Shown: positions 1-32,000 of the stretch, one piece after another
How positions within the stretch are numbered: the stretch's first letter is position 1
How the letters are laid out: every line of letters starts with the position of its first letter
Source of the DNA: Candidatus Iainarchaeum sp.
GTDB lineage: Archaea > Iainarchaeota > Iainarchaeia > Iainarchaeales > 0-14-0-20-34-12
NCBI GenBank assembly: GCA_030649345.1
Contig: JAUSKK010000036.1
Location: 1 to 32,000, forward strand
Reading direction: 5' to 3'
Length of the DNA: 32,000 bases
Notes under the pieces: generated by a model
Database searches by the model: none
Seen by the model: only the letters and a program-made list of their open reading frames with translations
Told to the model about the DNA's origin: nothing
Position numbers and translations under genes: made by a program

Positions 1-248
1 AGGAACTCAAAAAAATTCAAGATGAAATGCTGTCCGATTTGAATAGCATGACATCCAAAAATTTAAAGTATATGTTTATCACACTGCCCATTTTTTTAGG
101 AGTATTTTGGGTATTGGGAAGTATTTACGAAAAAGACGTAATTACAGTAATTCCAAATTTTCCATTAAATTGGACTTGGTATTATATTTTGTGTGTAATC
201 GCAGTTTCCATTGTATTGGGAATTGTTAAAAATAAAAACAAAAAATAA
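1..248 (+). CDS. C-terminal part of a membrane protein entering from upstream of the window (possibly archaeal DUF106/YidC-Oxa1-like insertase)
   Basis: The frame of ORF 27..248 stays open back to nt 3. A charged helix (ELKKIQDEM) is followed by two hydrophobic segments and a KNKNKK tail. Its position just upstream of L34e/L14e fits the usual archaeal neighbourhood of DUF106 proteins (from memory, not searched). Confidence 0.5.
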   Translation, partial: ELKKIQDEMLSDLNSMTSKNLKYMFITLPIFLGVFWVLGSIYEKDVITVIPNFPLNWTWYYILCVIAVSIVLGIVKNKNKK

Positions 249-259
249 AGGAAATTTTT

Positions 260-607
260 ATGGTTCAACCAAAAGATCGCGGAAGAAAACAAAAAAGAGT
301 GCAAACGCCCGGCGGACGAAATGTTCTTCGAATTATTGAAGCTAAAAAAGGAAAGGCTCATTGTGCTGAATGCCATACAGCCTTACGCGGAGTAGTCACT
401 GGCAGAAAAGCATTCAAGTTTTCTAAAACCGAAAAAAGACCTGAAGCATTGTTTGCTGGAAAATTATGTAATTCCTGCAGAATTAAATACGTAGAAGAAG
501 CCTTGAAGGTAAAAACAGGCGTTAAAGACTTGAATCATATAAATATTACGTACCAAAAGTATGTAACTCAAATATTGAATCAAATTGAAAAAATGGAAAA
601 AAGGTAA
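260..607 (+). CDS. rpl34e: 50S ribosomal protein L34e
   Basis: N-terminus MVQPKDRGRKQKRVQTPGGR and a CAEC...CNSC zinc-ribbon pattern typical of L34e. Confidence 0.85.
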   Translation: MVQPKDRGRKQKRVQTPGGRNVLRIIEAKKGKAHCAECHTALRGVVTGRKAFKFSKTEKRPEALFAGKLCNSCRIKYVEEALKVKTGVKDLNHINITYQKYVTQILNQIEKMEKR

Positions 608-667
608 GATTATGATTTTAAATTTCAGAAATTTAAAAGCTTTTAGAATTCTAAGGAGGAATTTTAA

Positions 668-895
668 ATGAAAGTTATGGATATTGGCCGGATTTGTTAC
701 AAAATGACTGGACGAAATGCTGCAGAAAAAGTAGTGATTGTAGAAACTCACACACCCAGCCAAGTCAGTATTGTGGGAGCTCAAACCAAAAAACAGCCGT
801 GCAATATTTTTCATTTATGGCCAACTGAACAAGTTGTAAAAATTAGCAAAGGCGCAGACCAAAAAGAAGTCATTGCAGCTTTAAAGAAAAAATGA
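668..895 (+). CDS. rpl14e: 50S ribosomal protein L14e
   Basis: 75 aa with a KOW-like GRICYKMTGRNAAEKVVIVE segment. An AGGAGG SD sits 8 nt upstream. Confidence 0.85.
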   Translation: MKVMDIGRICYKMTGRNAAEKVVIVETHTPSQVSIVGAQTKKQPCNIFHLWPTEQVVKISKGADQKEVIAALKKK

Positions 896-905
896 GGAAA
901 TGTAA

Positions 906-1409
906 ATGGTTACAGAAAAACAAGAATTAAGATTGATTGTCCGAATTGCCAGCAGAGATTTAGATGGACGAAAGCCAATCTATCACGCTATCCGAAAAAT
1001 TAAAGGAATTAGCCACCGCTATGGTTTAACTGCAGCCAAATTATTTGAAAAAGAAACAGGAATTAAATACAATCAAATGCTGGGAAATATTCCAGAAGAC
1101 CTGGATAAAAAATTAGAAGATATTATTTCAAATCCAGTAAATTACGGTATACCGGAATGGATGTTTAACCGAAGAAGAGATTTCAGCAAAAACAAAATTG
1201 CTCACGTAATTGCCGGAGATTTAGAATTTGCAACATTGCAAGACATTAAGCGAATGAATGAAACTAAAAGTTATAAAGGATTAAGACACAGCTGGGGTTT
1301 AACTTTGCGCGGACAACGTACCAAAACCAGTGGAAGAAAAAGAGGTACCAGTGTAGGTGTAGCTAAAACAGACGCAAAGAAAACAGCAGCACCGGCTGCT
1401 GCCAAGTAA
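906..1409 (+). CDS. rps13: 30S ribosomal protein S13 (S18e)
   Basis: LRLIVRIASRDLDGRKPIYHAIRKIKGI and a basic C-terminus. It lies in the conserved S13-S4-S11-RpoD order. Confidence 0.9.
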   Translation: MVTEKQELRLIVRIASRDLDGRKPIYHAIRKIKGISHRYGLTAAKLFEKETGIKYNQMLGNIPEDLDKKLEDIISNPVNYGIPEWMFNRRRDFSKNKIAHVIAGDLEFATLQDIKRMNETKSYKGLRHSWGLTLRGQRTKTSGRKRGTSVGVAKTDAKKTAAPAAAK

Positions 1410-1429
1410 AAATAAAATGGTGATATGAT

Positions 1430-2068
1430 TTGGGAGATCCAACACATAATAAGAAAAAATACCAAAGTCCTGGAAAAATGTGGGACAAGCAAAGAATTGA
1501 AGACGAAAAACGTTTAAAAGAAAAATACGGCTTGGTCAACAACGAAGAAATTTGGAAAGCTCAAACTAAAGTTGGAACCAAAAGAACCAATGCCAGAAAA
1601 TTATTGGCTTTAACTTTAGACGAACGATTAAAACGAGAAAAAGAATTAATTGCCAGCTTAGAACGCATTGGATTAATTTCCCAGCAAGCCACCTTAGATG
1701 ATGTCTTGGGATTAAAAGTAGAAGATTTTTTGGAACGCAGATTGCAGAGCATTGTATGGAGAAAAGGTTTAGCTTTAACAGCTAAACAAGCCAGACAATT
1801 TATTACGCATGGAAAAGTAAGCGTCAATGGAAATCGAATCAATGCACCTGGATATTTAGTTCAAAAAACAGAAGAGGATAGCATCAAGTTTTACGGAGCA
1901 CCCGTAGAATTAATTCGGGCAAAAAAAGAAGATACCAAGAAAAAGTTTGAAGAAATCAATGAAGACTTAAAAAAGTCCAAAATTGAAAAAGCAGTTATAG
2001 AAGAAGTTGCAGAAGAAGTAAAAGAAATTGAAAAAGAAATCGAACAAGAGGTTGTTGTAAATGAGTAG
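1430..2068 (+). CDS. rps4: 30S ribosomal protein S4 (S9e), TTG start
   Basis: The (M)GDPTHNKKKYQSPGKMW N-terminus is typical of archaeal S4, and an S4 RNA-binding domain is present (RLQSIVWRKGLALTAKQARQFITHGKVSVNG). GGTGAT lies 5 nt upstream of the TTG. Confidence 0.9.
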   Translation: MGDPTHNKKKYQSPGKMWDKQRIEDEKRLKEKYGLVNNEEIWKAQTKVGTKRTNARKLLALTLDERLKREKELIASLERIGLISQQATLDDVLGLKVEDFLERRLQSIVWRKGLALTAKQARQFITHGKVSVNGNRINAPGYLVQKTEEDSIKFYGAPVELIRAKKEDTKKKFEEINEDLKKSKIEKAVIEEVAEEVKEIEKEIEQEVVVNE

Positions 2069-2453
2069 TAAATCCAAAGAAGGAATTGTGCATATTTATG
2101 CATCCCCCAACAATACATTAATGTTGCTGACAGATATTACTGGAGCTGAAACTATTGGAAAATGCACAGGCGGACAAGTAACCAAAGCACAGCACAAAGA
2201 AGGAGAACCTTACACAGCCATGAAAATTGCTGAAAAAATTGCAGACTTAGCTCGAGAAAAAGAAATATTTGAAGTCACAGTTAAAGTCCGAGGACCAGGC
2301 GGAATTCGAACCAAGACACCTGGAAAAGGAAGCGAAGCAGCCATTCGAAGTTTAACTCGAAATGGCCTACGCATTAAGTCTATCGAAAACGTAACACCCT
2401 CGCCGCACGATGGCTGCAGACGAAAGAAAAAATTTAGAGCAAGAAAAAAATAA
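2061..2453 (+). CDS. rps11: 30S ribosomal protein S11 (S14e)
   Basis: GIVHIYASPNNTLMLLTDITG and GPGGIRTKTPGKGSEAAIRSL motifs. It overlaps the S4 end by 8 nt. Confidence 0.9.
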   Translation: MSSKSKEGIVHIYASPNNTLMLLTDITGAETIGKCTGGQVTKAQHKEGEPYTAMKIAEKIADLAREKEIFEVTVKVRGPGGIRTKTPGKGSEAAIRSLTRNGLRIKSIENVTPSPHDGCRRKKKFRARKK

Positions 2454-2461
2454 AGAAAGGA

Positions 2462-3208
2462 ATGATTATGGAAATTAAAAAAATAAGCGAAGAAAATGGA
2501 ATTCTAAAATTGTTAATCAAAGATTTGGATTTAGGATATATGAATGCCATTCGAAGAACCGTTATGGAAGAAATACCTGTTTTAGCAATGGAAACCATTC
2601 GAATTTACGAAAACAATTCAATCATATTTGATGAATTTTTAGCCCACCGGTTGGGAATGCTGCCTATTATTTCAGATGTAAAAGAATACAAAAAAGGAGA
2701 TATTGCCAAATTCATGGTAGACAAAAAAGGGCCTTGCACAGTATACAGTCAAGATATTATTCCAGTGGATCCCAAAACAGAAATTGCTACCAAAAATATT
2801 CCATTAACCAAACTCAAAGAAGGTCAAAGCGTAAAAATGGAAATGGATGCTTTAGCTGGAACTGGAAAAATGCATACTAAATTCCAACCCGGAATTGTAG
2901 CCTATACACAATTGCCTAAAATTAAACAAATGAAAGGAAAACCAGAAAAAGTAGTTCAGGCTCATTCCACCGGTTTACTGGAAGTCAAATACAATAAAGT
3001 TATGGCCAAAAACGCATACGATTGGACACCCAGTGATTACGAAGAAATTATGAAAGATTCCAATTTAGAAATTGAATTTGAAGAAAACAGTTTTGTGGTC
3101 AATGTGGAAACCTCAGGCGCAATGGAAAATATTGAAATACTCAATGCAGCCATTGATGTATTAAACGAAAAAGTAGAAGAATTCCGAAAGGAGATTGCAA
3201 AAATATAA
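2462..3208 (+). CDS. rpoD: DNA-directed RNA polymerase subunit D (Rpo3)
   Basis: 248 aa with NAIRRTVMEEIPVLAMETIRIYENNSIIFDEFLAHRLGMLP, typical of the RpoD/Rpb3 family, in the conserved position after S11. The start could be 2468. Confidence 0.85.
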   Translation: MIMEIKKISEENGILKLLIKDLDLGYMNAIRRTVMEEIPVLAMETIRIYENNSIIFDEFLAHRLGMLPIISDVKEYKKGDIAKFMVDKKGPCTVYSQDIIPVDPKTEIATKNIPLTKLKEGQSVKMEMDALAGTGKMHTKFQPGIVAYTQLPKIKQMKGKPEKVVQAHSTGLLEVKYNKVMAKNAYDWTPSDYEEIMKDSNLEIEFEENSFVVNVETSGAMENIEILNAAIDVLNEKVEEFRKEIAKI

Positions 3209-3216
3209 TTGCTTGC

Positions 3217-3337
3217 GCAGGAGTACCCAAGCGGCCAACGGGGCAGGACTTAAGTTCAAAGAATATTTACAAAGGAGAGAAGCGATAAGTGATCCTGTGG
3301 CTTAGTGCATTCGAAGGTTCGAATCCTTCCTCCTGCA
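3217..3337 (+). tRNA. tRNA-Leu(UAA) with a 37-nt intron at the canonical 37/38 position, no encoded CCA
   Basis: Acceptor stem GCAGGAG/CTCCTGC. Anticodon stem CAGGA(3244-3248)/TCCTG(3293-3297). Loop CTTAAG..A with anticodon TAA at 3251-3253. T arm GAAGG-TTCGAAT-CCTTC (3313-3329). Long variable arm and discriminator A3337. Confidence 0.85.
3255..3291 (+). other. tRNA intron with bulge-helix-bulge-like splice motif
   Basis: A 4-bp helix CTTA(3249-3252)/TAAG(3286-3289) is flanked by 3-nt bulges AGT (3253-3255) and TGA (3290-3292). Removing 37 nt leaves an 84-nt class II tRNA. Confidence 0.7.
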
Positions 3338-3341
3338 CAGC

Positions 3342-3369
3342 CTTTTTTCCTTACGGAAAAAAGCCTGGG
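3342..3369 (+). terminator. Hairpin with T-run directly after the tRNA
   Basis: CTTTTTTCC-ttac-GGAAAAAAG, a 9-bp stem. An oligo-T tract is consistent with an archaeal termination signal. Confidence 0.4.
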
Positions 3370-3391
3370 GAAAAGTTAAGAACGTGATATT

Positions 3392-3757
3392 ATGGGTAAA
3401 ATACAATCTGTCAATAAAGAAACCATTGAATTGGTTAAAAAATTAAGACAAAAAACCAAAGAAAGTCAGCAAGGATTATGGAAAGACATAGCCAAACGTT
3501 TGGATCGAACGCGAAGATATATTGCTAAAGTCAATTTGGAAAAATTGGAAAAATTAGCTCAAAGCAATCCAGGAAAAATATTATTGGTCCCCGGAAAAGT
3601 CTTGGGCAAAGGAATATTGGTTCAAAAAGTAAAAATTGCAGCCATGGATTACAGTGCAAAAGCCAAAGCAGAAATTAACAAAAATGGAAAAGCAATCAGT
3701 TTAGAAGAATTAATGAACGGAAAAGATAAACCTTCCGATATTATAATTGTAAAATAA
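3392..3757 (+). CDS. rpl18e: 50S ribosomal protein L18e
   Basis: LWKDIAKRLDRTRR...GKILLVPGKVLGKG pattern, in the conserved position before L13-S9-RpoN. Confidence 0.85.
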   Translation: MGKIQSVNKETIELVKKLRQKTKESQQGLWKDIAKRLDRTRRYIAKVNLEKLEKLAQSNPGKILLVPGKVLGKGILVQKVKIAAMDYSAKAKAEINKNGKAISLEELMNGKDKPSDIIIVK

Positions 3758-3771
3758 GCGTTGTGAACTAT

Positions 3772-4257
3772 ATGGCAAACAAAGAAACAAAAAATAAAAA
3801 AATTGAAGTTAAAGAAACTGAAAAACTACAAAACAGAATTTTTATAGATGCTACCGGCCTTGTTTTAGGCCGAATGGCTAGCTTGACAGCACATAAAGCA
3901 TTGCGAAATATGACGATTGTAATTGTAAATGCAGAAAAAGCAGTCTTGAATGGAAATACCGAAAATTTATTTAAAAATTACAAAACAAAATTAGACTTAG
4001 AAGCTAAAGGAAATCCAGAAAAAGGACCTGAAATGAGTAAAATGCCGGATGCATTTGTCCGAAGAAGTATTCGCGGAATGTTACCTTACACGAGTACACG
4101 CGGTCAAGCTGCTTTTCGAAGAGTTCATGTATGCATTGGATTTCCCAAAAAATACCAAGGACAAAAAATGGAAGACTGGGCTCAAGCCAAAGCAAAGTAT
4201 TCTAGAAAATTTATTGAAATTGGAGAATTCTGCAAATTATTAGGAGCTAAATGGTGA
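3772..4257 (+). CDS. rpl13: 50S ribosomal protein L13
   Basis: IDATGLVLGRMASLTAHKAL...IVIVNAEKAVLNG is the L13 signature. The ORF opens at GTG 3763; ATG 3772 was chosen and the start remains uncertain. Confidence 0.85.
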   Translation: MANKETKNKKIEVKETEKLQNRIFIDATGLVLGRMASLTAHKALRNMTIVIVNAEKAVLNGNTENLFKNYKTKLDLEAKGNPEKGPEMSKMPDAFVRRSIRGMLPYTSTRGQAAFRRVHVCIGFPKKYQGQKMEDWAQAKAKYSRKFIEIGEFCKLLGAKW

Positions 4258-4712
4258 CGATAATGGTTGCTGAACGAAAAAAATTACGAAAACCCAGTCC
4301 AAAACAAAAAGAAAAAGGAATGACCGTAAAAGCCAAAAAAAAGACTGCACGAGCTAGAGCTTTGGTTAAAACAGGCAAAGGAAGAATTAGCATTAATCAA
4401 AAATCTTTAACCATCATAGAGCCCAGATATGTAAAAATGTTAATTGAAGAACCTTTAATTTTAGCACCCGAAGATTTAGTTTCAAGCATAGACATTCGAG
4501 TTAGTGTAATGGGCGGTGGATTTTCAGGACAAGCTGGAGCTGTACGCAGTGCCATTGCCAAAGCATTGATTTCCTATACAGGAGACGAAAAATTAAGAGA
4601 TCGATTTTTAGAATACGATCGAACATTATTGGTTGATGATGTGCGGCGCAAAGAAGCCAAAAAACCTTTAGGAAAAGGTGCACGAAAAAAGAAACAAAAA
4701 AGTAAACGATAA
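4251..4712 (+). CDS. rps9: 30S ribosomal protein S9 (S16e)
   Basis: GGGFSGQAGAVRSAIAKAL...DRTLLVDDVRRKEAKKPLGKGARKKKQKSKR is the S9 C-terminal signature. It overlaps the L13 stop. An alternative start is 4263. Confidence 0.9.
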   Translation: MVTIMVAERKKLRKPSPKQKEKGMTVKAKKKTARARALVKTGKGRISINQKSLTIIEPRYVKMLIEEPLILAPEDLVSSIDIRVSVMGGGFSGQAGAVRSAIAKALISYTGDEKLRDRFLEYDRTLLVDDVRRKEAKKPLGKGARKKKQKSKR

Positions 4713-4736
4713 ACAAAAAAAAGAAATGGTGAAAAA

Positions 4737-4931
4737 ATGATTATTCCAGTACGTTGTTTTTCTTGCGGAAAAGTAATTGGGGATTTATTTGAAAAATACC
4801 AAGAACAATTGAAAAACAATAAAAGCCCAGACAAAGTATTGGATGAGCTAGGCCTCAAACGATACTGCTGTCGAAGAATGATTGTAAGTCATTCCGATAT
4901 TATTGATGAATTTTTACGATACAATATTTAA
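4737..4931 (+). CDS. rpoN: DNA-directed RNA polymerase subunit N (Rpo10)
   Basis: [15 protein letters not shown]...[11 protein letters not shown] is the hallmark Rpb10/RpoN sequence. Confidence 0.9.
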
Positions 4932-4941
4932 TGGTGATAAA

Positions 4942-5589
4942 TTGAGCGAAACAGAAAACACATTGGTTGAAACAAAATTATACCTGCAAACCGGTTCCCA
5001 TATTGGAGCCAAATTTAAAACAGTTGGAATGAAAAAATTTATTTTCAAAAACAGACGAGATAAACTCAAAGTATTGGATGTTGCAACCATAGATGAACGC
5101 CTTCGAATTACAGCCAAATTTTTAGCCAGTTTTAATGCTCAAGAAATTGCAATTGTGTCCAGAAAACAATATGGTCAAAAACCAGTAGAAAAATTTGCTA
5201 AACTCACTGGAAGTCATGCGATCACAGGAAGATTTGTTCCTGGAACATTTACCAATCCAACAGCCAAAGAATTTGTTCAACCCAAAGTTTTAATGATCAC
5301 AGACCCAGATGCAGATGCTCAAGCCATTCAAGAAGCTCGCGGAATTCGTATTCCAATCATTGCATTATGCAGTACAGATAATGAAACCAAAAACTTGGAT
5401 TTAATCATTCCCATTAACAACAAAGGAAGACAAAGTTTGGCTTTAGCTTACTGGATTTTAGCTCAAGAATTCCTAAAACACAAAGGAATGCCAGCCATGA
5501 AAGAAAGCTTACAAGACTTCGAATTTCAGCTTAAAGAAGAGAAAAAAGACCTAAAACCAGCCCTACAACAAGCTACAATCCAAGAATAA
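4942..5589 (+). CDS. rps2: 30S ribosomal protein S2 (SAe), probable TTG start
   Basis: LQTGSHIGAKFKT...ITGRFVPGTFTNP...VLMITDPDADAQAIQEA are S2 motifs. The track ORF begins at 4903, inside rpoN. TTG 4942 is preceded by GGTGAT (4933-4938), as for S4 and ndk. Confidence 0.85.
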   Translation: MSETENTLVETKLYLQTGSHIGAKFKTVGMKKFIFKNRRDKLKVLDVATIDERLRITAKFLASFNAQEIAIVSRKQYGQKPVEKFAKLTGSHAITGRFVPGTFTNPTAKEFVQPKVLMITDPDADAQAIQEARGIRIPIIALCSTDNETKNLDLIIPINNKGRQSLALAYWILAQEFLKHKGMPAMKESLQDFEFQLKEEKKDLKPALQQATIQE

Positions 5590-5680
5590 GCAAAAAACCT
5601 AATTTTCTCACTGTAACCAGTAAATTTAAATACTTCGGCTTTCATAATTATAATATACTATTGTCTTTATCGGGTTAAAT

Positions 5681-6433
5681 ATGGCAGAATCTACTTTGTA
5701 TAGTTTATTGGAAAAACTTGGATTAACAGAATATGAATCCAAAACTTTGAACAGTTTATTTGAATTACGAGAAGCCAAGGCTCCTGAAATTAGCAGAAAT
5801 GCTCAAGTTCCTAAAACGCGGGTGTATGATGTCTTAGATGGTTTGGTTAAAAAAGGGCTGATTATTGAAATTCAAGGAAGACCTAAAAGATACCGAATTA
5901 TTGAAGCCAAAAAAACTTTGCAAAAATTAGTAGAAGAAAAGAAAAAAGAAATTGAAGGATTGCAATTTGAAATTGAAGCCATCCGAGAAGAAACTTTATT
6001 AGGTAAAAAAGGCCTGGACTTGGAAGGCGAAAAAGTAATGAAAGTCAAAGATCGAGAAGACTTTATTCGAATTTTAGCTCAAGAATTAGAAGAAGCCAAA
6101 GAAAGTATTTCTGGATTTACAGAATTAGATAAAGAACATGGAGCTTTAGCTAAAGCCATTGAAAAAATCAAAAACAACAATGTAAAAATAAAAATGATTC
6201 ACCATAAATCTCATGACAAAGTCAAAGAGTATGCCAAACATTCAGTGGAAAACAAACAATTCGATCACGGTTTAAATGCATTTATTGTAGATAATAAAAA
6301 AATAATTTTAGCTTTAAGCGACTTAAAACAAGAACGACCAGAATACTATTTTACAATCTGGAATCACAAACCTATGGCTAATTTGTTAACCAACCACTTT
6401 GATTCCTGCTGGCAAAAAGCCAAAAGTATTTAA
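5681..6433 (+). CDS. TrmB-family transcriptional regulator
   Basis: N-terminal wHTH LEKLGLTEYESKTLNSLFELREAKAPEISRNAQVPKTRVYDVLDGLVKKGLI, followed by a coiled coil and a C-terminal TrmB-like domain. Confidence 0.7.
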   Translation: MAESTLYSLLEKLGLTEYESKTLNSLFELREAKAPEISRNAQVPKTRVYDVLDGLVKKGLIIEIQGRPKRYRIIEAKKTLQKLVEEKKKEIEGLQFEIEAIREETLLGKKGLDLEGEKVMKVKDREDFIRILAQELEEAKESISGFTELDKEHGALAKAIEKIKNNNVKIKMIHHKSHDKVKEYAKHSVENKQFDHGLNAFIVDNKKIILALSDLKQERPEYYFTIWNHKPMANLLTNHFDSCWQKAKSI

Positions 6434-6514
6434 AGTTCAAATATCTAATTTTTTAAGCACTAACTGAATCTAATTTTCAAACAGATATATATATGAGAAA
6501 GCCATATCTTTTAT

Positions 6515-8557
6515 ATGAAATTTAAAATTGTATTTTTTGCAATTGCTCTAATTTTACTTTTAGGATGTACTCAGCCAAGTTCAGAAAATTCAACTCCCAG
6601 CGGACAAGCTGTTACTGGATTTGGAAATTCGTCCACAGTTCCAGTCATTAAAACCATTGTAATATACAATAACAATATAGGAGAAAGCTTACGCGATTTT
6701 ACCAGTCCTTTATGGCCAAAAACAGAAGACTGCTTAACACAAGCATGCATAGATGGAAGAACTACCAAACCAGACTTTAAATTTTTAGCAGGATTGCCTG
6801 CAAGCACGCCAGGATATGGTTATGCGAATGTACAATTCAATGGCTGGGCTAACAAAGGAGAAAGATTTACAACATTCACAGCAGGAGATGGAGTTAGTGC
6901 AACTTCTGGATCTGCTCAAGGAATTGTATACAAAGACGATGCAGGATTTGAACACAAAGTTCCGTTCTATTATACTTTGACTTCAATGTCTCAAGGCGGA
7001 AGTACATTCACTTTAGATGGTGCAACTTTCTATTACAAAGTAAGCACAGCTGATGTAAACTTTATTTTAACAGGAGATTTTGTATTAAACGGTTTTTCCG
7101 GGAATCTTACCAGAGATGGAAATCAAATTAGATTAAACACAGACAGAGGACCTTTGAATATCCCAAGTTATCCATACACAGTAAATGTAGATATTCGCAA
7201 AGTTAATTATACTTGTACAAGAATTGGAACTACATTTGCATTAAATTGCAATGCCGATGCAAACATGTCCATTACAACCAATGGAAGAACTTTCAGTCCA
7301 ACTCCAAGCTATGCAGACCTAATCACAGACGGAACCATTTACTTGGATGATGGAAACTTAATAAACAAAACAGGAATCTTTGGTGAAAGAAACAACATTA
7401 TTTGGATTACTTCAACAGTTGGAATGAATAATCAAATTTACGGTTATACACCTTACATTAATGAAACTCAAGGAAGAGTTTACCTGTTATTAGCACATCA
7501 AAATTTTATATCAACCGAAAACTCAAACTCTTACGGTTTTAGATTCTCAGGAACAGATACAGGAGAAGATGGAATCACTGATGTTGGGTTTTACTGGCTG
7601 GACAATATAGAATTACCTAAATTTGAAGGAAGTTCTACCAGTAACCGCCAAGATTACAACACAAATAGATCTCCACCCAGCGGAGATTCTTCCGATAATT
7701 ATAATTTCATTGCACAATTTGAAGTAGATACCGACAAAGACAGCATATACGATACAAAAATATACATAGACACAGCTACAGGAAAACCAATACAATTACC
7801 CAACACCAACTTAAGCACTTATACAGCAGATGTAAATTATAGAAAAGAAACTCAAAACTGGGGACTGTCTGCACGCACAGATATTCCGGTTTTACAAAAA
7901 GCATGGACTGATTACGGGAGCAAACTAGAAGTTACACCCAATCAATTCAAAGCCACAATTCCAGATAAGCGAAGAAAAATTGAATTCAAAGTATTGGGAA
8001 ATACAGGCACATCTGAAACTGCTTGGATTTACGATACCCAAAATTTAGATTCGCGCAATCAAAGAAGAGAATTGGTAAACAAAATTTTAAAGAAAGCACA
8101 ATTACCTTATTTAGTAGATCTAATAAAAACGCAGACTCATAATGGAAGTCCCTATAAAGAAAAAGTTACAGAAAGCATCAAACTAAACGGAGACGCATTA
8201 TTTGATTATGTTCGAACTATGATTGCAAATACAGTTACATCCATGCCTAGAATTAAAGATTTTTCTTACACAATCACATTCCAAAAAGGATTACCTATGG
8301 TCAATGATCCAACAACAGGAACACGCAGCGGAAGCTTTGTAGATGGAACTGATGATACCATCAGTGTTCCATTATTTGGCAAAAATTATACTTTAAAAGA
8401 AAGCAAACTCACACCAATACCAGAAATTACATTAATCGATGAATCTGGAAATACACTCAAATTAGTTCACGGACAAGCATTCCCTGCAAGCATGGATGTA
8501 AACGCAACCAATGATGCCAGCGATGACTATTGGAAAGTTGAACTCAATTTTAGATAA
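6515..8557 (+). CDS. Large secreted surface protein with lipobox-type signal peptide (S-layer/adhesin-like, function unknown)
   Basis: MKFKIVFFAIALILLLGC gives a signal peptide plus an LLGC lipobox. The 680-aa protein is rich in T/S/N/G, has many N-x-S/T sequons and has no further TM segment. Confidence 0.6.
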   Translation: MKFKIVFFAIALILLLGCTQPSSENSTPSGQAVTGFGNSSTVPVIKTIVIYNNNIGESLRDFTSPLWPKTEDCLTQACIDGRTTKPDFKFLAGLPASTPGYGYANVQFNGWANKGERFTTFTAGDGVSATSGSAQGIVYKDDAGFEHKVPFYYTLTSMSQGGSTFTLDGATFYYKVSTADVNFILTGDFVLNGFSGNLTRDGNQIRLNTDRGPLNIPSYPYTVNVDIRKVNYTCTRIGTTFALNCNADANMSITTNGRTFSPTPSYADLITDGTIYLDDGNLINKTGIFGERNNIIWITSTVGMNNQIYGYTPYINETQGRVYLLLAHQNFISTENSNSYGFRFSGTDTGEDGITDVGFYWLDNIELPKFEGSSTSNRQDYNTNRSPPSGDSSDNYNFIAQFEVDTDKDSIYDTKIYIDTATGKPIQLPNTNLSTYTADVNYRKETQNWGLSARTDIPVLQKAWTDYGSKLEVTPNQFKATIPDKRRKIEFKVLGNTGTSETAWIYDTQNLDSRNQRRELVNKILKKAQLPYLVDLIKTQTHNGSPYKEKVTESIKLNGDALFDYVRTMIANTVTSMPRIKDFSYTITFQKGLPMVNDPTTGTRSGSFVDGTDDTISVPLFGKNYTLKESKLTPIPEITLIDESGNTLKLVHGQAFPASMDVNATNDASDDYWKVELNFR

Positions 8558-8595
8558 TCGATAACCATTAATACTTTATTTCCCTAATTTTAAAT

Positions 8596-10272
8596 ATGCT
8601 TGAAAAAGTAAAAGAAATTGCTTTCAAATACGGAGTCAAAAATGCGTTCATCCATGAAGGCAAAGCAGATGTAGGAGCTGTAGTCGGAAAAGTCAAAGCC
8701 ATGATTCCAGACATTGACTTAAAGAAAGCCATGCCAATTATCCAAGAAGCAGTCAAAGAAATTAATGGAATGAGCAAAGAAACTTTGGAAACAGAATACA
8801 AAAAGTTTGAAGAACAAGGCTATGAATTAAAACCCAAAGACAAACAAGAAGGATTACCAGCAATAGATTGGGCTGAACAAAAAGAAAAACCAATGATTAC
8901 ACGATTTGCACCCAATCCAACTGCACCTTTTCATTTAGGCAATGCACGCGCAGCTATCATTAGCCACGAATATGCACGCAAATATAATGGAAAATTTATT
9001 TTACGATTTGATGACACAGACCCTAAAGTAAAAAAATCAAGGGCGGACGCGGAAGAAATTTTCTTGCGAGACTTAACTTGGCTGGGAATTACAGTAGATG
9101 AAACTTATTTTGCGTCCGATCGATTAAGCACATACTATCATTACATGCGCGAACTCATTAAATTGGGAAAAATGTATGCTTGCACTTGTGAAACTGAAAA
9201 ATGGAAACAACTTATTGACAACAAACAAGGTTGTCCATGCCGAGATTTAGAACCAGAGAAAGTTGAAAAATTATTTGAACAAATGTTAAGCCATGAACTT
9301 AAAGAAGGACAAATTGTTTTACGAATGAAAACAGATTTACTGCACAATGATCCAAGCATAAGAGATTGGTGGGTTGCCAAAATTGTGGACAATCCAGAAC
9401 ATCCTAGAGTAGGAAGCACATACAAAGTTTGGCCTTCGTATAATTTTGCTTCAGCAATTGACGATCATGAATTGGGAATTACATTAATTGCACGAGGACA
9501 AGAACATGCACAAAATGGAACCAAACAAAAATATTTATACGATTATTTAGGCTGGGAATATCCTGCAGAAATTTATTTTGGCCGCGTGAAATTACAAGGA
9601 GTTATTTTGTCTAAATCTCAAATGGAAAAAGGAATCCAAGAAGGATTGTATACAGGTCATGATGATCCAAGATTGGGAACCATTCAAGCATTTCGAAGAA
9701 GAGGATTTAGACCAGAAGCATTGAAAGATGTGATTATTTTTATTGGAATTAAATCCAGCGATACTACTTTGGAATGGAATTTTATTTCCAGTGAAAACAA
9801 AAAATACATAGAAAAAGAAGCTGTACTGATTACGTTTTTAGAACAACCTGTGAACTTGCATGTTGATTTTTCTCCAGAAAAAACAGTGGAATTGAATGAA
9901 GGAATGTATGATTTAAAGCAAGGACATCAAAGTTTTTTGGTAGACCGGAAAGAAATTGAAAAATATGGTGTTGGAAAAATTGTACGATTAAAGCAAGCCT
10001 ACAATGTCCGCATTAAAAGCATGGATCCATTTGAAGTTCATTCCGAGTATGTGGCAGATATTAAAATCAAAGAAACCATTCCATGGCTATTGGAAGAAAA
10101 TGCAGTGGACGTACAAATAGTTATGCCCGACAATTCAAGGCTAGTGGGCAGTGCAGAAACTAGAATATTAGAACAAAAAGTTGGACAAATTGTACACTTG
10201 GAAAGATTGGGTTTCGGAAGGTTAGATTCATTGGAAGGAAATCAACCCATAGTATGGTTTACGCACAAATAA
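8596..10272 (+). CDS. gltX: Glutamyl-tRNA synthetase (archaeal type)
   Basis: RFAPNPTAPFHLGNARAAI (HIGH-type motif) and ILRFDDTDP, plus an N-terminal GatB/YqeY-like segment as in archaeal GluRS. 558 aa. Confidence 0.85.
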   Translation: MLEKVKEIAFKYGVKNAFIHEGKADVGAVVGKVKAMIPDIDLKKAMPIIQEAVKEINGMSKETLETEYKKFEEQGYELKPKDKQEGLPAIDWAEQKEKPMITRFAPNPTAPFHLGNARAAIISHEYARKYNGKFILRFDDTDPKVKKSRADAEEIFLRDLTWLGITVDETYFASDRLSTYYHYMRELIKLGKMYACTCETEKWKQLIDNKQGCPCRDLEPEKVEKLFEQMLSHELKEGQIVLRMKTDLLHNDPSIRDWWVAKIVDNPEHPRVGSTYKVWPSYNFASAIDDHELGITLIARGQEHAQNGTKQKYLYDYLGWEYPAEIYFGRVKLQGVILSKSQMEKGIQEGLYTGHDDPRLGTIQAFRRRGFRPEALKDVIIFIGIKSSDTTLEWNFISSENKKYIEKEAVLITFLEQPVNLHVDFSPEKTVELNEGMYDLKQGHQSFLVDRKEIEKYGVGKIVRLKQAYNVRIKSMDPFEVHSEYVADIKIKETIPWLLEENAVDVQIVMPDNSRLVGSAETRILEQKVGQIVHLERLGFGRLDSLEGNQPIVWFTHK

Positions 10273-10426
10273 TAGAAATTTAAGAGGCAAGGCACTATTT
10301 TTAAAGCTTTTGAAAGGCTAGTATTGTATACTGGTTTTATAGTCTACTTGCCGAAGGCAATTCGGAGGTATCGGAACCGAAGGTTCTGATTTAGACAGTA
10401 ACCGATGATAATTTGGAGGTTAGAAT

Positions 10427-10786
10427 ATGAGTTCATTTGAAGTACCTAAAGAATTAATGGCCAAGCAATTGGAAGTTTTGGAAAAAATAGCTAAAGGCGG
10501 CGGAAAATTCAAAGCCGGAGTGAATGAAGTAACAAAAGCCATTGAACGCGAAAAAGCCAAACTTGTTTTCATTGCTTTAGACGTTGACCCCAAAGAAATT
10601 GTAATGCATTTGCCTTTGATTTGCAAAGAAAAAAAGATTCCGTATACTTTTGTGGAAAGCAAAAAAGAATTGGGTGAAAAAGCAGGAATTAAAGTTCCCA
10701 CCAGTGCTTTAGCTGTCATGGATGAAGGAAAAGAAAAAAAAGAAGTAACAGATTTAGCTAAAAAATTAGCTGAATTGCAGGTTTAA
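10427..10786 (+). CDS. rpl7ae: 50S ribosomal protein L7Ae (K-turn binding protein)
   Basis: GVNEVTKAIEREKAKLVFIALDVDPKEIVMHLPLICKEKKIPY is the L7Ae signature. A GGAGGT SD lies upstream. Confidence 0.9.
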   Translation: MSSFEVPKELMAKQLEVLEKIAKGGGKFKAGVNEVTKAIEREKAKLVFIALDVDPKEIVMHLPLICKEKKIPYTFVESKKELGEKAGIKVPTSALAVMDEGKEKKEVTDLAKKLAELQV

Positions 10787-10801
10787 AGGAAGTGAAATCG
10801 T

Positions 10802-11011
10802 ATGGATGAAAAAGGAACACCAGCTGAAGTGGTTGAAATCATTAAACGCACAGGCGTCCAAGGCGAAATCACTCAAGTTATGTTAAAAATTTTGGACGGT
10901 CCAGAAAAAGGACGTGTAAAGCGAAGAAATGTAAAAGGCTTAATTCAAAAAGGCGATGTCGTAATTCTGTTAAGCACAGAAAGAGAAGCAGCTGAAATTA
11001 AAGCCAGATAA
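10802..11011 (+). CDS. rps28e: 30S ribosomal protein S28e
   Basis: [28 protein letters not shown]...[10 protein letters not shown]. Confidence 0.9.
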
Positions 11012-11029
11012 AAAATTGAGGGATAAATT

Positions 11030-11296
11030 ATGAATAATTGTTCATTTTGTGGAACTAACATTCAACAAGGTACTGGAATTATTTTTGTAAAAAGAACCGG
11101 AAAACGTTTTGATTTCTGTTCACGAAAATGTGAAAAAAATTTAATGAAATTAAATCGAAATCCAAGAAATTTCAAATGGACCCAAGAATACTGGAAAGAA
11201 AAAGGATTCCAGCAAGAAAAAGCAGGAAAAACTGAAACAGCTAAAAAAGAAGAAACTACAGAAAAGAAAGCTGTGAAACGAAAAAGAAAAAAGTAA
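11030..11296 (+). CDS. rpl24e: 50S ribosomal protein L24e
   Basis: CSFCGTNIQQGTGIIFVKRTGKRFDFCSRKCEKN zinc-ribbon N-terminus and a lysine-rich tail. Confidence 0.9.
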   Translation: MNNCSFCGTNIQQGTGIIFVKRTGKRFDFCSRKCEKNLMKLNRNPRNFKWTQEYWKEKGFQQEKAGKTETAKKEETTEKKAVKRKRKK

Positions 11297-11421
11297 ACAA
11301 TTCTGTGGTGCTGCAAGCACAATAAAACAAAATGTTTTATGTGCATCAAAATCAGCAGATTTTGATTGCACCACGTTCGACCAACCGGAACCCCGGTTGA
11401 AACGAAAGCGAAAAAAGTAAA
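11274..11421 (+). repeat. 24-nt direct repeat of the L24e 3' end (11274-11297 / 11398-11421, 22/24) bracketing a 100-nt multi-hairpin insert
   Basis: Read directly: TGAAACGAAAAAGAAAAAAGTAAA versus TGAAACGAAAGCGAAAAAAGTAAA. The insert stems are given in the findings. Confidence 0.8.
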
Positions 11422-11483
11422 ATAATTTAGTGGCACTGGCGCAGCAATGCAACAGTGTCACATACTATCAATCCGGTGATATT

Positions 11484-11948
11484 TTGGAACGAACGTTAAT
11501 TATTGTAAAACCAGATGCAGTTCAACGAGGCTTGGTCGGAGAAATTGTAAAAAGATTTGAAGACAAAGGCTTGAAAATTGTAGCCATGAAATTAGAAGTA
11601 TTGGCTGAAGAAAAACTCAAAGAACATTATGCGCATCATTCCACAAAACCATTTTTTCCTGAATTGGTCAACTTTATGAAAAGTACACCTAGTGTATTAA
11701 TGGTCTTGGAAGGCACAGAATGTGTTCGAGTGATTCGACAAATGTTGGGTGCCACCAATGGAAGAGATGCAACTTCTGGAACTTTACGCGGAGATTATTC
11801 CATTAGCAATCAAAATAATTTAGTTCATGCCAGTGAAAGTTTGGAAGCAGCAGAAAAAGAAATTGCTCGCTTTTTCAAAAAAGAAGAAGTCATGAATTAC
11901 ACCAAAACTTTAACTGAATGGTTTTATGCCAGTAAAGAAAAAAATTAA
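11484..11948 (+). CDS. ndk: Nucleoside diphosphate kinase, probable TTG start
   Basis: (M)ERTLIIVKPDAVQRGLVGEIVKRFE matches the canonical NDK N-terminus, and NLVHASES contains the active-site His. The track ORF (11430) adds 18 aa that overlap a strong hairpin. GGTGAT lies at 11475-11480. Confidence 0.85.
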   Translation: MERTLIIVKPDAVQRGLVGEIVKRFEDKGLKIVAMKLEVLAEEKLKEHYAHHSTKPFFPELVNFMKSTPSVLMVLEGTECVRVIRQMLGATNGRDATSGTLRGDYSISNQNNLVHASESLEAAEKEIARFFKKEEVMNYTKTLTEWFYASKEKN

Positions 11949-11957
11949 GGGATTGTT

Positions 11958-12401
11958 TTGAACACTGCAGATTTGAAAGTATTTATTCGAAAAGTAAACG
12001 AACAAGCCATCTTGCCGCAGTATGCTCATGAAAGCGATGCCGGCATGGATTTGTATGCTTGTGAAGAAACAGTTATTTTACCCGGGCAATGGAAAATGGT
12101 CAGTACTGGAATTTCCATTGAAATGCCGCATGGCCTAGAAGCTCAAGTGCGGCCTAGATCTGGATTGGCAGCCAAGCATGGTTTAAGTGTATTGAATACT
12201 CCGGGAACCATTGATCCAGATTATCGCGGAGAAATTAAAGTAATATTAATTAATTTTGGAAGCCAAGAATACAAAGTTGAATTTGGACACAAAATTGCTC
12301 AAATGGTTTTCAACAAAATTGAAAAACCCAAAATTGAAACAGTAGACCAATTAAGCGAAACCCAGCGCGGAGAAAAAGGCTTTGGTTCTACTGGAAAATA
12401 A
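11958..12401 (+). CDS. dut: dUTP diphosphatase (trimeric Dut type), TTG start
   Basis: SDAGMDLYA, RPRSGLAAKHGL, GTIDPDYRGEI and a C-terminal RGEKGFGSTG motif. Confidence 0.85.
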   Translation: MNTADLKVFIRKVNEQAILPQYAHESDAGMDLYACEETVILPGQWKMVSTGISIEMPHGLEAQVRPRSGLAAKHGLSVLNTPGTIDPDYRGEIKVILINFGSQEYKVEFGHKIAQMVFNKIEKPKIETVDQLSETQRGEKGFGSTGK

Positions 12402-12506
12402 TATTGATTGCATACGGGTCAAGGCGCTGAGCCAACCAAAAGAAATATCCATTCAAAGTGCAGGATTACAGAATCCTAAAACTTTGAATAACTGTGTGTG
12501 AAAATT

Positions 12507-14252
12507 ATGATTCGACAACCGATTATTGTAGTCATGGGCCATATTGACCATGGAAAAACCAAATTATTGGACAGAATTCGCGGAACCACTATAGCTGAAA
12601 GAGAAGCTGGAGCGATTACGCAACATATTGGTGCTACTGAATTACCTGAAAATAAAATTCAAGCTATTTCTGGAAACTTATTAAAGCAATTTGGATTTCA
12701 ATTAGAAATTCCAGGCTTATTGTTTATTGATACGCCTGGGCATGATGCATTCACGAATTTAAGAAGACGCGGTGGAAGCATTGCCGATTTATCTATTTTA
12801 GTTGTAGACTGCATGCAAGGAATTCAACCGCAAACTTTGGAAGCCATTCAAATTTTGAAAACATTCAAAGTACCGTTTGTGGTAGCGTTTAATAAAATTG
12901 ACAAATTACAAAACTGGCAAAGCAAGACAGGTTCGTTTTTAGAAAATGAAAAAATTCAAACTACCCATGCCCAAGAATTATTGGATAAAAAAATCTATGA
13001 ATTGGTTGGAAGATTGTTTGAATTAGGATTTGAAGCAGAACGCTTTGATCGAATTCAAGATTTCCGAAAACAAATAGCTATTGTTCCTTTGTCGGCTGTG
13101 GTGGGAGAAGGAATTCCTGAATTGTTAATGATGCTGTCTGGTTTAAGTCAAAAGTTTTTGAAAAACAAATTGGAAATCGGAGAACAAGAAAAATGCAAAG
13201 GCACTGTCTTGGAAGTCAAAGAAGACAAAGGCCTAGGAACAACATTGGATGTAATTTTATACGAAGGATCTTTACGCGTAGGAGATATCATTGCTGTTGG
13301 AACCAAACAAGGAGTCACTGAAACCAAAATTCGTACTTTACTCAAACCCAAACCATTATCGGAAATACGGGATGAAAAAAATGTATTCAAATCAGTAGAA
13401 TCTGTAAGCGCGGCTTGCGGAGTAAAAATTTCCGCTCCAAACTTAGAAAATGTTTTAGCGGGTTCTCCAGTATTGGATGCCAGTGTGGAATCACGGCAAC
13501 AAATATTGGATGAAATTAAATCCATTAAAATTTCAACCGAAGATATTGGCTTAGTCATCAAAGCAGATACTTTAGGATCCTTGGAAGCATTGATTGGATT
13601 AATGAAAAACAATCAAATTCCAGTACGATCCGCAGATGTAGGAATGGTTACCAAAAAAGATGTCATGGAAGCTTTGGCTTCAAAAGAAAAAGATGTTTAC
13701 CATGGCTGTATTGTTGCATTCAATGTAGAAATTGATAAAACTGCAGAAGACGAAGCCAAAAAAAGAGAGATTCAATTATTTTCAGGAAAAGTAGTGTACA
13801 CCATTATTGATGAATATTCAAATTGGGTAAAAACTCAAAAAGATCAAATGAAAAAAAACAAGTCTACTTTCTTGATAAGTCCAGCAAAAATTGAAGTATT
13901 GCGAGGCTTTGTTTTTAGAAGATCCGATCCAGCCGTGGTTGGCGTAAAAGTATTGATTGGAAAAATTAAATCCAAAACAACATTGATTAATGAAAATACA
14001 ATGGTACGATTGCAGGGATTGCAGGAAGAAAAAAAGGCTGTTGAATCTGCAGAAAAAGGAAAAGAACTGGCAGCATCCTTAGAGAATGCAGTCATTGGCC
14101 GAAACTTGTTTGAAGGAGATATATTGTATACGTATATTCCAGAAAGCCAATTTGAAGAAATTCCAAAGTATTTGGAGCTAAATTCTGAAGAATTGGCCTT
14201 ACTGGAGGAAATAAAAAATGTTCAAATCAAACATAAAGAGAACGGAGGATAA
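12507..14252 (+). CDS. infB: Translation initiation factor aIF5B (IF-2 homologue)
   Basis: GHIDHGKTKLLD, DTPGH and NKID GTPase motifs; about 580 aa. GTG 12498 is an alternative start. Confidence 0.9.
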   Translation: MIRQPIIVVMGHIDHGKTKLLDRIRGTTIAEREAGAITQHIGATELPENKIQAISGNLLKQFGFQLEIPGLLFIDTPGHDAFTNLRRRGGSIADLSILVVDCMQGIQPQTLEAIQILKTFKVPFVVAFNKIDKLQNWQSKTGSFLENEKIQTTHAQELLDKKIYELVGRLFELGFEAERFDRIQDFRKQIAIVPLSAVVGEGIPELLMMLSGLSQKFLKNKLEIGEQEKCKGTVLEVKEDKGLGTTLDVILYEGSLRVGDIIAVGTKQGVTETKIRTLLKPKPLSEIRDEKNVFKSVESVSAACGVKISAPNLENVLAGSPVLDASVESRQQILDEIKSIKISTEDIGLVIKADTLGSLEALIGLMKNNQIPVRSADVGMVTKKDVMEALASKEKDVYHGCIVAFNVEIDKTAEDEAKKREIQLFSGKVVYTIIDEYSNWVKTQKDQMKKNKSTFLISPAKIEVLRGFVFRRSDPAVVGVKVLIGKIKSKTTLINENTMVRLQGLQEEKKAVESAEKGKELAASLENAVIGRNLFEGDILYTYIPESQFEEIPKYLELNSEELALLEEIKNVQIKHKENGG

Positions 14253-14255
14253 ATA

Positions 14256-14316
14256 AATGGTTCCAAAATTCGAAAGAATTTTGAAACTTTAAAAAACACG
14301 GAGGTTTTTTAATGGC
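14256..14316 (+). repeat. 61-nt module, copy A (84% identical to 24835-24895): inverted repeat + AAACTTTAAAAAA + G-rich box + TTTTTTAATG
   Basis: A by-eye alignment gives 51/61 identities. Inverted repeat CAAAATTC (14264-14271) / GAATTTTG (14276-14283). AATGG occurs at both ends (14256 and 14311). Confidence 0.8.
14288..14296 (+). promoter_or_regulatory. TATA-like TTTAAAAAA exactly 24 nt upstream of the S6e ATG
   Basis: The same 9-mer lies at the same 24-nt distance from the ATG at 17303 (spt4) and 24867 (dnaJ). Promoter function is not proven, because GGAGG between the box and the ATG could instead be an SD. Confidence 0.4.
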
Positions 14317-14734
14317 CGCGCCAAAATTAGATCAAAAAGTTGGAATGAATTTAGTAATCTCAGACCCAAAGACTGGAAACAGTTACAAAAAAGATACAGA
14401 ACAGCCTGTTTTTTTAAATAAAAAAGTTGGTGAAACTGTAGACTTAAGCACAGTTGGATTGCAAGGCTATAAAGCTTTGATTACCGGCGGAAGTGACAAA
14501 GATGGTTTTCCATTAAAGCCTACTTTGCCTGGAAGTGCAAGAAAAAAAGTATTGATTTCCCGAGGAGTTGGTTTACGACAAACCATTAAAGGCAGCCGGA
14601 GAAGAATTCGAGTCCGAGGAAATCTTATTGCAGATGACGTACGACAAGTGAATTTAAAAATCACAGAATATGGAACACCTACATTGGAAACCATTTTCCC
14701 AAAAGCACCCAAAGCAGAAGACCAAGCAAAATAG
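14312..14734 (+). CDS. rps6e: 30S ribosomal protein S6e
   Basis: NLVISDPKTGNSYKK...GGSDKDGFPLKP...RRRIRVRGN are S6e motifs. An internal ATG at 14345 is an alternative start. Confidence 0.9.
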   Translation: MAAPKLDQKVGMNLVISDPKTGNSYKKDTEQPVFLNKKVGETVDLSTVGLQGYKALITGGSDKDGFPLKPTLPGSARKKVLISRGVGLRQTIKGSRRRIRVRGNLIADDVRQVNLKITEYGTPTLETIFPKAPKAEDQAK

Positions 14735-14747
14735 TTTTTGCGGGTCA

Positions 14748-14767
14748 CAGAAAACCAAGGTTTTCTG
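14748..14767 (+). terminator. 8-bp hairpin after S6e
   Basis: CAGAAAAC-caag-GTTTTCTG. The left arm repeats 11/12 nt of the S6e 3' end (14715-14726). Confidence 0.35.
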
Positions 14768-14813
14768 AAGAAACAAAAAAAGAATAATAAAATAAATGGA
14801 TGTGAACTAACTC

Positions 14814-16037
14814 ATGGCTGGAAAAAAAGTAAAAACAGACAGCAGTGCACAATGCGTGCAAGCTGAAGTGAATATTGGTTTAGCCGGCCATGTAGATGCA
14901 GGAAAAACAACTTTAACTCAAGCATTGAGTGGAAAATGGACAGACACGCATAGTGAAGAATTAAAGCGCGGAATTTCAATACGATTGGGATATGCGGATA
15001 TTGGAATTTATAAATGCAGTAAATGCAAAGAATTTAATTATTCGAATACCAGTGAATGCCCACAGTGTAAATCTCCAGGTATTTTAGACCGCAAAGTTAG
15101 TTTTGTGGATGCGCCAGGGCATGAAACATTAATGACTACTATGTTAAGTGGAGCTGCACTTATGCAAGGCGCTTTGTTGGTAATTGCCGCCAATGAAACT
15201 TGCCCGCAAGCACAAACCATTGAACACTTGAATGCATTAATTATCAGCGGCATCGAGCAAGTCATTGTAGTGCAAAGCAAAGTAGATTTGGTCACCGAAG
15301 AACGAGCATTGGAAAGTCATAAAGAAATTAAAGAATTTTTGAAAGACACCCAATACAAAAACGCGCCCATTGTACCCATTGCAGCACATTTCAAAATCAA
15401 TATTGATATATTATTGGAAGAAATTCAAAAAAGTATTTCTTCGCCGAAATTTGATTCTACAAAACCATTGAAAATGTTTTGTGCACGATCTTTTGATATT
15501 AATAAACCAGGAACGCTTCCTTCAGAATTACATGGAAGTGTTTTAGGCGGAACCATTATTCAAGGAACCATCAAAAAAGGAGACACCATTGAATTAACTC
15601 CTTGGCTGGATGGAAAACAAATTCAAACCAAAGTTATTGAAATTCGAACCAGCGATGGAGTCTTAGAAGAAGCCAAGCCAGGCGGTTTAATTGCAATAGA
15701 AACTTTATTGGATCCAAGTTTAGCACAAAACGATCAGCTTAAAGGCCAAAACATTGGAGCTGTAGGAATATTCTCTGAACCTACCACAGTCTTGAAAATA
15801 GAAATGCATTTTTTGGATCGAGTTGTTGTCAGCAGTGCTAAACGAGTAGTGCAAGGAGATGACTTGGTTTTAACAGTTGGAACTGCAACTTTGTTGGGAA
15901 TTGTTTCCAGCGTAAAAGGAAATACTGTAGTTGTTGCTTTGAAGAAACCAGCCGTAGCTGAAAAAGAACAAAAACTTGCAGTCAGCAAACGAGACCAAAT
16001 GAAATGGAGATTAATTGCTTACGCAATCAATAAATAA
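14814..16037 (+). CDS. eif2g: Translation initiation factor aIF2 gamma subunit
   Basis: GHVDAGKTTL, the zinc-ribbon insert CSKCKE...CPQCKS, DAPGH and SKVD; 407 aa. Confidence 0.9.
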   Translation: MAGKKVKTDSSAQCVQAEVNIGLAGHVDAGKTTLTQALSGKWTDTHSEELKRGISIRLGYADIGIYKCSKCKEFNYSNTSECPQCKSPGILDRKVSFVDAPGHETLMTTMLSGAALMQGALLVIAANETCPQAQTIEHLNALIISGIEQVIVVQSKVDLVTEERALESHKEIKEFLKDTQYKNAPIVPIAAHFKINIDILLEEIQKSISSPKFDSTKPLKMFCARSFDINKPGTLPSELHGSVLGGTIIQGTIKKGDTIELTPWLDGKQIQTKVIEIRTSDGVLEEAKPGGLIAIETLLDPSLAQNDQLKGQNIGAVGIFSEPTTVLKIEMHFLDRVVVSSAKRVVQGDDLVLTVGTATLLGIVSSVKGNTVVVALKKPAVAEKEQKLAVSKRDQMKWRLIAYAINK

Positions 16038-16130
16038 TCAAAACTATCGAGGCAAAGCCGAAGATAGTTTAAAGTACCGCCGGCTTTCCGGCGAAACGGA
16101 GATTAATTGCTTACGCAATCAATAAATAAT
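16001..16130 (+). repeat. 38-nt direct repeat of the aIF2-gamma 3' end (16001-16038 / 16093-16130, 37/38) bracketing a 54-nt two-hairpin insert
   Basis: GAAA[T/C]GGAGATTAATTGCTTACGCAATCAATAAATAAT occurs twice with a 92-nt period. Confidence 0.85.
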
Positions 16131-16610
16131 ATGCAATCAATCAATAAAAAAATGAATATTAAAAATGAAAAAAAATTAAACAGTGCTGCTGAAGTGCAAC
16201 GAAAGCAGCACGTGCTACCAACCCGCACGCGGGTTGCAATTGACACAAATATGTTGTTAAGTGTCAGTCAATTAAAATTGGATATTTTTCAAGAAGTAGT
16301 CAACGAATTTGGAGAACAAAATTCTGAAATTGCAATCCCAGATAGGGTATTAAATGAATTAAAAAAATTGGCAGAAATTGAAAAAAACAAAGATGCCATT
16401 TTAGCTCAAGCCTGGTTAAACCAGAAAAAATTTAAAGTTTTGAAAGCCCAAAAGGCCGATAATGCAGATAAAGCCCTTTTAGAGCTTGCAAAACAAGGGT
16501 TTATCATAGCTACCAATGATAAAGTCTTACGAAAAAGTATAAAAAACGTTAATGGCAAGAGTATTTATATTAGAAAACGAAAAGTACTAGACTTTTCAGA
16601 AACATTCTAA
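16131..16610 (+). CDS. PIN-domain protein (conserved archaeal Fcf1/Utp24-like neighbour of aIF2-gamma and rpoE')
   Basis: VAIDTNMLL...IIATNDKVLRK are acidic PIN motifs. The track start, TTG 16107, lies inside the duplicated aIF2-gamma end. ATG 16131 or 16152 is more plausible. Confidence 0.75.
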   Translation: MQSINKKMNIKNEKKLNSAAEVQRKQHVLPTRTRVAIDTNMLLSVSQLKLDIFQEVVNEFGEQNSEIAIPDRVLNELKKLAEIEKNKDAILAQAWLNQKKFKVLKAQKADNADKALLELAKQGFIIATNDKVLRKSIKNVNGKSIYIRKRKVLDFSETF

Positions 16611-16640
16611 TTATTTAACAATTATTGAGGTGTGAAATTC

Positions 16641-17258
16641 ATGTATGAATTGGTTAAAATTAAAGACAAAGTAAGAGTGCCGCCTGCACAATTTGGAAAA
16701 AATTTAACCGAAGCTTTGCTGACTTTAACTCAACAACAATACGAAGGATTATTGGATGAAGATTTAGGAGTCATTGTAGCTATCACGCAAGCCGTAAAAA
16801 GCGGTGAAGGAAAAGTTGTATTGGGAGACGGAGCAGCCTACTACGAAACTGAATTAGAAATGGTAGTATACAAGCCGAGAATGCAGGAAGTCATAGAAGG
16901 AGTTGTCAGCGAGACCACAGAATTTGGTGCATTTGTACGCATTGGCCCAATTGACGGCTTGGTTCATGTCAGTCAAATAATGGATGAATTCATCAATTAC
17001 GATAGCAAAAATACTTGCTTTGTTGGAAAAGATTCTGGAAGAAAATTAAAAAAAGAAGATGCAGTCACAGCCAGAATTGTAACCATTAGTTTAAAGGGAG
17101 CCATTGCAGATTCCAAATTAGGATTAACCATGCGCCAGCCTTTTTTAGGAAAAAAAGAATGGAATACTGGAGCACCTATTGAAAAGAAACCCATGGTTGC
17201 AAAAAAAGAAAAAATGGAAAAGCAGAAACCAGACAATAGACCTGCAGAAAAAAAATAA
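16641..17258 (+). CDS. rpoE: DNA-directed RNA polymerase subunit E' (Rpo7)
   Basis: MYELVKIKDKVRVPP N-terminus and S1 domain EGVVSETTEFGAFVRIGPIDGLVHVSQI. A GAGGTG SD lies upstream of ATG 16641; the track ORF starts at GTG 16632. Confidence 0.9.
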   Translation: MYELVKIKDKVRVPPAQFGKNLTEALLTLTQQQYEGLLDEDLGVIVAITQAVKSGEGKVVLGDGAAYYETELEMVVYKPRMQEVIEGVVSETTEFGAFVRIGPIDGLVHVSQIMDEFINYDSKNTCFVGKDSGRKLKKEDAVTARIVTISLKGAIADSKLGLTMRQPFLGKKEWNTGAPIEKKPMVAKKEKMEKQKPDNRPAEKK

Positions 17259-17262
17259 GGTG

Positions 17263-17330
17263 AATTTTAAATGAATTTAAAATTTAAAAAAAATTTTAAA
17301 ACTTTAAAAAACCGGGGGTTTTTTAAATGA
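17263..17330 (+). repeat. 10-nt direct repeat TTTTAAATGA (17265-17274 / 17321-17330) around a 46-nt AT-rich promoter-like insert at the spt4 start
   Basis: Exact repeat with a 56-nt period. Inverted repeat AATTTTAAA (17263-17271) / TTTAAAATT (17276-17284). AAACTTTAAAAAA at 17299-17311. Confidence 0.5.
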
Positions 17331-17524
17331 CGGTAAAAGGAAAAGCTTGTAGAAATTGTAGAAAAGTAATTGAAGAAGGAAGTAATTGCCCCAACTGCAA
17401 TAGCACAGCTTTCACAACTTTTTGGAAAGGATATGTAATCATTGTAAAACCAGAACAATCGGAAATTGCCAAACGCATGGGCATTAAAACAACCGGAATG
17501 CATGCTTTGCGATTAAGCAGATAA
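17327..17524 (+). CDS. spt4: Transcription elongation factor Spt4 (RpoE'')
   Basis: 65 aa with a CRNC...CPNC zinc ribbon, in the conserved position after rpoE'. Confidence 0.85.
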   Translation: MTVKGKACRNCRKVIEEGSNCPNCNSTAFTTFWKGYVIIVKPEQSEIAKRMGIKTTGMHALRLSR

Positions 17525-17539
17525 TTTTGAGGTGAAAAT

Positions 17540-17881
17540 TTGAAAGTAAATTTTATTGAAGAAAAAAACAATCTATTATTGGGAAGAAAAGAAATCCAAT
17601 TTGAAATTGAAGAAATGAACACTGTCCCCAGCCGAAGCGAGGTATGCAAAAAAATCTCTTCACTCAAAGGAGCTGAAGAAGGATTAACCGTAATTGAAAA
17701 AATTGGTCATTATTTTGGACGAAAAAAAATTACTGGATTTGCTAAAATTTATTCCAGCAAAGAAGCTTTGCAAAAAATAGAACAAGAACATATTTTAGAC
17801 CGACATTTACCGAAAGCAGAACGAAAACAAAAACAAGAACAAAAAAAGGCCGCAGCGGCTACAACGAAAAAAAGTAAATAA
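17540..17881 (+). CDS. rps24e: 30S ribosomal protein S24e, TTG start
   Basis: NLLLGRKEIQFEI...VPSRSEV...IEKIGHYFGRKKITGFAKIY. A GAGGTG SD lies upstream. Confidence 0.9.
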   Translation: MKVNFIEEKNNLLLGRKEIQFEIEEMNTVPSRSEVCKKISSLKGAEEGLTVIEKIGHYFGRKKITGFAKIYSSKEALQKIEQEHILDRHLPKAERKQKQEQKKAAAATTKKSK

Positions 17882-17901
17882 AAAAAATTAGGTGAACACG
17901 T

Positions 17902-18102
17902 ATGGCAGAACGAGAACGAAAAGGAAAAAAAGTACACAAACCAAAAAAGAAAATGAAAAAACACACGTACTATAAAATCAGTGAAACTACGATAACACGA
18001 AGCAAGAAAGCTTGCCCGAAATGCGGTGCTGGAGTTTTCTTAGCAGAGCATAAAAATCGCTCAACGTGTGGTACCTGCAAGTACACAGAAATGAAAAACT
18101 AA
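17902..18102 (+). CDS. rps27ae: 30S ribosomal protein S27ae
   Basis: CPKCGAGVFLAEHKNRSTCGTCKYT zinc ribbon and a basic N-terminus. Confidence 0.9.
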   Translation: MAERERKGKKVHKPKKKMKKHTYYKISETTITRSKKACPKCGAGVFLAEHKNRSTCGTCKYTEMKN

Positions 18103-18109
18103 GTTTATT

Positions 18110-18658
18110 ATGACTTTTTATTTTTTGGATATCTTGTTGTACGGTGTACCGTTTCTTTTTTTATTTTTTCAACAAAAACAAAAATTGGAAATTGAATCAT
18201 TTAAACAAAATGCAGAAACCCTTGGATTTAAAAAAATTGAATTCAAAAAACTCGCCCAGCAAACTGGACAGTTAATTGTACTTTTACTAATTGTAAATTT
18301 TGCTTTAGCATTTGTATTTTCTTTATTGAATTTAAATGACTTAGATAAAGTAGTCCAAACCATAAATCAAATTAAAGAAACCAGTCCAATGCTTTTAGTA
18401 TACTTATTAACCATTCGGGTAATTGGAGAAGAAATATTTTTCCGTGGTTTCTTGGTTCCACGCAGTGGAATACTTTTTTCAACCATTTTTTTTGCTTTAG
18501 GGCATATAGGATTTGGTTCCATTACAGAAGTTGTTGGAGCTTTTATTTTAGGCGGAATTTTAGCGTATTGGTTTCAAAAATACCAAAATTTGTACGTGAA
18601 TATTTCAGCCCATTTGTTTTACAATTTTTTTTTAATCAGTTTATTGAACGGAGTATAA
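18110..18658 (+). CDS. CPBP (CAAX/Abi) family intramembrane metalloprotease
   Basis: EEIFFRGF, FALGH and HLFYN motifs in a polytopic membrane protein. Confidence 0.8.
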   Translation: MTFYFLDILLYGVPFLFLFFQQKQKLEIESFKQNAETLGFKKIEFKKLAQQTGQLIVLLLIVNFALAFVFSLLNLNDLDKVVQTINQIKETSPMLLVYLLTIRVIGEEIFFRGFLVPRSGILFSTIFFALGHIGFGSITEVVGAFILGGILAYWFQKYQNLYVNISAHLFYNFFLISLLNGV

Positions 18659-18659
18659 T

Positions 18660-19271
18660 ATGAGAACTAGAATTATTTCACACATAGAACCTGAAGCTTT
18701 AGAGCTTGCAGTCAAAATTTTGAAAAAACAAGGCTTGGTTATTTTTCCTACAGAAAGCAGTTATGGTTTAGGGTGCTTGTTGAATAACCAAAATGGCAGA
18801 AGAAAAATTTATAAAATTAAAAAAAGAAGCCAACACAAAAGTTTGCCGGTGATTACAGGAAATGTCAAAATTATTTCCAAATACGCAGAATTAACTCAAG
18901 AAGATAAAAAATTAATCAAAAAATTTATGCCTGGCCCTTTAAGTTTGCTGGTGAAAGCAAAACCTAAAGCACCCAAAGAATTTCAAAAAAATGGAATTGT
19001 TTTTCGGGTTTCCAGCAATGCATTTGCCAGAAATTTAAGTTTGAAAACAAACCAGCCAATCATTAGCACCAGCGCCAATATATCCAGCAAACCTTCGGCA
19101 TATACTTTGAGTGAAGTAATCCGATTGTTTGCAGGACGAGTTGATTTAATTGTAGAAGCAGGAAATTTAAAAAAACGAACAGCCAGCACAATTTATGATA
19201 CAAAAAACAAAAAGGTTATTCGAAAAGGACCTGTAACTGAAAAAGAAATTTTGAACGTGATTGAAAAATGA
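18660..19271 (+). CDS. sua5: L-threonylcarbamoyladenylate synthase Sua5/YrdC (TsaC), YrdC domain only
   Basis: PTESSYGLGC, KIKKRSQHKSLPV, PGPLSLL and STSANISSKPS motifs. Confidence 0.85.
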   Translation: MRTRIISHIEPEALELAVKILKKQGLVIFPTESSYGLGCLLNNQNGRRKIYKIKKRSQHKSLPVITGNVKIISKYAELTQEDKKLIKKFMPGPLSLLVKAKPKAPKEFQKNGIVFRVSSNAFARNLSLKTNQPIISTSANISSKPSAYTLSEVIRLFAGRVDLIVEAGNLKKRTASTIYDTKNKKVIRKGPVTEKEILNVIEK

Positions 19272-20254
19272 TTGCACTTGGAATTGAATCAACGGCTCAT
19301 ACATTCGGAATTGGAATTGTGGATTCTAAAGGAAAAGTCTTGGCCAATGAAAAAGATACCTTAAAGCCAAAAGATAAAGGATTGATTCCCAGAGAATTGG
19401 CAGAGCATCATTTTCAAGTCAGTGAACGAATACTAAGACAAGCTTTAGATAAAGCTGAAGTTAAATTAAGTGAAATTGATTTAATTGGTTTTTCTCAAGG
19501 CCCAGGAATTGGAAATGCTTTACGCATTGGAGCTACTGTAGGACGTGCGCTTTCTTTGAAATTGAACAAGCCTTTGGCTCCAGTCAATCATTGCATTGCC
19601 CATATTGAAATTGGAAAAAAGAAAACCAAAGCAAAAGATCCTGTGGTTGTGTATGCCAGCGGAGCGAATACACAAATTATTACTTTAAGCAATGAAAGAT
19701 ACCGAATTTTTGGAGAAACATTAGATATTGGAATTGGAAACATGATGGATTCATTTGGCCGAGAGTTAGGTTTAGGATTTCCAGCTGGTCCAATTTTAGA
19801 TCAATGGTATTTTTTAGGAAAAAAATATATTCCTTTACCGTATACAGTCAAAGGAAGTGATTTGGTTTTTTCTGGACTGCAAACTGCAGCAGAACGAATG
19901 ATTGGAAAAGAAACCCAAGAAGATTTAGCTTACAGTTTATTACATACTGGTTTTGCTATGTTAACTGAAGTTACTGAAAGAGTATTGGCACATACTGGAA
20001 AAAAAGAAGTCTTATTGGTGGGAGGCGTAGCTGCCAGCAAAGCATTGAATCAAATGATGGACACCATGTGCGAAGAAAGAAATGCAAAAAAATTTGTCCC
20101 AGAAGTACAATTTTGCACAGACAACGGAGCCATGATTGCTTGGACTACTCATTTGGTTTACAAAAGCCAAGGAAAAATTTCCATAAAAGAATCGGAAATC
20201 AAGCCCAAGCAACGTACGGACGATGTTGTTCCGAAATGGATTCAAAAAAAATAA
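19268..20254 (+). CDS. kae1: tRNA N6-adenosine threonylcarbamoyltransferase Kae1
   Basis: ALGIESTAHTFGIGIV, HCIAHIE and the GGVAASKAL...FCTDNGAMIA signature. An ATGA overlap links it to sua5. Confidence 0.9.
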   Translation: MIALGIESTAHTFGIGIVDSKGKVLANEKDTLKPKDKGLIPRELAEHHFQVSERILRQALDKAEVKLSEIDLIGFSQGPGIGNALRIGATVGRALSLKLNKPLAPVNHCIAHIEIGKKKTKAKDPVVVYASGANTQIITLSNERYRIFGETLDIGIGNMMDSFGRELGLGFPAGPILDQWYFLGKKYIPLPYTVKGSDLVFSGLQTAAERMIGKETQEDLAYSLLHTGFAMLTEVTERVLAHTGKKEVLLVGGVAASKALNQMMDTMCEERNAKKFVPEVQFCTDNGAMIAWTTHLVYKSQGKISIKESEIKPKQRTDDVVPKWIQKK

Positions 20255-20264
20255 ACTCGCCAAA

Positions 20265-20924
20265 TTATGCAGAATCAAAAGAATAAAAAGCACTATCTTT
20301 ATTTGTAAATTCATCTAAATCTGAAATTAATTCTGCACTATTTTTGTAATTACTGGCATTAATCAACAAGTGAAAGCCATGCTTTTTTTCTTTCATTTTG
20401 AAAAGGTTTTCCAAGTAAACTATATTGTCCTTTTTATCAGAAGATACTGCAACCTTAAAGGAACAATTTAGACTTGTAGCTAGAAAAGAATATTCAATTG
20501 CACGAATAATAAAATGTGGCCGCATATATGTACCGTTTTCAACACTGGCTTGAATGAATTCATTCGGATTTTTTAAAAGCAAACAATAAGTGTGATTATT
20601 CATTTTAGCAATCAACACAATATTAATCCGTTTTAGTTCAGTGCTTATACCTTGCGGGTTTGCAAAAACAAGTTTGTCTAAATATACTGTAATAATGGGT
20701 GCTATTTGCTGAATGGATTTTCGAGTTACAAAAAGATAAAAAAACACGAATGAAAATAATACCAACAAAGGCAAAACTGCAAGAAACGGTACTACAGTAG
20801 AAGTCTTAGCACTTGGAATAAAAGCCAAGGCAATGTAAAAAACTATTGCAATAAAACTAAAGACAGTAAAAACATCGCGTACAAAAAAACTTGGATAATA
20901 GATCTTGAGATCTTGTGAGTGCAT
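20265..20924 (-). CDS. Membrane protein: two N-terminal TM helices plus a ~140-aa soluble domain, function unknown
   Basis: Hydrophobic segments VFTVFSFIAIVFYIALAFI and VVPFLAVLPLLVLFSFVFFYLFV. It is the last gene of the minus-strand operon. Confidence 0.6.
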   Translation of the reverse strand: MHSQDLKIYYPSFFVRDVFTVFSFIAIVFYIALAFIPSAKTSTVVPFLAVLPLLVLFSFVFFYLFVTRKSIQQIAPIITVYLDKLVFANPQGISTELKRINIVLIAKMNNHTYCLLLKNPNEFIQASVENGTYMRPHFIIRAIEYSFLATSLNCSFKVAVSSDKKDNIVYLENLFKMKEKKHGFHLLINASNYKNSAELISDLDEFTNKDSAFYSFDSA

Positions 20925-20944
20925 ACAGATCTAAATACTTAGAA

Positions 20945-21472
20945 TTATTTTTCTGAACGAAAGCTAGCAGTATATTGATAGAGTTTTAAAAAAACTGCCA
21001 AAATTACAATAAAGATTCCAACATTCAAAGCATACGAGTAGGGCTGAACGATTCCATAATTTTCCCAGTTAATAAAAGTTAATTCTGGATCCAAATAAGC
21101 TGCAATCGCGTAAGCTATAAAAAAAGCAAACACAATTTCAATTATAATCAAAGCCAAGACTCGGGGATCGTTTTTTGCATTTTTTAATTTTTGCTGCACA
21201 GCATCTTTCAATGTTTTGCCGGCCAAAACTTGGATATCATAGGCTTGGGTTTGTTTTTTTTTCAAAACAAAATACACGGCAATAAATGTGAACAAAGAAA
21301 GGCCGGCTAAAAATAAATATTCTGGCGAAAAATTAAATGAAACTGTCCGCTCAAAGACATTGATTTGAATAATTTGAATTAAAGAATAAATAAATGAAAC
21401 CAGCAAAGCAAACTCCATGAGCACAATAGCAATAACTTTTTTGTTTGCTTGAATGGTTTCAATTGCTTGCAT
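20945..21472 (-). CDS. Four-TM membrane protein, function unknown
   Basis: Four hydrophobic segments with a central amphipathic, charged loop. It lies 32 nt downstream of the HTH gene. Confidence 0.6.
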   Translation of the reverse strand: MQAIETIQANKKVIAIVLMEFALLVSFIYSLIQIIQINVFERTVSFNFSPEYLFLAGLSLFTFIAVYFVLKKKQTQAYDIQVLAGKTLKDAVQQKLKNAKNDPRVLALIIIEIVFAFFIAYAIAAYLDPELTFINWENYGIVQPYSYALNVGIFIVILAVFLKLYQYTASFRSEK

Positions 21473-21504
21473 TGTTTAAACTTAGGAAACCGGAATATAA
21501 AAAA

Positions 21505-21936
21505 CTAGTCTTCGATTTCCAAGCCAAATTTTTGATCCAATTCTCGTGCAGTTTCTTCCATTCTTCTAAAAATTAAGTTCACTTCTTCTTGAATTTCTTT
21601 AATCGTACGAGACATACTTCGCGAACGCGCTAAATAAAATCTTCCTTCTCGAACAATTAAGCCAGAAAGCAAAAGCTTATTCAAATGATTAATCACAGCA
21701 CCGCGAGACATATTTACTTTATCCGCAATTTCTGGACAAGTCAAAAGCTTGCCTTGCTCAGTAGCTTGAACAAGTACTCGAAAAATAGCAAAAGCCAACT
21801 TGTCTTTGTCAATGGGTTCAAATAAACCAAAACTTTGACAAATCCAACCCAGCTCTTGTTCTACATCATGCTGAAAAGGCTGTTCTATACGTTTAATAAC
21901 TATTTTAAACGAAGTACGGCGCACAGTCATATACAA
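21505..21936 (-). CDS. Winged-helix transcriptional regulator (ArsR/MarR-like fold), divergent from grpE
   Basis: LTCPEIADKVNMSRGAVINHLNKLLLSGLIVREGRFYLA is a clear HTH plus wing. It has an acidic C-terminal helix. Confidence 0.65.
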   Translation of the reverse strand: MYMTVRRTSFKIVIKRIEQPFQHDVEQELGWICQSFGLFEPIDKDKLAFAIFRVLVQATEQGKLLTCPEIADKVNMSRGAVINHLNKLLLSGLIVREGRFYLARSRSMSRTIKEIQEEVNLIFRRMEETARELDQKFGLEIED

Positions 21937-21968
21937 GTACTCTTAATGGAATAAATTTAAAAACATTT

Positions 21969-22002
21969 TGATTAAACAGTTTGATAAATGATTAAAGAGT
22001 TT
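21969..22002. promoter_or_regulatory. Candidate operator: 14-nt direct repeat TGATTAAA[C/G]AGTTT spaced 20 nt, with a third TGATAAA half-site between
   Basis: 21969-21982 and 21989-22002 are identical at 13/14 positions. They lie in the 86-nt divergent spacer between the wHTH gene and grpE. Confidence 0.45.
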
Positions 22003-22022
22003 AGACAAATAAGGTAGTTTTT

Positions 22023-22589
22023 ATGACTTTTGAAACAAAAAGCAATGAAAAAGAAGGAATGGAAAGCCCAACACCTGAAAATAACCGTCCAAGCGAAAAT
22101 AATGAAGAATTCAATGCATTAATGACTAAAAAACAGGCTGAGATGCAGGATTATATCAATGATTTAAAGCGGTTACAGGCCGATTTTGAGAACTATCGAA
22201 AGAGGGTAGAACGCGAGCGAACAGAATATGTAAAGCATGCCAATTTTGGATTTTTGCGAGAAATATTGGCTTTATTGGATTCAGTTCAATCAGCAGTTCA
22301 TAAACTGGAAAATGAAAAAGAATTCAATCAAGGAAAAGCCGTGCATGGTTTGCAGTTATTGGAAAAACAATTTAAAGAATTTTTAAAAAAACACGGAGTG
22401 CATGAAATCCAAGCACAAAATTGTAAATGTGATCCTGCAGTACATGAAGTTGTATTGCAAGGAACAGATAATTCAAAACCAGATGAAATGATTTTGGAAG
22501 AATTGCAAAAAGGATATCTATTGCATGACAAAGTTTTACGGTCAGCAAAAGTAAAAGTCAACAAATTAGATAGTAAAATTGAAAAATAA
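22023..22589 (+). CDS. grpE: Nucleotide exchange factor GrpE
   Basis: LKRLQADFENYRKRVERE is the hallmark motif; C-terminal beta domain GYLLHDKVLRSAKVKV. Confidence 0.9.
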   Translation: MTFETKSNEKEGMESPTPENNRPSENNEEFNALMTKKQAEMQDYINDLKRLQADFENYRKRVERERTEYVKHANFGFLREILALLDSVQSAVHKLENEKEFNQGKAVHGLQLLEKQFKEFLKKHGVHEIQAQNCKCDPAVHEVVLQGTDNSKPDEMILEELQKGYLLHDKVLRSAKVKVNKLDSKIEK

Positions 22590-22636
22590 TTATAAAATTT
22601 GAAAAATAAAAGTATGATTTTTGAAGGTGGTATGAA

Positions 22637-24523
22637 ATGAGTAAAGTAATTGGAATCGATTTAGGAACCAGTAATTCAGCAGCTGCAGTCTTGGAAGCAG
22701 GAAAACCAAAAATTATTCCAAGCGCAGAAGGAACTTCTTTATACGGAAAAGCATTTCCAAGTGTTGTGGCATTCACAAAAGATGACCAAGTTTTGGTGGG
22801 TGAACCGGCACGCAGACAAGCTGTCAGTAATCCAGATAAAACAATTATGGCAGCCAAGCGAAAAATGGGAACTACTTTCAAATACAAGATTGGCTCGAAA
22901 GAATTTACGCCTCAACAAATTAGTGCATTTATTTTACAGAAAATTAAAAAAGACGCAGAAGAATTTTTAGGCGAAAAAGTAGAAAAAGCTGTAATCACTG
23001 TGCCAGCTTATTTTGATGACAATCAAAGACAAGCAACCAAAGATGCAGGAGAAATTGCAGGCTTGGAAGTTATTCGAATTATTAATGAACCCACAGCTGC
23101 TGCTTTAGCCTATGGCTTAGATAAAAGCAATCAAGACATGAAAATTTTAGTATTCGATTTCGGCGGCGGAACATTGGATGTAACTGTAATGGAATTAGGC
23201 CATGGAGTCTTTGAAGTCAAATCAACCAGCGGAGACACTCAATTGGGCGGCACAGACATGGATAAAATTTTAGTGGATTATTTGGTGGCAGAATTCAAAA
23301 AAGAACAAGCTGTTGATTTAAGCAAAGACAGTGTAGCTATGCAGAGATTACGAGAAGCTGCAGAAAAAGCCAAAATTGAATTAAGTACAGTTTTGGATAC
23401 ACAAATTAATTTACCGTACATTACAGCTACTCCGGAAGGCCCGAAACATTTGGCCCTGAGTTTAACAAGATCAAAATTAGAACAATTGGTCGAGCCCTTA
23501 ATTCATAGATGCGAAAAACCAGTCCAGCAAGCTTTGGCGGATGCCAAAGTATCCCCGGGAGATGTAGCTAAAATTATTTTAGTCGGCGGACCAACCCGAA
23601 TGCCTGCAGTACAAAAGTTTGTGGAAAAAATTACAGGAGCCAAACCAGAACGAGGCATTGACCCAATGGAATGTGTAGCTATGGGTGCAGCCATTCAAGC
23701 CGGAGTTTTAGCTGGAGAAGTTAAAGATGTTTTATTATTGGACGTAACACCCCTAAGTTTAGGAATTGAAACCTTGGGTGGAGTGTTTACTCATTTAATT
23801 GAACGCAATACAACCATTCCAACCAAAAAAACTCAAATATTTAGCACAGCTGCAGACAACCAAAATGCAGTAGATATTCATATCCTGCAAGGAGAAAGAC
23901 CTATGGCAGTAGACAACAAAAGTTTGGGCAGATTTATTTTAGATGGAATTCCTCCAGCACCTCGCGGTGTTCCACAAGTTGAAGTCATGTACGATATTGA
24001 TGCCAACGGAATTTTGGATGTTAAAGCCAAAGATTTAGGCACAGGCAAAGAAAAAAGCATCAAAATTGTTTCTCCGCAAAAATTGGATAAAGAAGAAATT
24101 GAGCGAATGAAGCAGGAAGCGGAAAAGTTTGCAGAAGCGGATCAAAAGAAAAAAGAAGAGATTGAAACTTTGAATATGGCAGACAACACAGTTTATGGGA
24201 CTGAAAAGGTGTTGAAAGAATTGAGCGGGAAAATTTCTGCAGAACAAGAAACAGAAATTAAAGAAAAAAATGAAACATTAAGAAAATTAGTAAACGAGCC
24301 AACCAAAGATGTTGCAAAAATTAAAACAGCTTTAGATGACTTGAATGCATTCGTGCAAAAAATCAGTACAGAAATGTATCAAAAAGCCGGAGAACAATAC
24401 CAGCAACAAAATCAAGGAGAACAAGGAAATCCCGGACAAGAAGAAGAACACAAGCACAAAAAGAAAAACAAAGACGGAAAAGTGGTTGACGCGGAGTTTA
24501 AGGAAGACGAAAGCAAACAATAG
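22637..24523 (+). CDS. dnaK: Chaperone DnaK (Hsp70)
   Basis: [23 protein letters not shown] and [10 protein letters not shown]; 628 aa. Confidence 0.95.
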
Positions 24524-24659
24524 TGCTGAACGCAGTGAAGCACTACGACCTACCAACCGCGCGATTAAAACGCAGCGTTTTAATGCGCATTTAAACAAAA
24601 GTTTAAATCGCGTCCGCGGTTGACGCGGAGTTTAAGGAAGACGAGAGCAAACAATAGTG
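24484..24659 (+). repeat. 42-nt direct repeat of the dnaK 3' end (24484-24525 / 24618-24659, 41/42) bracketing a 92-nt GC-rich multi-hairpin insert
   Basis: GGTTGACGCGGAGTTTAAGGAAGACGA[A/G]AGCAAACAATAGTG occurs twice with a 134-nt period. Confidence 0.9.
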
Positions 24660-24688
24660 GAAAAGATAGAACAAATGGAGTTGGTCAT

Positions 24689-24817
24689 ATGAATCCTGAA
24701 GTGAAAGCAAAAAAAGTTGAACCTGTTTTGAAGAATCAACCGAAAGCAGAAGATGTAGTTATTCTTGGCCAAGCAAAAAAATCAAGAGATTACTTGAATA
24801 ACTTTATGGCAGCATAA
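24689..24817 (+). CDS. Hypothetical 42-aa protein between dnaK and dnaJ
   Basis: ATG preceded by GGAG 9 nt upstream. Sequence MNPEVKAKKVEPVLKNQPKAEDVVILGQAKKSRDYLNNFMAA, with no recognisable motif. Confidence 0.3.
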   Translation: MNPEVKAKKVEPVLKNQPKAEDVVILGQAKKSRDYLNNFMAA

Positions 24818-24834
24818 TTAATCAGGTAGAAATC

Positions 24835-24895
24835 AATGGTTCCAAAATTCTTTTGAATTTTGAAACTTTAAAAAATAAAGGAATTTTTTAATGGC
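24835..24895 (+). repeat. 61-nt module, copy B (see 14256-14316) directly upstream of and including the dnaJ start
   Basis: Inverted repeat CAAAATTC (24843-24850) / GAATTTTG (24855-24862). TTTAAAAAA at 24867-24875. AATGG at 24835 and 24890. Confidence 0.8.
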
Positions 24896-26015
24896 TGAAA
24901 AAGATTATTATGAAGTTTTAGGAGTTTCAAGGAATGCATCGCATGAAGAAATTAAAGCAGCATTCAAGAAACTCGCAAAACAATTTCATCCAGACTTAAA
25001 CAAAGACCATAAAGCTGAAGACAAATTTAAAGAAATTAATCAAGCGTATTCTGTTTTAGGCAATCCTGAAAAAAAACAAAAATACGATCAGTATGGTTCA
25101 AGTGCATTTGAAGGACAAGGATTCCAAGGCTTTCAAGGAGCAGACTTTGATTTCGGAGACTTTGGATTCGAAGACTTATTTGGAAGCATATTTGGACAAC
25201 AATTTAGAAACACAAATTCTAGAAGAACTCCAGCAGGCCCCAGAAAGGGAGCGGATTTACAATACAGTTTAGAAATTGAATTCGAAGAAGCAGTCAATGG
25301 AGTCACCAAAGACATTGAATTCGAACACATGGAACAATGTACAACCTGTAAAGGCATCGGCGGATCTGGAACAACCAAATGTTCTTCATGCAATGGAAAA
25401 GGAGTGGTTACCAGACAACAAAGAACAGCTTTTGGAATATTTCAGAGCAGTACAACTTGTTCCAAGTGCCGCGGCCAAGGAGAATCAGTAAAAGATTCAT
25501 GCAAGCAATGCAATGGAACAGGTCATATTGAAAAACTAAAAAATGTAGAAGTCAAAATTCCAGCAGGAATTGACAATGGTTATACTTTACGATTGCAAGG
25601 ATTGGGAAATGCTGGAACTCAAGGCGGAAACTCCGGAGACTTATATGTTTCTATTTTTGTAAAAGCCAGCAAAATATTCAAACGCGACCAAAACGATGTA
25701 TTCATTGAATTACCCATTAGTTTTACTGAAGCTGCTCTAGGATGCGAAATTGAAGTTCCAACATTAAAAGGAACTGCAGAATTAAAGATACCGCAAGGAA
25801 CACAAACTGGAACAATTTTCCGAATGAAAGGACAAGGCATGAAACATTTAAACAAAAACGAACACGGAGACGAATACGTAAAAGTCAATATTGTGGTTCC
25901 AGAAAAACTAAGCACCAAACAGAAAAAAAGATTGGAAGAATTCAAAAAAGAAGAAGAAAATGTACGCATTCAAAAAGGATTCTTTCACAAAATAAAGGAT
26001 AAGTTTGTAAGCTAA
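24891..26015 (+). CDS. dnaJ: Co-chaperone DnaJ (type I)
   Basis: [15 protein letters not shown], a G/F region and four CxxCxGxG zinc motifs. Confidence 0.95.
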
Positions 26016-26080
26016 TTTTTAGCAAATCTTACTTGTAAGAAAAGCTTATTAACCTGTTTTGTTCTAATTAGTAGATTGAT

Positions 26081-26335
26081 ATGAAAGTAATTGTGGAAAC
26101 CACCAAGATGTCCACCAAAGGACAAGTTATTATTCCGAAAGATGCACGCACATTTATGGAACTTGAAAAAAACACGGTTTTTTCAGTTTTAGCTTTGGAT
26201 CAAAACACGCTTATTTTAAAAAAATTAGATAAAGAAAAATTGCTAAGAGAGTTTGAAAATATTCGAGCACGCGTCAAGCATAAACTCTCTGAAAAGGGAG
26301 TGGATGCTATTGTTCACAAAGCACGCAAAGGTTAG
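26081..26335 (+). CDS. AbrB/SpoVT-family antitoxin
   Basis: MSTKGQVIIPKDAR is the swapped-hairpin AbrB motif. The protein is small and lies directly upstream of the PIN gene, overlapping it. Confidence 0.75.
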   Translation: MKVIVETTKMSTKGQVIIPKDARTFMELEKNTVFSVLALDQNTLILKKLDKEKLLREFENIRARVKHKLSEKGVDAIVHKARKG

Positions 26336-26750
26336 AGTTGTTCTAGACACCAACATTGTTGTTTCGGCTTTGATCGAAAAACGCGGTTATCCAGCGGAAA
26401 TTTTTAGAAAACTTATTTCTGAAGAAATTGAATGTTTTACCAGCCAAGAAATACTGGACGAAATTGAAGATGTATTTAAAAGAACAGAAATTGTCAGCCG
26501 AACTTTACAGGCCGATCGGGAATCCATATTAACAAATTTCAAGATTTATGCGCAATGGATTTCAATCAAAACCAAAGTAAAAACAGTACTGGAAGATTCA
26601 GATGATGATAAATTCATTGAATGCGCTTTGGACGCCAAAGCAGATTTCATTGTCAGCGGAGATCGACATTTGCTTAAACTAAAGGAATTCAAAGGAATAA
26701 AAATTATTAAAGCTAAGGAATTTATAGACACAATAAGCGGCTGTTTGTAA
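26304..26750 (+). CDS. PIN-domain toxin (VapC-like)
   Basis: VVLDTNIVVSAL...DDDKFIECALDAKADFIVSGDRHLL. The track ORF starts at 26253; ATG 26304 is preceded by GGGAG and gives a 32-nt overlap with the antitoxin. Confidence 0.75.
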   Translation: MLLFTKHAKVRVVLDTNIVVSALIEKRGYPAEIFRKLISEEIECFTSQEILDEIEDVFKRTEIVSRTLQADRESILTNFKIYAQWISIKTKVKTVLEDSDDDKFIECALDAKADFIVSGDRHLLKLKEFKGIKIIKAKEFIDTISGCL

Positions 26751-26798
26751 GCTAATTTCGCTGGTTTTTTAATTCCTTTACTTTAATTCTTATTGTAT

Positions 26799-29246
26799 AT
26801 GGCTGAACTAGATTTACATTCATTGGAAACCAAATGGCAAAAATACTGGGACACAGAACAAATTCATAAATATCATTCAGATTCCAAAAAACCTTTGTAC
26901 AGCATTGATACTCCGCCGCCTACAGTTTCTGGAAAAATGCATTTAGGGCATGCATTGGGTTATAGTCAAGCGGATGTAATTGCACGTTATAAAAAAATGC
27001 AAGGCCATGAATTATTTTATCCTTTTGGATTTGACGACAATGGACTGGCCACAGAACGCTTTGTAGAAAAAGAAACTGGAAAACGTGCCGTGGATATGAC
27101 GCGAGCAGAATTTGTAAAATTATGTTTAGACACAACCAAACAAGCAGAAACTGAATTGGAAAAAGATTTCCGCGCTCTCGGATTAGCCATTGATTGGAAT
27201 TTAGTATATAGAACCATTGACTCAAAAGCAGTTAAAATTGCCCAAGAAAGTTTCCTAGACTTATTTGAACAAAAAAGAGTTTATCAAAGCCAAACACCCC
27301 ACATGTATTGCACGCAATGCAGAACAGCCATAGCTCAAGCAGAATTAGAAGACACTGAAAAAGAATCTTTCTTTAATGATTTAGAATTTGAATTAGAAAA
27401 CAAACAAAAAATAATGATCAGTACTACACGGCCTGAATTATTACCAGCCTGTGTTGCAATTTTTATTCACCCAGAAGATAAAAGACACAAAACATTGATT
27501 GGACAAACCGCGATTGTTCCATTGTTTGAACAAAAAGTACAAATTTTAGCCGACAAAAGGGTAGATCCAGAAAAAGGTTCAGGCATTGTCATGTGTTGTA
27601 CTTTCGGAGACCAAAAAGACATGGAATGGCAAAAAGCATACCAGTTACCTATTAAAGTTGCGATTGGATTGAATGGAAAAATGCAAGATTGGGTGCCAGA
27701 ATATGCCGGATTAAATATTAAGCAAGCGCGTGAAAAAATAATTCAAACACTTAAAGAAAAAGAAATTTTGAAAACACAAAAAAAAATTATGCATATTGTG
27801 AATGTACATGAACGCTGTAAAACAGATGTAGAATTTTTAGTAACACCCCAATGGTTTATTCAGTATTTGGATCTAAAAAAACAATTCCTGGAAGCCAGCA
27901 AATCTTTAGATTGGAATCCAACACACATGCAGGTACGTTTAGAAAACTGGGTTCAAGGACTTCAATGGGATTGGTGCATTTCCAGACAAAGATACTTTGG
28001 AGTGCCGTTTCCTTTATGGTATTGCACTCAATGCAAATATCCAAAAATAGCTGAACACACACAATTGCCAGTAGATCCATTGCAAGACCAACCTATCGGA
28101 GTTTGTGAAAAATGCAGTGGAAAAGAATTTACACCAGAAAAAGATGTGTTAGACACTTGGTTTACCAGCAGTTTAACTCCGCAAATTAATTCAAGTTGGA
28201 CAGTGAATGAAAAACATTTCGAAAAATTATTTCCCATGAGCTTACGACCTCAAGGACACGACATTATCACTTTATGGGCCTTCAACACATTGGTGAAATC
28301 TTTCTTTCACCACAAACAAGTGCCTTGGCAGACAGTCATGATTAATGGATTTGCTTTAGATGCAAATGGGAAAAAAATGAGTAAAAGTATTGGAAATGTA
28401 ATTGCACCCCAGCAAATTATTGTTCAATACAGTGCAGATTGTTTAAGATACTGGACTTGTTCTGTAGGCTTAGGCGAAGACGTGCCTTATAAAGAAAAAG
28501 AACTGGTTTCTGGAAAAAGATTGTTATTCAAATTATGGAATGCCGGAAAACTAATTGAAGGATTAACGGAAAACTTTGATTACGGAAATGCACCCAAGCA
28601 TACTTTGAATTTACAAATAGAAGATAAATGGATTTTGAGTAAATTGAATAACTTAATTGAAAAATGCACTGAACAAATGAATGCATTTAATTTTGCAAGA
28701 ACGCTAGCAGAAACACGTGATTTCTTTTGGCTGGAATTTTGTGATTATTATTTGGAAGAAATTAAAGGAAGGATTTACGAACCCAAAACAGTTGAAGACC
28801 AACAAGCTGCACAATATACTGCAGTGCATGTGTTTGAGCAAATTTTGAAATTATTGGCTCCTATTTTACCGCACATCACTGAAGAATTGTATATGGAAAG
28901 CAAAATTATTGGATTCAAAAAAGAAAAAAGCATTCATGAAAGCAATTGGCCGAAAATCGAAAAAGAAAAAATCGATATGCATGCAGAGCAAACTGGAAAA
29001 ACCATGAATCAAGTTATTGCAGGAATCCGAAAATACAAAAGCTTGAAAGGATTGCCCATGAATTCAGAAGTCAAAAAAGTCACAATATACTTACAGAACA
29101 ATGCGTTCAAAGAACAAATCTTGGAAAGCCAAACTTGCATTCAAAGAACCTGCAAAGTTTTAACTCTAGATGTACGATTGGCTGATCCAGTGAATGTAGT
29201 GCAGGTACATGAAGTTAACGAAGATATAAAAATAGAAATAGAATAA
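26799..29246 (+). CDS. valS: Valyl-tRNA synthetase
   Basis: TPPPTVSGKMHLGHA (HIGH), TTRPELLPACVAIFIHPED and KMSKS. The ~815-aa size fits a short archaeal ValRS. Confidence 0.85.
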   Translation: MAELDLHSLETKWQKYWDTEQIHKYHSDSKKPLYSIDTPPPTVSGKMHLGHALGYSQADVIARYKKMQGHELFYPFGFDDNGLATERFVEKETGKRAVDMTRAEFVKLCLDTTKQAETELEKDFRALGLAIDWNLVYRTIDSKAVKIAQESFLDLFEQKRVYQSQTPHMYCTQCRTAIAQAELEDTEKESFFNDLEFELENKQKIMISTTRPELLPACVAIFIHPEDKRHKTLIGQTAIVPLFEQKVQILADKRVDPEKGSGIVMCCTFGDQKDMEWQKAYQLPIKVAIGLNGKMQDWVPEYAGLNIKQAREKIIQTLKEKEILKTQKKIMHIVNVHERCKTDVEFLVTPQWFIQYLDLKKQFLEASKSLDWNPTHMQVRLENWVQGLQWDWCISRQRYFGVPFPLWYCTQCKYPKIAEHTQLPVDPLQDQPIGVCEKCSGKEFTPEKDVLDTWFTSSLTPQINSSWTVNEKHFEKLFPMSLRPQGHDIITLWAFNTLVKSFFHHKQVPWQTVMINGFALDANGKKMSKSIGNVIAPQQIIVQYSADCLRYWTCSVGLGEDVPYKEKELVSGKRLLFKLWNAGKLIEGLTENFDYGNAPKHTLNLQIEDKWILSKLNNLIEKCTEQMNAFNFARTLAETRDFFWLEFCDYYLEEIKGRIYEPKTVEDQQAAQYTAVHVFEQILKLLAPILPHITEELYMESKIIGFKKEKSIHESNWPKIEKEKIDMHAEQTGKTMNQVIAGIRKYKSLKGLPMNSEVKKVTIYLQNNAFKEQILESQTCIQRTCKVLTLDVRLADPVNVVQVHEVNEDIKIEIE

Positions 29247-29291
29247 ATACATCAGATAATAATAGTTGAATAAAATTACAGAGGTTTTCAA

Positions 29292-29774
29292 ATGGGATTG
29301 AAAAAAATTGGTTTACTTTTAGTTGCAGTAGTAGCTATTGTTTATTTTGTAAATCCATCCATGATTGGATCAAATAATCCATTACAGGAATTGGATCAAA
29401 AATACTTAAAGGATTCTGTATTACCGACTACAGAAAATATACAAGCCTATGAGCAAGCTTTGAAAAACTTTTCTGGATCCACAGAACAAGTGCAAGTGCG
29501 ATTGACTGGTGTTGAATTGGTTAAAGCTTTGCAATTGGTTAATCAAAAAACAGTATTAATTGATTTGCAAAGTTCAGAATGTAGAACTCAAGTTGTAAAT
29601 GCACAGCAAGCTATAGATACAGCTATTGGAAAAGCCGTGAACTTAAGTTCAGAAACTTCGCGTTTGTTGGCTAAAGAAACAAATGAATTTGTTTCAGAAC
29701 TAAAAGCTACAACTTTAGGAATTCAAGGCAGATTGGAAACCCAAAAACAAAGCTTGGAAAATTACTGCGAATAA
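29292..29774 (+). CDS. N-terminally membrane-anchored hypothetical protein
   Basis: One TM segment (IGLLLVAVVAIVYFV) followed by a helical, Q/E-rich domain. Confidence 0.55.
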   Translation: MGLKKIGLLLVAVVAIVYFVNPSMIGSNNPLQELDQKYLKDSVLPTTENIQAYEQALKNFSGSTEQVQVRLTGVELVKALQLVNQKTVLIDLQSSECRTQVVNAQQAIDTAIGKAVNLSSETSRLLAKETNEFVSELKATTLGIQGRLETQKQSLENYCE

Positions 29775-29782
29775 AGATTTCT

Positions 29783-30394
29783 ATGAAAACACTAGCAGTA
29801 ACTGCAGAAGCTATATTGTATAAAACTAATTATTTAGGAAAACCCGCAGTATTGAAAAAAAGAGTTGAAAAAAAATACCGCGAACCTTTATTGGATCAAA
29901 GCTTGCGAGAAAAACGAATTGTAATTGAAGCAGGAATTATTCAACGAGCCAAAAAAGCTGGCGTTCGAACTCCTATTTTGTATAAAGTGGATAAAAAAAA
30001 TACAGAACTCTGGATGGAGTTCATTGAAGGAAAAAAATTACACGAATTCTTGGAAAAAAGCAGGCAGGAAACTGAATGGTGTAAAAAAGTTGGAACTGAA
30101 ATTGGAAAACTGCATGCAGGCCAAATTGTTCACGGAGATTTAACTTCCAGCAATATTTTGGTTCAAGGCAAAGAACTGGCATTCATTGACTTTGGGTTGG
30201 GTTCAGCCAGTACTAAATTAGAAGATTTTGCAGTAGATTTATTAAACTTTAAAAAAACCCTTAAAGCACAGTATAAAAACGCGGAATTATACTGGAAAAG
30301 CGTGGAAAAAGGGTATGTAAAAGGAAATAAAACCAAAGGCTTGCAAGTGCTTAAAGGCTTGAAGGAAGTAGAATTAAGAGTCCGGTATTTGTAG
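29783..30394 (+). CDS. bud32: Kae1-associated kinase/ATPase Bud32
   Basis: IVHGDLTSSNILV and FIDFGLG are RIO-like kinase motifs; about 200 aa. Confidence 0.85.
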   Translation: MKTLAVTAEAILYKTNYLGKPAVLKKRVEKKYREPLLDQSLREKRIVIEAGIIQRAKKAGVRTPILYKVDKKNTELWMEFIEGKKLHEFLEKSRQETEWCKKVGTEIGKLHAGQIVHGDLTSSNILVQGKELAFIDFGLGSASTKLEDFAVDLLNFKKTLKAQYKNAELYWKSVEKGYVKGNKTKGLQVLKGLKEVELRVRYL

Positions 30395-30438
30395 ATCAAT
30401 CTTTTTAAACCCTATTGACTAATTTATAGTTATAGATC

Positions 30439-30492
30439 TTGTTTTTGGACTAGCTTCGGTAAGCCTTAGCAGGTTATCGCTGGCAAAAACAA
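30439..30492 (+). ncRNA. Structured leader or small RNA upstream of S15: 9-bp closing stem around a 36-nt GC-richer core
   Basis: TTGTTTTTG (30439-30447) pairs with CAAAAACAA (30484-30492). The core contains GCTT-cggt-AAGC, that is a cUUCGg-type loop. Confidence 0.35.
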
Positions 30493-30514
30493 TTAAATTT
30501 GTAAAGTGAATCTT

Positions 30515-31048
30515 ATGCGAAAACGTGAAACCACAGAAGCATTTGAACCTACGGCTTTAGATTTGGAAAAAAATGCTGAAAAAGAATTGCTCGAATATGC
30601 TCAAGAAAAAGCAGCCAAACCTAAAGTAAAAGAAAAATTACCTGAAGGATCTTTGCAGGAAGAATTGGCTGACTTTAAACCAGAAGAAGTTACAGATATT
30701 CTTGTAAAATTAGCCAATGCCGGAACCCAAAAAAGTGAAATGGGACTTATTCTGCGGGACCAATATGGAATTGGAAGCGTAAAAGACATTACTGGAAAAA
30801 CCATTACTCAAATTTTAAAAGAACAAAATTTAGAAGATGCAGTCCCAGAAGACATATTGAATTTGATTCGAAAAAGTGTCAAATTATTGGATCACATGAA
30901 TATTAACAAAAAAGATTTCAGCGCCAAACACGGTTTTCAATTAACCGTTTCAAAAATTAACCGCTTGGCCAAATATTATAAAAGCAAAAAAATTCTAGCC
31001 AAAGATTGGAAATACACAGAAGAACGAGCACGCTTAATGGTAAAATAG
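30515..31048 (+). CDS. rps15: 30S ribosomal protein S15 (S13e)
   Basis: C-terminal HGFQLTVSKINRLAKYYKSKKILAKDWKY is the S15 signature. ATG 30515 was chosen; the track ORF starts at GTG 30506. Confidence 0.85.
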   Translation: MRKRETTEAFEPTALDLEKNAEKELLEYAQEKAAKPKVKEKLPEGSLQEELADFKPEEVTDILVKLANAGTQKSEMGLILRDQYGIGSVKDITGKTITQILKEQNLEDAVPEDILNLIRKSVKLLDHMNINKKDFSAKHGFQLTVSKINRLAKYYKSKKILAKDWKYTEERARLMVK

Positions 31049-31178
31049 TGAATGCATTATGGAATTTTATATTCAATTAAATAATTTAGGAAAAAAAATT
31101 TCAAAAAAAGGAAACAATGAACCCAAAGAAATTTTAGAAATTGTAGATACATTTATTGTAAATCAGGTGAACTAAAGT

Positions 31179-31892
31179 ATGGCTGAAGTGCAATCCAAAA
31201 AATTGAAAGCAACTGTAGATAAGTGGAAGAAAAAACGCTGGTATACTGTTCTAGCTCCAGCTTCGTTTGACCGGCAATTGTTGGGAGAAACACCTGCAGC
31301 CAAGCCCAATTTATTGGAAAATCGAACCATTGAAATTACTTTAGATAAAGTAACTGGCGATCGAAAACAAAGACATATTACTACAACTTTTCAAGTCGTA
31401 CGCGTGGAAGGATCCAATGCACATACTGAATTGCAAGGACATGAAATCAAACAATCTTATTTAAGTCGATTGATTCGCAGACGAAAAAGCAAAGTAGATA
31501 CTGTCTGCACTGCATTGACTCGAGACAAAAAACAAGTCCGAGTTAAAGCTTTATGTTTAGCTAATTTAGTTCCAAAAAAAGAAGAAAGCGAATTGCGAAG
31601 AATCATGGACGACGAATTAATGGGGTCGGCTAAACGAAGAGATGCAGATCAATATATTCAAGAACTCATTTTTGGAACTATTGCTGCAAGAATTTTCAAG
31701 CGAGCTAAAAATGTTGCAATTATTAAACGAATTGAAATTGTAAAATCCCGAATTTTAAATACCAGCAAAGAAAAAAAGGAATTTGTAATCGAAGGCGCAG
31801 CACCGGTTAAACCTGAAACAAATACGCAGCCGGCTAAACCGGAAGCAAAAGTAGAACCTGAGGTCAGCAATGCAGGAAATACAACTCAGTGA
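31179..31892 (+). CDS. rps3ae: 30S ribosomal protein S3Ae (S1e)
   Basis: KWKKKRWYTVLAPASFD...GETPA is the typical S3Ae N-terminus. An AGGTGA SD lies upstream. Confidence 0.9.
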   Translation: MAEVQSKKLKATVDKWKKKRWYTVLAPASFDRQLLGETPAAKPNLLENRTIEITLDKVTGDRKQRHITTTFQVVRVEGSNAHTELQGHEIKQSYLSRLIRRRKSKVDTVCTALTRDKKQVRVKALCLANLVPKKEESELRRIMDDELMGSAKRRDADQYIQELIFGTIAARIFKRAKNVAIIKRIEIVKSRILNTSKEKKEFVIEGAAPVKPETNTQPAKPEAKVEPEVSNAGNTTQ

Positions 31893-31893
31893 A

Positions 31894-32000
31894 ATGATTG
31901 TATTATTGATAGCGCTTTTTCTTTTTTCTATTTTAACCTATAAAAAGAATTCTTTAGATTTAGAAGGCATTCTAATTGGAAACATTTTGGGAATTGTAGT
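31894..32000 (+). CDS. 5' part of a membrane protein continuing past the window
   Basis: The frame is open from ATG 31870 or 31894 to the window end. Sequence MIVLLIALFLFSILTYKKNSLDLEGILIGNILGIV is hydrophobic. Not in the ORF track because it is truncated. Confidence 0.4.
   Translation, partial: MIVLLIALFLFSILTYKKNSLDLEGILIGNILGIV

Follow-up and report, generated by a model that had tools for sequence, protein, structure and literature searches.

Several spacers between essential genes in the window (the whole stretch of 32,000 nucleotides that was analysed) seem to be products of hairpin-forming inserts and of one toxin-antitoxin (TA) cassette, with 16-42 bases of the gene junction duplicated, and the analysis confirmed this in part. 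The DNA comes from a DPANN archaeon (Diapherotrites/Iainarchaeia) with a genome G+C of 0.35. Four events display the succession of junction copy, foreign insert and junction copy:

11274..11297 (+): L24e junction copy 1, the last 20 nt of L24e (assigned by Pfam), the TAA stop and 1 nt, in frame
11298..11397 (+): L24e insert, 100 nt, perfect Watson-Crick hairpins forming a three-way junction, with a G+C hairpin at the end (CAACCGG..CCGGTTG) that extends into copy 2
11398..11421 (+): L24e junction copy 2, displaced and non-coding
16001..16038 (+): aIF2-gamma junction copy 1, the last 34 nt of aIF2-gamma, the stop and 1 nt
16039..16092 (+): aIF2-gamma insert, 54 nt, a hairpin at 16041-16070 and then a second one, CGCCGG..CCGGCG
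16093..16130 (+): aIF2-gamma junction copy 2, ending directly before the ATG of the PIN_9 gene (16131)
24484..24525 (+): dnaK junction copy 1, the last 37 nt of dnaK (Pfam HSP70), the TAG stop and 2 nt
24526..24617 (+): dnaK insert, 92 nt, made of hairpins
24618..24659 (+): dnaK junction copy 2, with 1 synonymous difference from copy 1
26003..26018 (+): dnaJ-end junction copy 1, the last 10 nt of dnaJ, the stop and 3 nt (GTTTGTAAGCTAATTT)
26019..26742 (+): TA cargo, 724 nt, VapBC-like, with an AbrB/MazE-like antitoxin and a PIN-domain toxin
26743..26758 (+): dnaJ-end junction copy 2, an exact copy in which the toxin ORF has its last codons and its stop

The duplications measure 16 nt (dnaJ end, exact), 24 nt (L24e, 2 mismatches, both synonymous in the L24e frame), 38 nt (aIF2-gamma, 1 mismatch, TGG in copy 1 and CGG in copy 2) and 42 nt (dnaK, 1 mismatch), which bears out the earlier view that such variable repeats are unlike a classical transposase with a fixed stagger. 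All four span the last codons of the gene and end 1-3 nt past its stop codon and, from the reading of the frames, three of the four differences between copies are synonymous. Direct repeats within 1 kb were scored as length minus 3 x mismatches. Five of them scored at least 16 versus a mean of 0.26 expected from 200 third-order Markov shuffles of the window, and three scored at least 18 versus 0.01. When the 18 window spacers of at least 45 nt were compared individually with dinucleotide shuffles, the observed score was reached by 0/300 shuffles at each of the L24e, aIF2-gamma and dnaK junctions.

The earlier note had listed repeats at nine junctions, to be judged against shuffled controls. 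All nine are present in the DNA, and four (L24e, aIF2-gamma, dnaK and dnaJ end) are real and far beyond chance, the first three exceeding those controls, but the other five (S6e, dnaJ start, spt4, dut/aIF5B and L7Ae) did not hold. Its statement that most spacers are bracketed in this way was too broad: 3 of the 18 spacers pass the individual comparison, and there are four events including the TA cassette. Insertion with duplication describes those four events but not most spacers; the weaker claim, that the structured spacers of the block are derived insertions, holds better.

Regarding the derived state, spacer lengths were compared with medians obtained from 444 junctions in relatives. The L24e-NDK spacer has 187 nt versus a median of 7 nt, the aIF2-gamma-PIN spacer 93 nt versus an overlap, the dut-aIF5B spacer 96 nt versus 6, the aIF5B-S6e spacer 59 nt versus 0 and the rpoE-spt4 spacer 68 nt versus 5.5. 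Genes overlap throughout in L164, the closest relative compared at the DNA level (64% amino acid identity in aIF2-gamma). Since the genes at the event junctions abut or overlap in relatives that share the gene order, these spacers were gained in this lineage. Judging from the relatives, the genes of the L7Ae-S28e-L24e-NDK-dut-aIF5B-S6e-aIF2gamma-PIN-rpoE-spt4 and grpE-dnaK-dnaJ-ValRS blocks would have abutted or overlapped in the ancestors. The TA genes (antitoxin at 26081-26335, a weak MazE match; toxin at about 26307-26750, PIN_3, 3.7e-25) were found in no relative examined, and in one of these (L027) ValRS directly follows dnaJ, without the cassette. An 84% relative (P0002) has, on its gene map, a 102-nt gap after aIF2-gamma similar to that of the window; if this is the same event, the near-identity of the aIF2-gamma copies (37/38) needs selection or gene conversion, not youth.

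The inserts have a G+C of 0.43-0.50 (0.43 in L24e) versus 0.35 in the genome, and their folding is much stronger than that of shuffles (z = -3.6 to -7.0, the latter in L24e). Among the 18 spacers of the window, only those flagged here are structured. The three window inserts show no significant similarity to each other (best pair L24e/dnaK, z = 2.7), and the L24e insert has no match in Rfam.

Homologous inserts were found in two other genomes, L013 (L24e-NDK junction) and L089 (NDK-dut junction), with z = 10 and 0/300 shuffles. They share defined 5' and 3' ends (...GGCGWGACGGC), and each is flanked by its own, different 29-nt junction duplication; that of L013 ends before reaching the ancestral stop codon, a new stop being provided by its insert. 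The earlier note had not foreseen this non-arbitrary character of the inserted DNA, with homologous hairpin elements of defined ends standing at different junctions in different genomes. The hairpin at 16041-16070 of the aIF2-gamma insert follows the layout stem, GA, short G+C hairpin, GAA, stem. The pattern NNNNN-ATCGAG-N(4-16)-GAAGAT with 4-5 of 5 complementary flanking positions occurs just three times in about 2 Mb (L013, L089 and the aIF2-gamma insert), always on the sense strand and within repeat-flanked inserts. When the window copy is compared with that of L013, four of the five variable outer pairs in the basal stem differ at both bases and still pair. The aIF2-gamma hairpin scores 42.8 bits with a covariance model built from sequences that include its own, and this model yielded a single additional candidate (25.4 bits, E = 0.028), which lies in the leader of L7Ae in L023. 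The hairpin family has only three or four known members, and among the window inserts only that of aIF2-gamma is tied to L013 and L089, through the 30-nt hairpin. The repeat-insert-repeat anatomy is also present in the unrelated assemblies L013, L089, L007, L092 and L160.

Furthermore, three gene-start spacers are copies of one module of about 55 nt, which the earlier note had not anticipated either (0/1000 shuffles reach the alignment score):

14256..14315 (+): gene-start module copy 1, before S6e, bracketed by AATGG; orphan GGAGG and ATG upstream at 14244-14259
24835..24894 (+): second copy of the gene-start module, preceding dnaJ and sharing about 85% identity with that at S6e; orphan AGGT and ATG at 24824-24838
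17265..17330 (+): third copy of the gene-start module, preceding spt4 and more diverged, with TTTTAAATGA on both sides; orphan GGTGA and ATG at 17259-17273

In the S6e copy, the palindrome GGTTCCAAAATTC-N6-GAATTTTGAAAC and an A6..T6 hairpin whose loop holds the ribosome-binding site are followed by the ATG. Upstream of every module stands an orphan ATG at a suitable distance from a ribosome-binding motif (background ATG rate 6.6%, p about 3e-4). This separate module may have reached the S6e, dnaJ and spt4 start codons by spreading, the identity at its flanks covering only 5-10 nt, and its insertion would have stranded the old ribosome-binding site and ATG upstream. Taken as duplications, the flanking repeats are at chance level: the 10-nt TTTTAAATGA at spt4 has p = 0.28, and the 5-nt AATGG at the S6e and dnaJ starts lies below the best chance-level repeat of its own spacers. 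That these gene-start rows rest on 5-10-nt repeats is a point against the main reading.

Three further structured stretches were examined:

12402..12506 (+): dut-aIF5B structured spacer, folding z = -4.3; about 6 nt in relatives
11422..11483 (+): second structured spacer before NDK, hairpin GTGGCACTG..CAGTGTCAC
10351..10420 (+): L7Ae leader, outside the phenomenon, hairpin AUCGGAACC-GAA-GGUUCUGAU and downstream CCGAUGA, both conserved in L020

The degenerate repeat reported at dut/aIF5B is not significant (p = 0.27), and the spacer is probably an old insertion. No flanking repeat was detectable around the spacer before NDK, whose domain begins at residue 20 of a GTG ORF, and its hairpin is possibly an older insertion with its repeats lost. 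Both older events may have lost their flanking repeats since. At L7Ae, a 19-nt repeat (15/19, 10351-10369 / 10402-10420) has a nominal p = 0.005, but the intervening hairpin matches positions 5088-5116 of the distant relative L020 (28/29 identical) and is therefore an old leader element rather than a recent insertion.

On balance, it seems fairly probable that small non-autonomous hairpin elements insert with a long, variable target duplication at gene boundaries. Discrete DNA pieces, namely non-coding perfect-hairpin elements of about 40-115 nt and one VapBC-like cassette of 724 nt, would have been inserted there, each duplicating 16-42 nt of its target. Copy 1 would retain the last codons and stop of the upstream gene and copy 2 the signals of the downstream gene lying in the old junction; with the parts of both genes preserved, both neighbours would therefore survive and a new structured spacer would result. 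The survivorship put forward earlier accounts for events sitting at junctions, but it leaves unexplained an insertion point 1-3 nt past the stop codon even at places that offered 30-60 nt of spacer. Probably the two strands would be nicked at positions 16-42 nt from each other, the element joined in and the gaps filled, as in the general scheme behind any target duplication, although the stagger is unusually long and loose here. Identification of genes and domains in the window gave no transposase, integrase, reverse transcriptase or Cas1, and the elements would be mobilised in trans. Other points stand against the main reading: the window holds no such enzyme gene, its three inserts are not significantly alike and the hairpin family is small; the elements lack terminal inverted repeats, four duplication lengths in one genome are hard to square with one enzyme, and no same-species empty site is among the relatives compared, the nearest at the DNA level being 64% identical in aIF2-gamma.

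Template switching during replication, by fork stalling or microhomology-driven copying, is a possible but rather doubtful alternative. A strand would leave the gene end, copy a hairpin-rich donor and return 16-42 nt upstream, re-copying the junction; a dedicated enzyme is unnecessary because hairpins stall forks and promote switching. The variable lengths within one genome and the window without a mobility gene agree with it, and the inserts, consisting almost entirely of perfect Watson-Crick palindromes folding on both strands, look like DNA-level products. Moreover, in each insert the hairpin at the 3' end pairs with the bases that open copy 2 (e.g. TCCGC followed across the boundary by GGTTGACGCGGA, the last 5 nt of the dnaK insert pairing with CGCGGA within copy 2), several duplications start with (T)GAAA/TTGA, and AATGG is identical on both sides of the module at both S6e and dnaJ, as microhomology switching would give. 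However, these microhomologies are inseparable from the repeats themselves, a search of the window and of 2 Mb from relatives turned up no donor for any of the window inserts, and the ends and the 29-nt duplication length shared by L013 and L089 at unrelated targets fit a discrete element better.

The inserts would more improbably be remnants of site-specific integrative elements that carried the 3' end of their target gene, attL being the intact gene and attR the displaced fragment, with internal deletions leaving 54-724 nt. Blocks of att identity terminate at the 3' ends of tRNA genes, much as the window repeats end just past the stop; 16-42 nt is a typical att core length, the targets are conserved housekeeping genes, the copies differ mostly synonymously, and a TA module is typical cargo. 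But none of the inserts contains or adjoins an integrase gene, and three independent elements must each have lost all but 54-100 nt and yet kept both att copies. The L013 and L089 repeats differ and match their own targets, which makes the target, not the element, the source of the repeat; the L013 duplication stopping before the ancestral stop, with a new one given by the insert, also argues against it.

Tandem duplication of the gene end with its downstream spacer, the inner copy then diverging or being replaced, without any foreign insertion (a pathway discussed by Lim et al. 2012), is very improbable. By eye, the L24e insert start and the sequence after copy 2 both show a GTGG..CCAC-type hairpin followed by CAA(C/T)CCGG, a partial third copy (TATGCAATCAATCAATAAA) lies downstream of aIF2-gamma copy 2, and pure tandem duplications exist in relatives such as L122. 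Nevertheless, local alignment of the inserts with their flanks (130-160 nt downstream of copy 2, and upstream) was equalled or exceeded by 322/500, 499/500 and 170/500 shuffles; the inserts are thus dissimilar to their own flanks and no simple tandem duplication is involved. Their composition also differs from the surroundings, and this pathway accounts neither for homologous inserts at different junctions nor for the TA cassette.

The least credible explanation is a metagenome-assembly artefact with strain variants stitched at shared k-mers into a false repeat-insert-repeat: the source is a metagenome-assembled genome and same-run Logan contigs break at or beside repeats (L001 ends at 16035, L163 starts exactly at 24618, where dnaK copy 2 begins, and L162 ends at 11401), but the copies differ by 1-2 bases and hence represent different read sequences, a true 33-nt exact repeat at k = 31 gives precisely the break at 16035, the independent k = 31 assembly (Logan, SRR13727527) gives base for base the L24e insert (L162, identical through 11401) and the left dnaJ/TA junction (contigs 100% identical across the dnaJ end into the cassette), and the unrelated assemblies named above have the same anatomy.

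Returning to insertion of hairpin elements, the idea that such events had not been described before stands only in part. Insertion with long, variable target duplication, often across start or stop sites and without mobility genes, is known in bacteria (PMC2853133), but for short DNAs it was said in 2012 to be 'not yet' recognised (PMC3457768). Among known kinds, this bacterial "insertion with long target duplication" comes closest to the window inserts, which are short and archaeal; for inserts this short, or in archaea, the event is apparently new.

The window has a G+C content of 35% and its 32 kb are nearly all coding, on the + strand. Pfam confirmed GluRS, L7Ae, S28e, L24e, NDK, dUTPase, aIF5B, S6e, aIF2-gamma, a PIN_9 protein, RpoE/Rpb7, Spt4, S24e and S27ae and, further along, GrpE, DnaK, DnaJ, a PIN-domain toxin and ValRS, with the ribosomal proteins and RNA polymerase subunits in the left part; each gene name given in the earlier note was backed in this way. 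No transposase, integrase, reverse transcriptase or Cas protein was found by the Pfam search of the window genes. Some further features were recorded:

3217-3337 (+), Rfam tRNA match of 42 bits, whose span of 121 nt indicates a probable intron; ARAGORN reported zero tRNAs in the whole window
5455-5471 (S2 gene) and 6071-6087 (TrmB-like gene), an exact 17-nt direct repeat, ATTTTAGCTCAAGAATT, with copies 616 nt apart; chance would give about 0.26 of the kind per window
6515-8557 (+), ORF of 680 residues between the TrmB-like regulator and GluRS, with no Pfam match at E <= 0.1
24689-24817 (+), 42-codon ORF between dnaK and dnaJ (MNPEVKAKKVEPVLKNQPKAEDVVILGQAKKSRDYLNNFMAA), with its own ribosome-binding site and no Pfam match

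An identical aIF2-gamma protein is present in one NCBI 'Candidatus Diapherotrites' MAG and otherwise only in Logan contigs of the run SRR13727527. In the genome and metagenome collections, the relatives that come closest are Iainarchaeia and Micrarchaeota MAGs of 47-62% identity, and the protein database adds two more, at 84% (P0002) and 64% (L164). Concerning same-species empty sites, exact-protein look-ups led to one sample only, SRR13727527, and the genome and metagenome scans to sequences of at most 62% identity. On the P0002 contig (ENA ERZ27297570; aIF2-gamma 84% identical), about 102 nt lie between aIF2-gamma and the next gene, and 139 nt precede aIF2-gamma.

All nine direct repeats that the earlier note had described at gene junctions are present where it placed them. 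An unbiased scan of the whole window found ten direct repeats of at least 14 nt and no more than 1 kb apart, including the following four pairs, each of which reproduces the 3' end of its own upstream gene:

End of L24e, 24 nt with 2 mismatches, around a 100-nt insert
End of aIF2-gamma, 38 nt with 1 mismatch, around a 54-nt insert
End of dnaK, 42 nt with 1 mismatch, around a 92-nt insert
End of dnaJ, 16 nt, exact, around the 724-nt insert with the toxin-antitoxin genes

When repeats were scored as length minus three times the number of mismatches, five reached a score of at least 16 and three a score of at least 18, versus 0.26 and 0.01 per window in third-order Markov shuffles. The window has about 4.7 times the density of such strong short-range repeats seen in the relatives' loci, a conservative figure because the count includes coding repeats. 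In a per-spacer test against dinucleotide shuffles, in which the 18 spacers of at least 45 nt were taken together with 45 nt of the upstream gene, the L24e, aIF2-gamma and dnaK junctions alone stood out (0 of 300 shuffles each), so that the claim of repeats bracketing most spacers is overstated. In the same test the 10-mer repeat at spt4 gave p = 0.28 and the AATGG pentamers were weaker than the best chance repeat of their own spacers, and the dut/aIF5B repeat gave p = 0.27 in a gapped test. Four of the nine proposed duplications are solid, three are individually at chance level, the L7Ae one is something else, and one is unsupported. A count of synonymous versus non-synonymous differences between the repeat copies was dropped, as the numbers were too few to use.

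The expanded spacers are the derived state. The gene order L7Ae-S28e-L24e-NDK-dut-aIF5B-S6e-aIF2gamma-PIN-rpoE-spt4 is retained in dozens of relatives, in which 444 junctions were measured, with the following median spacers:

L24e-NDK, 7 nt in the relatives versus 187 in the window
dut-aIF5B, 6 nt versus 96
aIF5B-S6e, 0 nt versus 59
aIF2gamma-PIN, an overlap versus 93 nt
rpoE-spt4, 5.5 nt versus 68

In L164, the closest relative with DNA, the genes of the block abut or overlap throughout, and in another relative (L027) ValRS directly follows dnaJ. The toxin-antitoxin genes and the 42-codon ORF between dnaK and dnaJ were in no relative examined. At the places matching the window's inserts, the relatives of at most 64% amino acid identity have compact or overlapping junctions, although the repeat itself is not alignable at such distance. 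Furthermore, folding of all 18 spacers separated two classes, one A+T-rich, unstructured and of promoter type, the other G+C-richer and strongly structured (z = -3 to -7), and the second set is identical to the expanded junctions.

The three short inserts are non-coding, 54-100 nt long and of 43-50% G+C, and consist of nested hairpins with perfect Watson-Crick stems in which either strand folds. Each terminates in a G+C hairpin whose 3' arm extends into the first bases of the second junction copy. The insert ends are not complementary, for example CAATTCTG...CCCCGGT and GAAGAAATG...GACGGCTA, the hairpins being internal, and mutual similarity among the three is not significant. In the 724-nt insert the only genes are those of an AbrB/MazE-like antitoxin and a PIN toxin, a VapBC-like pair, and the toxin ORF takes its last codons and stop from the second junction copy. 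Rfam 15, applied to the window at E <= 1 and to the inserts and the L089, L020 and L123 regions of relatives at E <= 1-10, returned the tRNA at 3217-3337 as the sole match of the whole window and no family for the inserts or those three regions. Readings of the hairpins as hammerhead, K-turn or bulge-helix-bulge intron were rejected by hand, as the Watson-Crick register does not fit. In a donor search with blastn-short, which covered the window and some 2 Mb of relatives, the inserts matched only themselves and chance 12-18-mers. Aligned to the sequence after copy 2 or before copy 1, the inserts did no better than shuffles, and this dissimilarity to their own flanks argues against simple tandem duplication.

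The search for further cases at the expanded junctions of relatives, and on other DPANN contigs, gave these:

L013, L24e-NDK junction, 86-nt insert in an exact 29-nt repeat
L089, NDK-dut junction, 113-nt insert in a 29-nt repeat with 2 mismatches
L007, 41-nt insert in a 19-nt repeat
L092, 4376-4475, DPANN contig, 22-nt gene-start duplication with ribosome-binding site and start codon
L160, 1461-1602, DPANN contig, 38-nt gene-start duplication with ribosome-binding site and start codon
L141, 20651-20763, DPANN contig, 22-nt duplication after a stop

The repeats of the last three each bracket a hairpin-forming insert of 56-69 nt. The L013 and L089 inserts are homologous over their full length (z = 10) and share 5' A-rich ends with stop codons and 3' ends in ...GGCGWGACGGC. 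The two elements stand at different junctions, and the repeats around them differ in keeping with the respective targets, which shows a discrete element whose repeat is generated from the target. The hairpin at the centre of both, with the order stem, GA, short G+C hairpin, GAA, closing stem, is also found in the aIF2-gamma insert of the window, where four of the five variable outer base pairs of the basal stem are changed on both sides relative to L013 with pairing kept. A regular expression for this hairpin with complementary flanks found only these three inserts in about 2 Mb, always on the sense strand. The 3' ends of six of seven inserts read CGGC, CGGT, CCGC or CGGCT(A). As for a viral origin, two IMG/VR scans gave 0 matches to the L013/L089 core and, for the hairpin core of the window, one 20-mer match in a high-G+C coding region with no flanking complementarity, judged to be chance.

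A covariance model of the hairpin (R1), run over all loci, gave two additions: L023, with a candidate in its L7Ae leader (E = 0.028), and L123, where the match is doubtful (E = 0.24). In the latter, the R1-like hairpin (GUGCCACCGAGCC..GCGAGUGUGGCAC) is at the start of a 470-nt G+C-rich non-coding region (2427-2896). Arrays of repeated hairpins were also seen in relatives, at L065 3393-3707, L034 12255-12960 and L054 5376-6185, the first with 32-nt units at 52-58-nt intervals directly 3' of aIF2-gamma. These could be either CRISPR-like or tandem mobile-element arrays.

Regarding the gene starts, the S6e and dnaJ leader spacers are copies of one module of about 55-60 nt, about 85% identical, and the spt4 spacer is a third, more diverged copy. 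Its parts are a palindrome, GGTTCCAAAATTC-N6-GAATTTTGAAAC, a hairpin of the form A6...T6 whose loop holds the ribosome-binding site, and the ATG. Upstream of every copy stands a stranded ATG, itself 6-8 nt downstream of a ribosome-binding motif:

14244-14259, stranded ribosome-binding site and ATG before S6e
17259-17273, the same before spt4
24824-24838, the same before dnaJ

These ATGs lie a few bases past the stop of the previous gene, which is the compact arrangement of the relatives. Such a motif accompanies 6.6% of the ATGs in the window, and its presence at three of three module copies gives p ~3e-4. The three cases are probably insertions immediately after the old start codon, on account of the module homology and the orphan start sites and not of the 5-10-nt repeats. 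A longer hidden duplication, from the ribosome-binding site through the ATG, was rejected, since at none of the loci did the old region resemble its own new region more than it did the new regions elsewhere.

In the L7Ae region, a 19-nt repeat with 15 matches reaches a nominal p = 0.005. Between its copies there is a hairpin, AUCGGAACC-GAA-GGUUCUGAU, followed by CCGAUGA (window 10364-10420), and both are kept at the equivalent place in a distant relative, L020 (28/29 identical at 5088-5116; region 5088-5180), with an aIF2-gamma 52% identical. The earlier note had read this row as an insertion; the conserved hairpin instead makes it an old leader element of the L7Ae operon, plausibly an autoregulatory binding site for L7Ae itself. 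Other spacer features were as follows:

14748-14768, perfect 9-bp palindrome CAGAAAACC-AA-GGTTTTCTG just past the S6e stop, within a 79-nt spacer absent from the earlier list; no flanking repeat of it was found
21937-22022, divergent spacer between an ArsR/MarR-type HTH gene and grpE, with 14-nt repeats TGATTAAACAGTTT / TGATTAAAGAGTTT 20 nt apart (p = 0.047), which look like putative operator sites for a heat-shock regulator

The repeat-insert-repeat anatomy, the derived spacers and a discrete, homologous element between target-derived repeats are what is to be explained. The repeats are long and variable (16, 24, 38 and 42 nt in the window; 19, 29 and 29 nt in relatives), and copy 1 ends 1-3 nt past the upstream stop codon in all four events of the window. 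Survivorship, by which only junction-duplicating insertions would leave both neighbours functional, was offered in the earlier note as one of three possible reasons for the duplications, but alone it cannot explain this position of the copy-1 end; at three of the four events, 30-60 nt of spacer had been available. The pattern probably arose through insertion at a target cut with a long and loosely set stagger, the gaps then being filled in; the elements would be non-autonomous and mobilised in trans.

Template switching during replication, at hairpins, is the main rival. It accommodates the variable repeat lengths, the palindromic make-up of the inserts and the pairing of insert ends with the repeat, but less easily the defined ends of the elements and the equal length, 29 nt, of the L013 and L089 repeats. 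If the inserts were instead remnants of integrative elements, with att duplication at gene 3' ends, the tie of the repeats to stop codons would be explained, but no integrase gene is in or beside any insert, and the repeats are target-derived and not carried by the element as attP would be, as the homologous L013 and L089 inserts with different repeats indicate. An assembly artefact is unlikely, because there are differences between the repeat copies, two of the junctions recur in an independent k = 31 assembly and the same anatomy is found in unrelated assemblies.

Among the independent k = 31 contigs of the same run, L162 ends at 11401 and L163 begins exactly at 24618, each at the boundary between an insert and its copy 2, and no 31-mers are common to both copies at these boundaries. 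Alleles without the insert, or additional copies of the element, may thus be present alongside, but this is no more than a hint, and the contig ends were set aside as evidence for a presence/absence polymorphism, since contigs are short everywhere in this run (L166 ends mid-dnaK).

A more far-reaching reading would make these sequences a new class of hairpin-built, orientation-specific archaeal miniature mobile elements with defined ends (3' ...CGGC) and no terminal inverted repeats, integrated next to stop and start codons with 16-42-nt duplications by a novel integrase of very long stagger or an RNA-mediated target-primed route. DPANN genomes, in which genes otherwise abut, would chiefly owe their intergenic spacers and new intercistronic RNA structures to them. 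Taken jointly, these propositions are speculative and we lean against their all being correct. The genomes of DPANN archaea are among the most compact of any cell. The insertions described here would, if confirmed, show one concrete way for non-coding DNA to be acquired by them: gene boundaries receive small structured elements and an addiction cassette, and the long target duplication spares both neighbours. Overlapping, translationally coupled genes would become genes parted by structured RNA, with altered operon expression and raw material for regulatory leaders, and unstable repeat-flanked hairpins would remain, of which precise loss is possible.

Several known systems can be compared. In MITEs, the ends are inverted repeats and the parent transposase dictates a short duplication of fixed length (2-10 bp). 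Like MITEs, REP, Correia and RPE sequences, the present elements are short, non-coding, structured, presumably non-autonomous intergenic DNA, perhaps with related copies at unrelated sites, and such small repeats can also provide stops, starts and other signals. Nevertheless, the elements here are not MITEs, as they lack terminal inverted repeats and their duplications are long and variable (16-42 nt); their copy number is low, as far as visible. To our knowledge, no integrase chemistry other than that of Cas1-Cas2 spacer integration (including off-target 'neo-CRISPR' events) and casposons is well understood to duplicate about 24-40 bp around a short insert. A CRISPR system sets its duplication length with a molecular ruler and takes up unrelated sequences of about 30-40 nt, and casposons target gene 3' ends with a 14-15 bp duplication and terminal inverted repeats. 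The repeat-insert-repeat unit is alike, but the duplications of 16-42 nt have no fixed length, as Cas1-type integration would demand, the inserts of 41-724 nt come in families and the window has no cas genes. Long variable target duplications are also known from the IS1634/IS1549 group (IS4 family). For IS1630, target duplications of 19-26 bp are cited in PMC2853133. One transposase can yield variable duplications in these cases, from about 20 bp to hundreds; however, they are autonomous elements of Mycoplasma and Mycobacterium with a transposase gene and terminal repeats, none of which is in the window.

The closest system is insertion with long target duplication. It was described for bacterial restriction-modification genes, where start or stop sites are often spanned, without mobility genes and with the mechanism left open, and no archaeal case passed that screen (PMC2853133); in 2012 it was 'not yet' recognised for short DNAs (PMC3457768). 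The bacterial cases have kilobase-sized gene cargo and repeats usually >30 bp, up to hundreds (Furuta et al. 2010, PMC2853133; Lim et al. 2012, PMC3457768). In both settings, direct repeats of tens of bases surround foreign DNA (there, with a single copy at the empty site), the repeat length differs from event to event, the insert lacks transposase and integrase, the repeats often cover translation starts or stops so that the neighbours survive, and the cargo can be of addiction type (restriction-modification there, a VapBC-like pair here). The present case has the testable defining features of this process, with the relatives compared at no more than 64% amino acid identity. The suggestion in the earlier note that such events had not been described does not hold for the bacterial kind (PMC2853133), but the host, the insert size and the family nature differ: here most inserts are non-coding hairpin elements of 41-113 nt that appear to form a sequence family, the host is a DPANN archaeon, and several lie within 15 kb. 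A process whose mechanism has been open since 2000 would then reach into archaea and take in very short inserts with defined ends, a far more tractable substrate for finding the responsible enzyme or replication error.

Follow-up and report, generated by a model that had tools for sequence, protein, structure and literature searches.

Duplicated gene ends as probable footprints of short folded elements copied behind stop codons in a DPANN archaeon

Main finding

A family of short, folded, non-coding elements has probably been copied behind stop codons in a DPANN archaeon labelled Candidatus Diapherotrites (Iainarchaeota-like), duplicating the ends of genes at insertion. The window, i.e., the whole stretch of DNA that was analysed, is 32,000 nucleotides long and belongs to an AT-rich host (35% GC). 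The repeat-flanked cases are the ends of the genes for ribosomal protein L24e, aIF2-gamma and DnaK.

The duplicated end of the L24e gene

As the earlier note had read from the letters, the end of the L24e gene with its stop codon (TGAAACGAAAAAGAAAAAAGTAAA, 11274-11297) is repeated at 11398-11421 with 22/24 matches, and the pair is also found in the repeat listing. The two differences between the copies are adjacent (AA at 11284-11285 vs GC at 11408-11409). The following features were recognized in the region, all on the + strand.

11030..11296, +: L24e gene, 88 aa, intact, ending in ...AVKRKRKK and then TAA (ORF; Pfam Ribosomal_L24e on the identical Logan gene)
11274..11297, +: direct repeat copy 1, coding, comprising the last 7 codons, the stop and 1 further nt
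11298..11397, +: element A, a 100-nt insert with the leader CAATTCT (fold; absent from L083 and L084; core shared with E2 and E3)
11305-11311 / 11368-11374, +: stem P1 of A, GTGGTGC/GCACCAC, enclosing two AT-rich hairpins (fold)
11317-11344 and 11345-11366, +: inner AT-rich hairpins of A (fold)
11375-11381, +: linker of A, GTTCGAC
11382-11399, +: GC hairpin P2 of A, CAACCGG-aacc-CCGGTTG, reaching 2 nt into copy 2
11398..11421, +: direct repeat copy 2, a non-coding target-duplication footprint, without usable ORF
11422..11474, +: element B, a second hairpin insert directly after GTAAA of copy 2, without long repeat (absent from L083)
11430-11438 / 11453-11461, +: stem of B, GTGGCACTG/CAGTGTCAC (fold z = -4.65)
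11475..11948, +: ribosome-binding site GGTGA (11475-11479) and NDK gene

Among 24-mers spaced 30-400 nt apart, the whole window has just three pairs with at least 22/24 matches, all of them gene-end repeats, and 0/100 shuffles preserving local composition yield such a pair. Aligned with the sequence downstream, the L24e tail reaches a score of 38, whereas shuffles average 18.4 and none of 300 scores as high. Both junctions are present in Logan contigs from run SRR13727527: contig L001 carries copy 1 and the insert up to ...ccccggttgaa, and contig L002 begins within the insert and continues across copy 2 into NDK. Because these contigs span both junctions, the repeat is not an assembly artefact.

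The fold given for the insert in the earlier note coincides with the ViennaRNA fold, in which the outer stem pairs 11304/5-11311 with 11368-11374/5. The proposed extension of the GC-rich stem at 11382-11399 into copy 2 was borne out by the same program, by 2 nt, so the first two nucleotides of copy 2 (TG) double as the end of P2. The fold energy of element A is -42.4 kcal/mol vs -20.9 kcal/mol in shuffles (z = -6.67, ViennaRNA). The C-terminus of L24e is conserved in the relative L083 according to the alignment, and so is the arrangement GGTGA-N6-TTG ahead of NDK. The NDK gene starts at TTG 11484, vs GTG 11430 in the ORF list, and the TTG start is supported by NCBI protein P0001 (154 aa), which is 100% identical to NDK.

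The empty site in relatives

L083 is the closest relative found, with an NDK protein 80% identical. On both sides, L24e and NDK, it aligns closely with the window, the one exception being a 173-nt gap, which corresponds to one repeat copy, element A and element B. Its spacer reads ...aaaaaagtaaaCCTTAGGTGAAATTTTGgaacg, which places the NDK start ~15 nt past the L24e stop, and its single copy of the L24e end is followed directly by the NDK ribosome-binding site. The second relative, L084 (NDK 64% identical), agrees with a spacer of 5 nt. Since the closest relative has a spacer of only ~15 nt, the alignment, which covers the L24e site only, establishes the 124-nt unit (the 100-nt element A and the 24-nt repeat) as an insertion with target-site duplication. 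Few taxa were compared, and the relatives could have lost the element through repeat-mediated deletion, but this account is less parsimonious, as empty sites in two relatives favour a gain. An empty-site or precisely excised allele would join ...AAAAGTAAA straight to ATAATTTAG or CCGGTGA.

Searches with other proteins reached more distant sequences. The nearest match to Kae1 among species-representative genomes was 59% identical, and the distant relatives from this search hold no comparable gene-end repeats and no CAACC..GGTTG elements. The best homologue of the PIN protein had at most 45% identity, the search with the DnaK C-terminus gave nothing above about 60-62% identity, and exact sequence look-ups of P0121 and DnaK returned no match.

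A small family of elements at gene ends

The aIF2-gamma and DnaK genes end in the same anatomy as L24e, and a further element lies upstream of a PIN gene.

16001-16038 and 16093-16130, +: 38-nt repeat of the aIF2-gamma end, 37/38 matches
16039-16092, +: E4, 54-nt insert at aIF2-gamma, with a hairpin at 16041-16070
16078-16093, +: GC hairpin of E4, CGCCGG-cttt-CCGGCG, with TAC before it
16183..16236, +: E3, minimal family member, 54 nt, upstream of the PIN gene, without clear long repeat
Within E3, +: P1 GTGCTGCT/AGCAGCAC; linker GTGCTAC; P2 CAACCCG-cacg-CGGGTTG
24484-24525 and 24618-24659, +: 42-nt repeat of the DnaK end, 41/42 matches
24526-24617, +: E2, 92-nt insert at DnaK, linker TACGACCTAC
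24523-24543, +: P1 of E2, GTGCT/AGCAC
24554-24561 / 24615-24622, +: P2 of E2, CAACCGCG/CGCGGTTG, enclosing two AT-rich hairpins

The insert starts 1-2 nt past the upstream stop codon in 3/3 repeat-flanked cases. Logan contig L088 ends exactly at the aIF2-gamma repeat. A partial third copy of the aIF2-gamma tail lies at about 16133-16148, and the GrpE end carries a tandem gene-end repeat in which TTGAAAAATAA occurs twice (22579, 22599).

Elements A, E2 and E3 have a gapless core in common, GCA-S-Y-ACG-W-N-C-K-ACCAACC-SS, and this shared core marks them as a small dispersed family. Alignment scores of 25 for A vs E3 and 23 for E2 vs E3 were reached in 0/500 shuffles, and the comparison of E3 with A gives E = 5e-4 within the window. 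The family layout consists of a P1 hairpin GTG...CAC, a single-stranded linker ..ACG..C.ACCAACC and a GC hairpin P2 ending in GGTTG. Read from the sequences, pairing is kept despite sequence change both in P2 (CAACCGG/CCGGTTG in A, CAACCCG/CGGGTTG in E3, CAACCGCG/CGCGGTTG in E2) and in P1 (GTGGTGC/GCACCAC in A, GTGCTGCT/AGCAGCAC in E3, GTGCT/AGCAC in E2). Hairpins of the form CAACC-stem-GGTTG occur three times in the 32-kb window, each time preceded by AC, on the + strand and intergenic; about 1.2 Mb from other archaeal loci yielded none. The window has seven GC-rich perfect hairpins, of which four correspond to P2 of A, E3 and E4 and to a GC hairpin where E2 meets copy 2, and one more is another way of pairing at this junction. 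The fold z-scores of the elements range from -2.9 to -6.7, and the element-bearing spacers of aIF2-gamma and DnaK have 46-48% GC vs 19-31% in most other spacers.

Three members are clear, and five are counted with E4 and B, for which the link to the family consists solely in architecture and the (T)AC-C prefix, as they show no significant likeness in sequence (B vs E3 alone, p = 0.18 in the shuffle test). The tail of B, ATACTATCAATCC, looks like the family linker. All members come from a single 34-kb contig of a single metagenome-assembled genome, and with so few of them the copy number, ends and consensus of the family are poorly defined.

Known families gave no counterpart. The Rfam 15 covariance scan at gathering score had 0 matches in the window, permissive Rfam scans of the inserts gave chance-level matches only (E > 0.9), and ARAGORN found no tRNA. 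The pattern CAACC-N4-30-GGTTGGTMGNWCGTRSTGC had three matches in JGI metagenomes, in unrelated sequence and without hairpin, which equals the chance expectation, and 0 matches in viral contigs. By blastn, A had no match among phages and E2 none among plasmids.

Several other identities were considered and rejected. A C/D-box or H/ACA sRNA does not fit, as the boxes are missing and the lone H/ACA match is at chance level (E = 0.92). Mobile C/D sRNAs of Pyrobaculum form MITE-like copies, with no gene-end duplications resembling these (PMC6009581). As for a K-turn, the P1 loops of E2 and E3 could form tandem G.A pairs, but the 3-nt bulge is missing. The R''/R' consensus of an integron attC is unmet, and a tRNA-like structure has no Rfam or ARAGORN support. 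A diversity-generating (DGR) template/variable repeat would be at odds with the lack of a reverse transcriptase, the short repeats and the wrong direction of A-mutation; ectopic CRISPR spacer integration with the sizes and structure of the inserts and the variable repeat lengths. An archaeal bulge-helix-bulge intron is contradicted by an insert that folds on itself and not across the copies, and by a gene that is complete with its stop in copy 1.

Coding status of the downstream copies

Both L24e differences are synonymous (aaa -> aag and aga -> cga), and 3/4 of the differences across the three repeats are, the dnaK change GAA -> GAG being synonymous and the aIF2-gamma change TGG -> CGG not. 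These counts, made in the earlier note, are correct, and it was asked there whether copy 2 is translated or was so until recently, or whether gene conversion keeps it identical. The 124-nt spacing is not a multiple of 3 and copy 2 stands behind the L24e stop, which speaks against translation past or present. The only in-frame start for the L24e copy 2 is TTG 11397, which would give a 7-codon micro-ORF, and the copies 2 of aIF2-gamma and dnaK have no start codon and spacings of 92 and 134 nt, likewise out of frame and behind stops. Judged by its frames, copy 2 is thus non-coding, and it "recently was" coding only in the trivial sense that it descends from one duplicated coding gene end.

The synonymous pattern itself could be taken as a trace of constraint. 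Single substitutions in the repeats are synonymous by chance in 17-22% of cases, and a hand calculation with these per-site synonymous fractions (0.17-0.22) gives a chance of ~0.025 for 3/4 if the four changes are independent and unconstrained. However, the two L24e changes are adjacent, so independence is unsafe, and the outgroup L083 has A-C where the two copies differ, which implies one change per copy; only a silent change could persist in the coding copy. With half of the changes in the constrained copy, ~36% would be expected to be synonymous, and 3/4 then has a calculated p of ~0.14. The simplest history suggested by the three sequences is cga -> aga in the coding copy and aaa -> aag in copy 2, a ~1-in-5 event. 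Because the outgroup implies one substitution per copy, a young duplication would be expected to leave just such a synonymous pattern, and gene conversion is not supported. With only 4 differences in 104 nt over three sites, the insertions are young, and selection on copy 2 is not shown by them. That copy 2 is functional as coding sequence, now or recently, or is held by gene conversion or selection, is the least probable of all the explanations weighed here.

Proposed origin and alternative explanations

In our reading, the elements have been copied into very short spacers between co-oriented genes, each insertion duplicating 24-42 nt of the target, i.e., the last codons of the gene and its stop. 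The gene is still terminated by copy 1, and copy 2 remains downstream of the insert as the non-coding target-site duplication. Once in place, the element would be transcribed within the operon mRNA, at L24e that of the L7Ae-S28e-L24e-NDK operon, and form a stable intercistronic structure. The data show that there was an insertion with duplication, that the elements have a common core and fold, and that copy 2 is non-coding; as to the mode of insertion, we infer that the most likely one is duplicative copying from another copy of the element with rejoining by microhomology, because the duplications are long and variable, terminal inverted repeats are missing, and junction bases are shared between element and target. 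At dnaK, the family-terminal GGTTG coincides with the first 5 nt of the repeat and the first GTG of P1 with its last 3 nt; the overlap is TG at L24e and G at aIF2-gamma, so that most of the weight of the microhomology argument falls on the GGTTG junction of dnaK. Candidate processes are template switching during replication and a target-primed reaction, and a transposase making long, variable staggered cuts would be an alternative. The mobilising enzyme or process is purely a matter of inference, since no transposase, integrase or reverse transcriptase is visible in the window; the 34-kb contig likewise has neither a Y1 (RAYT/TnpA) transposase gene nor a reverse transcriptase. It is possible, if somewhat doubtful, that these are copies of an undescribed non-autonomous element of DPANN archaea that has neither inverted repeats nor its own transposase, and that spreads duplicatively behind stop codons, guided by microhomology, either as replication switches template from one gene end to another or as the transcribed element is copied by target priming, leaving 24-42-nt duplications of the gene end and supplying operon mRNAs with a stable structured RNA module.

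A non-autonomous DNA transposon of the classical type, be it a MITE or a palindromic element derived from REP or IS200/IS605 and mobilised in trans by a transposase from elsewhere in the genome, would account for elements that are small, non-coding, structured, intergenic, multi-copy and in a single orientation; the hairpins at both ends recall IS200/IS605 ends, and the P1 start GTGG/GTGC is somewhat like a REP head. We nevertheless hold this origin to be improbable. The elements run from CA(A)... to ...GGTTG without terminal inverted repeats, the visible ends being CAATTCT.../...CCGGTTG in A, GTGCTG.../...GGGTTG in E3 and .../...CGCGGTTG in E2. The duplications of 24, 38 and 42 nt contrast with the short fixed length of a MITE (2-14 bp), and since they are long and variable and terminal inverted repeats are missing, a classical cut-and-paste MITE is unlikely. 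IS200/IS605 and REP elements give no target duplication, whereas 24-42 nt flank three copies here, and a transposase of the IS1634/IS1549 type would suit the long variable duplications but not the missing inverted repeats.

Plain tandem duplication of a gene end with its spacer, by slippage or unequal recombination and followed by divergence of the units, would require no mobile element at all. Each L24e copy is followed within 7-8 nt by a hairpin starting with GTGG, a faint likeness exists between AATTCTGTGGTGCTG and AATTTAGTGGCACTG and between CAACCGG and CAATCCGG, and small tandem gene-end repeats occur elsewhere in the window, at GrpE and in the partial third aIF2-gamma tail. We consider it very unlikely all the same, because the inserts compared with the sequence after copy 2 are at shuffle level at the three sites (p = 0.50, 0.23 and 1.0), and uniform divergence cannot give a 92-98% identical repeat beside a remainder without significant similarity. 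Nor can copying in situ yield inserts that are alike across three unrelated loci. Slightly less probable still are attL/attR scars of site-specific integrases, with internal deletions leaving 54-100 nt. The 3' ends of housekeeping genes are frequent targets of integrative elements, which bring a replacement gene end, for which silent differences between copies are typical, and repeats of 24-42 nt including the stop resemble att cores at gene 3' ends, of which tRNA genes provide examples (PMC2853133). The three repeat sequences within 13 kb are unrelated, however, so this origin would need three integrase specificities and three near-total deletions, which would have to leave related, structured remnants of 54-100 nt. 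Integrase or other element genes, ORFs in the inserts and phage, plasmid or viral matches are all missing.

Implications

In compact archaeal genomes, a short repeat of a gene end behind the stop codon can be the footprint of an insertion, and it need not mean an alternative C-terminus, a recoding signal or an assembly error. Such repeats also interrupt short-read assemblies, as illustrated by the Logan contigs that stop at them. Very stable RNA structures placed between genes could alter mRNA processing or stability, and the L24e-NDK spacer that received them is 5-15 nt long in the relatives. It is unusual for a reduced DPANN genome with no transposase nearby to have a family of 54-100-nt hairpins with long variable duplications and microhomology at the junctions, and such a family could open the way to understanding how long-duplication insertions arise.

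Comparison with known systems

The duplications of integrase att systems are similar in that a direct repeat of 20-50 nt holds the last codons and the stop, the gene stays intact and the displaced copy differs silently, but these systems need an integrase-bearing element and one att specificity, whereas here three different repeats flank inserts of 54-100 nt. By analogy only, SINE-like retroposition shares the variable duplications, the missing inverted repeats, the variable 5' ends and an element 3' end that merges by microhomology with the start of the downstream duplication. It is a eukaryotic process, and it differs in the A-tail, which the elements here do not have, and in the reverse transcriptase, none being seen in 34 kb. 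To our knowledge, target-primed retroposition has never been shown for non-intron elements in archaea.

REP, BIME and REPIN sequences are likewise short GC-rich hairpins dispersed in spacers, typically behind stops within operons, co-transcribed with the genes and bearing a conserved short motif beside the palindrome (PMC3184786, PMC2817692). In the family described here, the motif CTAC/CGAC stands 5' of the palindrome on the sense strand, a geometry that differs from that of REP. REPs differ in having no target duplication, in being mobilised by RAYT (Y1) transposases and in their bacterial hosts. Unusually long, variable target duplications are found in the IS1634/IS1549 group and IS1630, with 8-514 bp for IS1549 and IS1634, for which no mechanistic model is given (PMC2266710), and 19-26 bp for IS1630 (PMC2853133). 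The IS1634 family is diverse in archaea; its members and IS1630 are nevertheless complete insertion sequences that have a transposase as well as terminal inverted repeats, none of which is seen here.

Long-variable-duplication insertions in bacteria, among them restriction-modification units that insert with 46-bp duplications overlapping gene 3' ends, resemble our case in several respects (PMC2853133). Their direct repeats measure tens of bp, are single at the empty site of a related genome, vary in length with each event and can overlap the 3' end of a neighbouring gene, and the insert has neither inverted repeats nor a mobility gene. Whereas those inserts are kilobase-sized gene units (restriction-modification), mostly in naturally competent bacterial species, the inserts described here are non-coding hairpin elements of 54-100 nt, related to one another and residing in an archaeal host.

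Insertion between the L24e and NDK genes

The L24e gene end carries an insertion element flanked by a young target-site duplication. The element belongs to a small family of structured elements in this DPANN archaeon that has apparently not been described previously. The earlier note reported that the last 24 nt of the L24e gene (11274-11297, copy 1) recur at 11398-11421 (copy 2), and the repeat is indeed present there, with 22/24 matches. Pairs of 24-mers that lie 30-400 nt apart with at least 22/24 matches number just three in the entire window, i.e., the gene-end repeats of L24e, aIF2-gamma and DnaK, and 100 shuffles preserving local composition yielded no comparable pair. ViennaRNA returned the same fold that had been proposed by eye for the 100-nt insert between the copies (insert A, 11298-11397): a three-way junction closed by GTGGTGC/GCACCAC, a 7-nt linker, and the stem CAACCGG-aacc-CCGGTTG, the final two bases of which are the opening two bases of copy 2. 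The predicted energy is -42.4 kcal/mol vs -20.9 in shuffles (z = -6.67). An assembly artefact was checked and dismissed, as both junctions of insert A are carried by Logan contigs of run SRR13727527, one (L001) spanning copy 1 into the insert and the other (L002) the insert, copy 2 and NDK, and these contigs break only where the 31-mer graph must break.

In the closest relative found (contig L083, run SRR14366766, NDK 80% identical), the 3' part of L24e and the 5' part of NDK align closely with the window, with a gap of 173 nt between them. Its junction reads ...AAAAAAGTAAAC-CTTAGGTGAAATTTTGGAACG, the L24e stop being followed by ~15 nt that include a GGTGA ribosome-binding site and then by a TTG start, while in the more distant contig L084 (NDK 64%) the two genes are spaced by 5 nt. 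Judged from this alignment, the L24e-NDK feature is an insertion. Against L083, the window shows two gains: a 124-nt unit combining a single repeat copy with element A, and a second hairpin element, B (11422-11474), directly 3' of the GTAAA of copy 2. L24e ends in ...VKKKRKK in L083 and in ...VKRKRKK in the window; with its C-terminus conserved in this way, the repeated sequence is the target and was not borne by the insert.

NDK is called from GTG 11430 (172 aa), inside element B, both in the ORF lists and in the Logan annotation; the start that is conserved is TTG 11484, which has GGTGA upstream and gives the 154 aa of the NCBI protein. Inserted elements can misdirect gene callers.

Nature of the second copy

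The earlier note asked whether copy 2 is or recently was translated, or is kept identical by gene conversion. Neither idea is supported. The spacings of the three repeats (124, 92 and 134 nt, start to start) all put copy 2 out of frame with copy 1. For the L24e copy 2 there is a single start, TTG 11397, and it would open a micro-ORF of 7 codons, while the copy-2 frames of aIF2-gamma and DnaK lack start codons altogether. The count of three silent differences among four was correct, but its special significance was not upheld, as p is ~0.14 by our own calculation if half of the changes are filtered by selection on copy 1; a single substitution in these repeats is synonymous in 17-22% of cases. 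The two differing L24e positions are A-C in the outgroup L083, A-A in copy 1 and G-C in copy 2, for which the simplest history would be one substitution per copy: cga -> aga in the coding copy 1, where silent changes would be the sole survivors, and aaa -> aag in copy 2, roughly a 1-in-5 event. The copies are alike since the insertions are young, with 4 differences in 104 nt, and neither gene conversion nor translation has to be invoked. Rather than a coding end, copy 2 is a footprint.

The element family

Duplications and inserts at the two sister sites
aIF2-gamma end: 38-nt duplication, 37/38 matches, 54-nt insert E4
DnaK end: 42-nt duplication, 41/42 matches, 92-nt insert E2

The insert starts 1-2 nt past the stop codon in all three cases (L24e, aIF2-gamma, DnaK). 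Mutual similarity links A and E2 with another element, E3 (16183-16236, 5' of the PIN gene), at scores reached by 0/500 shuffles. They have in common a gapless core, GCA-S-Y-ACG-W-N-C-K-ACCAACC-SS, covering the 3' arm of the first hairpin (P1), the linker and the 5' arm of the second (P2). P1 starts with GTG and finishes with CAC; P2 is GC-rich, its 3' arm finishes with GGTTG, and its stems vary yet stay paired (CAACCGG/CCGGTTG, CAACCCG/CGGGTTG, CAACCGCG/CGCGGTTG). E3, at 54 nt, is the minimal form. The 32-kb window holds three hairpins of the P2 type (CAACC..GGTTG), all intergenic, on the + strand and preceded by AC, and ~1.2 Mb of other archaeal loci held no equivalent. Seven GC-rich perfect hairpins occur in the window; three are P2 of A, E3 and E4, a fourth is a GC hairpin where E2 meets copy 2, and at this junction an alternative pairing makes a fifth. 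E4 (hairpin, TAC-C, GC hairpin CGCCGG/CCGGCG) and B (GTGG...CAC hairpin plus tail ATACTATCAATCC) share the architecture but no significant sequence similarity, and are thus counted as probable relatives only. The inserts matched nothing in Rfam, tRNA models, viral contigs, phages or plasmids, and element matches in JGI metagenomes were not above chance.

Two AT-rich hairpins sit in the P1 loop of A (11312-11367) and two in the P2 loop of E2 (24562-24613). These pairs are alike (p = 0.02), e.g., ATAAAAC..GTTTTAT vs TTAAAAC..GTTTTAA and also ATTTAAAC..GTTTAAAT, with their order reversed, and could be a separate module nesting in hairpin loops.

Further gene-end repeats and spacers were noted:
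16131-16182 (+): ATGCAATCAATCAATAAAAAAATG following aIF2-gamma-end copy 2, then an A-rich stretch, then E3
22579-22609 (+): end of the GrpE gene with its stop, TTGAAAAATAA, and an exact second copy 20 nt downstream
12402-12497 (+): dUTPase-aIF5B spacer of 96 nt vs ~10 nt in L083 and L084
24689-24817 (+): small ORF of ~43 codons (MNPEVKAKKVEPVLKNQ...) between dnaK-end copy 2 and dnaJ

ATGCAATCAATCAATAAAAAAATG resembles the final ~17 nt of aIF2-gamma (GCAATCAATAAATAAT) and would be a third copy of them, now degenerate; an older insertion at this site may have left the stretch as a footprint that has since decayed. The second GrpE-end copy lies just 5' of the dnaK ribosome-binding site, and no structured insert separates the copies. 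The dUTPase-aIF5B spacer, with GGCGCTGAGCCAACC and a hairpin TTCAAAGT..ACTTTGAA, may be another, older insert; it has no significant flanking repeat. The small ORF has GGAG ~10 nt 5' of its ATG, and its extension in the mechanical ORF list to TTG 24620, within dnaK-end copy 2, is probably a duplication artefact.

Origin of the insertions

The unusual aspect of these insertions is the long, variable duplication bounded by microhomology. Simple tandem duplication is ruled out, since the inserts are unlike the sequence after copy 2 (p = 0.50, 0.23, 1.0). A classical MITE is unlikely given duplications of 24, 38 and 42 nt and the lack of terminal inverted repeats, while REP-like or IS200/IS605-like elements make no target duplication at all. 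Integrase att scars would need three specificities and three near-total deletions leaving related remnants. Long variable target duplications do have precedents: those of IS1549 and IS1634 span 8-514 bp (PMC2266710), IS1630 generates 19-26 bp, and restriction-modification units produce 46-bp duplications on insertion, overlapping gene 3' ends (PMC2853133).

At dnaK (target ...AAAGT-GGTTGACGCGG), the repeat opens with the same five bases, GGTTG, that terminate the family element, and its final three bases are also the opening GTG of P1; the 3' junction overlap is TG at L24e and G at aIF2-gamma. We calculated the chance of a five-base overlap at ~0.001 per junction. These overlaps point to joining guided by short homology and, together with the variable duplication length, the three junction pairs fit three candidate processes, which we do not rank. 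In a replication template switch, a nascent strand ending in stop-codon context would copy an element behind another stop codon and then re-anneal 24-42 nt upstream; the others would be a target-primed copying reaction and a transposase making long variable staggers. The location behind stop codons may reflect the mechanism, via microhomology with stop-codon contexts, or may equally reflect selection, since with 5-15-nt spacers only such insertions spare both genes.

Host and possible role

The host sequence is an AT-rich stretch of archaeal chromosome (35% GC) with genes for L7Ae, S28e, L24e, NDK, dUTPase, aIF5B, S6e, aIF2-gamma, a PIN protein (Q7S92_04480 in the NCBI record), RpoE, S24e, Sua5, Kae1, GrpE-DnaK-DnaJ and ValRS. 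Its NDK is 100% identical to NCBI protein P0001 of a 'Candidatus Diapherotrites archaeon' metagenome-assembled genome. Kae1 is only 55-59% identical to the nearest GTDB species representatives (Iainarchaeota-like DPANN archaea), thus the lineage is poorly sampled. Two other features are present:
3217-3337 (+): tRNA-Leu, anticodon UAA; a 40-nt intron interrupts its anticodon loop, and its variable arm is long
10273-10426 (+): 154-nt spacer 5' of the L7Ae gene, with several hairpins and the motif CCGATGATAA shortly before the start codon

The tRNA, overlooked by ARAGORN and by the whole-window Rfam gathering scan, scored 42.1 bits in a focused Rfam scan (gathering score 29). Archaeal L7Ae autoregulates its own mRNA via kink-turn leaders, which the spacer recalls; it had no match in a permissive Rfam scan.

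The elements share the orientation of the co-directional gene strings in which they sit, and would therefore be part of the mRNAs and fold stably. A possible role is that of intercistronic stabilisers or processing sites, the same as that of the bacterial REP elements.

Follow-up and report, generated by a model that had tools for sequence, protein, structure and literature searches.

Small double-hairpin elements flanked by duplicated gene ends in a translation gene cluster of Iainarchaeota

The closest analogues of the elements described here are found in organelles. Double-hairpin and other repetitive hairpin-forming elements and the GC clusters of fungal and sponge mitochondria are short, richer in G+C than the compact, A+T-rich genomes that carry them, mostly intergenic and sometimes located inside genes at tolerant positions; they are presumed to be mobile, and the enzyme that moves them is not known (PMC10085805, PMC2800124). 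The double-hairpin elements of Allomyces have been reported without duplications at their flanks, and an RNA intermediate was proposed for this reason (PMC2800124). The Iainarchaeota elements resemble them most in layout and lifestyle, with adjacent hairpins, G+C-rich stems and an intergenic dispersal, but they are archaeal rather than organellar and have no sequence relation to the organellar ones; unlike the Allomyces elements, they are flanked by direct target duplications of 29 to 42 bp in five of seven insertions.

Miniature inverted-repeat transposable elements, or MITEs, have as their defining features terminal inverted repeats and short target duplications, and they can reshape gene ends and expression (PMC10969869). 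In Pyrobaculum, sRNA genes of the C/D box type and a MITE-like family, with C/D boxes and flanking inverted repeats, proliferate, abut or overlap the 3' ends of genes and sometimes provide the stop codon (PMC6009581). The present elements are likewise small, non-coding and multi-copy, but they have neither inverted repeats nor a short, fixed duplication; one of them, in the genome L014, provides the stop codon of L24e as the Pyrobaculum sRNA genes sometimes do, but it and its relatives carry no C/D boxes and have no Rfam matches. Among bacterial repeats, the REP/BIME (REPIN) hairpins lie after stop codons in operons, share a conserved GTAG head and are partnered by a RAYT gene, and the Rickettsia palindromic elements are inserted in frame in coding regions. 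Neither class, to our knowledge, duplicates tens of bases of its target, and the only well-known duplicators of about 28 to 40 bp that we can name are Cas1-Cas2 spacer integration and target-primed retroelements, e.g., the Penelope-like ones, in addition to the IS1634 group. Penelope-type target-primed retroposons are eukaryotic. CRISPR loci array unrelated spacers beside cas genes, whereas the inserts described here are homologous single units with no cas genes in the window. The searchable literature holds no description of such elements in Iainarchaeota, which is absence of evidence only.

The window (the whole stretch of DNA that was analysed, 32,000 nt with a G+C content of 35%) carries a conserved archaeal ribosomal-protein and translation cluster, including L7Ae, S28e, L24e, NDK, dUTPase, aIF5B, S6e, aIF2-gamma, a PIN protein, RpoE, Spt4 and others, followed by GrpE, DnaK and DnaJ. 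The nearest species representatives share only 58% identity in aIF2-gamma. Genomes of Iainarchaeota (DPANN) rank among the most compact known. The gene junctions that are hit by the insertions normally abut or overlap, and the L24e/NDK and aIF2-gamma/PIN pairs are overlapping in a relative with 64% identity. Four to five copies of the elements, all non-coding and 45 to 100 nt long, lie in the window, which encodes no transposase, reverse transcriptase, Cas1 or HUH protein and contains no integrase, cargo remnants or cas genes.

Three of the inserts, located behind L24e, aIF2-gamma and dnaK, are each bracketed by a near-identical direct repeat of the 3' end of the upstream gene, stop codon included (Table 1). 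The window has no other direct repeats that are 22 nt or longer and lie within 400 nt. In 200 block-wise dinucleotide shuffles, such repeats number 0.03 per window on average, and no shuffle reaches three. By the duplication, the upstream gene keeps its own end and stop codon, and the downstream gene keeps its original upstream sequence.

Table 1. Positions of the elements and of the duplicated gene ends in the window
Feature	Positions	Strand	Content or basis
D1(L24e), first target copy	11274..11308	+	last 7 L24e codons, stop TAA 11294-11296, 12 nt beyond
L24e insert, subfamily 2	11309..11397	+	89 nt between duplicates; without counterpart in relative L284
AT-rich hairpin pair nested in stem A loop, L24e insert	11317..11366	+	fold
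D2(L24e), second copy of L24e 3' end, non-coding	11398..11433	+	repeat comparison
Second insertion relative to L284, ~46 nt: hairpin GTGGCACTG..CAGTGTCAC plus tail	11430..11475	+	fold, comparison with L284
D1(aIF2-gamma)	16001..16038	+	last 12 codons, stop TAA 16035-16037, 1 nt
aIF2-gamma insert, subfamily 1, 54 nt	16039..16092	+	fold; missing from relative L285
D2(aIF2-gamma)	16093..16130	+	ends right before probable PIN start ATG 16131
Bare subfamily-2 core	16183..16236	+	in frame in N-terminal coding region of PIN gene; pattern search, alignment
D1(dnaK)	24484..24525	+	last 12 codons, stop TAG 24521-24523, 2 nt
dnaK insert, subfamily 2, 92 nt between duplicates	24526..24617	+	fold, core alignment
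AT-rich hairpin pair nested in stem B loop, dnaK insert	24562..24611	+	fold
D2(dnaK), non-coding second copy of dnaK 3' end	24618..24659	+	repeat comparison

At the L24e/NDK junction, the element proper (about 11305 to 11399) consists of stem A (GTGGTGC/GCACCAC), a linker and stem B (CAACCGG/CCGGTTG), and the predicted fold of the insert is far more stable than expected (z = -6.8; 0 of 200 shuffles equally stable). The two target copies are identical at 30 of 35/36 positions, for a duplication length of 35 nt, and include two in-frame synonymous changes (AAA AGA versus AAG CGA). The L24e-NDK spacer measures 187 nt in the window against 15 nt in the relative L284 (NDK 80% identical, run SRR14366766), whose junction lacks the 89-nt insert, the duplicate and the 46-nt hairpin; about 40 related loci have a median spacing of 9.5 nt here, with the window at the maximum. 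The join between L24e and the insert is reproduced by an independent k=31 assembly (run SRR13727527), which then breaks at the repeat, as would be anticipated. The second insertion at this junction has no long duplication, just GTG repeated at both edges, and its hairpin may be an eroded member of the family, its sequence similarity to the other copies being not significant.

The aIF2-gamma insert has the stem A arrangement AAACTATC-GA-[GGCAAAGCC]-GAA-GATAGTTT and a stem B of CGCCGG/CCGGCG. Its flanking copies agree at 37 of the 38 duplicated nucleotides, and the difference is non-synonymous (TGG to CGG). In the relative L285, which has a near-identical aIF2-gamma C terminus, the aIF2-gamma stop codon is followed by GGG and then by the PIN ATG, without insert and duplicate and also without the bare core that the window carries within the PIN gene; the distance between the two genes has a median of 4 nt across about 40 related loci, of which the 195 nt of the window are the maximum. 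The bare core is laid out as GTGCTGCT-GAA-[GTGCAAC]-GAA-AGCAGCAC, with the linker GTGCTAC and a second hairpin CAACCCG-CACG-CGGGTTG. Compared with L285, the 45 nt from about 16183 to 16227 are extra, and a long duplication is absent. The PIN gene of the window has an in-frame addition of 45 to 54 nt in its N-terminal coding part, i.e., 15 to 18 added residues. Every PIN homolog found covers 82 to 86% of the window protein, the core-encoded N-terminal stretch is missing from all of them, and the Pfam PIN domain begins directly after this stretch, an in-frame insertion that resembles those of the Rickettsia palindromic elements.

At dnaK, the element proper (about 24523 to 24622) is composed of stem A (A)GTGCT/AGCAC(T) and stem B CAACCGCG/CGCGGTTG, and its insert also folds more stably than shuffled sequence (z = -5.0; 0 of 200 shuffles equally stable). 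The flanking copies match at 41 of 42 positions of a 42-nt duplication. Empty orthologous junctions are known for the L24e/NDK and aIF2-gamma/PIN sites, not for dnaK.

The earlier note on this DNA, in which the duplications at the inserts went unnoticed, had proposed from alignment by eye that the L24e and dnaK inserts are homologous, modular members of a mobile family. The proposal is backed by the duplications at three sites, by empty and reciprocally occupied sites and by compensatory changes, and most of its particulars agree with our comparison: segments 11368-11388 and 24540-24560 match at 16 of 21 positions, both inserts contain GTGCTG[C/A]A at the 5' end, and the folds place the AT-rich hairpin pair in stem A of the L24e copy and in stem B of the dnaK copy. 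With these modules removed, the L24e/dnaK core alignment scores 24 against 12.2±2.2 in shuffled controls (reached in 2 of 1000). The local alignments with the bare core score 29 for L24e (dinucleotide shuffles 14.4±2.3) and 26 for dnaK (14.2±2.2), and neither score is reached in 1000 shuffles. The twin AT-rich hairpins are present in both inserts as described, but the sequence kinship of the two modules is suggestive only, with the global score reached in 35 of 2000 shuffles and the local score in 23 to 66 shuffles per 500 to 1000 (about 5%); their comparison with free-standing AT-rich hairpins upstream of S6e, dnaJ and Spt4 is not significant, with one borderline pair.

Three further suggestions of that note fared differently. 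The aIF2-gamma insert, which had been taken for the bare core, has no significant similarity to the L24e, dnaK or PIN core, and the true bare core is the PIN copy, since it has no nested module. The GCATACG...CCAACC stretch in the dut/aIF5B spacer (12410-12437) does not fold (z = +0.5) and is missed by the core HMM, and we treat it as a chance resemblance. Copies do not always sit at stop codons, as the in-frame copy inside the 5' coding region of the PIN gene demonstrates.

The copies fall into two sequence families of small (45 to 113 nt) non-coding double-hairpin elements, sometimes with a second pair nested in a loop. Subfamily 2 (GTGCTG...ACCAACC...GGTTG) is represented in the window by the L24e and dnaK copies and the one at the PIN 5' end; subfamily 1 (..ATCGA-hairpin-GAAGAT..) is represented by the aIF2-gamma insert in the window and by copies in two other Iainarchaeota genomes. 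The aIF2-gamma insert shares the two-hairpin layout with subfamily 2 but belongs to the separate sequence family; because the layout is common and the sequence similarity is not significant, we only infer that the two subfamilies are one family. As single strands, the L24e and dnaK inserts have a stem A of 7 to 8 bp, a linker of 7 to 9 nt and a stem B with the base CAACC/GGTTG, and in the predicted folds the insert boundaries coincide with the bases of two separate hairpins; in archaeal bulge-helix-bulge introns, both boundaries are found in 3-nt bulges on either side of a 4-bp helix. The stems are G+C-rich compared with the 35% G+C of the window, and stem A of several copies contains a recurring GA/GAA internal loop and a small apical hairpin.

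When the copies are aligned by stem position, the pairs G-C, T-A and G-C at the base of stem A are kept in six of seven copies, and positions 4 to 8 swap Watson-Crick pairs (e.g., T-A/C-G, G-C/A-T and C-G/T-A). In stem B of subfamily 2, CAACC/GGTTG is kept and C-G is exchanged for G-C at positions 6 and 7. Compensatory pair changes in both stems thus indicate, at the level of sequence comparison, an element structure under constraint. The few non-standard stem pairs include G-T on the given strand, which mildly favours the view that it is coding-strand RNA or top-strand DNA that folds. Every copy lies in sense orientation on the coding strand; this says little, because nearly all genes here are co-oriented. 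Terminal inverted repeats are absent: when the 25 nt at one end of each element are compared with the 25 nt at the other, the best inverted match spans 4 to 7 nt. Rfam searches returned nothing at the gathering score for the whole window and only chance-level matches at E<=10 for each insert region. A tRNA-like origin was rejected, as ARAGORN found nothing and the fold is not a cloverleaf. Two readings of the internal loop of stem A failed as well: the register needed for a kink-turn, checked by hand on the sequence, breaks the outer helix, and a hammerhead-like GA-hairpin-GAA arrangement misses the CUGAUGA box and has no Rfam match.

To look for further copies, about 2 Mb of related archaeal loci were screened for stop-spanning repeats that enclose a structured insert, which gave two clear cases, L014 (JAUWWX010000043) and L090 (Ga0265296_1002149). 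In L014, the L24e/NDK junction contains an insert of 86 nt between copies that agree at 29/29 positions, and L24e now ends at a stop codon that the insert provides. In L090, the NDK/dut junction contains an insert of 113 nt, and the flanking copies agree at 27/29 positions; the GTG start of dut, which used to overlap the stop of NDK, reads ATG in the second copy. The two inserts are homologous (score 36 versus 15.3±2.5, z=8.2) and have in common the stem A GTGSCATCGA-hairpin-GAAGATGGCAC and the 3' end GWGACGGC; the ATCGA-hairpin-GAAGAT core is common to the aIF2-gamma insert of the window as well (z=2.7; shared with L014). Where one of the two genomes has its insert, the other is collinear and has the junction in single copy. 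The 5' leader is 27 nt in L014 and 18 nt in L090, both A-rich and with tandem stop codons, compared with 4 nt in the window copy, and a donor-flank search for these A-rich leaders found nothing in the DNA examined. In the L090 insert, the second stem also encloses a nested hairpin pair; together with the nested pairs of the L24e and dnaK inserts, this makes a double hairpin budded in a loop a recurring trait, which fits nested insertion.

Profile and pattern searches added no copies to these. Among about 160 related archaeal loci (about 2 Mb), no additional members matched an nhmmer profile of the subfamily-2 core, and a hand-written descriptor of the GA/GAA loop of stem A gave 18 matches versus 6 to 11 in shuffles, of which only those of L014 and the window are real. 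Matches to the subfamily-1 stem A pattern on viral contigs are partial and attributable to chance, none with the full hairpin, and a viral origin was discarded. The long L24e-NDK spacer of L008 contains an internal 36-nt repeat; a reading of this spacer as repeated L24e ends is not significant (97 of 500 shuffles). A duplicate at the S28e end in L011 has the look of an old tandem duplication, not of an insertion.

The insertions seen amount to seven in three genomes, and those without a long duplication are the PIN copy and the insertion at 11430-11475, with none or only 3 nt. Orthologous sites are empty in L284 and L285, at about 80% protein identity, and reciprocally filled and empty in L014 and L090; the near-identity of the duplicates speaks for recent events. 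We conclude that related hairpin elements have been inserted recently and independently, and that they are very probably mobile and duplicate their target. As a whole, the best explanation, to which we give a probability of roughly 0.6, is that of mobile double-hairpin elements in two sequence families, which duplicate their target and enter it by a copy-type insertion whose mechanism we infer.

Several other explanations share parts of this pattern. The elements would be classical MITEs if they were deletion derivatives of insertion sequences, moved in trans by a transposase with a fixed, unusually long stagger. Their small size, non-coding nature, multiple copies and direct-repeat flanks suit such an origin, as do the subfamily-1 duplications, which are clean, free of microhomology and exactly 29 nt in both L014 and L090. 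It is nevertheless unlikely, given that terminal inverted repeats are missing, that duplication lengths vary (29, 29, 35, 38 and 42 nt) with two insertions showing none, and that neither a parent element nor a transposase is present within the window. Duplications by prokaryotic insertion sequences and MITEs are mostly 2 to 14 bp, with the IS1634 group as a long and variable exception. More improbable still is a functional RNA (a processing site, stabiliser, protein-binding site or internal promoter) that is kept by selection and to which the duplications are incidental. The elements are missing from the same junctions in relatives with about 80% identity, different junctions are occupied in different genomes, no Rfam match appears even at E<=10, and the near-identical duplicates reflect recent events rather than an old conserved design. 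Such a function would account for the stable hairpins, the compensatory changes, the recurring GA/GAA loop of stem A with its apical hairpin and the sense orientation of all copies inside operons, and TATA-like strings (TTTAAA and TTTTAT) occur in the nested AT-rich modules and could be read as promoters.

The duplication of 30 to 50 bp of a gene 3' end resembles attL/attR pairs, and the two differences between the L24e copies are synonymous, as might be expected from scars of site-specific integration, left by an integrase-borne element that carried a gene 3' end and was later deleted to about 100 nt, or from a homing-type end replacement. We consider this very improbable: there are five different targets, each of them duplicated, although the inserts themselves are tiny and homologous, so that a separate att site would be needed per target; the aIF2-gamma copies differ non-synonymously, and the window is devoid of integrase or cargo remnants. 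An artefact of short-read metagenome assembly is scarcely credible. The source is indeed a metagenome-assembled genome, and the independent k=31 assembly breaks exactly at the repeats, but the Logan contig reproduces the join of L24e end to insert up to the repeat, the duplicates at each site differ by 1 to 5 bases and are therefore distinct loci, and the same architecture occurs in two unrelated assemblies, L014 and L090. The order of gene 3' end, hairpin and second copy is superficially that of a diversity-generating retroelement, with the gene-end copy as variable repeat and the downstream copy as template repeat. The chance of this is close to nil, as the mismatch pattern already refutes it: the mismatches (T/C, C/T, G/A) are not confined to adenine, the repeats of 29 to 42 nt lie in housekeeping genes, and the window has no reverse transcriptase.

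For the mobile, target-duplicating elements that we prefer, the duplication would arise at insertion, when a copy of the element is joined to target strands opened 3 to 4 helical turns apart and the gaps are filled in. A classical cut-and-paste DDE transposase is disfavoured, and a copy-type route favoured, because the duplications range from 0-3 to 29-42 bp, inverted repeats are absent, the 5' leader is variable, the 3' end looks defined and the subfamily-2 junctions contain short homologies. In such a route, a hairpin-bounded RNA or single-stranded copy might prime, or be primed, at a nick in a target-primed, SINE-like manner; alternatively, replication might switch template at the hairpins. 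Where subfamily-2 elements meet their targets, the element ends (GTG... and ...GGTTG) overlap in sequence with the target by 3 + 5 nt at dnaK and 4 + 2 nt at L24e, and at the PIN copy the 3' arm of stem B is native Arg-Val-Ala coding sequence. Short coincidences of this kind are typical of annealing-dependent joining. The subfamily-1 junctions have no microhomology and thus fit template switching poorly, and the absence of a poly-A or other tail makes a poor fit to a retroposon. A target-primed or RNA-mediated route is put forward only tentatively, template switching is no less tentative, and a dedicated DNA integrase with widely spaced cuts, though rather doubtful, is a serious rival to the copy-type route.

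In a compact genome, only those insertions would survive whose duplication spans a gene junction or whose site is tolerant, for instance a spacer or a variable N terminus. Such a survival filter would explain the stop codons inside the duplicates, and targeting would not be needed. It is conceivable, if somewhat doubtful, that these are undescribed archaeal elements, hairpin-bounded and protein-less, which use an RNA or single-stranded intermediate and widely staggered nicks in a SINE-like or copy-choice manner. If so, the target duplications of 0 to about 40 bp and the missing inverted repeats would be explained, and DPANN archaea would have a recurrent way to part overlapping genes, to lengthen proteins and possibly to gain promoters.

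Small non-autonomous hairpin elements as such are already known, and the notable part is the duplication of the gene ends. We know of no prokaryotic transposition scheme that fits a duplication of 29 to 42 bp without inverted repeats, and this misfit points to an uncharacterised insertion route; perhaps, although the odds are against it, the gene-end duplication reflects an archaeal insertion mechanism that has not been described. Selfish elements that settle at abutting or overlapping junctions, duplicate the gene end and leave both neighbours intact illustrate how a streamlined genome can tolerate mobile DNA. The elements are also the reason why short-k assemblies break at these loci, and they are practical markers of recent strain divergence. 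Gene products are altered as well, as seen in the new L24e stop codon of L014 and in the residues added to the PIN protein of the window.

The AT-rich hairpin modules that stand free of the inserts, directly upstream of S6e, dnaJ, and Spt4, are clearly homologous to one another and follow a common pattern (..GGTTCCAAAATTC-N4-GAATTTTGAAACTTTAAAAAAY-loop with GGAGG/AGGA-RTTTTTTAATG), within which a compensatory C-G/T-A change is found. They look like a common cassette combining a promoter/TATA element with a ribosome-binding site, and they show no significant similarity to the AT-rich hairpin pairs nested in the stem loops of the L24e and dnaK inserts.

Features of the window and of the compared contigs
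Feature	Coordinates	Strand	Remark
AT-rich hairpin module	14250-14314	+	directly 5' of S6e start codon
AT-rich hairpin module	17259-17329	+	directly 5' of Spt4 start codon
AT-rich hairpin module	24829-24893	+	directly 5' of dnaJ start codon
tRNA gene	3217-3337	+	Rfam tRNA match, 42 bits (region searched alone)
Perfect 9-bp hairpin	3342-3363	+	3' of tRNA gene
680-aa ORF	6515-8557	+	between TrmB-like regulator and Glu/Gln-tRNA synthetase genes
Two small GAAG-loop hairpins	10380-10420	+	L7Ae 5' leader
174-nt L24e-NDK spacer	L008:1844-2017		another Iainarchaeum contig
Two terminator-like hairpins (AAGCCTTGCCGAAGGCT)	L011:1600-1800
Repeat of S28e 3' end	L011:6419-6541		spaced 93 nt

Directly 3' of the second aIF2-gamma copy lies a third, partial copy of the last 18 to 20 nt of the duplicate (16112-16152, + strand; TACGCAATCAATAAATAAT / TATGCAATCAATCAATAAA), which overlaps the probable start of the PIN gene at 16131. 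The NCBI annotation places this start at 16152, but read from 16131 the PIN N terminus aligns with that of the relative. In L090, the contig with an insert at its NDK/dut junction, the dut start previously overlapped the NDK stop as GTGA; the second of the two NDK-end copies (L090:7056-7090) has an ATG there instead, suggesting that the downstream gene adapted once it was uncoupled from NDK. Separately, palindromic repeats of the CTACGTAGGTACGTAG type are densely clustered 3' of the aIF2-gamma/PIN genes on a contig from Hadarchaeota (L035:12250-12720).

Within the L008 spacer lies a 36-nt direct repeat that is significant (GGCAAAGCCAAAGCGAAAAGGCACG..GGCAATGC), along with GGCAAAGCC mini-hairpins similar to the one in the aIF2-gamma insert of the window; the spacer may record an older counterpart of the window's insertion events. 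In L011, the terminator-like hairpins bracket another pair of hairpins, of which one has the stem CAAACC...GGTTTG, and the repeated S28e end looks like an old tandem duplication.

The tRNA gene has a long variable arm and an anticodon-loop insertion of about 40 nt and probably encodes an intron-containing tRNA-Leu(UAA); neither ARAGORN nor an Rfam scan of the whole window picked it up. The L7Ae leader also holds CTGA...GATGA strings, which together with its hairpins recall a kink-turn autoregulatory site, and has no Rfam match. The 680-aa ORF, which has no Pfam match, is a lineage-specific addition, because its two flanking genes directly adjoin in L163, a 64% relative.

Follow-up and report, generated by a model that had tools for sequence, protein, structure and literature searches.

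A short twin-palindrome repeat before the start codons of S6e, spt4 and dnaJ in a Candidatus Iainarchaeum genome

A repeat of about 55 nt, built from two palindromes and present in three copies before start codons, was found in 32,000 nt of a Candidatus Iainarchaeum sp. genome (contig JAUSKK010000036.1 of assembly GCA_030649345.1; this whole stretch is called the window below). The repeat is real and restricted to this lineage. Our tentative preference is to see it as a lineage-specific cassette that was copied to the 5' junctions of S6e, spt4 and dnaJ and that, within the operon mRNA, would form two stem-loops and supply a Shine-Dalgarno (SD) box together with the start codon. The evidence base consists of three copies, two of them nearly identical, with 34 kb of the source genome covered.

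Results

Three copies of the repeat

Realignment of copy 1 (14256-14316, plus strand, upstream of S6e) with copy 2 (24835-24895, plus strand, upstream of dnaJ) gave 51 identities at 61 positions without gaps, just as the first-pass annotation of this DNA had said. The succession of blocks that it had described was recovered as well, with 16 identical positions, a different 4-nt loop, 21 identical positions, an 8-nt box that holds 6 differences, and 12 identical positions. Over 61-66 nt, the two copies are 83-84% identical, and they form the top 61-mer self-match of the window, while 30 dinucleotide shuffles peak at 39-43. The downstream genes were correctly named in that annotation, S6e (PF01092; source protein MDO8428439.1) at copy 1 and DnaJ (MDO8428455.1) at copy 2. 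The S3Ae gene also lies within the window.

The annotation had named the absence of other copies as a finding that would speak against its module, and within the window this does not hold: a repeat finder uncovered copy 3 at 17265-17330 on the plus strand, upstream of spt4. Aligned to copy 1 without gaps, it shows 68% identity; it scores E=2e-10 in nhmmer with a profile built from the three copies and stands directly 5' of a 65-aa Spt4/RpoE'' gene (PF06093). The idea of a portable module is strengthened by these three copies before unrelated genes, all of them in sense orientation and each ending exactly on a start codon. Three copies per 34 kb compare with none expected by chance, as judged from shuffles and the profile search.

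When the three-copy profile was run with nhmmer against the window and 136 loci (about 1 Mb), it returned the three copies and identical short Logan contigs, which occur in run SRR13727527, and nothing else; there was no match in the relatives L127-L134 or in the 2 kb past the window end. Among JGI metagenome contigs the pattern AAAATTYN{3,7}RAATTTTRAAACTTTAAAAAA gave 4 matches, all of them coding or low-complexity chance hits, and in IMG/VR neither the IR1 pattern nor the core pattern found a match. The pattern used for the genome collection, AAACTTTAAAAAAN{6,9}TTTTTTAA, is low in complexity and produced at least 120 matches, mostly bacterial and due to chance. In Rfam 15, no family matched the cassette in gathering or E-value mode. 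The best Rfam entry was CRISPR-DR26 with 19.9 bits against a gathering threshold of 39 (E=0.45, search with 301 nt); a solitary CRISPR repeat (28 nt, GTTCC...GAAAC) was rejected as an identity for the first palindrome, given that this score is not significant and that neither an array nor cas genes accompany it.

Two adjacent palindromes

Inverted-repeat and folding analysis revealed that the module consists of two adjacent palindromes, not one. The first, IR1, reads GGTTcCAAAATTC-N4-GAATTTTGaAACT in copies 1 and 2, and the second, IR2, has the general form TTAAAAAAC-N6-GTTTTTTAA, its loop plus closing pair being the G-rich variable box. The two are unrelated in sequence (CCAAAATTC/GAATTTTG versus TTAAAAAAC/GTTTTTTAA). 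RNA folding predicts two neighbouring hairpins in all three copies, the second of which is weak, with -2.5 to -7.3 kcal/mol across copies.

In copy 1, IR1 lies at 14259-14288 on the plus strand (GGTTcCAAAATTC-GAAA-GAATTTTGaAACT), with 12 pairs, one C/A mismatch and a predicted RNA hairpin of -9.4 kcal/mol. IR2 follows at 14289-14312 on the same strand (TTAAAAAAC-ACGGAG-GTTTTTTAA), its final A doubling as the first letter of the ATG. The IR2 loop contains the GGAG of the SD box GGAGG (14300-14304), the 3' arm consists of T6 (14305-14310) plus AA and abuts the ATG, and the 5' arm overlaps TTTAAAAAA (14288-14296), the supposed TATA box of the first-pass annotation. Copy 2 has the same IR1 arms at 24838-24867 (plus strand), with the loop TTTT in place of GAAA, and its IR2 together with the start codon occupies 24868-24893 of the plus strand (TTAAAAAAT-AAAGGA-ATTTTTTAA; dnaJ ATG at 24891-24893). 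Copy 3 carries a variant IR1 at 17276-17300 on the plus strand (TTTAAAATTT-AAAAA-AAATTTTAAA), which is weak at -3.1 kcal/mol and can alternatively be parsed as AAAAYTTTAAAAAA in tandem. Its IR2 and start lie at 17303-17329, again on the plus strand (TTTAAAAAACC-GGG-GGTTTTTTAAA), with an 11-bp stem of -7.3 kcal/mol and the spt4 ATG at 17327-17329. Across the copies the IR1 palindrome measures 10-13 bp, and IR2 is closed by C-G in copy 1, by T-A in copy 2 and by CC-GG in copy 3.

The ten positions at which copies 1 and 2 differ are all in the IR1 loop and the 8-nt box, that is, the IR2 loop and its closing pair, and the other 49 are identical; if differences were placed at random, such clustering would have P ~7e-10. 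The only stem change between these copies is compensatory, from C-G to T-A. An earlier remark that the differences sit in the loop and the SD-like box with the arms preserved was accurate for copies 1 and 2, which show constrained arms and free loops. Taken alone, this pattern is compatible with RNA hairpins, with a DNA palindrome to which a protein binds and with a site that a mobility enzyme recognises, and a DNA-binding protein would also fit the identical stems of copies 1 and 2. Copy 3 differs from the others in that both IR1 C-G pairs of copies 1 and 2 are T-A and the C/A mismatch is T-A, too. Since every G/C of its IR1 has turned into A/T, which keeps the pairing automatically, and since a tandem repeat is another possible description of this stretch, we do not take these changes as strong evidence of covariation.

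Start sites at both ends of the repeat

Each copy is bounded on its left by an ATG with an SD-like box of its own, 6-8 nt upstream: GGAGG in copy 1, AGGTAG in copy 2 and GGTGA in copy 3. Such a box precedes just 2-5% of the ATGs in the window. In the left flank of copy 1 (14244-14259, plus strand), GGAGG at 14244-14248 lies in the end of aIF5B, whose stop codon is at 14250-14252, and the old ATG is at 14257-14259. The left flank of copy 3 (17259-17273, plus strand) has GGTGA at 17259-17263, after the Rpo7 stop at 17256-17258, and the old ATG at 17271-17273, while that of copy 2 (24827-24838, plus strand) has AGGTAG at 24827-24832 and the old ATG at 24836-24838. The left-hand SD box and ATG of each copy look like the former, ancestral start site of the gene. 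The old ATG opens a mini-ORF in every copy, with 11 codons in copy 1 (MVPKFERILKL; stop at 14290-14292), 6 codons in copy 2 (MVPKFF; stop at 24854-24856) and 19 codons in copy 3, where the stop at 17328-17330 overlaps the spt4 ATG as ATGA; the stop positions are not conserved between copies.

At the right-hand end, all three copies have a G-rich box (GGAGG, AGGAA and GGGGG in copies 1, 2 and 3), on a plus strand with 19% G, which stands 7-8 nt from the ATG, compared with 6-8 nt for the other genes of the window. Direct repeats that contain the ATG flank every copy on the plus strand. They are AATGG in copy 1 (14256-14260 and 14311-14315) and in copy 2 (24835-24839 and 24890-24894), and the 10-nt TTTTAAATGA in copy 3 (17265-17274 and 17321-17330).

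For spt4 and dnaJ the ATG of the cassette is the homologous start; their N-termini are conserved and there is no later in-frame start. S6e, read from the cassette ATG, spans 14312-14734 on the plus strand (PF01092). By homology, the S6e of relatives starts with MNLVISDP, equivalent here to the ATG at 14345; this means that the ATG at 14312 adds 11 residues from lineage-specific sequence. The suggestion of the first-pass annotation that the module originated at the S6e locus fits the S6e-like left end of copy 2 (AATGGTTCCAAAATT, compared with AATGGCCGCGCCAAAATT at S6e). The start regions presumed to be ancestral for S6e and dnaJ are also alike (AAATAAATGGC versus AAATCAATGGC), and, taken together with the left end of copy 2, this similarity makes copying by microhomology or in a gene-conversion-like manner plausible.

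Insertion into operon junctions

Searches with S6e and DnaJ homologues found no relative in the databases close enough for an alignment of the spacers. The best database match is 60% identical for S6e and 54% for DnaJ, and the S6e of the nearest relatives is 53-60% identical. Gene order is nevertheless kept in four relatives, L127 (Logan SRR28822788) and L128-L130 (GCA_035288565.1 and ENA assemblies), as L7Ae-S28e-L24e-NDK-dcd-aIF5B-S6e-aIF2gamma-PIN-Rpo7-Spt4-S24e-S27ae. There, the junction of aIF5B and S6e is either a 4-nt overlap or a gap of 12 nt, that of Rpo7 and Spt4 is either a 1-nt overlap or a direct contact, and overlaps of the form ATGA or TAAATG are seen at these junctions. The same two junctions measure 59 nt (aIF5B/S6e) and 68 nt (Rpo7/Spt4) in the window and are made of the cassette. 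Tight junctions in the relatives and cassette-filled ones here identify copies 1 and 3 as lineage-specific insertions inside the operon.

Discussion

A proposed intercistronic cassette

As the sequence shows, each copy starts right after the old-looking SD box and ATG, runs through IR1 and then through the A6/T6 palindrome IR2, and re-creates the start codon at its end, which leaves the 5-10 nt direct repeats with the ATG as flanks. According to the explanation that we tentatively prefer, the cassette would be transcribed as an internal segment of the operon mRNA; we infer co-transcription by synteny only, because the same genes overlap in the operon of relatives. If the predicted hairpins form in vivo, the SD box would be displayed in the loop of hairpin 2 with the AUG at the foot of the stem, and the downstream gene would use this as its site of ribosome binding. 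The old ATG would now open a mini-ORF of 6-19 codons through hairpin 1, where arriving ribosomes could open the structure, and their handover to the new start might act as a relay that replaces the ancestral stop/start overlap. The ATGA overlap between the mini-ORF of copy 3 and spt4 recalls the translational coupling suggested by the overlaps of the relatives, but the stop positions in copies 1 and 2 are unconserved, and this weakens the relay idea. Hairpin 1 may also influence mRNA stability or processing. Spread might have proceeded by copy-and-paste at start sites that contain AATG, through microhomology, a gene-conversion-like process or some mobility function.

Alternative explanations

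In the first-pass annotation TTTAAAAAA had been called TATA-like and, if a TATA box, made part of a promoter shared by S6e and dnaJ that would yield leaderless or nearly leaderless transcripts. Its position was given correctly, 24 nt upstream of the ATG in copies 1 and 2 when counted from its first base. Worked out for all copies, such a portable internal promoter would comprise IR1 as the operator of a dimeric regulator, GAAAC plus TTTAAAAA as BRE and TATA box, and T6AA as the AT-rich proximal element; transcription would begin on the ATG, beside it or some 6 nt farther downstream and would be shared by S6e, spt4 and dnaJ inside former operons. We rank this reading second, behind the intercistronic cassette, as possible but doubtful. 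It shares with an archaeal BRE/TATA core promoter the sequence of an A-rich element, the AT-rich TTTAAAAA and a further AT-rich stretch, GAAAC plus TTTAAAAA forming in all three copies an 8-bp AT-rich TATA-like box with an A-rich BRE-like stretch upstream. The distance from this box to the ATG is 24 nt in each of the three despite differing box length, and GAAACTTTAAAAAAC is similar to AAATTTAAATAC at 5625 (upstream of the TrmB gene) and AAATTTAAAAAC at 21956 (upstream of grpE), the two boxes of the window that look most like promoters. Furthermore, change is tolerated in the middle of a dimer operator and in the spacer from TATA box to start, and these correspond to the variable parts here, the four central nucleotides of IR1 and the 8 nt behind the TATA-like box. 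At S6e, transcription from a canonical start around 14318 (a C-G step) would leave 27 nt of leader before the conserved ATG at 14345, and the S6e/aIF2gamma spacer, with T5 after the stop and an AT-rich box before aIF2gamma, hints at a lineage that is breaking up the operon. One difficulty lies in the spacing. In archaea the centre of the TATA box lies some 27 nt 5' of the transcription start, the BRE near -33 and an AT-rich element near -10 (PMC5316973), whereas TTTAAAAA stands at -24 to -17 from the ATG with its centre at about -20.5, leaving the ATG some 6 bp too near for a leaderless mRNA; the better TATA-like boxes of leaderless-looking genes in the window and in relatives begin at -29 to -32. 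Canonical starts would fall at about 14318, 17333 and 24897, about 6 nt inside the ORFs, which is workable only for S6e by way of the ATG at 14345 and would not be tolerable for spt4 and dnaJ, as these have no later in-frame start. An SD-like box at ideal spacing would, moreover, precede the transcript start and be useless, and its place between the supposed TATA box and the ATG implies that translated transcripts begin farther upstream. Pairing with T6AA as a palindrome arm can by itself account for why TTTAAAAAA is conserved. With the spacing short, the SD box in between and the palindrome able to explain the box, the shared promoter with leaderless transcripts was not upheld. IR1 is also unlike the repeats in the spacer between grpE and the wHTH regulator, and for want of such similarity we rejected it as an operator of the local wHTH (21505-21936) and TrmB (5681-6433) regulators.

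Two readings place mobility rather than gene expression at the centre, and we consider both of them unlikely. The repeat might be a selfish miniature insertion element (MITE-, REP- or PATE-like) whose hairpins are recognition sites of a transposase encoded elsewhere and which, merely tolerated, survives where the start codon is regenerated. Alternatively, it might represent a new type of archaeal miniature mobile element that inserts at start codons with its own ribosome-binding site and start and splits coupled genes, as part of a wave of hairpin-rich insertions with target duplications of 5-42 nt; the variable and unusually long duplications would then suggest template switching or repair-templated synthesis rather than a classical transposase. 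Lineage-specific insertion at otherwise tight junctions speaks for mobility, as do the flanking direct repeats, which differ by locus and match the target (AATGG versus TTTTAAATGA), the stems that are kept while the loops are free, as in REP-type elements, and further hairpin-rich insertions with flanking duplications in the same window. A relationship of the cassette to these other junction inserts was rejected, their similarity being of low complexity only. Terminal inverted repeats are lacking, however, because the ends TTCCAAAA... and ...GGTTTTTT do not form an inverted pair and the palindromes are internal and adjacent. The direct repeats vary in length, with 5 nt in copies 1 and 2, which have the same repeat, and 10 nt in copy 3, and all three copies have a uniform orientation to the gene. 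In IS200/IS605-derived elements and REP, the subterminal hairpins of the two ends resemble each other, a single TnpA/RAYT recognises them and the target is not duplicated, whereas here IR1 and IR2 are unrelated and direct repeats flank the copies. Among the 22 window ORFs with Pfam data there was no gene for a transposase (including Y1), an integrase or Cas. No copy turned up with the profile in about 1 Mb of other loci or with strict patterns in JGI metagenomes and IMG/VR, and the S6e-like left end makes copy 2 look segmental rather than freshly inserted. We hold a terminator or insulator, in which the hairpins and T6 would end transcripts arriving from the aIF5B, rpo7 and dnaK side and so keep the expression of adjacent genes apart, to be very improbable. 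T6 does follow the hairpins in all three copies, and a terminator consensus scan flags IR1, but on the minus strand only. Termination at T6, which lies between SD box and ATG, would deprive the downstream gene of any usable promoter. Runs of T5-T9 occur inside sense-strand coding sequence of the window, which makes T6 no dependable terminator, and T6 is itself a stem arm. IR1 has just 3 G-C pairs and no plus-strand T-run, being followed by AAACTTT.

Comparison with known repeat families

The nearest published counterparts are the putative mobile promoters described by Matus-Garcia, Nijveen and van Passel in 2012, defined as non-coding stretches of 50 nt or more that share 80% identity or more and precede non-homologous genes of one genome, with an unknown mode of spread (PMC3575422). 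Copies 1 and 2 fall within this definition, as the coding sequences of S6e and DnaJ are unrelated. The survey covered the region from -150 to -50 and excluded sequence adjacent to the start codon, and its authors considered that many putative mobile promoters may be RNA elements, not promoters (PMC3575422). The cassette differs from them in that it abuts and includes the ATG and carries a ribosome-binding site, in that it is archaeal, and in that two of its copies are inside a conserved operon.

We file the cassette as an addition to the general class of short intergenic repeat cassettes. Correia, ERIC and REP/REPIN elements (cited in PMC3575422) are small palindromic intergenic repeats of bacteria that are co-transcribed and affect expression; they can occur inside operons, overlap the starts of ORFs and give promoters or RNA structure. 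With Correia, ERIC and REP elements the cassette would share a short length (<150 nt), an intergenic position, the formation of hairpins and short duplications around it. It has no sequence similarity to them and no terminal inverted repeats, is known in three copies, keeps a strict orientation and position relative to the start codon, and contains two unrelated palindromes.

Significance

With three copies known, the biological weight of the repeat is modest. For annotation it is a warning that an AT-rich "TATA" near a start codon may be the arm of a hairpin, and that the S6e start has been shifted here by an insertion. The cassette and the duplications at neighbouring junctions are testable markers for mechanisms of insertion in uncultured archaea. 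If our preferred reading is true, a short, copyable cassette uncouples neighbouring genes and gives them a fresh ribosome-binding site, possibly also a promoter, and a reduced DPANN genome would in this way rewire expression within ancient overlapping operons of translation and transcription.

Duplicated gene ends and the start of the PIN_9 gene

At three further junctions, the 3' end of the upstream gene is directly duplicated in near-identical form, and the two copies bracket a strongly folded insert. The L24e/NDK junction (11274-11421) has a 24-nt duplication with 92% identity around an insert of 100 nt (-37 kcal/mol), the aIF2gamma/PIN junction (16001-16130) has a 38-nt duplication with 97% identity around 54 nt (-20 kcal/mol), and the junction 3' of dnaK (24484-24659) has a 42-nt duplication with 98% identity around 92 nt (-24 kcal/mol). 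All three junctions are tight or overlapping in the relatives, and none of the three inserts matched an Rfam family. Two of the three duplicated repeats are the exact break points of Logan contigs from the same sample (run SRR13727527).

Compared with its homologues, the N-terminus of which reads MA..KVA.DTNML, the product of the PIN_9 gene (16107-16250 region) is longer at its N-terminus by about 30 residues. The duplicated aIF2gamma 3' end recurs there as an incomplete third copy (16130-16152), and the extension begins within it; at the position of the ancestral ATG, both full copies have ACG.

The cassette, the chaperone genes and a tRNA gene

In the cassette, the twin-palindrome repeat of about 55 nt ahead of S6e, spt4 and dnaJ, the arrangement AATTTTG-AAACTTTAA-...GGAGG (14276-14304 and the equivalents in the other copies) resembles a leader used in expression vectors, that of gene 10 of phage T7 (AATTTTGTTTAACTTTAAGAAGGAG), in which a bacterial translational enhancer is located. 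This likeness is probably an AT-rich coincidence.

An ArsR/MarR-like wHTH gene on the minus strand (21505-21936) and grpE-dnaK diverge from a spacer (21937-22022) with the direct repeats GATTAAACAGTTTGAT and GATTAAAGAGTTTAGA. These repeats may be the operator of the chaperone operon and are unrelated to IR1, the first palindrome of the cassette. Between the duplicated dnaK end and the dnaJ copy of the cassette (region 24660-24834) lies an ORF of 42 codons, a putative gene (24689-24817; MNPEVKAKK...). Just downstream of dnaJ, an 84-codon ORF and the start of a PIN_3-domain gene (26253-26750; region 26081-26750) overlap. Neither ORF had a match in Pfam; the latter ORF and the PIN_3-domain gene look like a toxin-antitoxin pair.

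A tRNA gene at 3217-3337 (plus strand), scoring 42 bits with Rfam in E-value mode, was missed by ARAGORN and by the Rfam gathering mode with default filters; with its length of 121 nt, it is presumably intron-containing.

The spacer between S6e and aIF2gamma

The S6e/aIF2gamma spacer (14735-14813) measures 79 nt, as opposed to 18-34 nt in the relatives. T5 is located directly 3' of the S6e stop codon; 17-31 nt upstream of the aIF2gamma ATG, the sequence AATAATAAAATAAAT (about 14783-14797) is rich in A and T and resembles a TATA box. The ancestral operon may be splitting into separate units in this lineage.

Follow-up and report, generated by a model that had tools for sequence, protein, structure and literature searches.

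In the 32-kb window (the whole stretch of DNA analysed here), the end of the aIF2-gamma gene is duplicated around a 54-nt hairpin insert, which separates the gene from a downstream gene encoding a PIN-domain protein, and two further gene ends, those of L24e and dnaK, have the same layout. These arrangements were probably produced by lineage-specific, non-coding double-hairpin elements copied in after stop codons, with target duplications of 29-42 nt. Our analysis covers three duplication events, all of them from one genome and located within 14 kb.

The aIF2-gamma gene (14814..16037, + strand; 407 aa) is an open reading frame 100% identical to an NCBI protein annotated as translation initiation factor IF-2 subunit gamma [Ca. 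Diapherotrites archaeon]. Its last 37 nt, including the stop codon, fall in copy 1 (16001..16038, + strand; repeat family D14) of a 38-nt direct repeat, whose copy 2 (16093..16130, + strand) is identical at 37 of the 38 positions, 33 nt of them forming an exact match. The repeat had been reported in a first-pass annotation of this DNA, and both re-reading and alignment of the last 55 nt of the gene to the following 350 nt (score 35.5; z = 18 against shuffles) confirmed that the gene-end duplication is real. Copy 1 is the functional gene end, since it finishes the open reading frame (...KWRLIAYAINK, TAA at 16035-16037, followed by 1 nt), as the annotation had it, and the sole mismatch between the copies (T16005/C16097) was correctly described as non-synonymous, converting TGG (Trp) to CGG (Arg) in the aIF2-gamma frame. 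The reconstruction of the original spacer between the stop codon and an ATG of the PIN gene as AT needs correction, as a single base (T16130) lies between the TAA and ATG 16131. Copy 2 contains a GGAG motif (16098-16101) and a TTG codon (16107) in frame with the PIN domain. It is followed by a stretch (16131..16180, + strand) in which a third, weak and partial echo of the gene end (GCAATCAATCAATAAA, 16133-16148), also noticed previously and visible on direct reading, precedes a very A+T-rich filler (12% G+C).

The insert between the two copies, E1 (16039..16092, + strand), is composed of hairpin A (16041-16070, with arms 16041-16048 and 16063-16070 and an inner GGC-aaa-GCC), a 7-nt linker and the G+C-rich hairpin B (16078-16093, with arms 16078-16083 and 16088-16093), whose final base also opens copy 2. 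Both hairpins lie exactly where the first-pass annotation placed them, and only the linker had been given as 6 nt. The 71-nt stretch containing E1 has a folding energy of -23.8 kcal/mol, compared with -12.1 ± 2.5 kcal/mol for shuffled sequences (z = -4.6; 0 of 200 shuffles as good), and the G+C content of E1 is 50% vs. 35% for the window. An earlier statement that E1 has the same architecture as the insert downstream of dnaK is valid for the layout and does not extend to the sequence: E1 has no significant similarity to the DnaK insert or to any other of the elements described below (p > 0.06), and no further copies of it were found in the 32-kb window, where it is single-copy. The layout common to the other sites suggests that E1 may nevertheless be a mobile element.

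At the L24e/NDK site, copy 1 (11274..11302, + strand) comprises the L24e gene end (stop codon at 11294-11296) and the following 6 nt. It is followed by a 95-nt insert designated X (11303..11397, + strand), a member of what we refer to as the CCAACC family, in which hairpin 1 is branched and has two A+T-rich hairpins nested in it, and hairpin 2 (CAACCGG/CCGGTTG) follows; its fold is highly significant (z = -6.3), and it is matched by the family covariance model with 44 bits. Copy 2 (11398..11427, + strand), recognized by alignment to copy 1, is older and degenerate, and it still encodes KRKRKK-stop; over the core the copies are identical at 22 of 24 positions, and both differences are synonymous. 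Y (11428..11483, + strand), a decayed member of the same family (hairpin fold z = -5.3; 37 bits), lies immediately before the start of NDK (GGTGA followed by TTG 11484); the Pfam NDK domain starts at residue 20 of the open reading frame that begins at 11430.

The DnaK site, for which the same layout as at aIF2-gamma had been proposed, indeed carries a 42-nt duplication around a 92-nt insert. Copy 1 (24484..24525, + strand; repeat family D13) comprises 40 nt from the end of dnaK, stop codon TAG (24521-24523) included, and a further 2 nt. The insert (24526..24617, + strand; CCAACC family) consists of hairpin 1 and then CAACCGCG / CGCGGTTG, which close two nested A+T-rich hairpins (fold z = -3.5; 20.6 bits). 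Copy 2 (24618..24659, + strand; D13) differs from copy 1 by one synonymous substitution (A24511/G24645; 41/42 identical). An open reading frame of 65/42 aa starting in this copy has no homologues among 1.84 billion representatives and is therefore probably not a gene; a dual use of DnaK copy 2 was rejected.

Thus, the gene-end duplications amount to approx. 29 nt (L24e, the older one), 38 nt (aIF2-gamma) and 42 nt (DnaK), around inserts of 95, 54 and 92 nt, respectively. Such echoes were found at 3 of the 41 gene ends in the window (z = 9.6, 18 and 25.7, in the same order). At all three sites the right-hand boundary of the duplication lies 1-7 nt past the stop codon, and copy 1 completes the open reading frame. 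Two of the sites show tandem arrangements, namely (i) copy 1-X-copy 2-Y and (ii) copy 1-E1-copy 2-echo-E2.

E2 (16181..16236, + strand) is a two-hairpin element of the CCAACC family located between copy 2 and the PIN domain. It contains hairpin 1 (16183-16211), CTACCAACC (16215-16223) and hairpin 2 (16219-16236), matches the covariance model with 43 bits, and is stop-free and in frame with PIN. The conserved PIN_9 coding region extends from 16233 to 16610 (+ strand), as delimited with Pfam and by BLASTP against the PIN protein of a related genome (L082). Consequently, ATG 16131, previously taken as the start of the conserved PIN gene, does not mark it: the Pfam domain begins at residue 35 of the open reading frame from this codon, the homologues (122-134 aa) are without the 34 N-terminal residues, and E2 lies in between. 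The whole stretch 16131-16232 (102 nt) is open, as is the longer reading frame (16107..16610) from TTG 16107 into the PIN domain, and the candidate start codons are TTG 16107, ATG 16131, ATG 16152 and GTG 16212. Judging by these signals, copy 2 plausibly keeps a ribosome-binding site (GGAG) and an in-frame start (TTG 16107) for PIN.

Four of the five elements (the DnaK insert, X, E2 and Y) are homologous. E2 resembles the DnaK insert (z = 7.2), X (z = 9.1) and Y (z = 4.7), and within the family the stem CAACC...GGTTG is conserved, while its inner pairs vary yet remain complementary (CGC/GCG, GG/CC and GCG/CGC). With the covariance model, four copies were detected in the 32-kb window, and its application to 1.2 Mb of relatives, in the form of the hairpin-2 module, gave 0 hits. 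The inserts have a G+C content of 44-61% (vs. 35% for the window) and fold strongly (z from -2.4 to -6.3). The hairpins are internal to the inserts, and hairpin 1 (GTGsTGC...) is unrelated to hairpin 2 (CAACC...GGTTG). Direct reading of the ends of E1, X and the DnaK insert revealed no terminal inverted repeats, i.e., the ends are not reverse complements. None of the inserts matched an Rfam 15 family at the gathering threshold or at E values up to 5, nor did they fit, by eye, a hammerhead, C/D box, H/ACA or K-turn structure; no tRNA or tmRNA was found near them. A Pfam search of 30 window proteins identified no transposase, integrase, reverse transcriptase or Cas protein (including Cas1). Gene-start echoes of note were absent upstream of the genes.

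Comparison with relatives showed that the state observed here is the inserted one. Of 37 relatives in which a PIN gene is adjacent, 29 have the aIF2-gamma stop codon at -11 to +26 nt relative to the first residue of the PIN domain, vs. a gap of 195 nt in this genome. In L082 the two genes overlap by 17 nt, and L24e and NDK overlap by 4 nt; in L082 and in a second relative (L004) the PIN start codon and its GGAG are placed inside the last aIF2-gamma codons. The spacer of 2-5 nt that the first-pass annotation expected at empty sites is therefore not the usual state, in which the genes overlap; the insertion reading itself agrees with these data, as the insert and copy 2 account for 92 extra bases and the junctions of relatives are mostly "empty". 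Similarly, the dnaK-dnaJ spacer is 22-46 nt in two relatives (L027 and L038) vs. 367 nt here.

Nothing comparable to the stop-spanning echoes was detected at 3161 ORF ends (1.2 Mb; 81 loci of relatives), and the same result was obtained in a scan of this 1.2 Mb for short-range direct repeats. The best echo candidate among the relatives (in L061) looks like tandem paralogues and was discarded. A metagenome pattern scan gave six matches, all in unrelated G+C-rich contigs, and BLAST against phage and plasmid collections returned nothing significant. The scan of GTDB genomes revealed no relative with more than 58% aIF2-gamma identity. A closer relative, with 84% identity, is present in ENA (ERZ27297570, a contig of 1811 nt), and its aIF2-gamma gene has a gap of 102 nt behind it.

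The repeats were also examined in an independent assembly (k = 31) of run SRR13727527. At the aIF2-gamma site, one of its contigs ends at 16035 (inside copy 1) and another starts at 16101 (inside copy 2), exactly as predicted for a 33-nt exact repeat, which provides independent support for the duplication. One contig (L084) contains L24e and X in a form identical to the window, and another (L085) starts precisely where DnaK copy 2 does (24618), a boundary that hints at an empty-site allele and so at recent gain or loss. A further break falls at one 31-mer that spans hairpin 2 of X, from which an additional copy in the sample can be deduced. This second copy of the hairpin-2 module, as deduced from the assembly graph, diverges directly after ...GGTTGAAA, so it does not carry the L24e end along.

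We propose that elements of approx. 55-95 nt, with a G+C content above that of the genome, would be copied into the chromosome just 3' of a stop codon, in the orientation of the gene, and that each insertion would duplicate the last 29-42 nt of its target, giving the order gene end, element, gene end. At the locus studied here, aIF2-gamma and PIN would originally have overlapped, and the older E2 may already have been in frame at the PIN N-terminus when E1 arrived with a 38-nt duplication spanning the zone shared by both genes. Copy 1 would now finish aIF2-gamma, while copy 2 would serve PIN with its GGAG and TTG 16107; both genes would have survived, and the pair would have become un-overlapped. 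We infer that the elements are mobile and that the duplications arose during insertion, that joining occurred via short microhomologies, and that insertions are retained by selection only if the duplication includes the stop codon. Microhomologies of 5 nt are present at two of the three sites: (i) TAGTG at the DnaK 5' junction, which corresponds both to the family consensus at the 5' end and to the native stop codon followed by TG, (ii) GGTTG at the DnaK 3' junction, which is the 3' end of the family and also part of the native VVDAEF codons, and (iii) TGAAA at the 3' junction of X, where, to judge from the repeated 31-mer, the element extends to ...GGTTGAAA. At the junctions of E1 the microhomology is at most 1 nt.

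Several points weigh against this explanation. E1 is single-copy in the window and has no detectable kinship to the other four elements, the inserts have no terminal inverted repeats, the window encodes none of the enzymes searched for, the duplications are much longer than those known to us from MITEs or GC clusters, the three events come from a single genome, and the stop-adjacent right boundaries at 3 of 3 sites are poorly explained by selection alone, especially at dnaK, because no conserved downstream gene starts inside that duplication. A rather speculative extension, which we entertain only tentatively, is an undescribed microhomology-primed copy-in process, with RNA or ssDNA as the template, aimed at the ends of translated open reading frames and inherently duplicating their last 30-40 nt. 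Should such copying be real, it would constitute an archaeal counterpart of SINE-like retroposition, allowing the invasion of genomes without free intergenic space, in which genes become un-overlapped and new spacers, N-terminal extensions and possibly promoters arise. As to a target motif common to the left edges of these duplications, 10 of 14 positions agree (GAAAyGGAG... vs. GACGCGGAG...), and with p at about 0.1 it is not claimed.

Copying mediated by RNA would be one particular way for these elements to insert and is, in our judgement, unlikely. Structured hairpin RNAs would be reverse-transcribed at a target nick, with the nicked strand priming on the RNA 3' end (...GGUUG/GAAA) by microhomology, and cleavage of the second strand, or a template switch, at 29-42 nt further downstream would generate a variable duplication, as in SINEs and LINEs. 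The variable length of the duplications (about 29, 38 and 42 nt), the microhomologies at the 3' (GGTTG at dnaK, TGAAA at X) and 5' (TAGTG at dnaK) junctions and the combination of strong structure with absent terminal inverted repeats are as expected from this chemistry. The sense orientation of all five elements relative to the flanking genes also fits, but it is confounded, because 38 of the 41 window genes are on the + strand; moreover, the window encodes no reverse transcriptase, and the microhomology at E1 does not exceed 1 nt. Target-primed reverse transcription, known from non-LTR elements and SINEs, likewise yields variable duplications and junction microhomology without inverted termini, and SINEs have a small structured RNA passenger of the kind proposed here, but neither a reverse transcriptase nor an A-tail was found in our case. 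To our knowledge, this process is confined to eukaryotes, apart from group II introns, which leave no duplication, and we know of no SINE-like retroposition in archaea.

Site-specific integration by a recombinase, in which the two copies would represent attL and attR, the element would bring a replacement gene end and the hairpins would be miniature or remnant elements, is improbable. Integration at gene 3' ends is known from the elements of tRNA genes, from phage 21 and e14 (both in icd) and from casposons, which use the 3' end of aEF-2. As in these integrative elements (tRNA-gene plasmids and viruses, phage 21/e14, thaumarchaeal casposons), the duplication keeps the gene intact, the size of the repeated block is similar (15-60 nt) and tandem integrations occur. 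The blocks found here run from inside the gene to +1, +2 or +6 nt past its end, with the gene restored, which is the classic att signature; their length (24-42 nt) is typical of att sites, and the tandem arrangements at two sites point in the same direction. Three of the four differences between copies are synonymous, which would suit copies that have both served as a coding end, but this bias is not significant (p about 0.18). The known elements measure kilobases and encode their own recombinase, whereas the cargo here is a non-coding hairpin structure of 54-95 nt at three genes within 14 kb, with no recombinase nearby and no integrase in the window. In addition, three genes would require three att specificities, and the second copy of the X hairpin-2 module is without the L24e end.

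Even less probable is a non-mobile origin, with locally evolved regulatory hairpins (mRNA 3'-end stabilisers, processing sites or promoter cassettes) and duplications generated by replication slippage or template switching at hairpin-stalled forks. In bacteria, hairpins of REP type immediately downstream of stop codons are known to influence mRNA stability and translation termination. Other perfect small hairpins, missing in L082, occur in the window spacers, a cassette composed of a hairpin and a TATA-like sequence is found three times in the window (family D1), and the junction microhomologies are compatible with template switching. Against this, four elements at three loci have a common primary sequence with identical sub-modules, and a 31-mer is repeated elsewhere, which indicates dispersal rather than independent origin; the family is missing from 1.2 Mb of relatives, and a simple tandem duplication would double the hairpin too. 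An assembly artefact or a strain-variant chimera is hardly credible, even though the sequence comes from a metagenome-assembled genome and the independent assembly of this heterogeneous sample breaks every 2-3 kb, as the repeat lengths match no k-mer size, the inserts are unique and structured, L24e and X were recovered unchanged, the breaks at aIF2-gamma are those of a true repeat, and the layout is biologically coherent at three sites.

The elements described here resemble the hairpin elements of mitochondrial type, i.e., the GC clusters of yeast, the double-hairpin elements of Allomyces, the repetitive hairpin-forming elements of sponges and the "byps" of Magnusiomyces. Both groups are roughly 30-100 nt long, non-coding, richer in G+C than the host (here 44-61% vs. 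35%) and built of one or two hairpins (partly PMC4478555). GC-cluster-type elements are spread over the spacers of compact, A+T-rich genomes and may be nested in one another, as observed here, and sometimes they lie in frame inside genes, like E2 and Y. They differ in being organellar and not tied to stop codons, whereas the inserts described here reside in an archaeal chromosome, and the two groups are unrelated in sequence. The flanking duplication of yeast GC clusters is 2-3 nt (AG or ACT; PMC4478555), in contrast to the 29-42 nt determined here. Further similarities connect the inserts with MITEs and the REP, ERIC and Correia repeats, which are multi-copy and, like the inserts, non-autonomous, structured, intergenic and lineage-specific, and are often located directly after stop codons, affecting mRNA fate. 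As to copy number, the CCAACC family has four similar copies dispersed in 32 kb and an additional one deduced from the assembly graph, while E1 is single-copy in the window. MITEs possess terminal inverted repeats, and their duplications are short and constant in length; neither trait was found (the duplications are long and variable: approx. 29, 38 and 42 nt), and REP elements leave no duplication. The duplications of MITEs or GC clusters known to us are all far shorter than 29-42 nt, and we know of no enzyme responsible for the movement of GC-cluster-type elements.

Several other systems show partial likeness. The mycobacterial interspersed repetitive units (MIRUs) are intercistronic operon units of 40-100 nt, always oriented with the genes, open in frame and with ends overlapping the stop codon upstream and the start codon downstream, but they are tandem self-repeats rather than hairpin modules, and the flanking gene end is not duplicated. 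Cas1-Cas2 integration and the insertion sequences IS1634/IS1549 generate flanking duplications of about 30-40 nt or of variable length; CRISPR inserts, unlike those found here, are unstructured spacers of approx. 30-40 nt beside a leader and identical repeats, and IS1634-type elements have inverted termini and a transposase, both absent here. A CRISPR mini-array, in which one repeat recurs at every unit between unstructured spacers of about 26-72 nt, with a leader or cas genes, was rejected: here each "repeat" is the end of a different gene (three in all), the "spacers" (54-95 nt) are structured and homologous, and the window contains no cas genes. PATEs (derived from IS200/IS605) and REP/RAYT systems are expected to show no duplication, a conserved tetranucleotide and similar left and right hairpins recognized by a single Y1 transposase, which disagrees with the long duplications and with the unrelated hairpins 1 and 2. 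In diversity-generating retroelements, which have a VR/TR pair at a gene 3' end and a reverse transcriptase nearby, mismatches occur only at adenines of the template repeat and the repeats are about 100-150 nt long; this system was discarded in view of the single mismatch per pair (T/C, A/G), the repeats of 38-42 nt, the housekeeping targets and the lack of a reverse transcriptase in the window. An integron attC site was excluded too, because a defining feature is not present.

In the very compact genomes of DPANN archaea, overlaps between adjacent genes are frequent, which means that an ordinary insertion would do damage at nearly every position. A long duplication spanning the stop codon (and here also the start signals of the neighbour) would let a selfish hairpin element land harmlessly between overlapping genes, after which a new, structured spacer would separate the two. 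Provided that the pattern extends to the whole genome, it would represent a new kind of small archaeal mobile element, possibly with a new insertion chemistry, as well as a mechanism for separating overlapping genes and an origin of new 5' and 3' untranslated regions. It would also help annotation and assembly: the PIN gene carries an annotated N-terminal extension that is largely an inserted element, and short-read contigs break at exactly these element sites.

The window covers a cluster of ribosomal and translation genes from a DPANN archaeon, whose aIF2-gamma is 100% identical to a protein of a 'Candidatus Diapherotrites archaeon' MAG in NCBI, while the next-nearest sequences share 84% (ENA) and 64% identity. 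For all 41 genes of the window, the terminal 55 nt were aligned to the gene's own downstream sequence, which distinguished three gene-end duplications. At the aIF2-gamma gene (14814..16037; 407 aa), the repeat reported in the first-pass annotation was recovered as a 38-nt direct repeat (16001-16038 and 16093-16130; z=18) with the single mismatch T16005/C16097; its first copy comprises the last 11 codons of the gene, the TAA stop and one more base. The dnaK repeat to which it had been likened was also found (24484-24525 versus 24618-24659; identity at 41 of 42 positions, z=25.7), its copies being separated by a 92-nt insert. The third duplication, absent from the earlier finding, is located at the L24e gene (stop codon 11294-11296; 11274-11302 versus 11398-11427, z=9.6), and its copies, identical at 22 of 24 positions over the core, flank a 95-nt branched-hairpin insert, X (11303-11397). 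At all three sites the stop codon lies inside copy 1, and the duplication ends 1, 2 or 6 nt beyond it. The copies differ by TGG/CGG (non-synonymous) at aIF2-gamma, GAA/GAG (synonymous) at dnaK and AAA AGA/AAG CGA (both synonymous) at L24e, a number too small to discriminate between models. The same scan applied to relatives (3161 ORF ends in 1.2 Mb, 81 loci) revealed no comparable stop-spanning duplication; the best candidate, in locus L061, resembles tandem paralogues.

The proposal that sequence had been inserted at these sites was borne out by the corresponding junctions of relatives, where empty sites were found. In the closest relative compared at the DNA level (locus L082), with the gene order of the window, L24e and NDK overlap by 4 nt, and aIF2-gamma and PIN by 17 nt. 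The spacing between the aIF2-gamma stop and the first PIN-domain residue, 195 nt in the window, was measured in 37 relatives with PIN adjoining aIF2-gamma; it is -11 to +26 nt in 29 of them (commonest value 1), 70 nt in one, and about 720-780 nt, with an extra gene in between, in seven. The dnaK-dnaJ spacer is 367 nt in the window versus 22-46 nt in two relatives (L027 and L038), and in another (L016) a small ORF lies between these genes. The shorter or overlapping junctions of relatives therefore indicate that sequence was gained at these junctions in the window lineage. Two other spacers contain perfect hairpins: the dUTPase-aIF5B spacer (12402-12497; 96 nt; TTCAAAGT...ACTTTGAA), the same gene pair overlapping in L082, and the S6e-aIF2-gamma spacer (14735-14813; 79 nt; CAGAAAACC-aa-GGTTTTCTG), the genes being ~10 nt apart in L082. 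These hairpins may be further old insertions with no detectable duplication.

Primary sequence is common to four elements (the CCAACC family): the DnaK insert (24526-24617), X, a second two-hairpin element near aIF2-gamma (E2; 16181-16236), and Y (11428-11483), a decayed member placed after L24e copy 2 and directly upstream of NDK. The similarity of E2 to the DnaK insert, X and Y reaches z=7.2, 9.1 and 4.7, respectively. Hairpin 1 follows the pattern GTGsTGC...GCAsCAC, contains a G/A-rich internal loop and is followed by a short spacer and hairpin 2, which opens with C(T/G)ACCAACC; the outer pairs CAACC/GGTTG of hairpin 2 are conserved, and the inner pairs vary among copies with complementarity kept. 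A covariance model of the hairpin-2 module identified exactly these four copies in the window and gave no matches in 1.2 Mb of relatives. An extra A+T-rich hairpin pair is present in both X and the DnaK insert; the pair of X occupies the loop of its hairpin 1, that of the DnaK insert the loop of its hairpin 2, and the two pairs are homologous (z=3.45). Because these perfect mini-hairpins (11322-11366 and 24563-24609; e.g., ATTAAAACG-cag-CGTTTTAAT and ATTTAAAC-aaaa-GTTTAAAT) nest in different loops of the host elements, they suggest a second, smaller element inserting into hairpin loops.

The 54-nt insert at aIF2-gamma, E1 (16039-16092), contains both hairpins described in the first-pass annotation, at the coordinates given there; the 71-nt stretch that includes them folds at -23.8 kcal/mol versus -12.1 +/- 2.5 in shuffles, and the G+C content of E1 is 50%, compared with a window mean of 35%. 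E1 has the two-hairpin layout of the other elements and a GAAAC tail resembling X; it shares no significant sequence similarity with the other four elements and has no second copy in the window. By its layout match to two neighbouring events whose inserts demonstrably form a family, E1 may be considered a putative mobile element. No Rfam family was matched by any insert. All five elements are in sense orientation to the adjoining genes, yet 38 of the 41 window genes are encoded on that strand.

On the evidence of three events in 32 kb of one genome, we consider it probable that these are dispersed, non-autonomous double-hairpin elements, copied in past stop codons with target duplication. An element copy, at each of three sites, would be placed immediately 3' of the stop codon, the insertion would generate a target duplication of 29-42 nt, and selection would retain events with the stop codon (and, where needed, the start signals of the neighbour) inside the duplication. 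The DnaK event shows a 5-nt microhomology at each of its two junctions: TAGTG is the family consensus 5' end and also the dnaK stop plus TG, native since copy 2 keeps it before unrelated sequence, and GGTTG is the family 3' end and also falls within the conserved VVDAEF codons native to the gene. At X, TGAAA is common to the element end and the target, and E1 has at most one base in common with its target; the aIF2-gamma and DnaK duplications resemble each other at their left edges (10 of 14 positions), a likeness that is not significant. The microhomologies and the variable duplication length favour a putative annealing-dependent process over a classical cut-and-paste transposase; this could be template switching, or target-primed synthesis with RNA or single-stranded DNA as the copied form. 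An integrase-type origin would best account for duplications ending at a gene end, a pattern reminiscent of att sites in integrative elements and casposons, but it is improbable, as it is hard to square with a cargo of 54-95 nt, three different targets and the lack of a recombinase; Pfam analysis of 30 window proteins revealed housekeeping functions only, with transposase, integrase, reverse transcriptase and Cas protein all absent. A strictly local origin without mobility conflicts with the sequence common to three loci and appears even less credible.

In behaviour, the window elements come nearest to the G+C-rich hairpin elements known from A+T-rich organelle genomes (yeast GC clusters, Allomyces double-hairpin elements and 'byps'), with MITE and REP-type repeats of bacteria also close. 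To our knowledge, none of these element types has been described from DPANN archaea. Their duplications are 0-3 nt (PMC4478555) or short and fixed, compared with 29-42 nt in the window. No compared family has its defining feature set fully represented here, and the elements are therefore classed as probable small non-autonomous mobile elements with a possibly new insertion mechanism.

The 195-nt gap before the PIN domain is composed, 5' to 3', of E1 (54 nt), copy 2 (38 nt), a partial third gene-end echo with A+T-rich filler (50 nt), and E2, which adjoins the PIN_9 domain (start at 16233; Pfam). The ATG at 16131, previously taken as the conserved PIN start, could not be upheld, since it implies a 34-residue N-terminal extension found in no homologue (122-134 aa). 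In the NCBI annotation (152 aa; Q7S92_04480), the N-terminal extension is encoded mostly by E2 and the A+T-rich filler. Spanning exactly 102 nt, the region 16131-16232 keeps the frame and contains no stop codon, so that E2 may be translated as an inserted, in-frame part of the PIN protein, possibly similar to the Rickettsia palindromic elements, which are likewise translated inside a protein. Alternatively, the annotated start may be wrong, and PIN may begin at GTG 16212 within E2. In locus L004 (58% aIF2-gamma identity), TGGAGATTAATTGCTTATGG is nearly the same as in the window and contains the PIN ATG, with GGAG 11 nt upstream; the arrangement in L082 is similar. The window counterpart of this ATG is ACG in both copies, and copy 2 carries GGAG (16098-16101) followed by TTG 16107, in frame with PIN. 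The 38-nt duplication begins 5 nt upstream of this plausible ribosome-binding site of PIN, ends 1 nt after the stop codon of aIF2-gamma and thus covers the presumed dual-use zone, which would explain the tolerance of this insertion. The argument fails at dnaK, where the small ORF after copy 2 (24689-24817, between dnaK and dnaJ; 42 aa, or 65 aa from TTG 24620 in copy 2, with GGAG ahead) is an orphan with no homologues among 1.84 billion representative proteins, and it does not obviously hold at X. That every insertion point lies close to a stop codon may therefore reflect the mechanism itself, as far as three events can show.

The window is partly covered by six contigs from an independent Logan assembly (k=31) of run SRR13727527. 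At aIF2-gamma, the end of one contig at 16035 and the start of another at 16101 are exactly what a 33-nt exact repeat predicts. At L24e, contig L084 carries L24e and the entire X, identical to the window, and ends at 11401, and contig L086 begins at 11373; their terminal k-mers are separated by just one 31-mer (11372-11402), which we infer to have a second context in the sample. This 31-mer (X hairpin 2 up to ...GGTTGAAA) would belong to another module copy diverging right after GAAA. At dnaK, contig L085 begins at the exact first base of copy 2 (24618) and continues through the right flank. Copies 1 and 2 have no common 31-mer, so this start is most simply read as the G-variant copy having a second left-hand context. 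Judging from the contig ends, this could be an insert-free allele, ancestral or derived from recombination between the repeats; such an allele in the same sample would amount to a presence/absence polymorphism. A full-length DnaK product was not among the Logan gene calls. Random breaks occur only every 2-3 kb, and three breaks at three junctions are therefore not a coincidence.

Several other features of the window were recorded. A 66-nt cassette is located upstream of S6e, Spt4 and DnaJ (14251-14316, 17265-17330 and 24830-24895; 83% identity between the first and third); it consists of a perfect hairpin (CCAAAATTC-loop-GAATTTTG) followed by GAAAC and TTTAAAAAA, resembling BRE and a TATA box ~24 nt ahead of the ATG, with AATG(G/A) at both ends of each copy, and is a candidate mobile promoter cassette. 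The aIF5B and S6e genes of L082 adjoin each other directly. A tRNA gene interrupted by a long intron (3217-3337) was detected in a permissive search with the Rfam tRNA model (42 bits, E=7e-6) and was missed by the default Rfam run and by ARAGORN. The TrmB-GluRS interval encodes a 680-aa ORF (6515-8557) without a Pfam domain; what L082 encodes instead is an unannotated 258-aa protein, at the opposite side of GluRS. The L7Ae gene is preceded by a G+C-rich leader with strong structure (10330-10420; GCCGAAGGCAATTCGG..., GGAACCGAAGGTTC..., CCGATGATAA), which may be a K-turn-type autoregulatory 5' UTR.

Follow-up and report, generated by a model that had tools for sequence, protein, structure and literature searches.

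GC-rich hairpin inserts between duplicated gene ends in a Candidatus Iainarchaeum genome

In the Candidatus Iainarchaeum genome considered here, the last 12 codons and stop codon of dnaK are followed by a 92-nt hairpin-forming insert and then by a second, non-coding copy of the same gene end. What is this insert, and why does the end of a gene lie on both sides of it? We approached these questions computationally, using the 32,000-nt stretch of DNA that carries the locus (hereafter the window) and related sequences. The explanation that we favour for the locus as a whole, with moderate confidence, is that the insert belongs to a lineage-specific family of small GC-rich repeats, each non-coding and built of two hairpins, and that it was inserted by an event that re-copied its target.

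The duplicated end of dnaK

The product of dnaK is 100% identical to an NCBI DnaK entry labelled 'MAG: Candidatus Diapherotrites archaeon', and the locus is composed of the following features.

22637-24523, plus strand: dnaK, 628 aa, Pfam HSP70 (E = 1e-227), stop codon TAG at 24521-24523
24484-24525, plus strand: repeat copy 1, the functional dnaK end (last 12 codons, TAG and TG)
24526-24617, plus strand: insert E3 (92 nt), supported by its fold, a covariance-model match and alignment with E1 and E4
24618-24659, plus strand: repeat copy 2, non-coding, the GAG variant, continuous with the original dnaK-dnaJ spacer
24689-26015, plus strand: 3' context kept by copy 2, with a 42-aa ORF (24689-24817), a promoter-like repeat module (24838-24893) and dnaJ (24891-26015)

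The direct repeat (24484-24525 versus 24618-24659, spacing 134) is 41/42 identical, and its sole mismatch, A24511 versus G24645 (GAA versus GAG), is synonymous, all of which agrees with the original prediction for this locus. The ORF ending in TAG at 24521-24523 confirms the accompanying claim that copy 1 encodes the true DnaK C-terminus, and the idea that the long flanking duplication left this C-terminus intact is likewise supported. The hairpins proposed for the insert were also recovered. Hairpin A (stem TAGTGCT/AGCACTA, 24521-24545, with a tandem-GA loop) is followed by the linker CGACCT and by hairpin B (ACCAACCGCG...CGCGGTTG, 24551-24622), the stem of which is CAACCGCG/CGCGGTTG at 24554-24622 and within which a twin AT-rich hairpin module (24562-24612; hairpins at 24564-24584 and 24589-24608) is nested. 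The predicted fold of 24515-24630 has a minimum free energy of -38.8 kcal/mol (z = -3.75), with none of 200 shuffles being as stable, and E3 matches the covariance model of the family described below at 39.8 bits (E = 3e-9).

Among the 32 relatives compared, which are distant (the best DnaK relative is 74-76% identical), none has a duplicated dnaK end; all terminate in a single ..VVDAEF..*, the normal DnaK C-terminus, implying that the arrangement in the window is derived. The target that was duplicated may be shorter than 42 nt, with about 32 nt being unambiguous: the repeat has GGTTGA on its left and AGTG on its right, both of which also match ends of the insert family and would represent junction overlaps.

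A family of related inserts

The layout of gene end, hairpin insert and gene end occurs at three loci within 32 kb: dnaK, L24e (11274-11421) and aIF2-gamma (16001-16130). The features of the latter two, and of a fourth family member, are as follows.

11274-11310, plus strand: L24e gene end, copy 1; strict repeat 11274-11297, including TAA at 11294-11296, and weaker similarity to about 11310; Pfam Ribosomal_L24e
11298-11397, plus strand: insert E1, supported by its fold, the covariance model and Logan contigs
11398-11434, plus strand: L24e gene end, copy 2, with two changes relative to copy 1, each synonymous if in frame
16001-16038, plus strand: aIF2-gamma gene end, copy 1 (...KWRLIAYAINK and TAA)
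16039-16092, plus strand: insert E2, supported by its fold; a diverged relative of the E family
16093-16130, plus strand: aIF2-gamma gene end, copy 2, of which 33 nt (16098-16130) are exactly identical to copy 1
16180-16236, plus strand: E4, the fourth family member, with no flanking duplication; covariance-model match of 63.9 bits

Short-range repeats of at least 22 nt were absent from 30 dinucleotide-preserving shuffles, and the window contains two strict examples and one more diverged. The inserts at 11298-11397 and 16039-16092, which the original prediction had named as counterparts of the dnaK insert, are real and of the same type. At the three duplicated loci, the inserts are 54-100 nt long and lack coding capacity, and the flanking repeats measure 42 nt (dnaK), 38 nt (aIF2-gamma) and 24-35 nt (L24e). 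All four E copies are in sense orientation relative to the flanking genes, and E4 lies directly against, or extends into, a PIN_9 gene at its 5' end. The Trp of the aIF2-gamma end is part of the conserved WRLIGYG motif in solved aIF2-gamma structures.

In E1, an outer stem (GTGGTGC/GCACCAC) encloses twin AT-rich hairpins (11322-11367), and the 3' part consists of GTTCG, hairpin B (ACCAACCGG-AACC-CCGGTTG) and AAAC (fold z = -6.25; covariance-model matches of 35.9 and 21.6 bits). E4 comprises hairpin A (GTGCTGCT...AGCAGCAC), GTGCT and hairpin B (ACCAACCCG-CACG-CGGGTTG). These two inserts and E3 align with one another, sharing GTGCTG..GCAC.ACG..C.ACCAACC..GGTTG, and on this alignment the dnaK and L24e inserts together with E4 are members of one sequence family. 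Its predicted architecture is a hairpin A that carries a tandem-GA motif at its apex, a linker of 5-6 nt and the module (C/G)KAC-CAACC-stem-loop-stem-GGTTG(AAAC), with a nested twin AT-rich hairpin module in some copies. E2 has a hairpin A' (AAACTATC-GA-GGC-AAA-GCC-GA-A-GATAGTTT), followed by AAAGT, ACC and a hairpin B' (CGCCGG-CTTT-CCGGCG; fold z = -4.61); judged by eye, its B module resembles that of E1 (ACC-stem-loop-stem-GAAAC), and E2 as a whole is not alignable with MAFFT.

The family appears confined to a narrow lineage. There are 3-4 E copies in the 32-kb window, and its covariance model matches these copies only. The expression CAACC-SS..SS-GGTTG has three matches in the window and none in 1.24 Mb of relatives, and scans with the family pattern returned only chance matches, three in a metagenome set (on GC-rich bacterial contigs) and nine among viral contigs. 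The covariance-model search envisaged in the original prediction yielded nothing credible in 80 related loci, one match at E = 0.03 being discounted. When every insert was compared by BLAST with the window and related sequences, no second copy was found of E2 or of the inserts in two other genomes described below. The motif 'stem-GA-minihelix-triloop-GA-stem' had 18 matches versus 8 in shuffles and is not widespread.

The stems of the family are essentially all Watson-Crick, with one G-U among 107 pairs, and stem B shows a compensated C-G to G-C change. These perfectly paired, compensated stems suggest that the hairpins themselves are maintained. The coding differences between repeat copies are synonymous in four of five cases (P ~0.03-0.09 under simple models, not significant). 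The single non-synonymous difference is probably element-derived, and C16097, the lone difference between the aIF2-gamma copies, could derive from the element as the final base of its end, GAAAC.

The same layout was found in two other DPANN MAGs. One (L007) has a 31-nt repeat and a 70-nt insert after an S15 gene. In the other (L026), the insert after another gene is 38 nt long, and TAA is part of the repeat, which measures 44 nt. Recurrence at three loci here and at two in other genomes refutes the suggestion that the dnaK arrangement is a private recombination scar. The inserts in these two MAGs show no sequence relationship to the E family, and what the loci have in common may be a process and not a single element. 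Insertion lies right after the stop codon in three to four of the five cases, which is tighter than selection alone obviously predicts and counts against the view favoured here.

How the inserts may have arrived

Under the favoured explanation, the element would have been placed immediately 3' of the dnaK stop codon, and the same event would have re-copied ~32-42 nt of target, comprising the final 12 codons with their stop and 0-2 nt. In this way copy 1 would hold the complete ORF of the upstream gene, and copy 2 would keep the original upstream context of the next gene. The same process may lie behind the L24e and aIF2-gamma loci and behind those of S15 and another gene in the two other DPANN genomes. 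Evidence on the route comes from the junctions. As read from the sequence, E1 and E2 both carry GAAAC directly after stem B, and the targets start with TGAAAC at L24e, GAAA at aIF2-gamma and GGTTGA at dnaK; the dnaK target ends in AGTG, and E4 begins with cAGTGCTGC. Element ends and targets thus overlap by ~4-6 nt at the junctions, with the element ends, and hence the overlaps, being defined from 3-4 sequences only (four members are visible in the 32-kb window). Overlaps of this kind would favour insertion by annealing or template switching over a transposase cut.

The route that we propose is an annealing-dependent copy-choice or microhomology-mediated insertion. A growing DNA end would depart from the chromosome just past the stop codon, pair by 4-5 nt with the 5' end of another E copy (DNA or transcript), copy it through to its 3' end (...GGTTGAAAC) and then re-anneal by 4-6 nt at the nearest matching site, ~30-40 nt behind the point of departure, leaving a duplication of variable length. 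With spacers of 5-100 nt in this genome, only gene-sparing events of this type would survive. The absence of a flanking duplication at E4 indicates that duplication is not obligatory. BLAST of every insert revealed no local inverted template for any of them, which argues against their having arisen by fold-back or local template switching. Neither a donor copy nor a transcript or enzyme for the insertion was seen, and transposase, integrase, reverse transcriptase and Cas domains were absent from the 40 window ORFs searched with Pfam and the 6 searched with NCBIfam.

A more far-reaching proposal, to which we attach a low probability, is that the E elements are a previously unknown archaeal mobile element with an RNA or single-strand intermediate joined by short end-annealing (target-primed or copy-choice). 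The point of insertion would then depend mechanistically on the stop codon or 3' end of genes with high expression, rather than being merely filtered by selection, and gene-tail duplications of 30-40 nt would be its signature across DPANN.

Among the alternatives, the one that survives best, though we consider it unlikely, is a non-autonomous, MITE-like DNA transposon moved by a transposase or a Cas1/casposase-like integrase encoded elsewhere, with cuts staggered by 30-45 bp being converted by gap repair into long duplications. The existence of a multi-copy family, with direct target repeats at three loci, is in keeping with this, and there are precedents for the length: long or variable duplications occur in a few IS groups (IS1634/IS1549 and IS1202), and Cas1-type integration duplicates a repeat-sized target. 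However, the 5' end AGTGCTG and the 3' end CGGTTGAAAC form no terminal inverted repeats (AGTGCTG... and ...CGGTTG(AAAC) are not complementary), and an inverted-repeat search of 24000-25200 detected internal hairpins only. The strict-repeat duplications vary from 24 to 44 nt, the element ends overlap the target in a manner that cut-and-paste does not predict, E4 is without a duplication, and the 32-kb window encodes no transposase, integrase or Cas gene. The original suggestion of a MITE-like small element therefore pointed in the right direction insofar as the inserts form a multi-copy family, but terminal inverted repeats and a short fixed duplication are both lacking.

Two further alternatives seem to us improbable. 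The first is a SINE-like retro-insertion, in which a structured E RNA would be reverse-transcribed at a target nick with its 3' end (GGUUGAAAC) paired to the nicked strand, and a staggered second nick would give a variable duplication. The loci do combine long, variable duplications (24-44 nt) with microhomology between the 3' end and the target (TGAAAC for E1, GAAA for E2 and GGTTGA for E3), with overlaps of 4-6 nt on the 3' side of the element and 4-5 nt on the 5' side. Moreover, all copies are placed in the sense direction after genes with high expression (L24e, aIF2-gamma and DnaK, and S15 in L007), and the E element is predicted to form a compact, stable hairpin RNA. On the other hand, the window encodes no reverse transcriptase, the inserts have no poly-A or other 3' tail, the almost exclusively Watson-Crick stems fit DNA palindromes at least equally well, and we know of no such retroposon class in archaea.

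The second is a two-step history, in which slippage duplicated a gene end and a hairpin element was later acquired at the boundary of the two copies, where it did no harm. Such a history is made possible by two gene ends that are duplicated without a hairpin, namely the grpE end (22574-22611, period 20) and a partial third aIF2-gamma end (16133-16152). These hairpin-free duplicates are, however, shorter (16-20 nt) and of AT-rich low complexity, in all five cases the insert occupies exactly the whole interval between the copies with no leftover spacer, and the junction overlaps with element ends are left unexplained.

We regard as very improbable the possibility that site-specific viral or plasmid integrative elements targeting gene 3' ends decayed here, leaving attL/attR as the flanks and the 92 nt as a deletion remnant. 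Where an integrase targets tRNA or housekeeping genes at their 3' ends, 20-60-nt direct repeats that rebuild the gene end are indeed left behind, but here three different targets in 32 kb carry related 50-100-nt inserts, no integrase fragment or coding remnant lies between the repeats, attP would need the sequence of each target beforehand, and E4 has no repeats.

The weakest reading, to which we give next to no probability, is an assembly artefact or strain-variant chimera, and a second assembly (Logan contigs from run SRR13727527, built on a 31-mer graph) counts against it. The source is a short-read MAG, and the Logan contigs break at or near the repeats, indicating that the region is graph-complex. 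Nevertheless, these contigs are 100% identical to the window, and two of them jointly cover L24e copy 1, E1, copy 2 and NDK (L096 with copy 1, E1 and the start of copy 2, and L097 with the end of E1, copy 2 and NDK). Contig L094 stops at 16035, exactly where a 31-mer graph must branch for a genuine 33-nt exact repeat. In addition, the copies differ by point changes, and the layout recurs in MAGs of unrelated studies. The junction between dnaK copy 1 and the insert was not recovered in any Logan contig; L093 starts precisely with position 24618 and continues without a break into dnaJ. This start would be explained by an empty-site allele in which ...AAAGT is joined directly to GGTTGACG...GAGAGC...TAGTGGAAAAG. 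The gap between L096 and L097 implies that the 31-mer at 11372-11402 (the E1 hairpin B module; CACGTTCGACCAACCGGAACCCCGGTTGAAA) has a second genomic context in that sample.

Relation to known elements and implications

Several known classes of sequence were rejected. An archaeal bulge-helix-bulge intron is one of them, and nothing supports an excisable or circularising RNA, as originally suggested: neither a bulge-helix-bulge nor a distant pairing that would bring the two ends of the insert together was found, and ribozyme and Rfam matches were absent. The minimum free energy and centroid folds contain local hairpins only, without pairing of the 5' and 3' boundaries. Rfam gave no matches at gathering level for the whole window, and at E <= 10 the best matches at the three loci (at most 21 bits, E >= 0.2) were biologically irrelevant. 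A hammerhead-like motif (CUGA...GAAA) has an incomplete core and no Rfam match. Hairpin A of E3 carries a K-loop-like CUGA...GUGAAG, but C/D boxes at the right spacing are missing, and inspection by eye found neither a C box (RUGAUGA) with a D box nor an ACA box. A tRNA/tmRNA scan found none at the loci; an intron-bearing tRNA lies elsewhere in the window, at 3217-3338. Intrinsic terminators were rejected, there being no T-run after the GC hairpins and no sense-strand site flagged there by a terminator scan, the one in-element match of which is on the minus strand in hairpin A of E4 (16185-16200). A CRISPR array or off-target spacer does not fit flanking repeats that differ per locus, being local gene ends, or inserts that are related and 54-100 nt long; the window has no array and no Cas domain, and no CRISPR direct-repeat match to Rfam was obtained at E <= 10. 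Diversity-generating retroelements resemble the E loci in having a gene 3' end directly repeated, with a GC-rich hairpin just past the first copy. However, their repeats span ~100-150 nt compared with 24-44 nt here, and the targets here are DnaK, L24e and aIF2-gamma, not variable binding proteins. No reverse transcriptase domain is present among the window ORFs, and A, A, A and T in the gene copies correspond to G, G, C and C in the downstream copies, with the differences not at template adenines.

The E elements are small mobile hairpin repeats with unusually long and variable target duplications, for which an insertion mechanism is proposed here, and each of their nearest counterparts matches them in part. 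Like the REP/BIME elements of bacteria (GTAG- or CGTC-tagged and RAYT-associated), they are short GC-rich palindromic hairpins, with a possibly comparable tetranucleotide beside the stem, extragenic, located at or overlapping stop codons in co-directional gene clusters, often composite multi-hairpin units, and lineage-specific. Stem B, a GC-rich palindrome of 7-8 bp, has CTAC (E3 and E4), CGAC (E1) or GTAC (E2) on its 5' side. In contrast to REPs, the host is archaeal, the window has no RAYT gene, the tetranucleotide is neither GTAG nor CGTC in REP polarity, and by our reading its polarity relative to the hairpin is opposite to that of GTAG-REPs. The E elements also duplicate 24-44 nt of target, with three of the four window copies flanked by duplications (24-42 nt); REP termini often provide the stop codon, and REP target duplications are unreported, the word 'duplication' being absent from the source consulted (PMC3733652). 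The hairpins may plausibly act in 3' stabilisation or processing, as REPs do, or serve as DNA palindromes to which protein binds.

The mitochondrial hairpin elements (yeast GC clusters, Allomyces double-hairpin elements and sponge RHEs) are, like the E family, scattered through compact, AT-rich genomes as one, two or three GC-rich hairpins, and they share with it the adjacent or nested arrangement, conserved stems, variable loops and confinement to close lineages. Yeast GC clusters have very short duplications only, and no mitochondrial element has been described that duplicates 30-40 nt of a gene end. The mitochondrial hairpins occur adjacent or nested, with conserved stems and varying loops, in closely related lineages only, and an RNA-processing role is suspected; those of Allomyces are without flanking duplications (PMC2800124). 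MITEs, including the MITE-like C/D sRNA elements of Pyrobaculum that provide an archaeal precedent (PMC6009581), are likewise small, non-coding, multi-copy, structured and intergenic, but the E family lacks terminal inverted repeats, a short fixed target duplication (about 2-10 bp), C/D boxes and a known parent IS. Finally, FoSTeS/MMBIR-type template switching and SINE target-primed reverse transcription resemble the E loci in their few-nt junction overlaps, the variable duplication behind the insertion and an insert copied from elsewhere. These processes are known as sporadic mutation or eukaryotic retroposition, however, not as the recurrent spread of a prokaryotic repeat family, and for template switching the E inserts lack a local inverted template (for a template-switch origin of hairpins, see bioRxiv 10.1101/2023.04.19.537475).

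Taken together, the loci suggest a tiny repeat element that is able to spread through a very compact genome without breaking genes, and our literature search found no description of such gene-sparing spread by a small repeat element. DPANN archaea have tiny, gene-dense genomes and are thought to be poor in mobile elements. A repeat family at ~1 copy per 8-10 kb, which enters by duplicating a gene tail and not by interrupting the gene, would be a new example of selfish or semi-domesticated DNA persisting under extreme compaction. The combination of long, variable duplications and junction overlaps is a signature that can be searched for in any genome, and if it reflects template switching or target-primed synthesis, a transposase-independent mode of spread would be documented in archaea. 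There is also a practical consequence, as short repeated gene ends fragment short-read assemblies and can mislead gene callers. The hairpins, some of which carry a tandem-GA, K-loop-like apex, may serve as 3'-end, processing or protein-binding signals between co-transcribed housekeeping genes, and if they do, the E family bears on how operon mRNAs are punctuated in these organisms.

Gene-end duplications around hairpin inserts

The window is an archaeal housekeeping region encoding L7Ae, S28e-like, L24e, NDK, dUTPase, aIF5B, S6e, aIF2-gamma, a PIN gene, RpoE, S24e, Sua5, Kae1, GrpE-DnaK-DnaJ, class-I aaRS genes, S15, and S3Ae, in a very compact genome with a G+C content of 35% and spacers mostly of 5-100 nt. 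No transposase, integrase, reverse transcriptase, or Cas domains were found in the 40 window ORFs scanned, and four ORFs (680, 219, 175, and 160 aa; regions 6515-8557, 20265-21472, and 29292-29774) had no Pfam/NCBIfam match. A class II, Leu-like tRNA gene with a long variable arm (3217-3338) carries a 37-nt intron in the anticodon loop; it was missed by default ARAGORN and detected in intron mode, which labelled it Ile(tat).

The original observation that the end of dnaK is duplicated was borne out, as 24484-24525 and 24618-24659 form a 42-nt direct repeat (41/42 identical, start-to-start spacing 134 nt) whose first copy is the end of an HSP70 ORF plus TAG. The sole mismatch, A24511 versus G24645, exchanges GAA for GAG. 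Short-range repeats of at least 22 nt were absent from all 30 dinucleotide-preserving shuffles of the window. The fold described for the 92-nt insert between the copies (E3), with stem A at 24521-24545 and stem B at 24554-24622, the latter enclosing two AT-rich hairpins, was reproduced exactly, with an MFE of -38.8 kcal/mol (z = -3.75). DnaK is 100% identical to an NCBI protein labelled 'MAG: Candidatus Diapherotrites archaeon', and its next best relative reaches only 74%. Two further loci in the window share the layout of gene end with stop, GC-rich hairpin insert, and gene end again, and a wider scan of 1.24 Mb surrounding the dnaK genes of 80 other genomes yielded two more cases in DPANN MAGs of other studies (loci L007 and L026).

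Duplicated gene ends and their inserts
22637..24523: dnaK, HSP70 ORF of 628 aa (Pfam E = 1e-227), its end plus TAG being copy 1; insert E3, 24526-24617
11274-11297 and 11398-11421: L24e end, 22/24 identical, weaker similarity to about +14 past the stop; insert E1 of 100 nt
16001-16038 and 16093-16130: aIF2-gamma end, 37/38 identical; insert E2 of 54 nt
L007: last 18 nt of an S15 gene, TGA, and 10 nt repeated; 70-nt insert between
L026: 44 nt including TAA repeated; 38-nt insert between, with a GCAACG/CGTTGC hairpin

The layout recurs in the window and in L007 and L026, so it is not confined to dnaK and is no private scar, contradicting the alternative, also raised originally, of a private local duplication. 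The dnaK end is single (...VVDAEF...*) and followed by ordinary spacers in 32 related DPANN loci, with a duplicated end in 0 of the 32, so the dnaK arrangement is derived.

Several observations lie beside this pattern. At L038, in another DPANN MAG (about 11873-11990), the dnaK stop is immediately followed by two GC-rich hairpins (TTGGCAC-CTAA-GTGCCAA and GATGCC-AAAGG-GGCATC) without a duplication; such hairpin pairs behind dnaK may have a wider distribution than the duplications do. The last codons of grpE plus TAA (22574-22611) are duplicated in tandem with a period of about 20 (TAAAATTGAAAAATAA / TAAAATTTGAAAAATAA, 3 nt between) and no hairpin, which may be an insert-less form of the same gene-end re-copying or AT-rich slippage. 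The repeat scan also returned an unrelated in-coding 240-nt tandem repeat in locus L005 (3762-4201; 94-98% identity), encoding a dockerin-like peptide (GDVTNDGAVNQLDVDF).

Logan contigs of run SRR13727527, located by exact-product look-ups, tile the window at 100% identity.

Logan contigs matching the window
L096, 9459-11401: L24e copy 1 and the entire E1
L097, 11373-13894: E1 end, copy 2, and NDK
L094, 13879-16035: reaches aIF2-gamma copy 1
L095, 19891-23026: grpE and the dnaK start
L093, 24618-26680: dnaK copy 2 into dnaJ

The arrangement is real rather than an assembly product. The aIF2-gamma copies share a 33-nt exact repeat, and L094 ends at 16035, exactly the last 31-mer not common to both, as is expected of a real 33-nt repeat in the Logan assembly graph, which we take to use k = 31. 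The junction from dnaK copy 1 into E3 was not found in any Logan contig recovered. L093 has the initial base of dnaK copy 2 (24618) as its own first base and continues without a break past 24659. A second left-hand context of the GAG-type repeat would be the simplest reason, a lead from contig ends only; it is possibly an insert-free dnaK allele, which would give exactly this pattern. L096 and L097 are separated by a gap of one k-mer, which implies that the sample holds a second context for the 31-mer 11372-11402 of the E1 B module; another near-identical E copy is the lead here, again from contig ends only. Together, the contig ends suggest population or copy heterogeneity.

The E family and neighboring repeats

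The cores of E1, E3, and E4, a fourth member at 16180-16236 without flanking duplication, can be aligned and have in common GTGCTG...GCAC-ACG-NNC-K-ACCAACC-(stem)-loop-(stem)-GGTTG. E2 follows the same two-hairpin plan, and its B module (ACC-GCCGG-CTTT-CCGGC-GAAAC) is related, but divergence prevents an alignment over the whole length of E2. A covariance model, the kind of search suggested originally, was built from the cores of E1, E3, and E4 and recovered only these copies in the window (64, 40, and 36 bits); it detected nothing credible in the 80 related loci. The 32-kb window has three occurrences of the CAACC-SS...SS-GGTTG motif, whereas 1.24 Mb of relatives has none, and E-pattern scans of metagenome and viral collections gave chance matches only. 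These copy counts support the E family being lineage-specific.

Of the 107 base pairs predicted in the stems of the four window elements, only one is G-U. The stem sequences vary between copies while complementarity stays perfect, and a comparison of three sequences shows one fully compensated pair in stem B. All 35 pairs of E1 are intact despite at least 8% divergence of its flanking repeat, suggesting, from few copies, that pairing of the E stems is maintained. E1 and E3 each carry a twin AT-rich hairpin module (ATWAAAAC..GTTTTWAT - GYGCA - second hairpin), homologous between the two, which lies in the stem A loop of E1 (11322-11367) and in the stem B loop of E3 (24562-24612). This difference in placement indicates a separately nested unit, as if the module were a small insertion unit of its own targeting GC-hairpin loops.

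E4 lies immediately upstream of the PIN_9 gene or within its first codons (ORF 16107..16610; the PIN_9 Pfam domain begins at residue 43 of the longest ORF); whether E4 would be a translated N-terminal extension or 5' UTR hinges on which start is the true one, ATG 16152 or GTG 16212. A partial, hairpin-free third aIF2-gamma end (16133-16152; GCAATCAATCAATAAAAAAT) directly abuts copy 2, so that the aIF2-gamma/PIN spacer contains two E elements and 2.5 gene-end copies. In the dUTPase/aIF5B spacer, a GC-rich patch with GCCAACC (12410-12438; GGGTCAAGGCGCTGAGCCAACCAAAAG), which the E-family model did not detect, may be a decayed E-like remnant. A second, promoter- or 5' module-like repeat family is present at 14259-14314 and 24838-24893 and, more weakly, at 17263-17330; the chance expectation for the family is zero matches. 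From its palindrome GGTTCCAAAATTC-N4-GAATTTTGAAAC the module continues through TTTAAAAAAC and a GGAGG-like loop to GTTTTTTAATG, at whose end stands the start codon of S6e, dnaJ, or a 65-aa ORF. It may be an operator for the ArsR/MarR-type regulator encoded beside grpE (21505-21936).

Junctions and insertion at stop codons

Family ends overlap their targets at all junctions that can be judged. GAAAC directly follows stem B in E1 and E2, the stem end GGTTG is shared by E1, E3, and E4, and the 5' starts are cAGTGCTGC in E4 and (T)AGTGCTG in E3. The L24e target starts with TGAAAC, a 6-nt overlap with ...GGTTGAAAC, and the aIF2-gamma target with GAAA, a 4-nt overlap. The dnaK target starts with GGTTGA, a 6-nt overlap in native dnaK sequence coding for the conserved VVD, and ends in AGTG, overlapping the element 5' end by 4-5 nt. 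Given these overlaps, about 32-33 nt of target are unambiguously duplicated at dnaK and aIF2-gamma, and the one base at which the aIF2-gamma copies disagree (TGG in copy 1, CGG in copy 2) probably belongs to the element, as the final base of its end GAAAC, and is not a mutation; copy 1 retains the Trp of the WRLIGYG motif conserved in solved aIF2-gamma structures.

An annealing-dependent process is consistent with three features: element ends overlap the target at both junctions, the duplications vary in length, and terminal inverted repeats are absent. Copy-choice template switching in replication or repair, microhomology-mediated joining, and target-primed synthesis on an RNA copy of the element would be candidates. 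The same three features make a transposase with a fixed staggered cut fit less well. The hairpin-free duplications at the grpE and partial third aIF2-gamma ends are evidence of a general tendency to re-copy gene ends, and they equally allow a two-step history of duplication and insert.

In three of the five events (dnaK, aIF2-gamma, and L026), the duplicated segment has its right edge 1-2 nt past the stop; for L007 the distance is 10 nt, and for L24e it is 1 or 14 nt, according to where the repeat is taken to end. In so compact a genome, insertion nearly anywhere else would disrupt a gene, and a 30-40-nt duplication across the stop keeps the upstream ORF whole and leaves the downstream gene its original upstream sequence. 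At aIF2-gamma and L24e, an AT-rich TATA-like sequence overlaps the stop codon (AATAAATAAT; GTAAAATAATTT) and would be parted from the next gene without the duplication. Through such gene-sparing duplications, selection may account for the position at stop codons, although the clustering is tighter than selection explains with confidence, and a mechanistic link to gene 3' ends is conceivable.

Possible roles and affinities

All copies are sense-oriented and lie between co-directional, highly expressed genes. Hairpin A of E2, E3, and E4 and both small hairpins of the L007 insert have a common design: after the stem comes an internal loop of tandem GA/GA (or GAA/GAA), then a mini-helix of 2-3 bp and a triloop. 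The E3 version reads GCUGA-ACGCAGU-GAAGC, which by K-turn rules resembles an archaeal C'/D' K-loop. The GA-loop motif showed no general enrichment. The architecture of C/D or H/ACA RNAs is absent, Rfam gave no meaningful match to the hairpins at any threshold, no T-run terminator follows them, and a terminator scan flagged none as sense-strand terminators. It is plausible that the hairpins would act in a REP-like way, protecting the 3' ends of operon mRNAs or serving in their processing, or would be bound by L7Ae.

In form and location, the closest counterparts appear to be bacterial REP/BIME repeats, which combine a palindrome with a flanking tetranucleotide and abut stop codons (PMC3733652), and the GC-rich hairpin repeats of AT-rich mitochondrial genomes, with double or triple, nested or tandem, lineage-restricted hairpins (PMC2800124). 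The long, variable target duplication sets the E elements apart from both, as none is described for REPs and the Allomyces double-hairpin elements explicitly lack flanking duplications (PMC2800124). The E elements failed the defining tests of a MITE, DGR, CRISPR unit, BHB intron, or integrase att site. The literature searched, coverage of which was incomplete, yielded no account of hairpin repeats flanked by gene-tail duplications of 30-40 nt. With mechanism and function that we infer from sequence, we place the E elements among the small mobile palindromic repeats, where the way they insert is unusual, and claim no new class of mobile element as yet. The observed pattern is genuine and recurs, and it reveals a lineage-specific small hairpin repeat family in a DPANN archaeon.

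Follow-up and report, generated by a model that had tools for sequence, protein, structure and literature searches.

Introduction

The junction between dnaJ and valS in the DPANN archaeon Candidatus Iainarchaeum sp. raises the question of how a toxin-antitoxin (TA) pair came to lie between these genes with the same 16-nt sequence at both of its ends. The locus is an instance of an older question, which is how TA modules and small defense or addiction modules reach positions in the core genome without a visible vehicle. The junction was analyzed within its window, i.e., the whole 32-kb stretch of DNA that was available, and was compared with related TA loci from other genomes and from phages.

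Results

Repeat Copies and Genes at the dnaJ–valS Junction

The features of the junction are as follows.

24891..26015, + strand, dnaJ, the target gene (Pfam DnaJ, DnaJ_CXXCXGXG, DnaJ_C)
26003..26018, + strand, direct repeat copy 1, GTTTGTAAGCTAATTT, which holds the dnaJ stop codon (26013-26015)
26019..26080, + strand, left end of the insert, read from the sequence as the putative upstream region of the TA operon (62 nt)
26081..26335, + strand, antitoxin gene, 84 aa, AbrB/MazE (SpoVT-AbrB) type (TIGR01439, homologs)
26304..26750, + strand, PIN-domain toxin gene, 148 aa (PIN_3, TIGR00305)
26743..26758, + strand, direct repeat copy 2, which holds the PIN stop codon (26748-26750)
26799..29246, + strand, valS, the intact downstream neighbor (Pfam tRNA-synt_1, Anticodon_1)

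The 16-mer GTTTGTAAGCTAATTT occurs exactly twice in the window, both times on the + strand, and a third copy was not found in the 32 kb even when two mismatches were permitted. Identity between the copies spans exactly 16 nt as the outer bases differ on both sides (A/T before and T/C after). The dnaJ gene ends with ...AAG TTT GTA AGC TAA, and copy 1 comprises its last three codons, the stop codon and 3 nt past the stop. Copy 1 is the native DnaJ C-terminus: homologs share a KGFF.K.K.KF end motif at the same place. The PIN reading frame ends with ...GGC TGT TTG TAA and enters copy 2 by 5 nt (about its last two codons) before the TAA, in a frame that differs from that of dnaJ. The 724 nt between the copies (26019-26742) consist of the upstream region, the antitoxin ORF and the toxin ORF, and nothing else. 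No integrase or transposase gene was detected in the whole 32-kb window, the other content of which is ribosomal, translation and chaperone genes. The original prediction of an exact 16-nt repeat that contains the dnaJ stop in one copy and the PIN stop in the other, and that encloses 724 nt in which the antitoxin and toxin are the sole genes, is borne out in full, with the 62-nt upstream region as an addition; the predicted lack of an integrase or transposase in the cassette extends to the entire window.

The toxin matches Pfam PIN_3 (2.7e-25) and TIGR00305 (75 bits, above the cut-off), has the same length as its homologs, and retains the acidic residues D15, E53, D101 and D120 that are invariant in the alignment. 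Its ORF is co-oriented with the antitoxin ORF and overlaps it by 32 nt. The antitoxin is homologous to genes located upstream of the closest PIN homologs. Its domain call is borderline, with a match to TIGR01439 at E=7e-6 and 25.6 bits, slightly below the 28.3-bit cut-off, and to PF04014 at only E=0.05, whereas homologous antitoxins beside PIN_3 toxins pass the latter at 30-42 bits. By the features of the two genes, the pair would be classed as a type II, VapBC-like system composed of a PIN toxin and an AbrB-type antitoxin, subject to that borderline antitoxin assignment. A perfect 6-2-6 palindrome, TCTTAC-TT-GTAAGA, at 26027-26040 in the upstream region is a candidate antitoxin operator, and the A/T-rich stretch AAAAGCTTATTAA 3′ of the palindrome is a candidate TATA region. 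Directly 3′ of copy 2, CGCTGGTTTTTTAATTCC is probably the original dnaJ terminator or valS promoter region, to which its T-run may contribute. The GC content of the cassette (0.34) is close to that of the flanks (0.36) and composition bears no sign of foreign origin. Predicted folding around the two repeat copies was no better than that of shuffled sequences (z=-0.9 and +0.4).

Relatives of the Host

Homolog searches of sequence collections recovered no close relative of this DPANN archaeon, the nearest DnaJ protein being 52-54% identical and the nearest PIN protein about 52-55% identical. The cluster to which the nearest PIN homolog belongs has one member, and there was no sign of recent spread or multiple copies. 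The closest genome is a Nanoarchaeota single-cell genome in which dnaK and dnaJ are spaced by 1 nt and the interval from dnaJ to valS holds two unrelated genes, NMNAT-like and RFC-like, respectively. A ValS scan of genome contigs also recovered Woesearchaeota proteins at 43-48% identity, without dnaJ nearby. An empty allele of the junction would be expected to read ...GGATAA-GTTTGTAAGCTAATTT-CGCTGG, and a circle or tandem junction ...AAGCGGCT-16mer-TTAGCAAATC.

Two Further Gene-End Duplications in the Window

The ends of two other genes in the window also are duplicated.

16001..16130, + strand, aIF2-gamma end duplication (copies 16001-16038 and 16093-16130)
24484..24659, + strand, dnaK end duplication (copies 24484-24525 and 24618-24659)

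The last 38 nt of aIF2-gamma, including the stop codon and 1 nt beyond, are duplicated with one mismatch (W->R in copy 2), and the last 42 nt of dnaK, including the stop codon and 2 nt beyond, are duplicated with one synonymous mismatch. The aIF2-gamma copies enclose an insert of 54 nt (16039-16092) with 50% GC and two hairpins (fold z=-4.7), and the dnaK copies enclose a structured insert of 92 nt (24526-24617) with 47% GC. Rfam searches of the window returned no match at gathering thresholds, neither insert had a credible match, and the 54-nt hairpin insert was not found in viral contigs. These duplications are a second and a third event of the type seen at dnaJ. Other gene ends resembling the 16-mer, or a shared stop-context motif, were not found in the window.

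Bracketing Repeats in the PIN_3 Toxin Family

Related loci were compared, with an 8-sequence alignment as the query of the metagenome scan. A direct repeat brackets the cassette at 15 of 81 PIN_3 loci, about one in six (~16%), compared to 6 of 191 shifted intervals (p=5e-5) and 15 of 1235 unrelated intervals (p=1e-11). These statistics exclude loci L092 and L116, which were considered as target duplications and rejected as tandem paralogous or amplified TA units (in L116 a 955-nt unit with 98% identity). The repeats are 16, 20, 20, 21, 23, 23, 25, 31, 32, 49, 53, 95, 128, and >134 nt in length, their sequences are unrelated, and none of their targets is a tRNA gene. The 3′ end of a neighboring gene is duplicated at five loci, namely, L114 (aIF5B), L145, L118 (PIG-L), L119 and L173; at L114 the two aIF5B ends are KETWGV* and KGTWGV*, and no integrase gene lies beside the cassette. 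At L175 the duplicated segment is a stop/start overlap between genes. The repeat covers the start or stop codon of the neighboring gene and keeps that gene intact at dnaJ, L114, L145, L118, L173 and L175.

Six cassettes that were measured all are minimal, with 719-998 nt that accommodate a promoter and two genes. Neither inverted ends nor a shared end motif were detected in the dnaJ cassette and five other repeat-flanked cassettes. In cassettes other than that at dnaJ, the repeat begins 0-101 nt past the toxin stop codon. At L101 one site has been used repeatedly, by two cassettes. Six exact 11-mers beside other cassettes were only weakly above controls.

Empty Sites in Phages

Two of the PIN_3 cassettes are located in phages for which relatives without the cassette were available. 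In 11 phages related to L175/L177, the portal gene overlaps the next gene without an intervening TA pair and at most one copy of the repeat is present. The closest of these to L175/L177, L178, has a single copy that is identical to copy 2, and in copy 1 of L177 the portal C-terminus is retained via a synonymous CGC->AGG change. Similarly, the TA pair is missing from about 78 relatives of the L173/L191 phages, in which the 95-nt gene end occurs no more than once. An apparent convergent gene beside the L175 portal gene was discarded as an antisense frame of the co-oriented downstream gene.

Probable Insertion with Target Duplication and Its Alternatives

Segment 26019-26742 likely represents a type II TA cassette that was acquired horizontally and inserted at the dnaJ–valS junction with duplication of a 16-bp target, of which the 16-nt repeat would be the footprint. 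The behavior of the TA module as an insertion unit, as originally proposed, is supported by the excess of bracketing repeats in the family, the native DnaJ end and the empty sites in phages. The suggested sharing of stop-codon placement with the small structured inserts also holds, as seen in the aIF2-gamma and dnaK duplications, and the search for related TA pairs flanked by duplicated gene ends yielded the 15 bracketed loci, many of which involve the end of a neighboring gene. The dnaJ insertion agrees with a pattern described for restriction-modification (RM) systems, in which insertion is accompanied by a long target duplication of variable length (Furuta et al., 2010; PMC2853133), although at 16 nt the repeat is short, below the 30-bp threshold of that study and of a size also seen with att cores and certain transposases.

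In the proposed sequence of events, a cassette carrying its own promoter and operator, an AbrB-type antitoxin and a PIN toxin would have entered the very short dnaJ–valS junction. The two joins between the incoming DNA and the chromosome may not have coincided, which would have generated the duplication; the joins could have arisen through fill-in of a staggered break, through the use of two sister or polyploid chromosome copies, or through template switching during replication. Survivors would be only those products in which the gene boundary was duplicated instead of deleted, and the cassette might subsequently have been kept through post-segregational killing. The duplication makes such an insertion viable in a compact genome since copy 1 completes dnaJ and copy 2 preserves the sequence upstream of valS. 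For the PIN stop codon to fall inside the repeat, either the native PIN end and the dnaJ end shared microhomology or the position is a coincidence.

The first alternative is that a larger site-specific element with a tyrosine or serine integrase integrated at the dnaJ 3′ end, with the 16-mer as the att core (attL/attR). The cassette would then be what is left of that element after all but the TA pair was deleted, or it would be mobilizable in cis via an integrase encoded elsewhere. Integrases often target the 3′ ends of genes and leave direct repeats of 15-60 nt (class b in Figure 1 of PMC2853133), a size with which 16 nt is compatible, integrated elements frequently carry TA modules, and the two cassettes at one site in L101 also are as expected for such an element. 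Nevertheless, we regard this origin as unlikely: the integrase is missing both from the window and from beside the L114 cassette, the six measured cassettes all are minimal, and nearly intact repeats are unexpected after a long decay. Moreover, repeat lengths in the family are continuous from 16 to >134 nt with unrelated sequences and targets and without a tRNA gene among them, and the duplications around the 54-nt and 92-nt inserts would demand three different integrases within 11 kb.

According to a second alternative, the 16-mer is a recombination site: a TA-bearing circle that already contained the 16-mer integrated at dnaJ by a single Campbell-type crossover. The circle may have been excised by repeat-mediated deletion in a sibling cell that had the cassette at this site, and the PIN stop codon would be native to the circle. 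This route accounts for the end of the PIN gene within the repeat, and the tandem or circular TA units in the family (the amplified unit of L116 and the tandem paralogs of L092) are in keeping with it. Some archaea recombine at very short homology. Repeat-flanked RM units also are known to amplify, and their release has been proposed (PMC2853133). However, the first insertion at the site is left unexplained, a 16-nt match is very short for integration by homology, exact-protein look-ups revealed neither a circular junction nor a second copy, and in other cassettes the toxin end generally falls outside the repeat. Thus, this route is considered quite improbable.

A chance match, with the TA pair as an old resident of the dnaJ–valS interval, is strongly disfavored. 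It is true that further exact 16-17-mers recur within 3 kb in the window through composition alone, that the GC content of the cassette equals that of its flanks, and that the closest genome shows this interval to be variable. The window contains seven exact direct repeats with a length of 16 nt or more and a spacing of up to 3 kb, compared to 0.34 in shuffles, and three of the seven are A-rich coding sequence of low complexity; shuffles therefore understate the repeat background and the case for insertion rests on position and length. Two flanks of 430 nt with this base composition are expected to share 2e-4 exact 16-mer matches, a value that decreases to about 8e-6 for the observed placement, and the score of 16 at the dnaJ locus exceeds those of all 171 control flank comparisons, the best of which reached 13. 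In addition, the 16-mer is not of low complexity, two matches to GTTTGTAAGCTAATTT occurred in none of 100 dinucleotide shuffles, the sequence was not found in 1.4 Mb of other loci, and the architecture is shared by other loci of the family and by two additional sites in the window.

Least probable is an assembly artefact in which strain variants were joined chimerically at a shared word: the source is a metagenome contig and the repeats of 38 and 42 nt coincide with breaks of Logan contigs (L189 stops at window position 16035 within aIF2-gamma copy 1, and L001 begins exactly at 24618, the start of dnaK copy 2), but such breaks are the behavior of real repeats of at least 31 nt, the 16-nt repeat is shorter than assembler k-mers, and contigs L001 and L002 pass through both copies with flanks identical to the window. 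These Logan contigs, an independent assembly from run SRR13727527, cover both the dnaJ-to-TA and TA-to-valS junctions. Exact-protein look-ups for conspecific contigs with DnaJ, the antitoxin and ValS yielded only Logan contigs from a single run, which share the structure of the window, and look-ups with PIN and DnaK returned no conspecific contigs.

Several classes of element were considered and rejected. A DNA transposon or MITE does not agree with the lack of terminal inverted repeats and with a duplication length that is not fixed. An integron gene cassette was discounted as there is no attC-like fold around the copies and no IntI-like gene in the window. Casposon or Cas1 integration was set aside given the absence of Cas1 and of inverted ends and the occurrence of duplications of 16, 38 and 42 nt in one genome. 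Readings as a diversity-generating retroelement (DGR) or a CRISPR-like array fail because no RT or Cas1 match was present among the scanned ORFs and the mismatches do not follow the pattern of a DGR.

Discussion

The closest parallel to the dnaJ cassette is provided by RM units, which insert without a recombinase or inverted ends and are flanked by direct repeats that correspond to single-copy host sequence at the empty site (Furuta et al., 2010, PMC2853133; an earlier report from 2000 is Gene 259:99). In many cases the variable repeats of RM units extend across a start or stop codon such that the neighboring gene is left intact, and tandem amplification is possible (PMC2853133). Like these units, the dnaJ cassette is small and presumably addictive, has neither a recombinase nor inverted ends, and is accompanied by a repeat across the stop codon of an intact neighbor. 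The differences are that the cargo is a PIN/AbrB TA pair, to which the cause proposed for RM units, double-strand breakage by the restriction enzyme, is not obviously applicable; that the host belongs to the DPANN archaea; that the repeat of 16 nt is below the 30-bp working threshold, although family members reach >134 nt; and that non-coding hairpin inserts in the same window bear the same footprint.

A TA locus with a comparable arrangement is described in Microcystis aeruginosa PCC 7806, in which a ParE/ParD-like pair downstream of the orthocaspase gene MaOC1 lies between direct repeats of 152 bp that are identical to each other (Klemencic et al., 2021; PMC7935541). As portrayed there, this also is a chromosomal TA unit of two genes that directly follows the stop codon of a host gene and has a direct repeat on either side; the description of the repeats in that report (PMC7935541) includes neither an interpretation as a target duplication nor an empty site. 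The Microcystis pair, as presented, differs from the dnaJ cassette in TA family and in its bacterial host, and its 152-bp repeats contain internal inverted repeats.

Cis-mobilizable elements (CIMEs), such as those of Streptococcus thermophilus at the fda 3′ end, are integrase-less remnants of integrative elements; the repeats that flank them are defined att sites of a known integrase family and are the same at every copy. CIMEs resemble the dnaJ cassette in that DNA without an integrase gene is enclosed by direct repeats where a protein-coding gene ends; in contrast, the repeats of PIN_3 cassettes vary in sequence and length by locus and no integrase is nearby. Discrete, mobile TA units that do not encode their own recombinase also are known as pdif modules on Acinetobacter plasmids, which have 28-bp XerC/D sites in inverted orientation, and as TA cassettes of chromosomal integrons, which carry attC sites beside an integron integrase. 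The dnaJ cassette shares this discrete character, but the copies of its 16-mer are directly oriented and consist of host coding sequence, without significant folding around them. Casposon target duplications are about 14-15 bp. Those of Mycoplasma IS1630 are cited as 19-26 bp (in PMC2853133), and the joint range of 14-26 bp overlaps the 16 nt at dnaJ; however, these elements possess terminal inverted repeats and a gene for a transposase or Cas1, none of which is present in the dnaJ cassette, and repeat lengths in the family are not fixed. The TA units of L175/L177 and L173/L191 sit between conserved phage genes at a variable slot in the manner of phage morons, whereas the dnaJ–valS locus is chromosomal. 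Descriptions of morons, to our knowledge, do not stress duplication at the junctions. The literature search identified no paper on target duplication for TA cassettes in general.

A footprint of target duplication thus is common among PIN_3 cassettes, with gene ends preferred, and a signature that formerly was documented systematically only for RM systems now extends to archaea and phages. The PIN toxin family usually is regarded as comprising RNases. That a TA pair with a toxin of this family bears the same signature weakens the idea that cleavage by restriction enzymes is the common cause. A single recombinase-independent pathway that inserts DNA at gene boundaries with variable target duplication might be common to RM units, to TA cassettes of archaea, bacteria and phages, and to non-coding hairpin inserts. 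At its boldest, this scheme would give the PIN nuclease and its antitoxin a part in making or using the break, such that the TA pair would be a minimal self-mobilizing element. We offer this scheme tentatively, as a possibility with the odds against it. The footprint provides a sequence-only marker of recent acquisition and renders the insertion pathway testable via junction statistics, repair-gene dependence and the catalytic residues of the toxin. In very compact genomes, duplication of the junction may be the sole way to keep both neighbors functional after an insertion.

Anatomy of the dnaJ-valS cassette

The 16-mer GTTTGTAAGCTAATTT occurs twice in the window, and identity between the copies spans exactly 16 nt. 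No third copy was found in the window with up to two mismatches allowed. The copies are separated by 724 nt comprising a 62-nt upstream region, an 84-aa ORF and a 148-aa ORF:

24891-26015, + strand: dnaJ (Pfam DnaJ, DnaJ_CXXCXGXG and DnaJ_C)
26003-26018, + strand: 16-nt repeat, copy 1
26027-26040: perfect palindrome TCTTAC-TT-GTAAGA in the 62-nt upstream region
26081-26335: AbrB/MazE-like antitoxin ORF, 84 aa
26304-26750: toxin ORF, 148 aa, overlapping the antitoxin ORF by 32 nt
26743-26758, + strand: 16-nt repeat, copy 2

The 3′ end of dnaJ reads AAG TTT GTA AGC TAA, the stop being the second TAA within copy 1, and the PIN ORF terminates in a different frame as TGT TTG TAA, its stop being the first TAA within copy 2. 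Copy 1 encodes a native DnaJ C-terminus; homologues end in KGFFQRVKKKFKA, NGFFKKFKKVFK, KSFFERVKKRFK and similar sequences. The toxin clearly belongs to PIN_3/TIGR00305, and its four acidic residues are conserved. The antitoxin matched TIGR01439 with E=7e-6, slightly under the model cut-off, and homologous antitoxin partners of related toxins passed PF04014. Re-reading of the sequence confirmed the repeat-bracketed cassette at the dnaJ stop that was described in the original prediction, with the positions of both repeat copies, both stops, the antitoxin and the toxin all correct. The claim that the cassette lacks an integrase or transposase also was borne out, as neither was found across the 32-kb window. 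The window, from a DPANN archaeon, is a core region encoding ribosomal proteins, RNA polymerase subunits, aIF5B, aIF2-gamma, GluRS, ValRS, Sua5/Kae1/Bud32 and grpE-dnaK-dnaJ. Four ORFs (680, 219, 175 and 160 aa; 6515-8557, 20265-21472 and 29292-29774) had no Pfam match at 1e-5, and the window outside them was fully annotatable. A tRNA gene at 3217-3337 (Rfam tRNA, 42 bits, above cut-off), missed by ARAGORN and by the whole-window Rfam run at gathering thresholds, contains a ~40-nt insertion in the anticodon region that is probably an archaeal intron.

Further gene-end duplications and host relatives

Two other gene ends in the window are duplicated around short inserts, with one mismatch in each pair:

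16001-16130: aIF2-gamma 3′ end, 38 nt including the stop, bracketing a double hairpin of 54 nt (fold z=-4.7)
24484-24659: dnaK 3′ end, 42 nt including the stop, bracketing a 92-nt structured insert (47% GC)

The G+C content of both inserts is far above that of the genome. The aIF2-gamma insert, with 50% GC and two hairpins, was matched by no Rfam family and was not found in viral contigs, and the second aIF2-gamma copy stops directly before an ATG upstream of the PIN_9 gene. The independent Logan assembly (k=31) breaks exactly at the aIF2-gamma and dnaK repeats. Across 66 kb of the nearest DPANN genomes, only one comparable close repeat was present. A 66-nt promoter-like element (68-83% identical) is located before the S6e gene (14251-14316), after an Rpo7-like gene (17265-17330) and before dnaJ (24830-24895). 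It consists of a palindrome, GTTCCAAAATTC-N4-GAATTTTGAAAC, followed by TTTAAAAAA and finally by TTTTTTAATGGC, in which the start codon lies. The element is possibly an operator/promoter common to the three sites or a promoter module that was copied.

In the collections searched, the best DnaJ homologue was 52-54% identical and the best PIN homologue 52-55%; the 90% cluster of the window PIN has one member. The closest genome found, a Nanoarchaeota single-cell genome (L026; DnaK 72%, ValS 53%), has the order dnaK-dnaJ-[two unrelated minus-strand genes]-valS. Thus, the neighborhood is conserved, but the content of the dnaJ-valS interval is not. As only 1 nt separates dnaK from dnaJ in L026, the whole 367-nt dnaK-dnaJ spacer of the window looks like added material. 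Top DnaJ matches were Woesearchaeota/Nanoarchaeota mixed with Clostridia, both at 49-54% identity, in keeping with the bacterial origin known for archaeal Hsp70 systems.

Bracketing repeats in the PIN_3 family

PIN_3 loci were fetched from metagenome and viral contigs, yielding 81 that were usable, and a bracketing direct repeat was counted at a score of ≥15. The cassette was bracketed in 15 of these 81 loci, compared to 6/191 control intervals displaced within these loci and 15/1235 intervals in unrelated loci (Fisher p 5e-5 and 1e-11, respectively). With two tandem-paralogue cases left out, the value was 13/81 (p=4e-4 and 1e-9). The repeats extend from 16 to >134 nt and are unrelated in sequence. 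Six measured repeat-bracketed cassettes had inserts of 719-998 nt with G+C like the flanks and no inverted ends. Antitoxin types vary among cassettes (AbrB, RHH, Phd-like). Where neighbors were readable, the duplicated segment usually was a gene boundary. The search suggested originally, for cassettes flanked by other duplicated gene ends, recovered instances including L114, L145 and L118 among the fetched loci:

L114: 3′-terminal ~20 nt of a convergent aIF5B gene together with its stop (KETWGV* vs KGTWGV*); copies 719 nt apart in a ribosomal-protein context
L145: last 49 nt of the upstream gene, TGA included
L118: 128 nt, with the 3′-terminal 58 nt of a PIG-L gene among them
L119: ≥134 nt from the upstream gene, in its 3′ part
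L101, 3017-5253: SCP2 gene 5′ end, present as three increasingly diverged copies (100/83/70%) between two cassettes

The L101 cassettes are an AbrB/PIN_3 pair and a 181-aa ORF with a PF01850 PIN, and the locus looks like serial insertions into one junction. L114, from another small archaeal genome, also contains a 34-nt GC-rich hairpin-forming sequence, AGCCGAACGAAGTTCGGCTGGGCCCAGCCGAAAT, repeated 1.6 kb apart (775-808 and 2378-2411), that recalls the window's GC-rich hairpin inserts.

The empty-site comparison envisaged for host relatives was made instead on relatives of the cassette, and two phage cases showed such sites. In L175 and L177, which are equal, the portal gene is separated from the gene that follows it by a Phd-like/PIN cassette. 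Copy 1 (GGAGTGCGCCGAATGCAGGTGAC) preserves the portal C-terminus ...ECAECR* via a synonymous CGC->AGG change, and copy 2 (GGAGTGCGCCGAATGCCGCTGAC) preserves the beginning of the following gene. This cassette is missing from 11 related phages, with portal identities of 55-77%. In L178, the closest of these, the portal stop and the start of the following gene overlap (ATGCCGCTGA), and the single copy is identical to copy 2. Similarly, the equal loci L173 and L191 have an AbrB/PIN cassette between two 95-nt copies (92% identical) of a phage gene 3′ end with its stop (...FIDEVWGSVKP*), and ~78 related phages have no cassette and at most one copy of the repeat. The region 5173-6818 of L191 is a variable slot with two adjacent TA cassettes, AbrB/PIN and Phd/ParE-like; relatives in this widespread phage family have 0.6-2.5 kb of other DNA in the same slot.

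Origin of the cassette

The TA cassette probably entered the dnaJ-valS junction by an insertion that duplicated 16 bp of target and later was retained. The excess of bracketing repeats in the family, the native dnaJ end and the empty phage sites support the insertion proposed originally. The cassette would have inserted into a ~45-nt junction through two joins that were not coincident, thereby duplicating 16 bp such that copy 1 would preserve dnaJ and copy 2 the region upstream of valS. It then would be kept because its loss is toxic. The duplication may have arisen by staggered-break fill-in, by joins involving two copies, sister or polyploid, or by template switching.

A dedicated transposase or a single integrase is disfavoured by the continuous range of repeat lengths, the unrelated repeat sequences, the lack of end motifs and the occurrence of this footprint around non-coding inserts; a decayed att-flanked integrative element is an unlikely source. 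Campbell-type integration of a circle already carrying the 16-mer would account for the PIN stop lying in the repeat, and is judged slightly less likely again. A chance repeat is very improbable. Two matches to the 16-mer arose in 0/100 dinucleotide shuffles of the window, 2e-4 exact 16-mers common to two 430-nt flanks are expected at window base composition, and the expectation for the observed placement is ~8e-6. The best ungapped score was 13 in 171 control comparisons, made with flanks of 57 PIN_3 cassettes, versus 16 at the window cassette. Exact direct repeats of at least 16 nt with copies no more than 3 kb apart number seven in the window, three of them A-rich coding low-complexity sequence, so shuffles give too low a background, and both the length and the position of the repeat are needed to make the case. 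The other gene ends in the window bear no resemblance to the 16-mer, which is absent from the rest of the window and from 1.4 Mb of other fetched DNA. An assembly artefact is more improbable still, both junctions being read through by two Logan contigs from run SRR13727527.

Double-strand breakage has been hypothesised as the common factor in RM insertions, and repeat-mediated amplification has been shown for RM units (PMC2853133, PMC3874152). Restriction cleavage is disfavoured as common cause of the signature because a TA pair here bears the RM-type signature. Repeat-mediated amplification of TA cassettes fits two loci: L116 (1-1239), where a TA unit of 955 nt recurs at 98% identity (tandem copy or circular assembly), and L092 (3624-4509), with two paralogous TA pairs side by side. 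One Microcystis ParDE module has been reported to follow a host gene and to be bounded by 152-bp repeats (PMC7935541). No systematic account of such duplications for TA cassettes was found in the literature. Overall the evidence supports assignment of the window locus to a previously described kind of insertion, from whose known RM-type examples it differs in its TA cargo, archaeal host and short duplication. Of more interest are the family-wide frequency and the gene-boundary rule, which render the mechanism testable.
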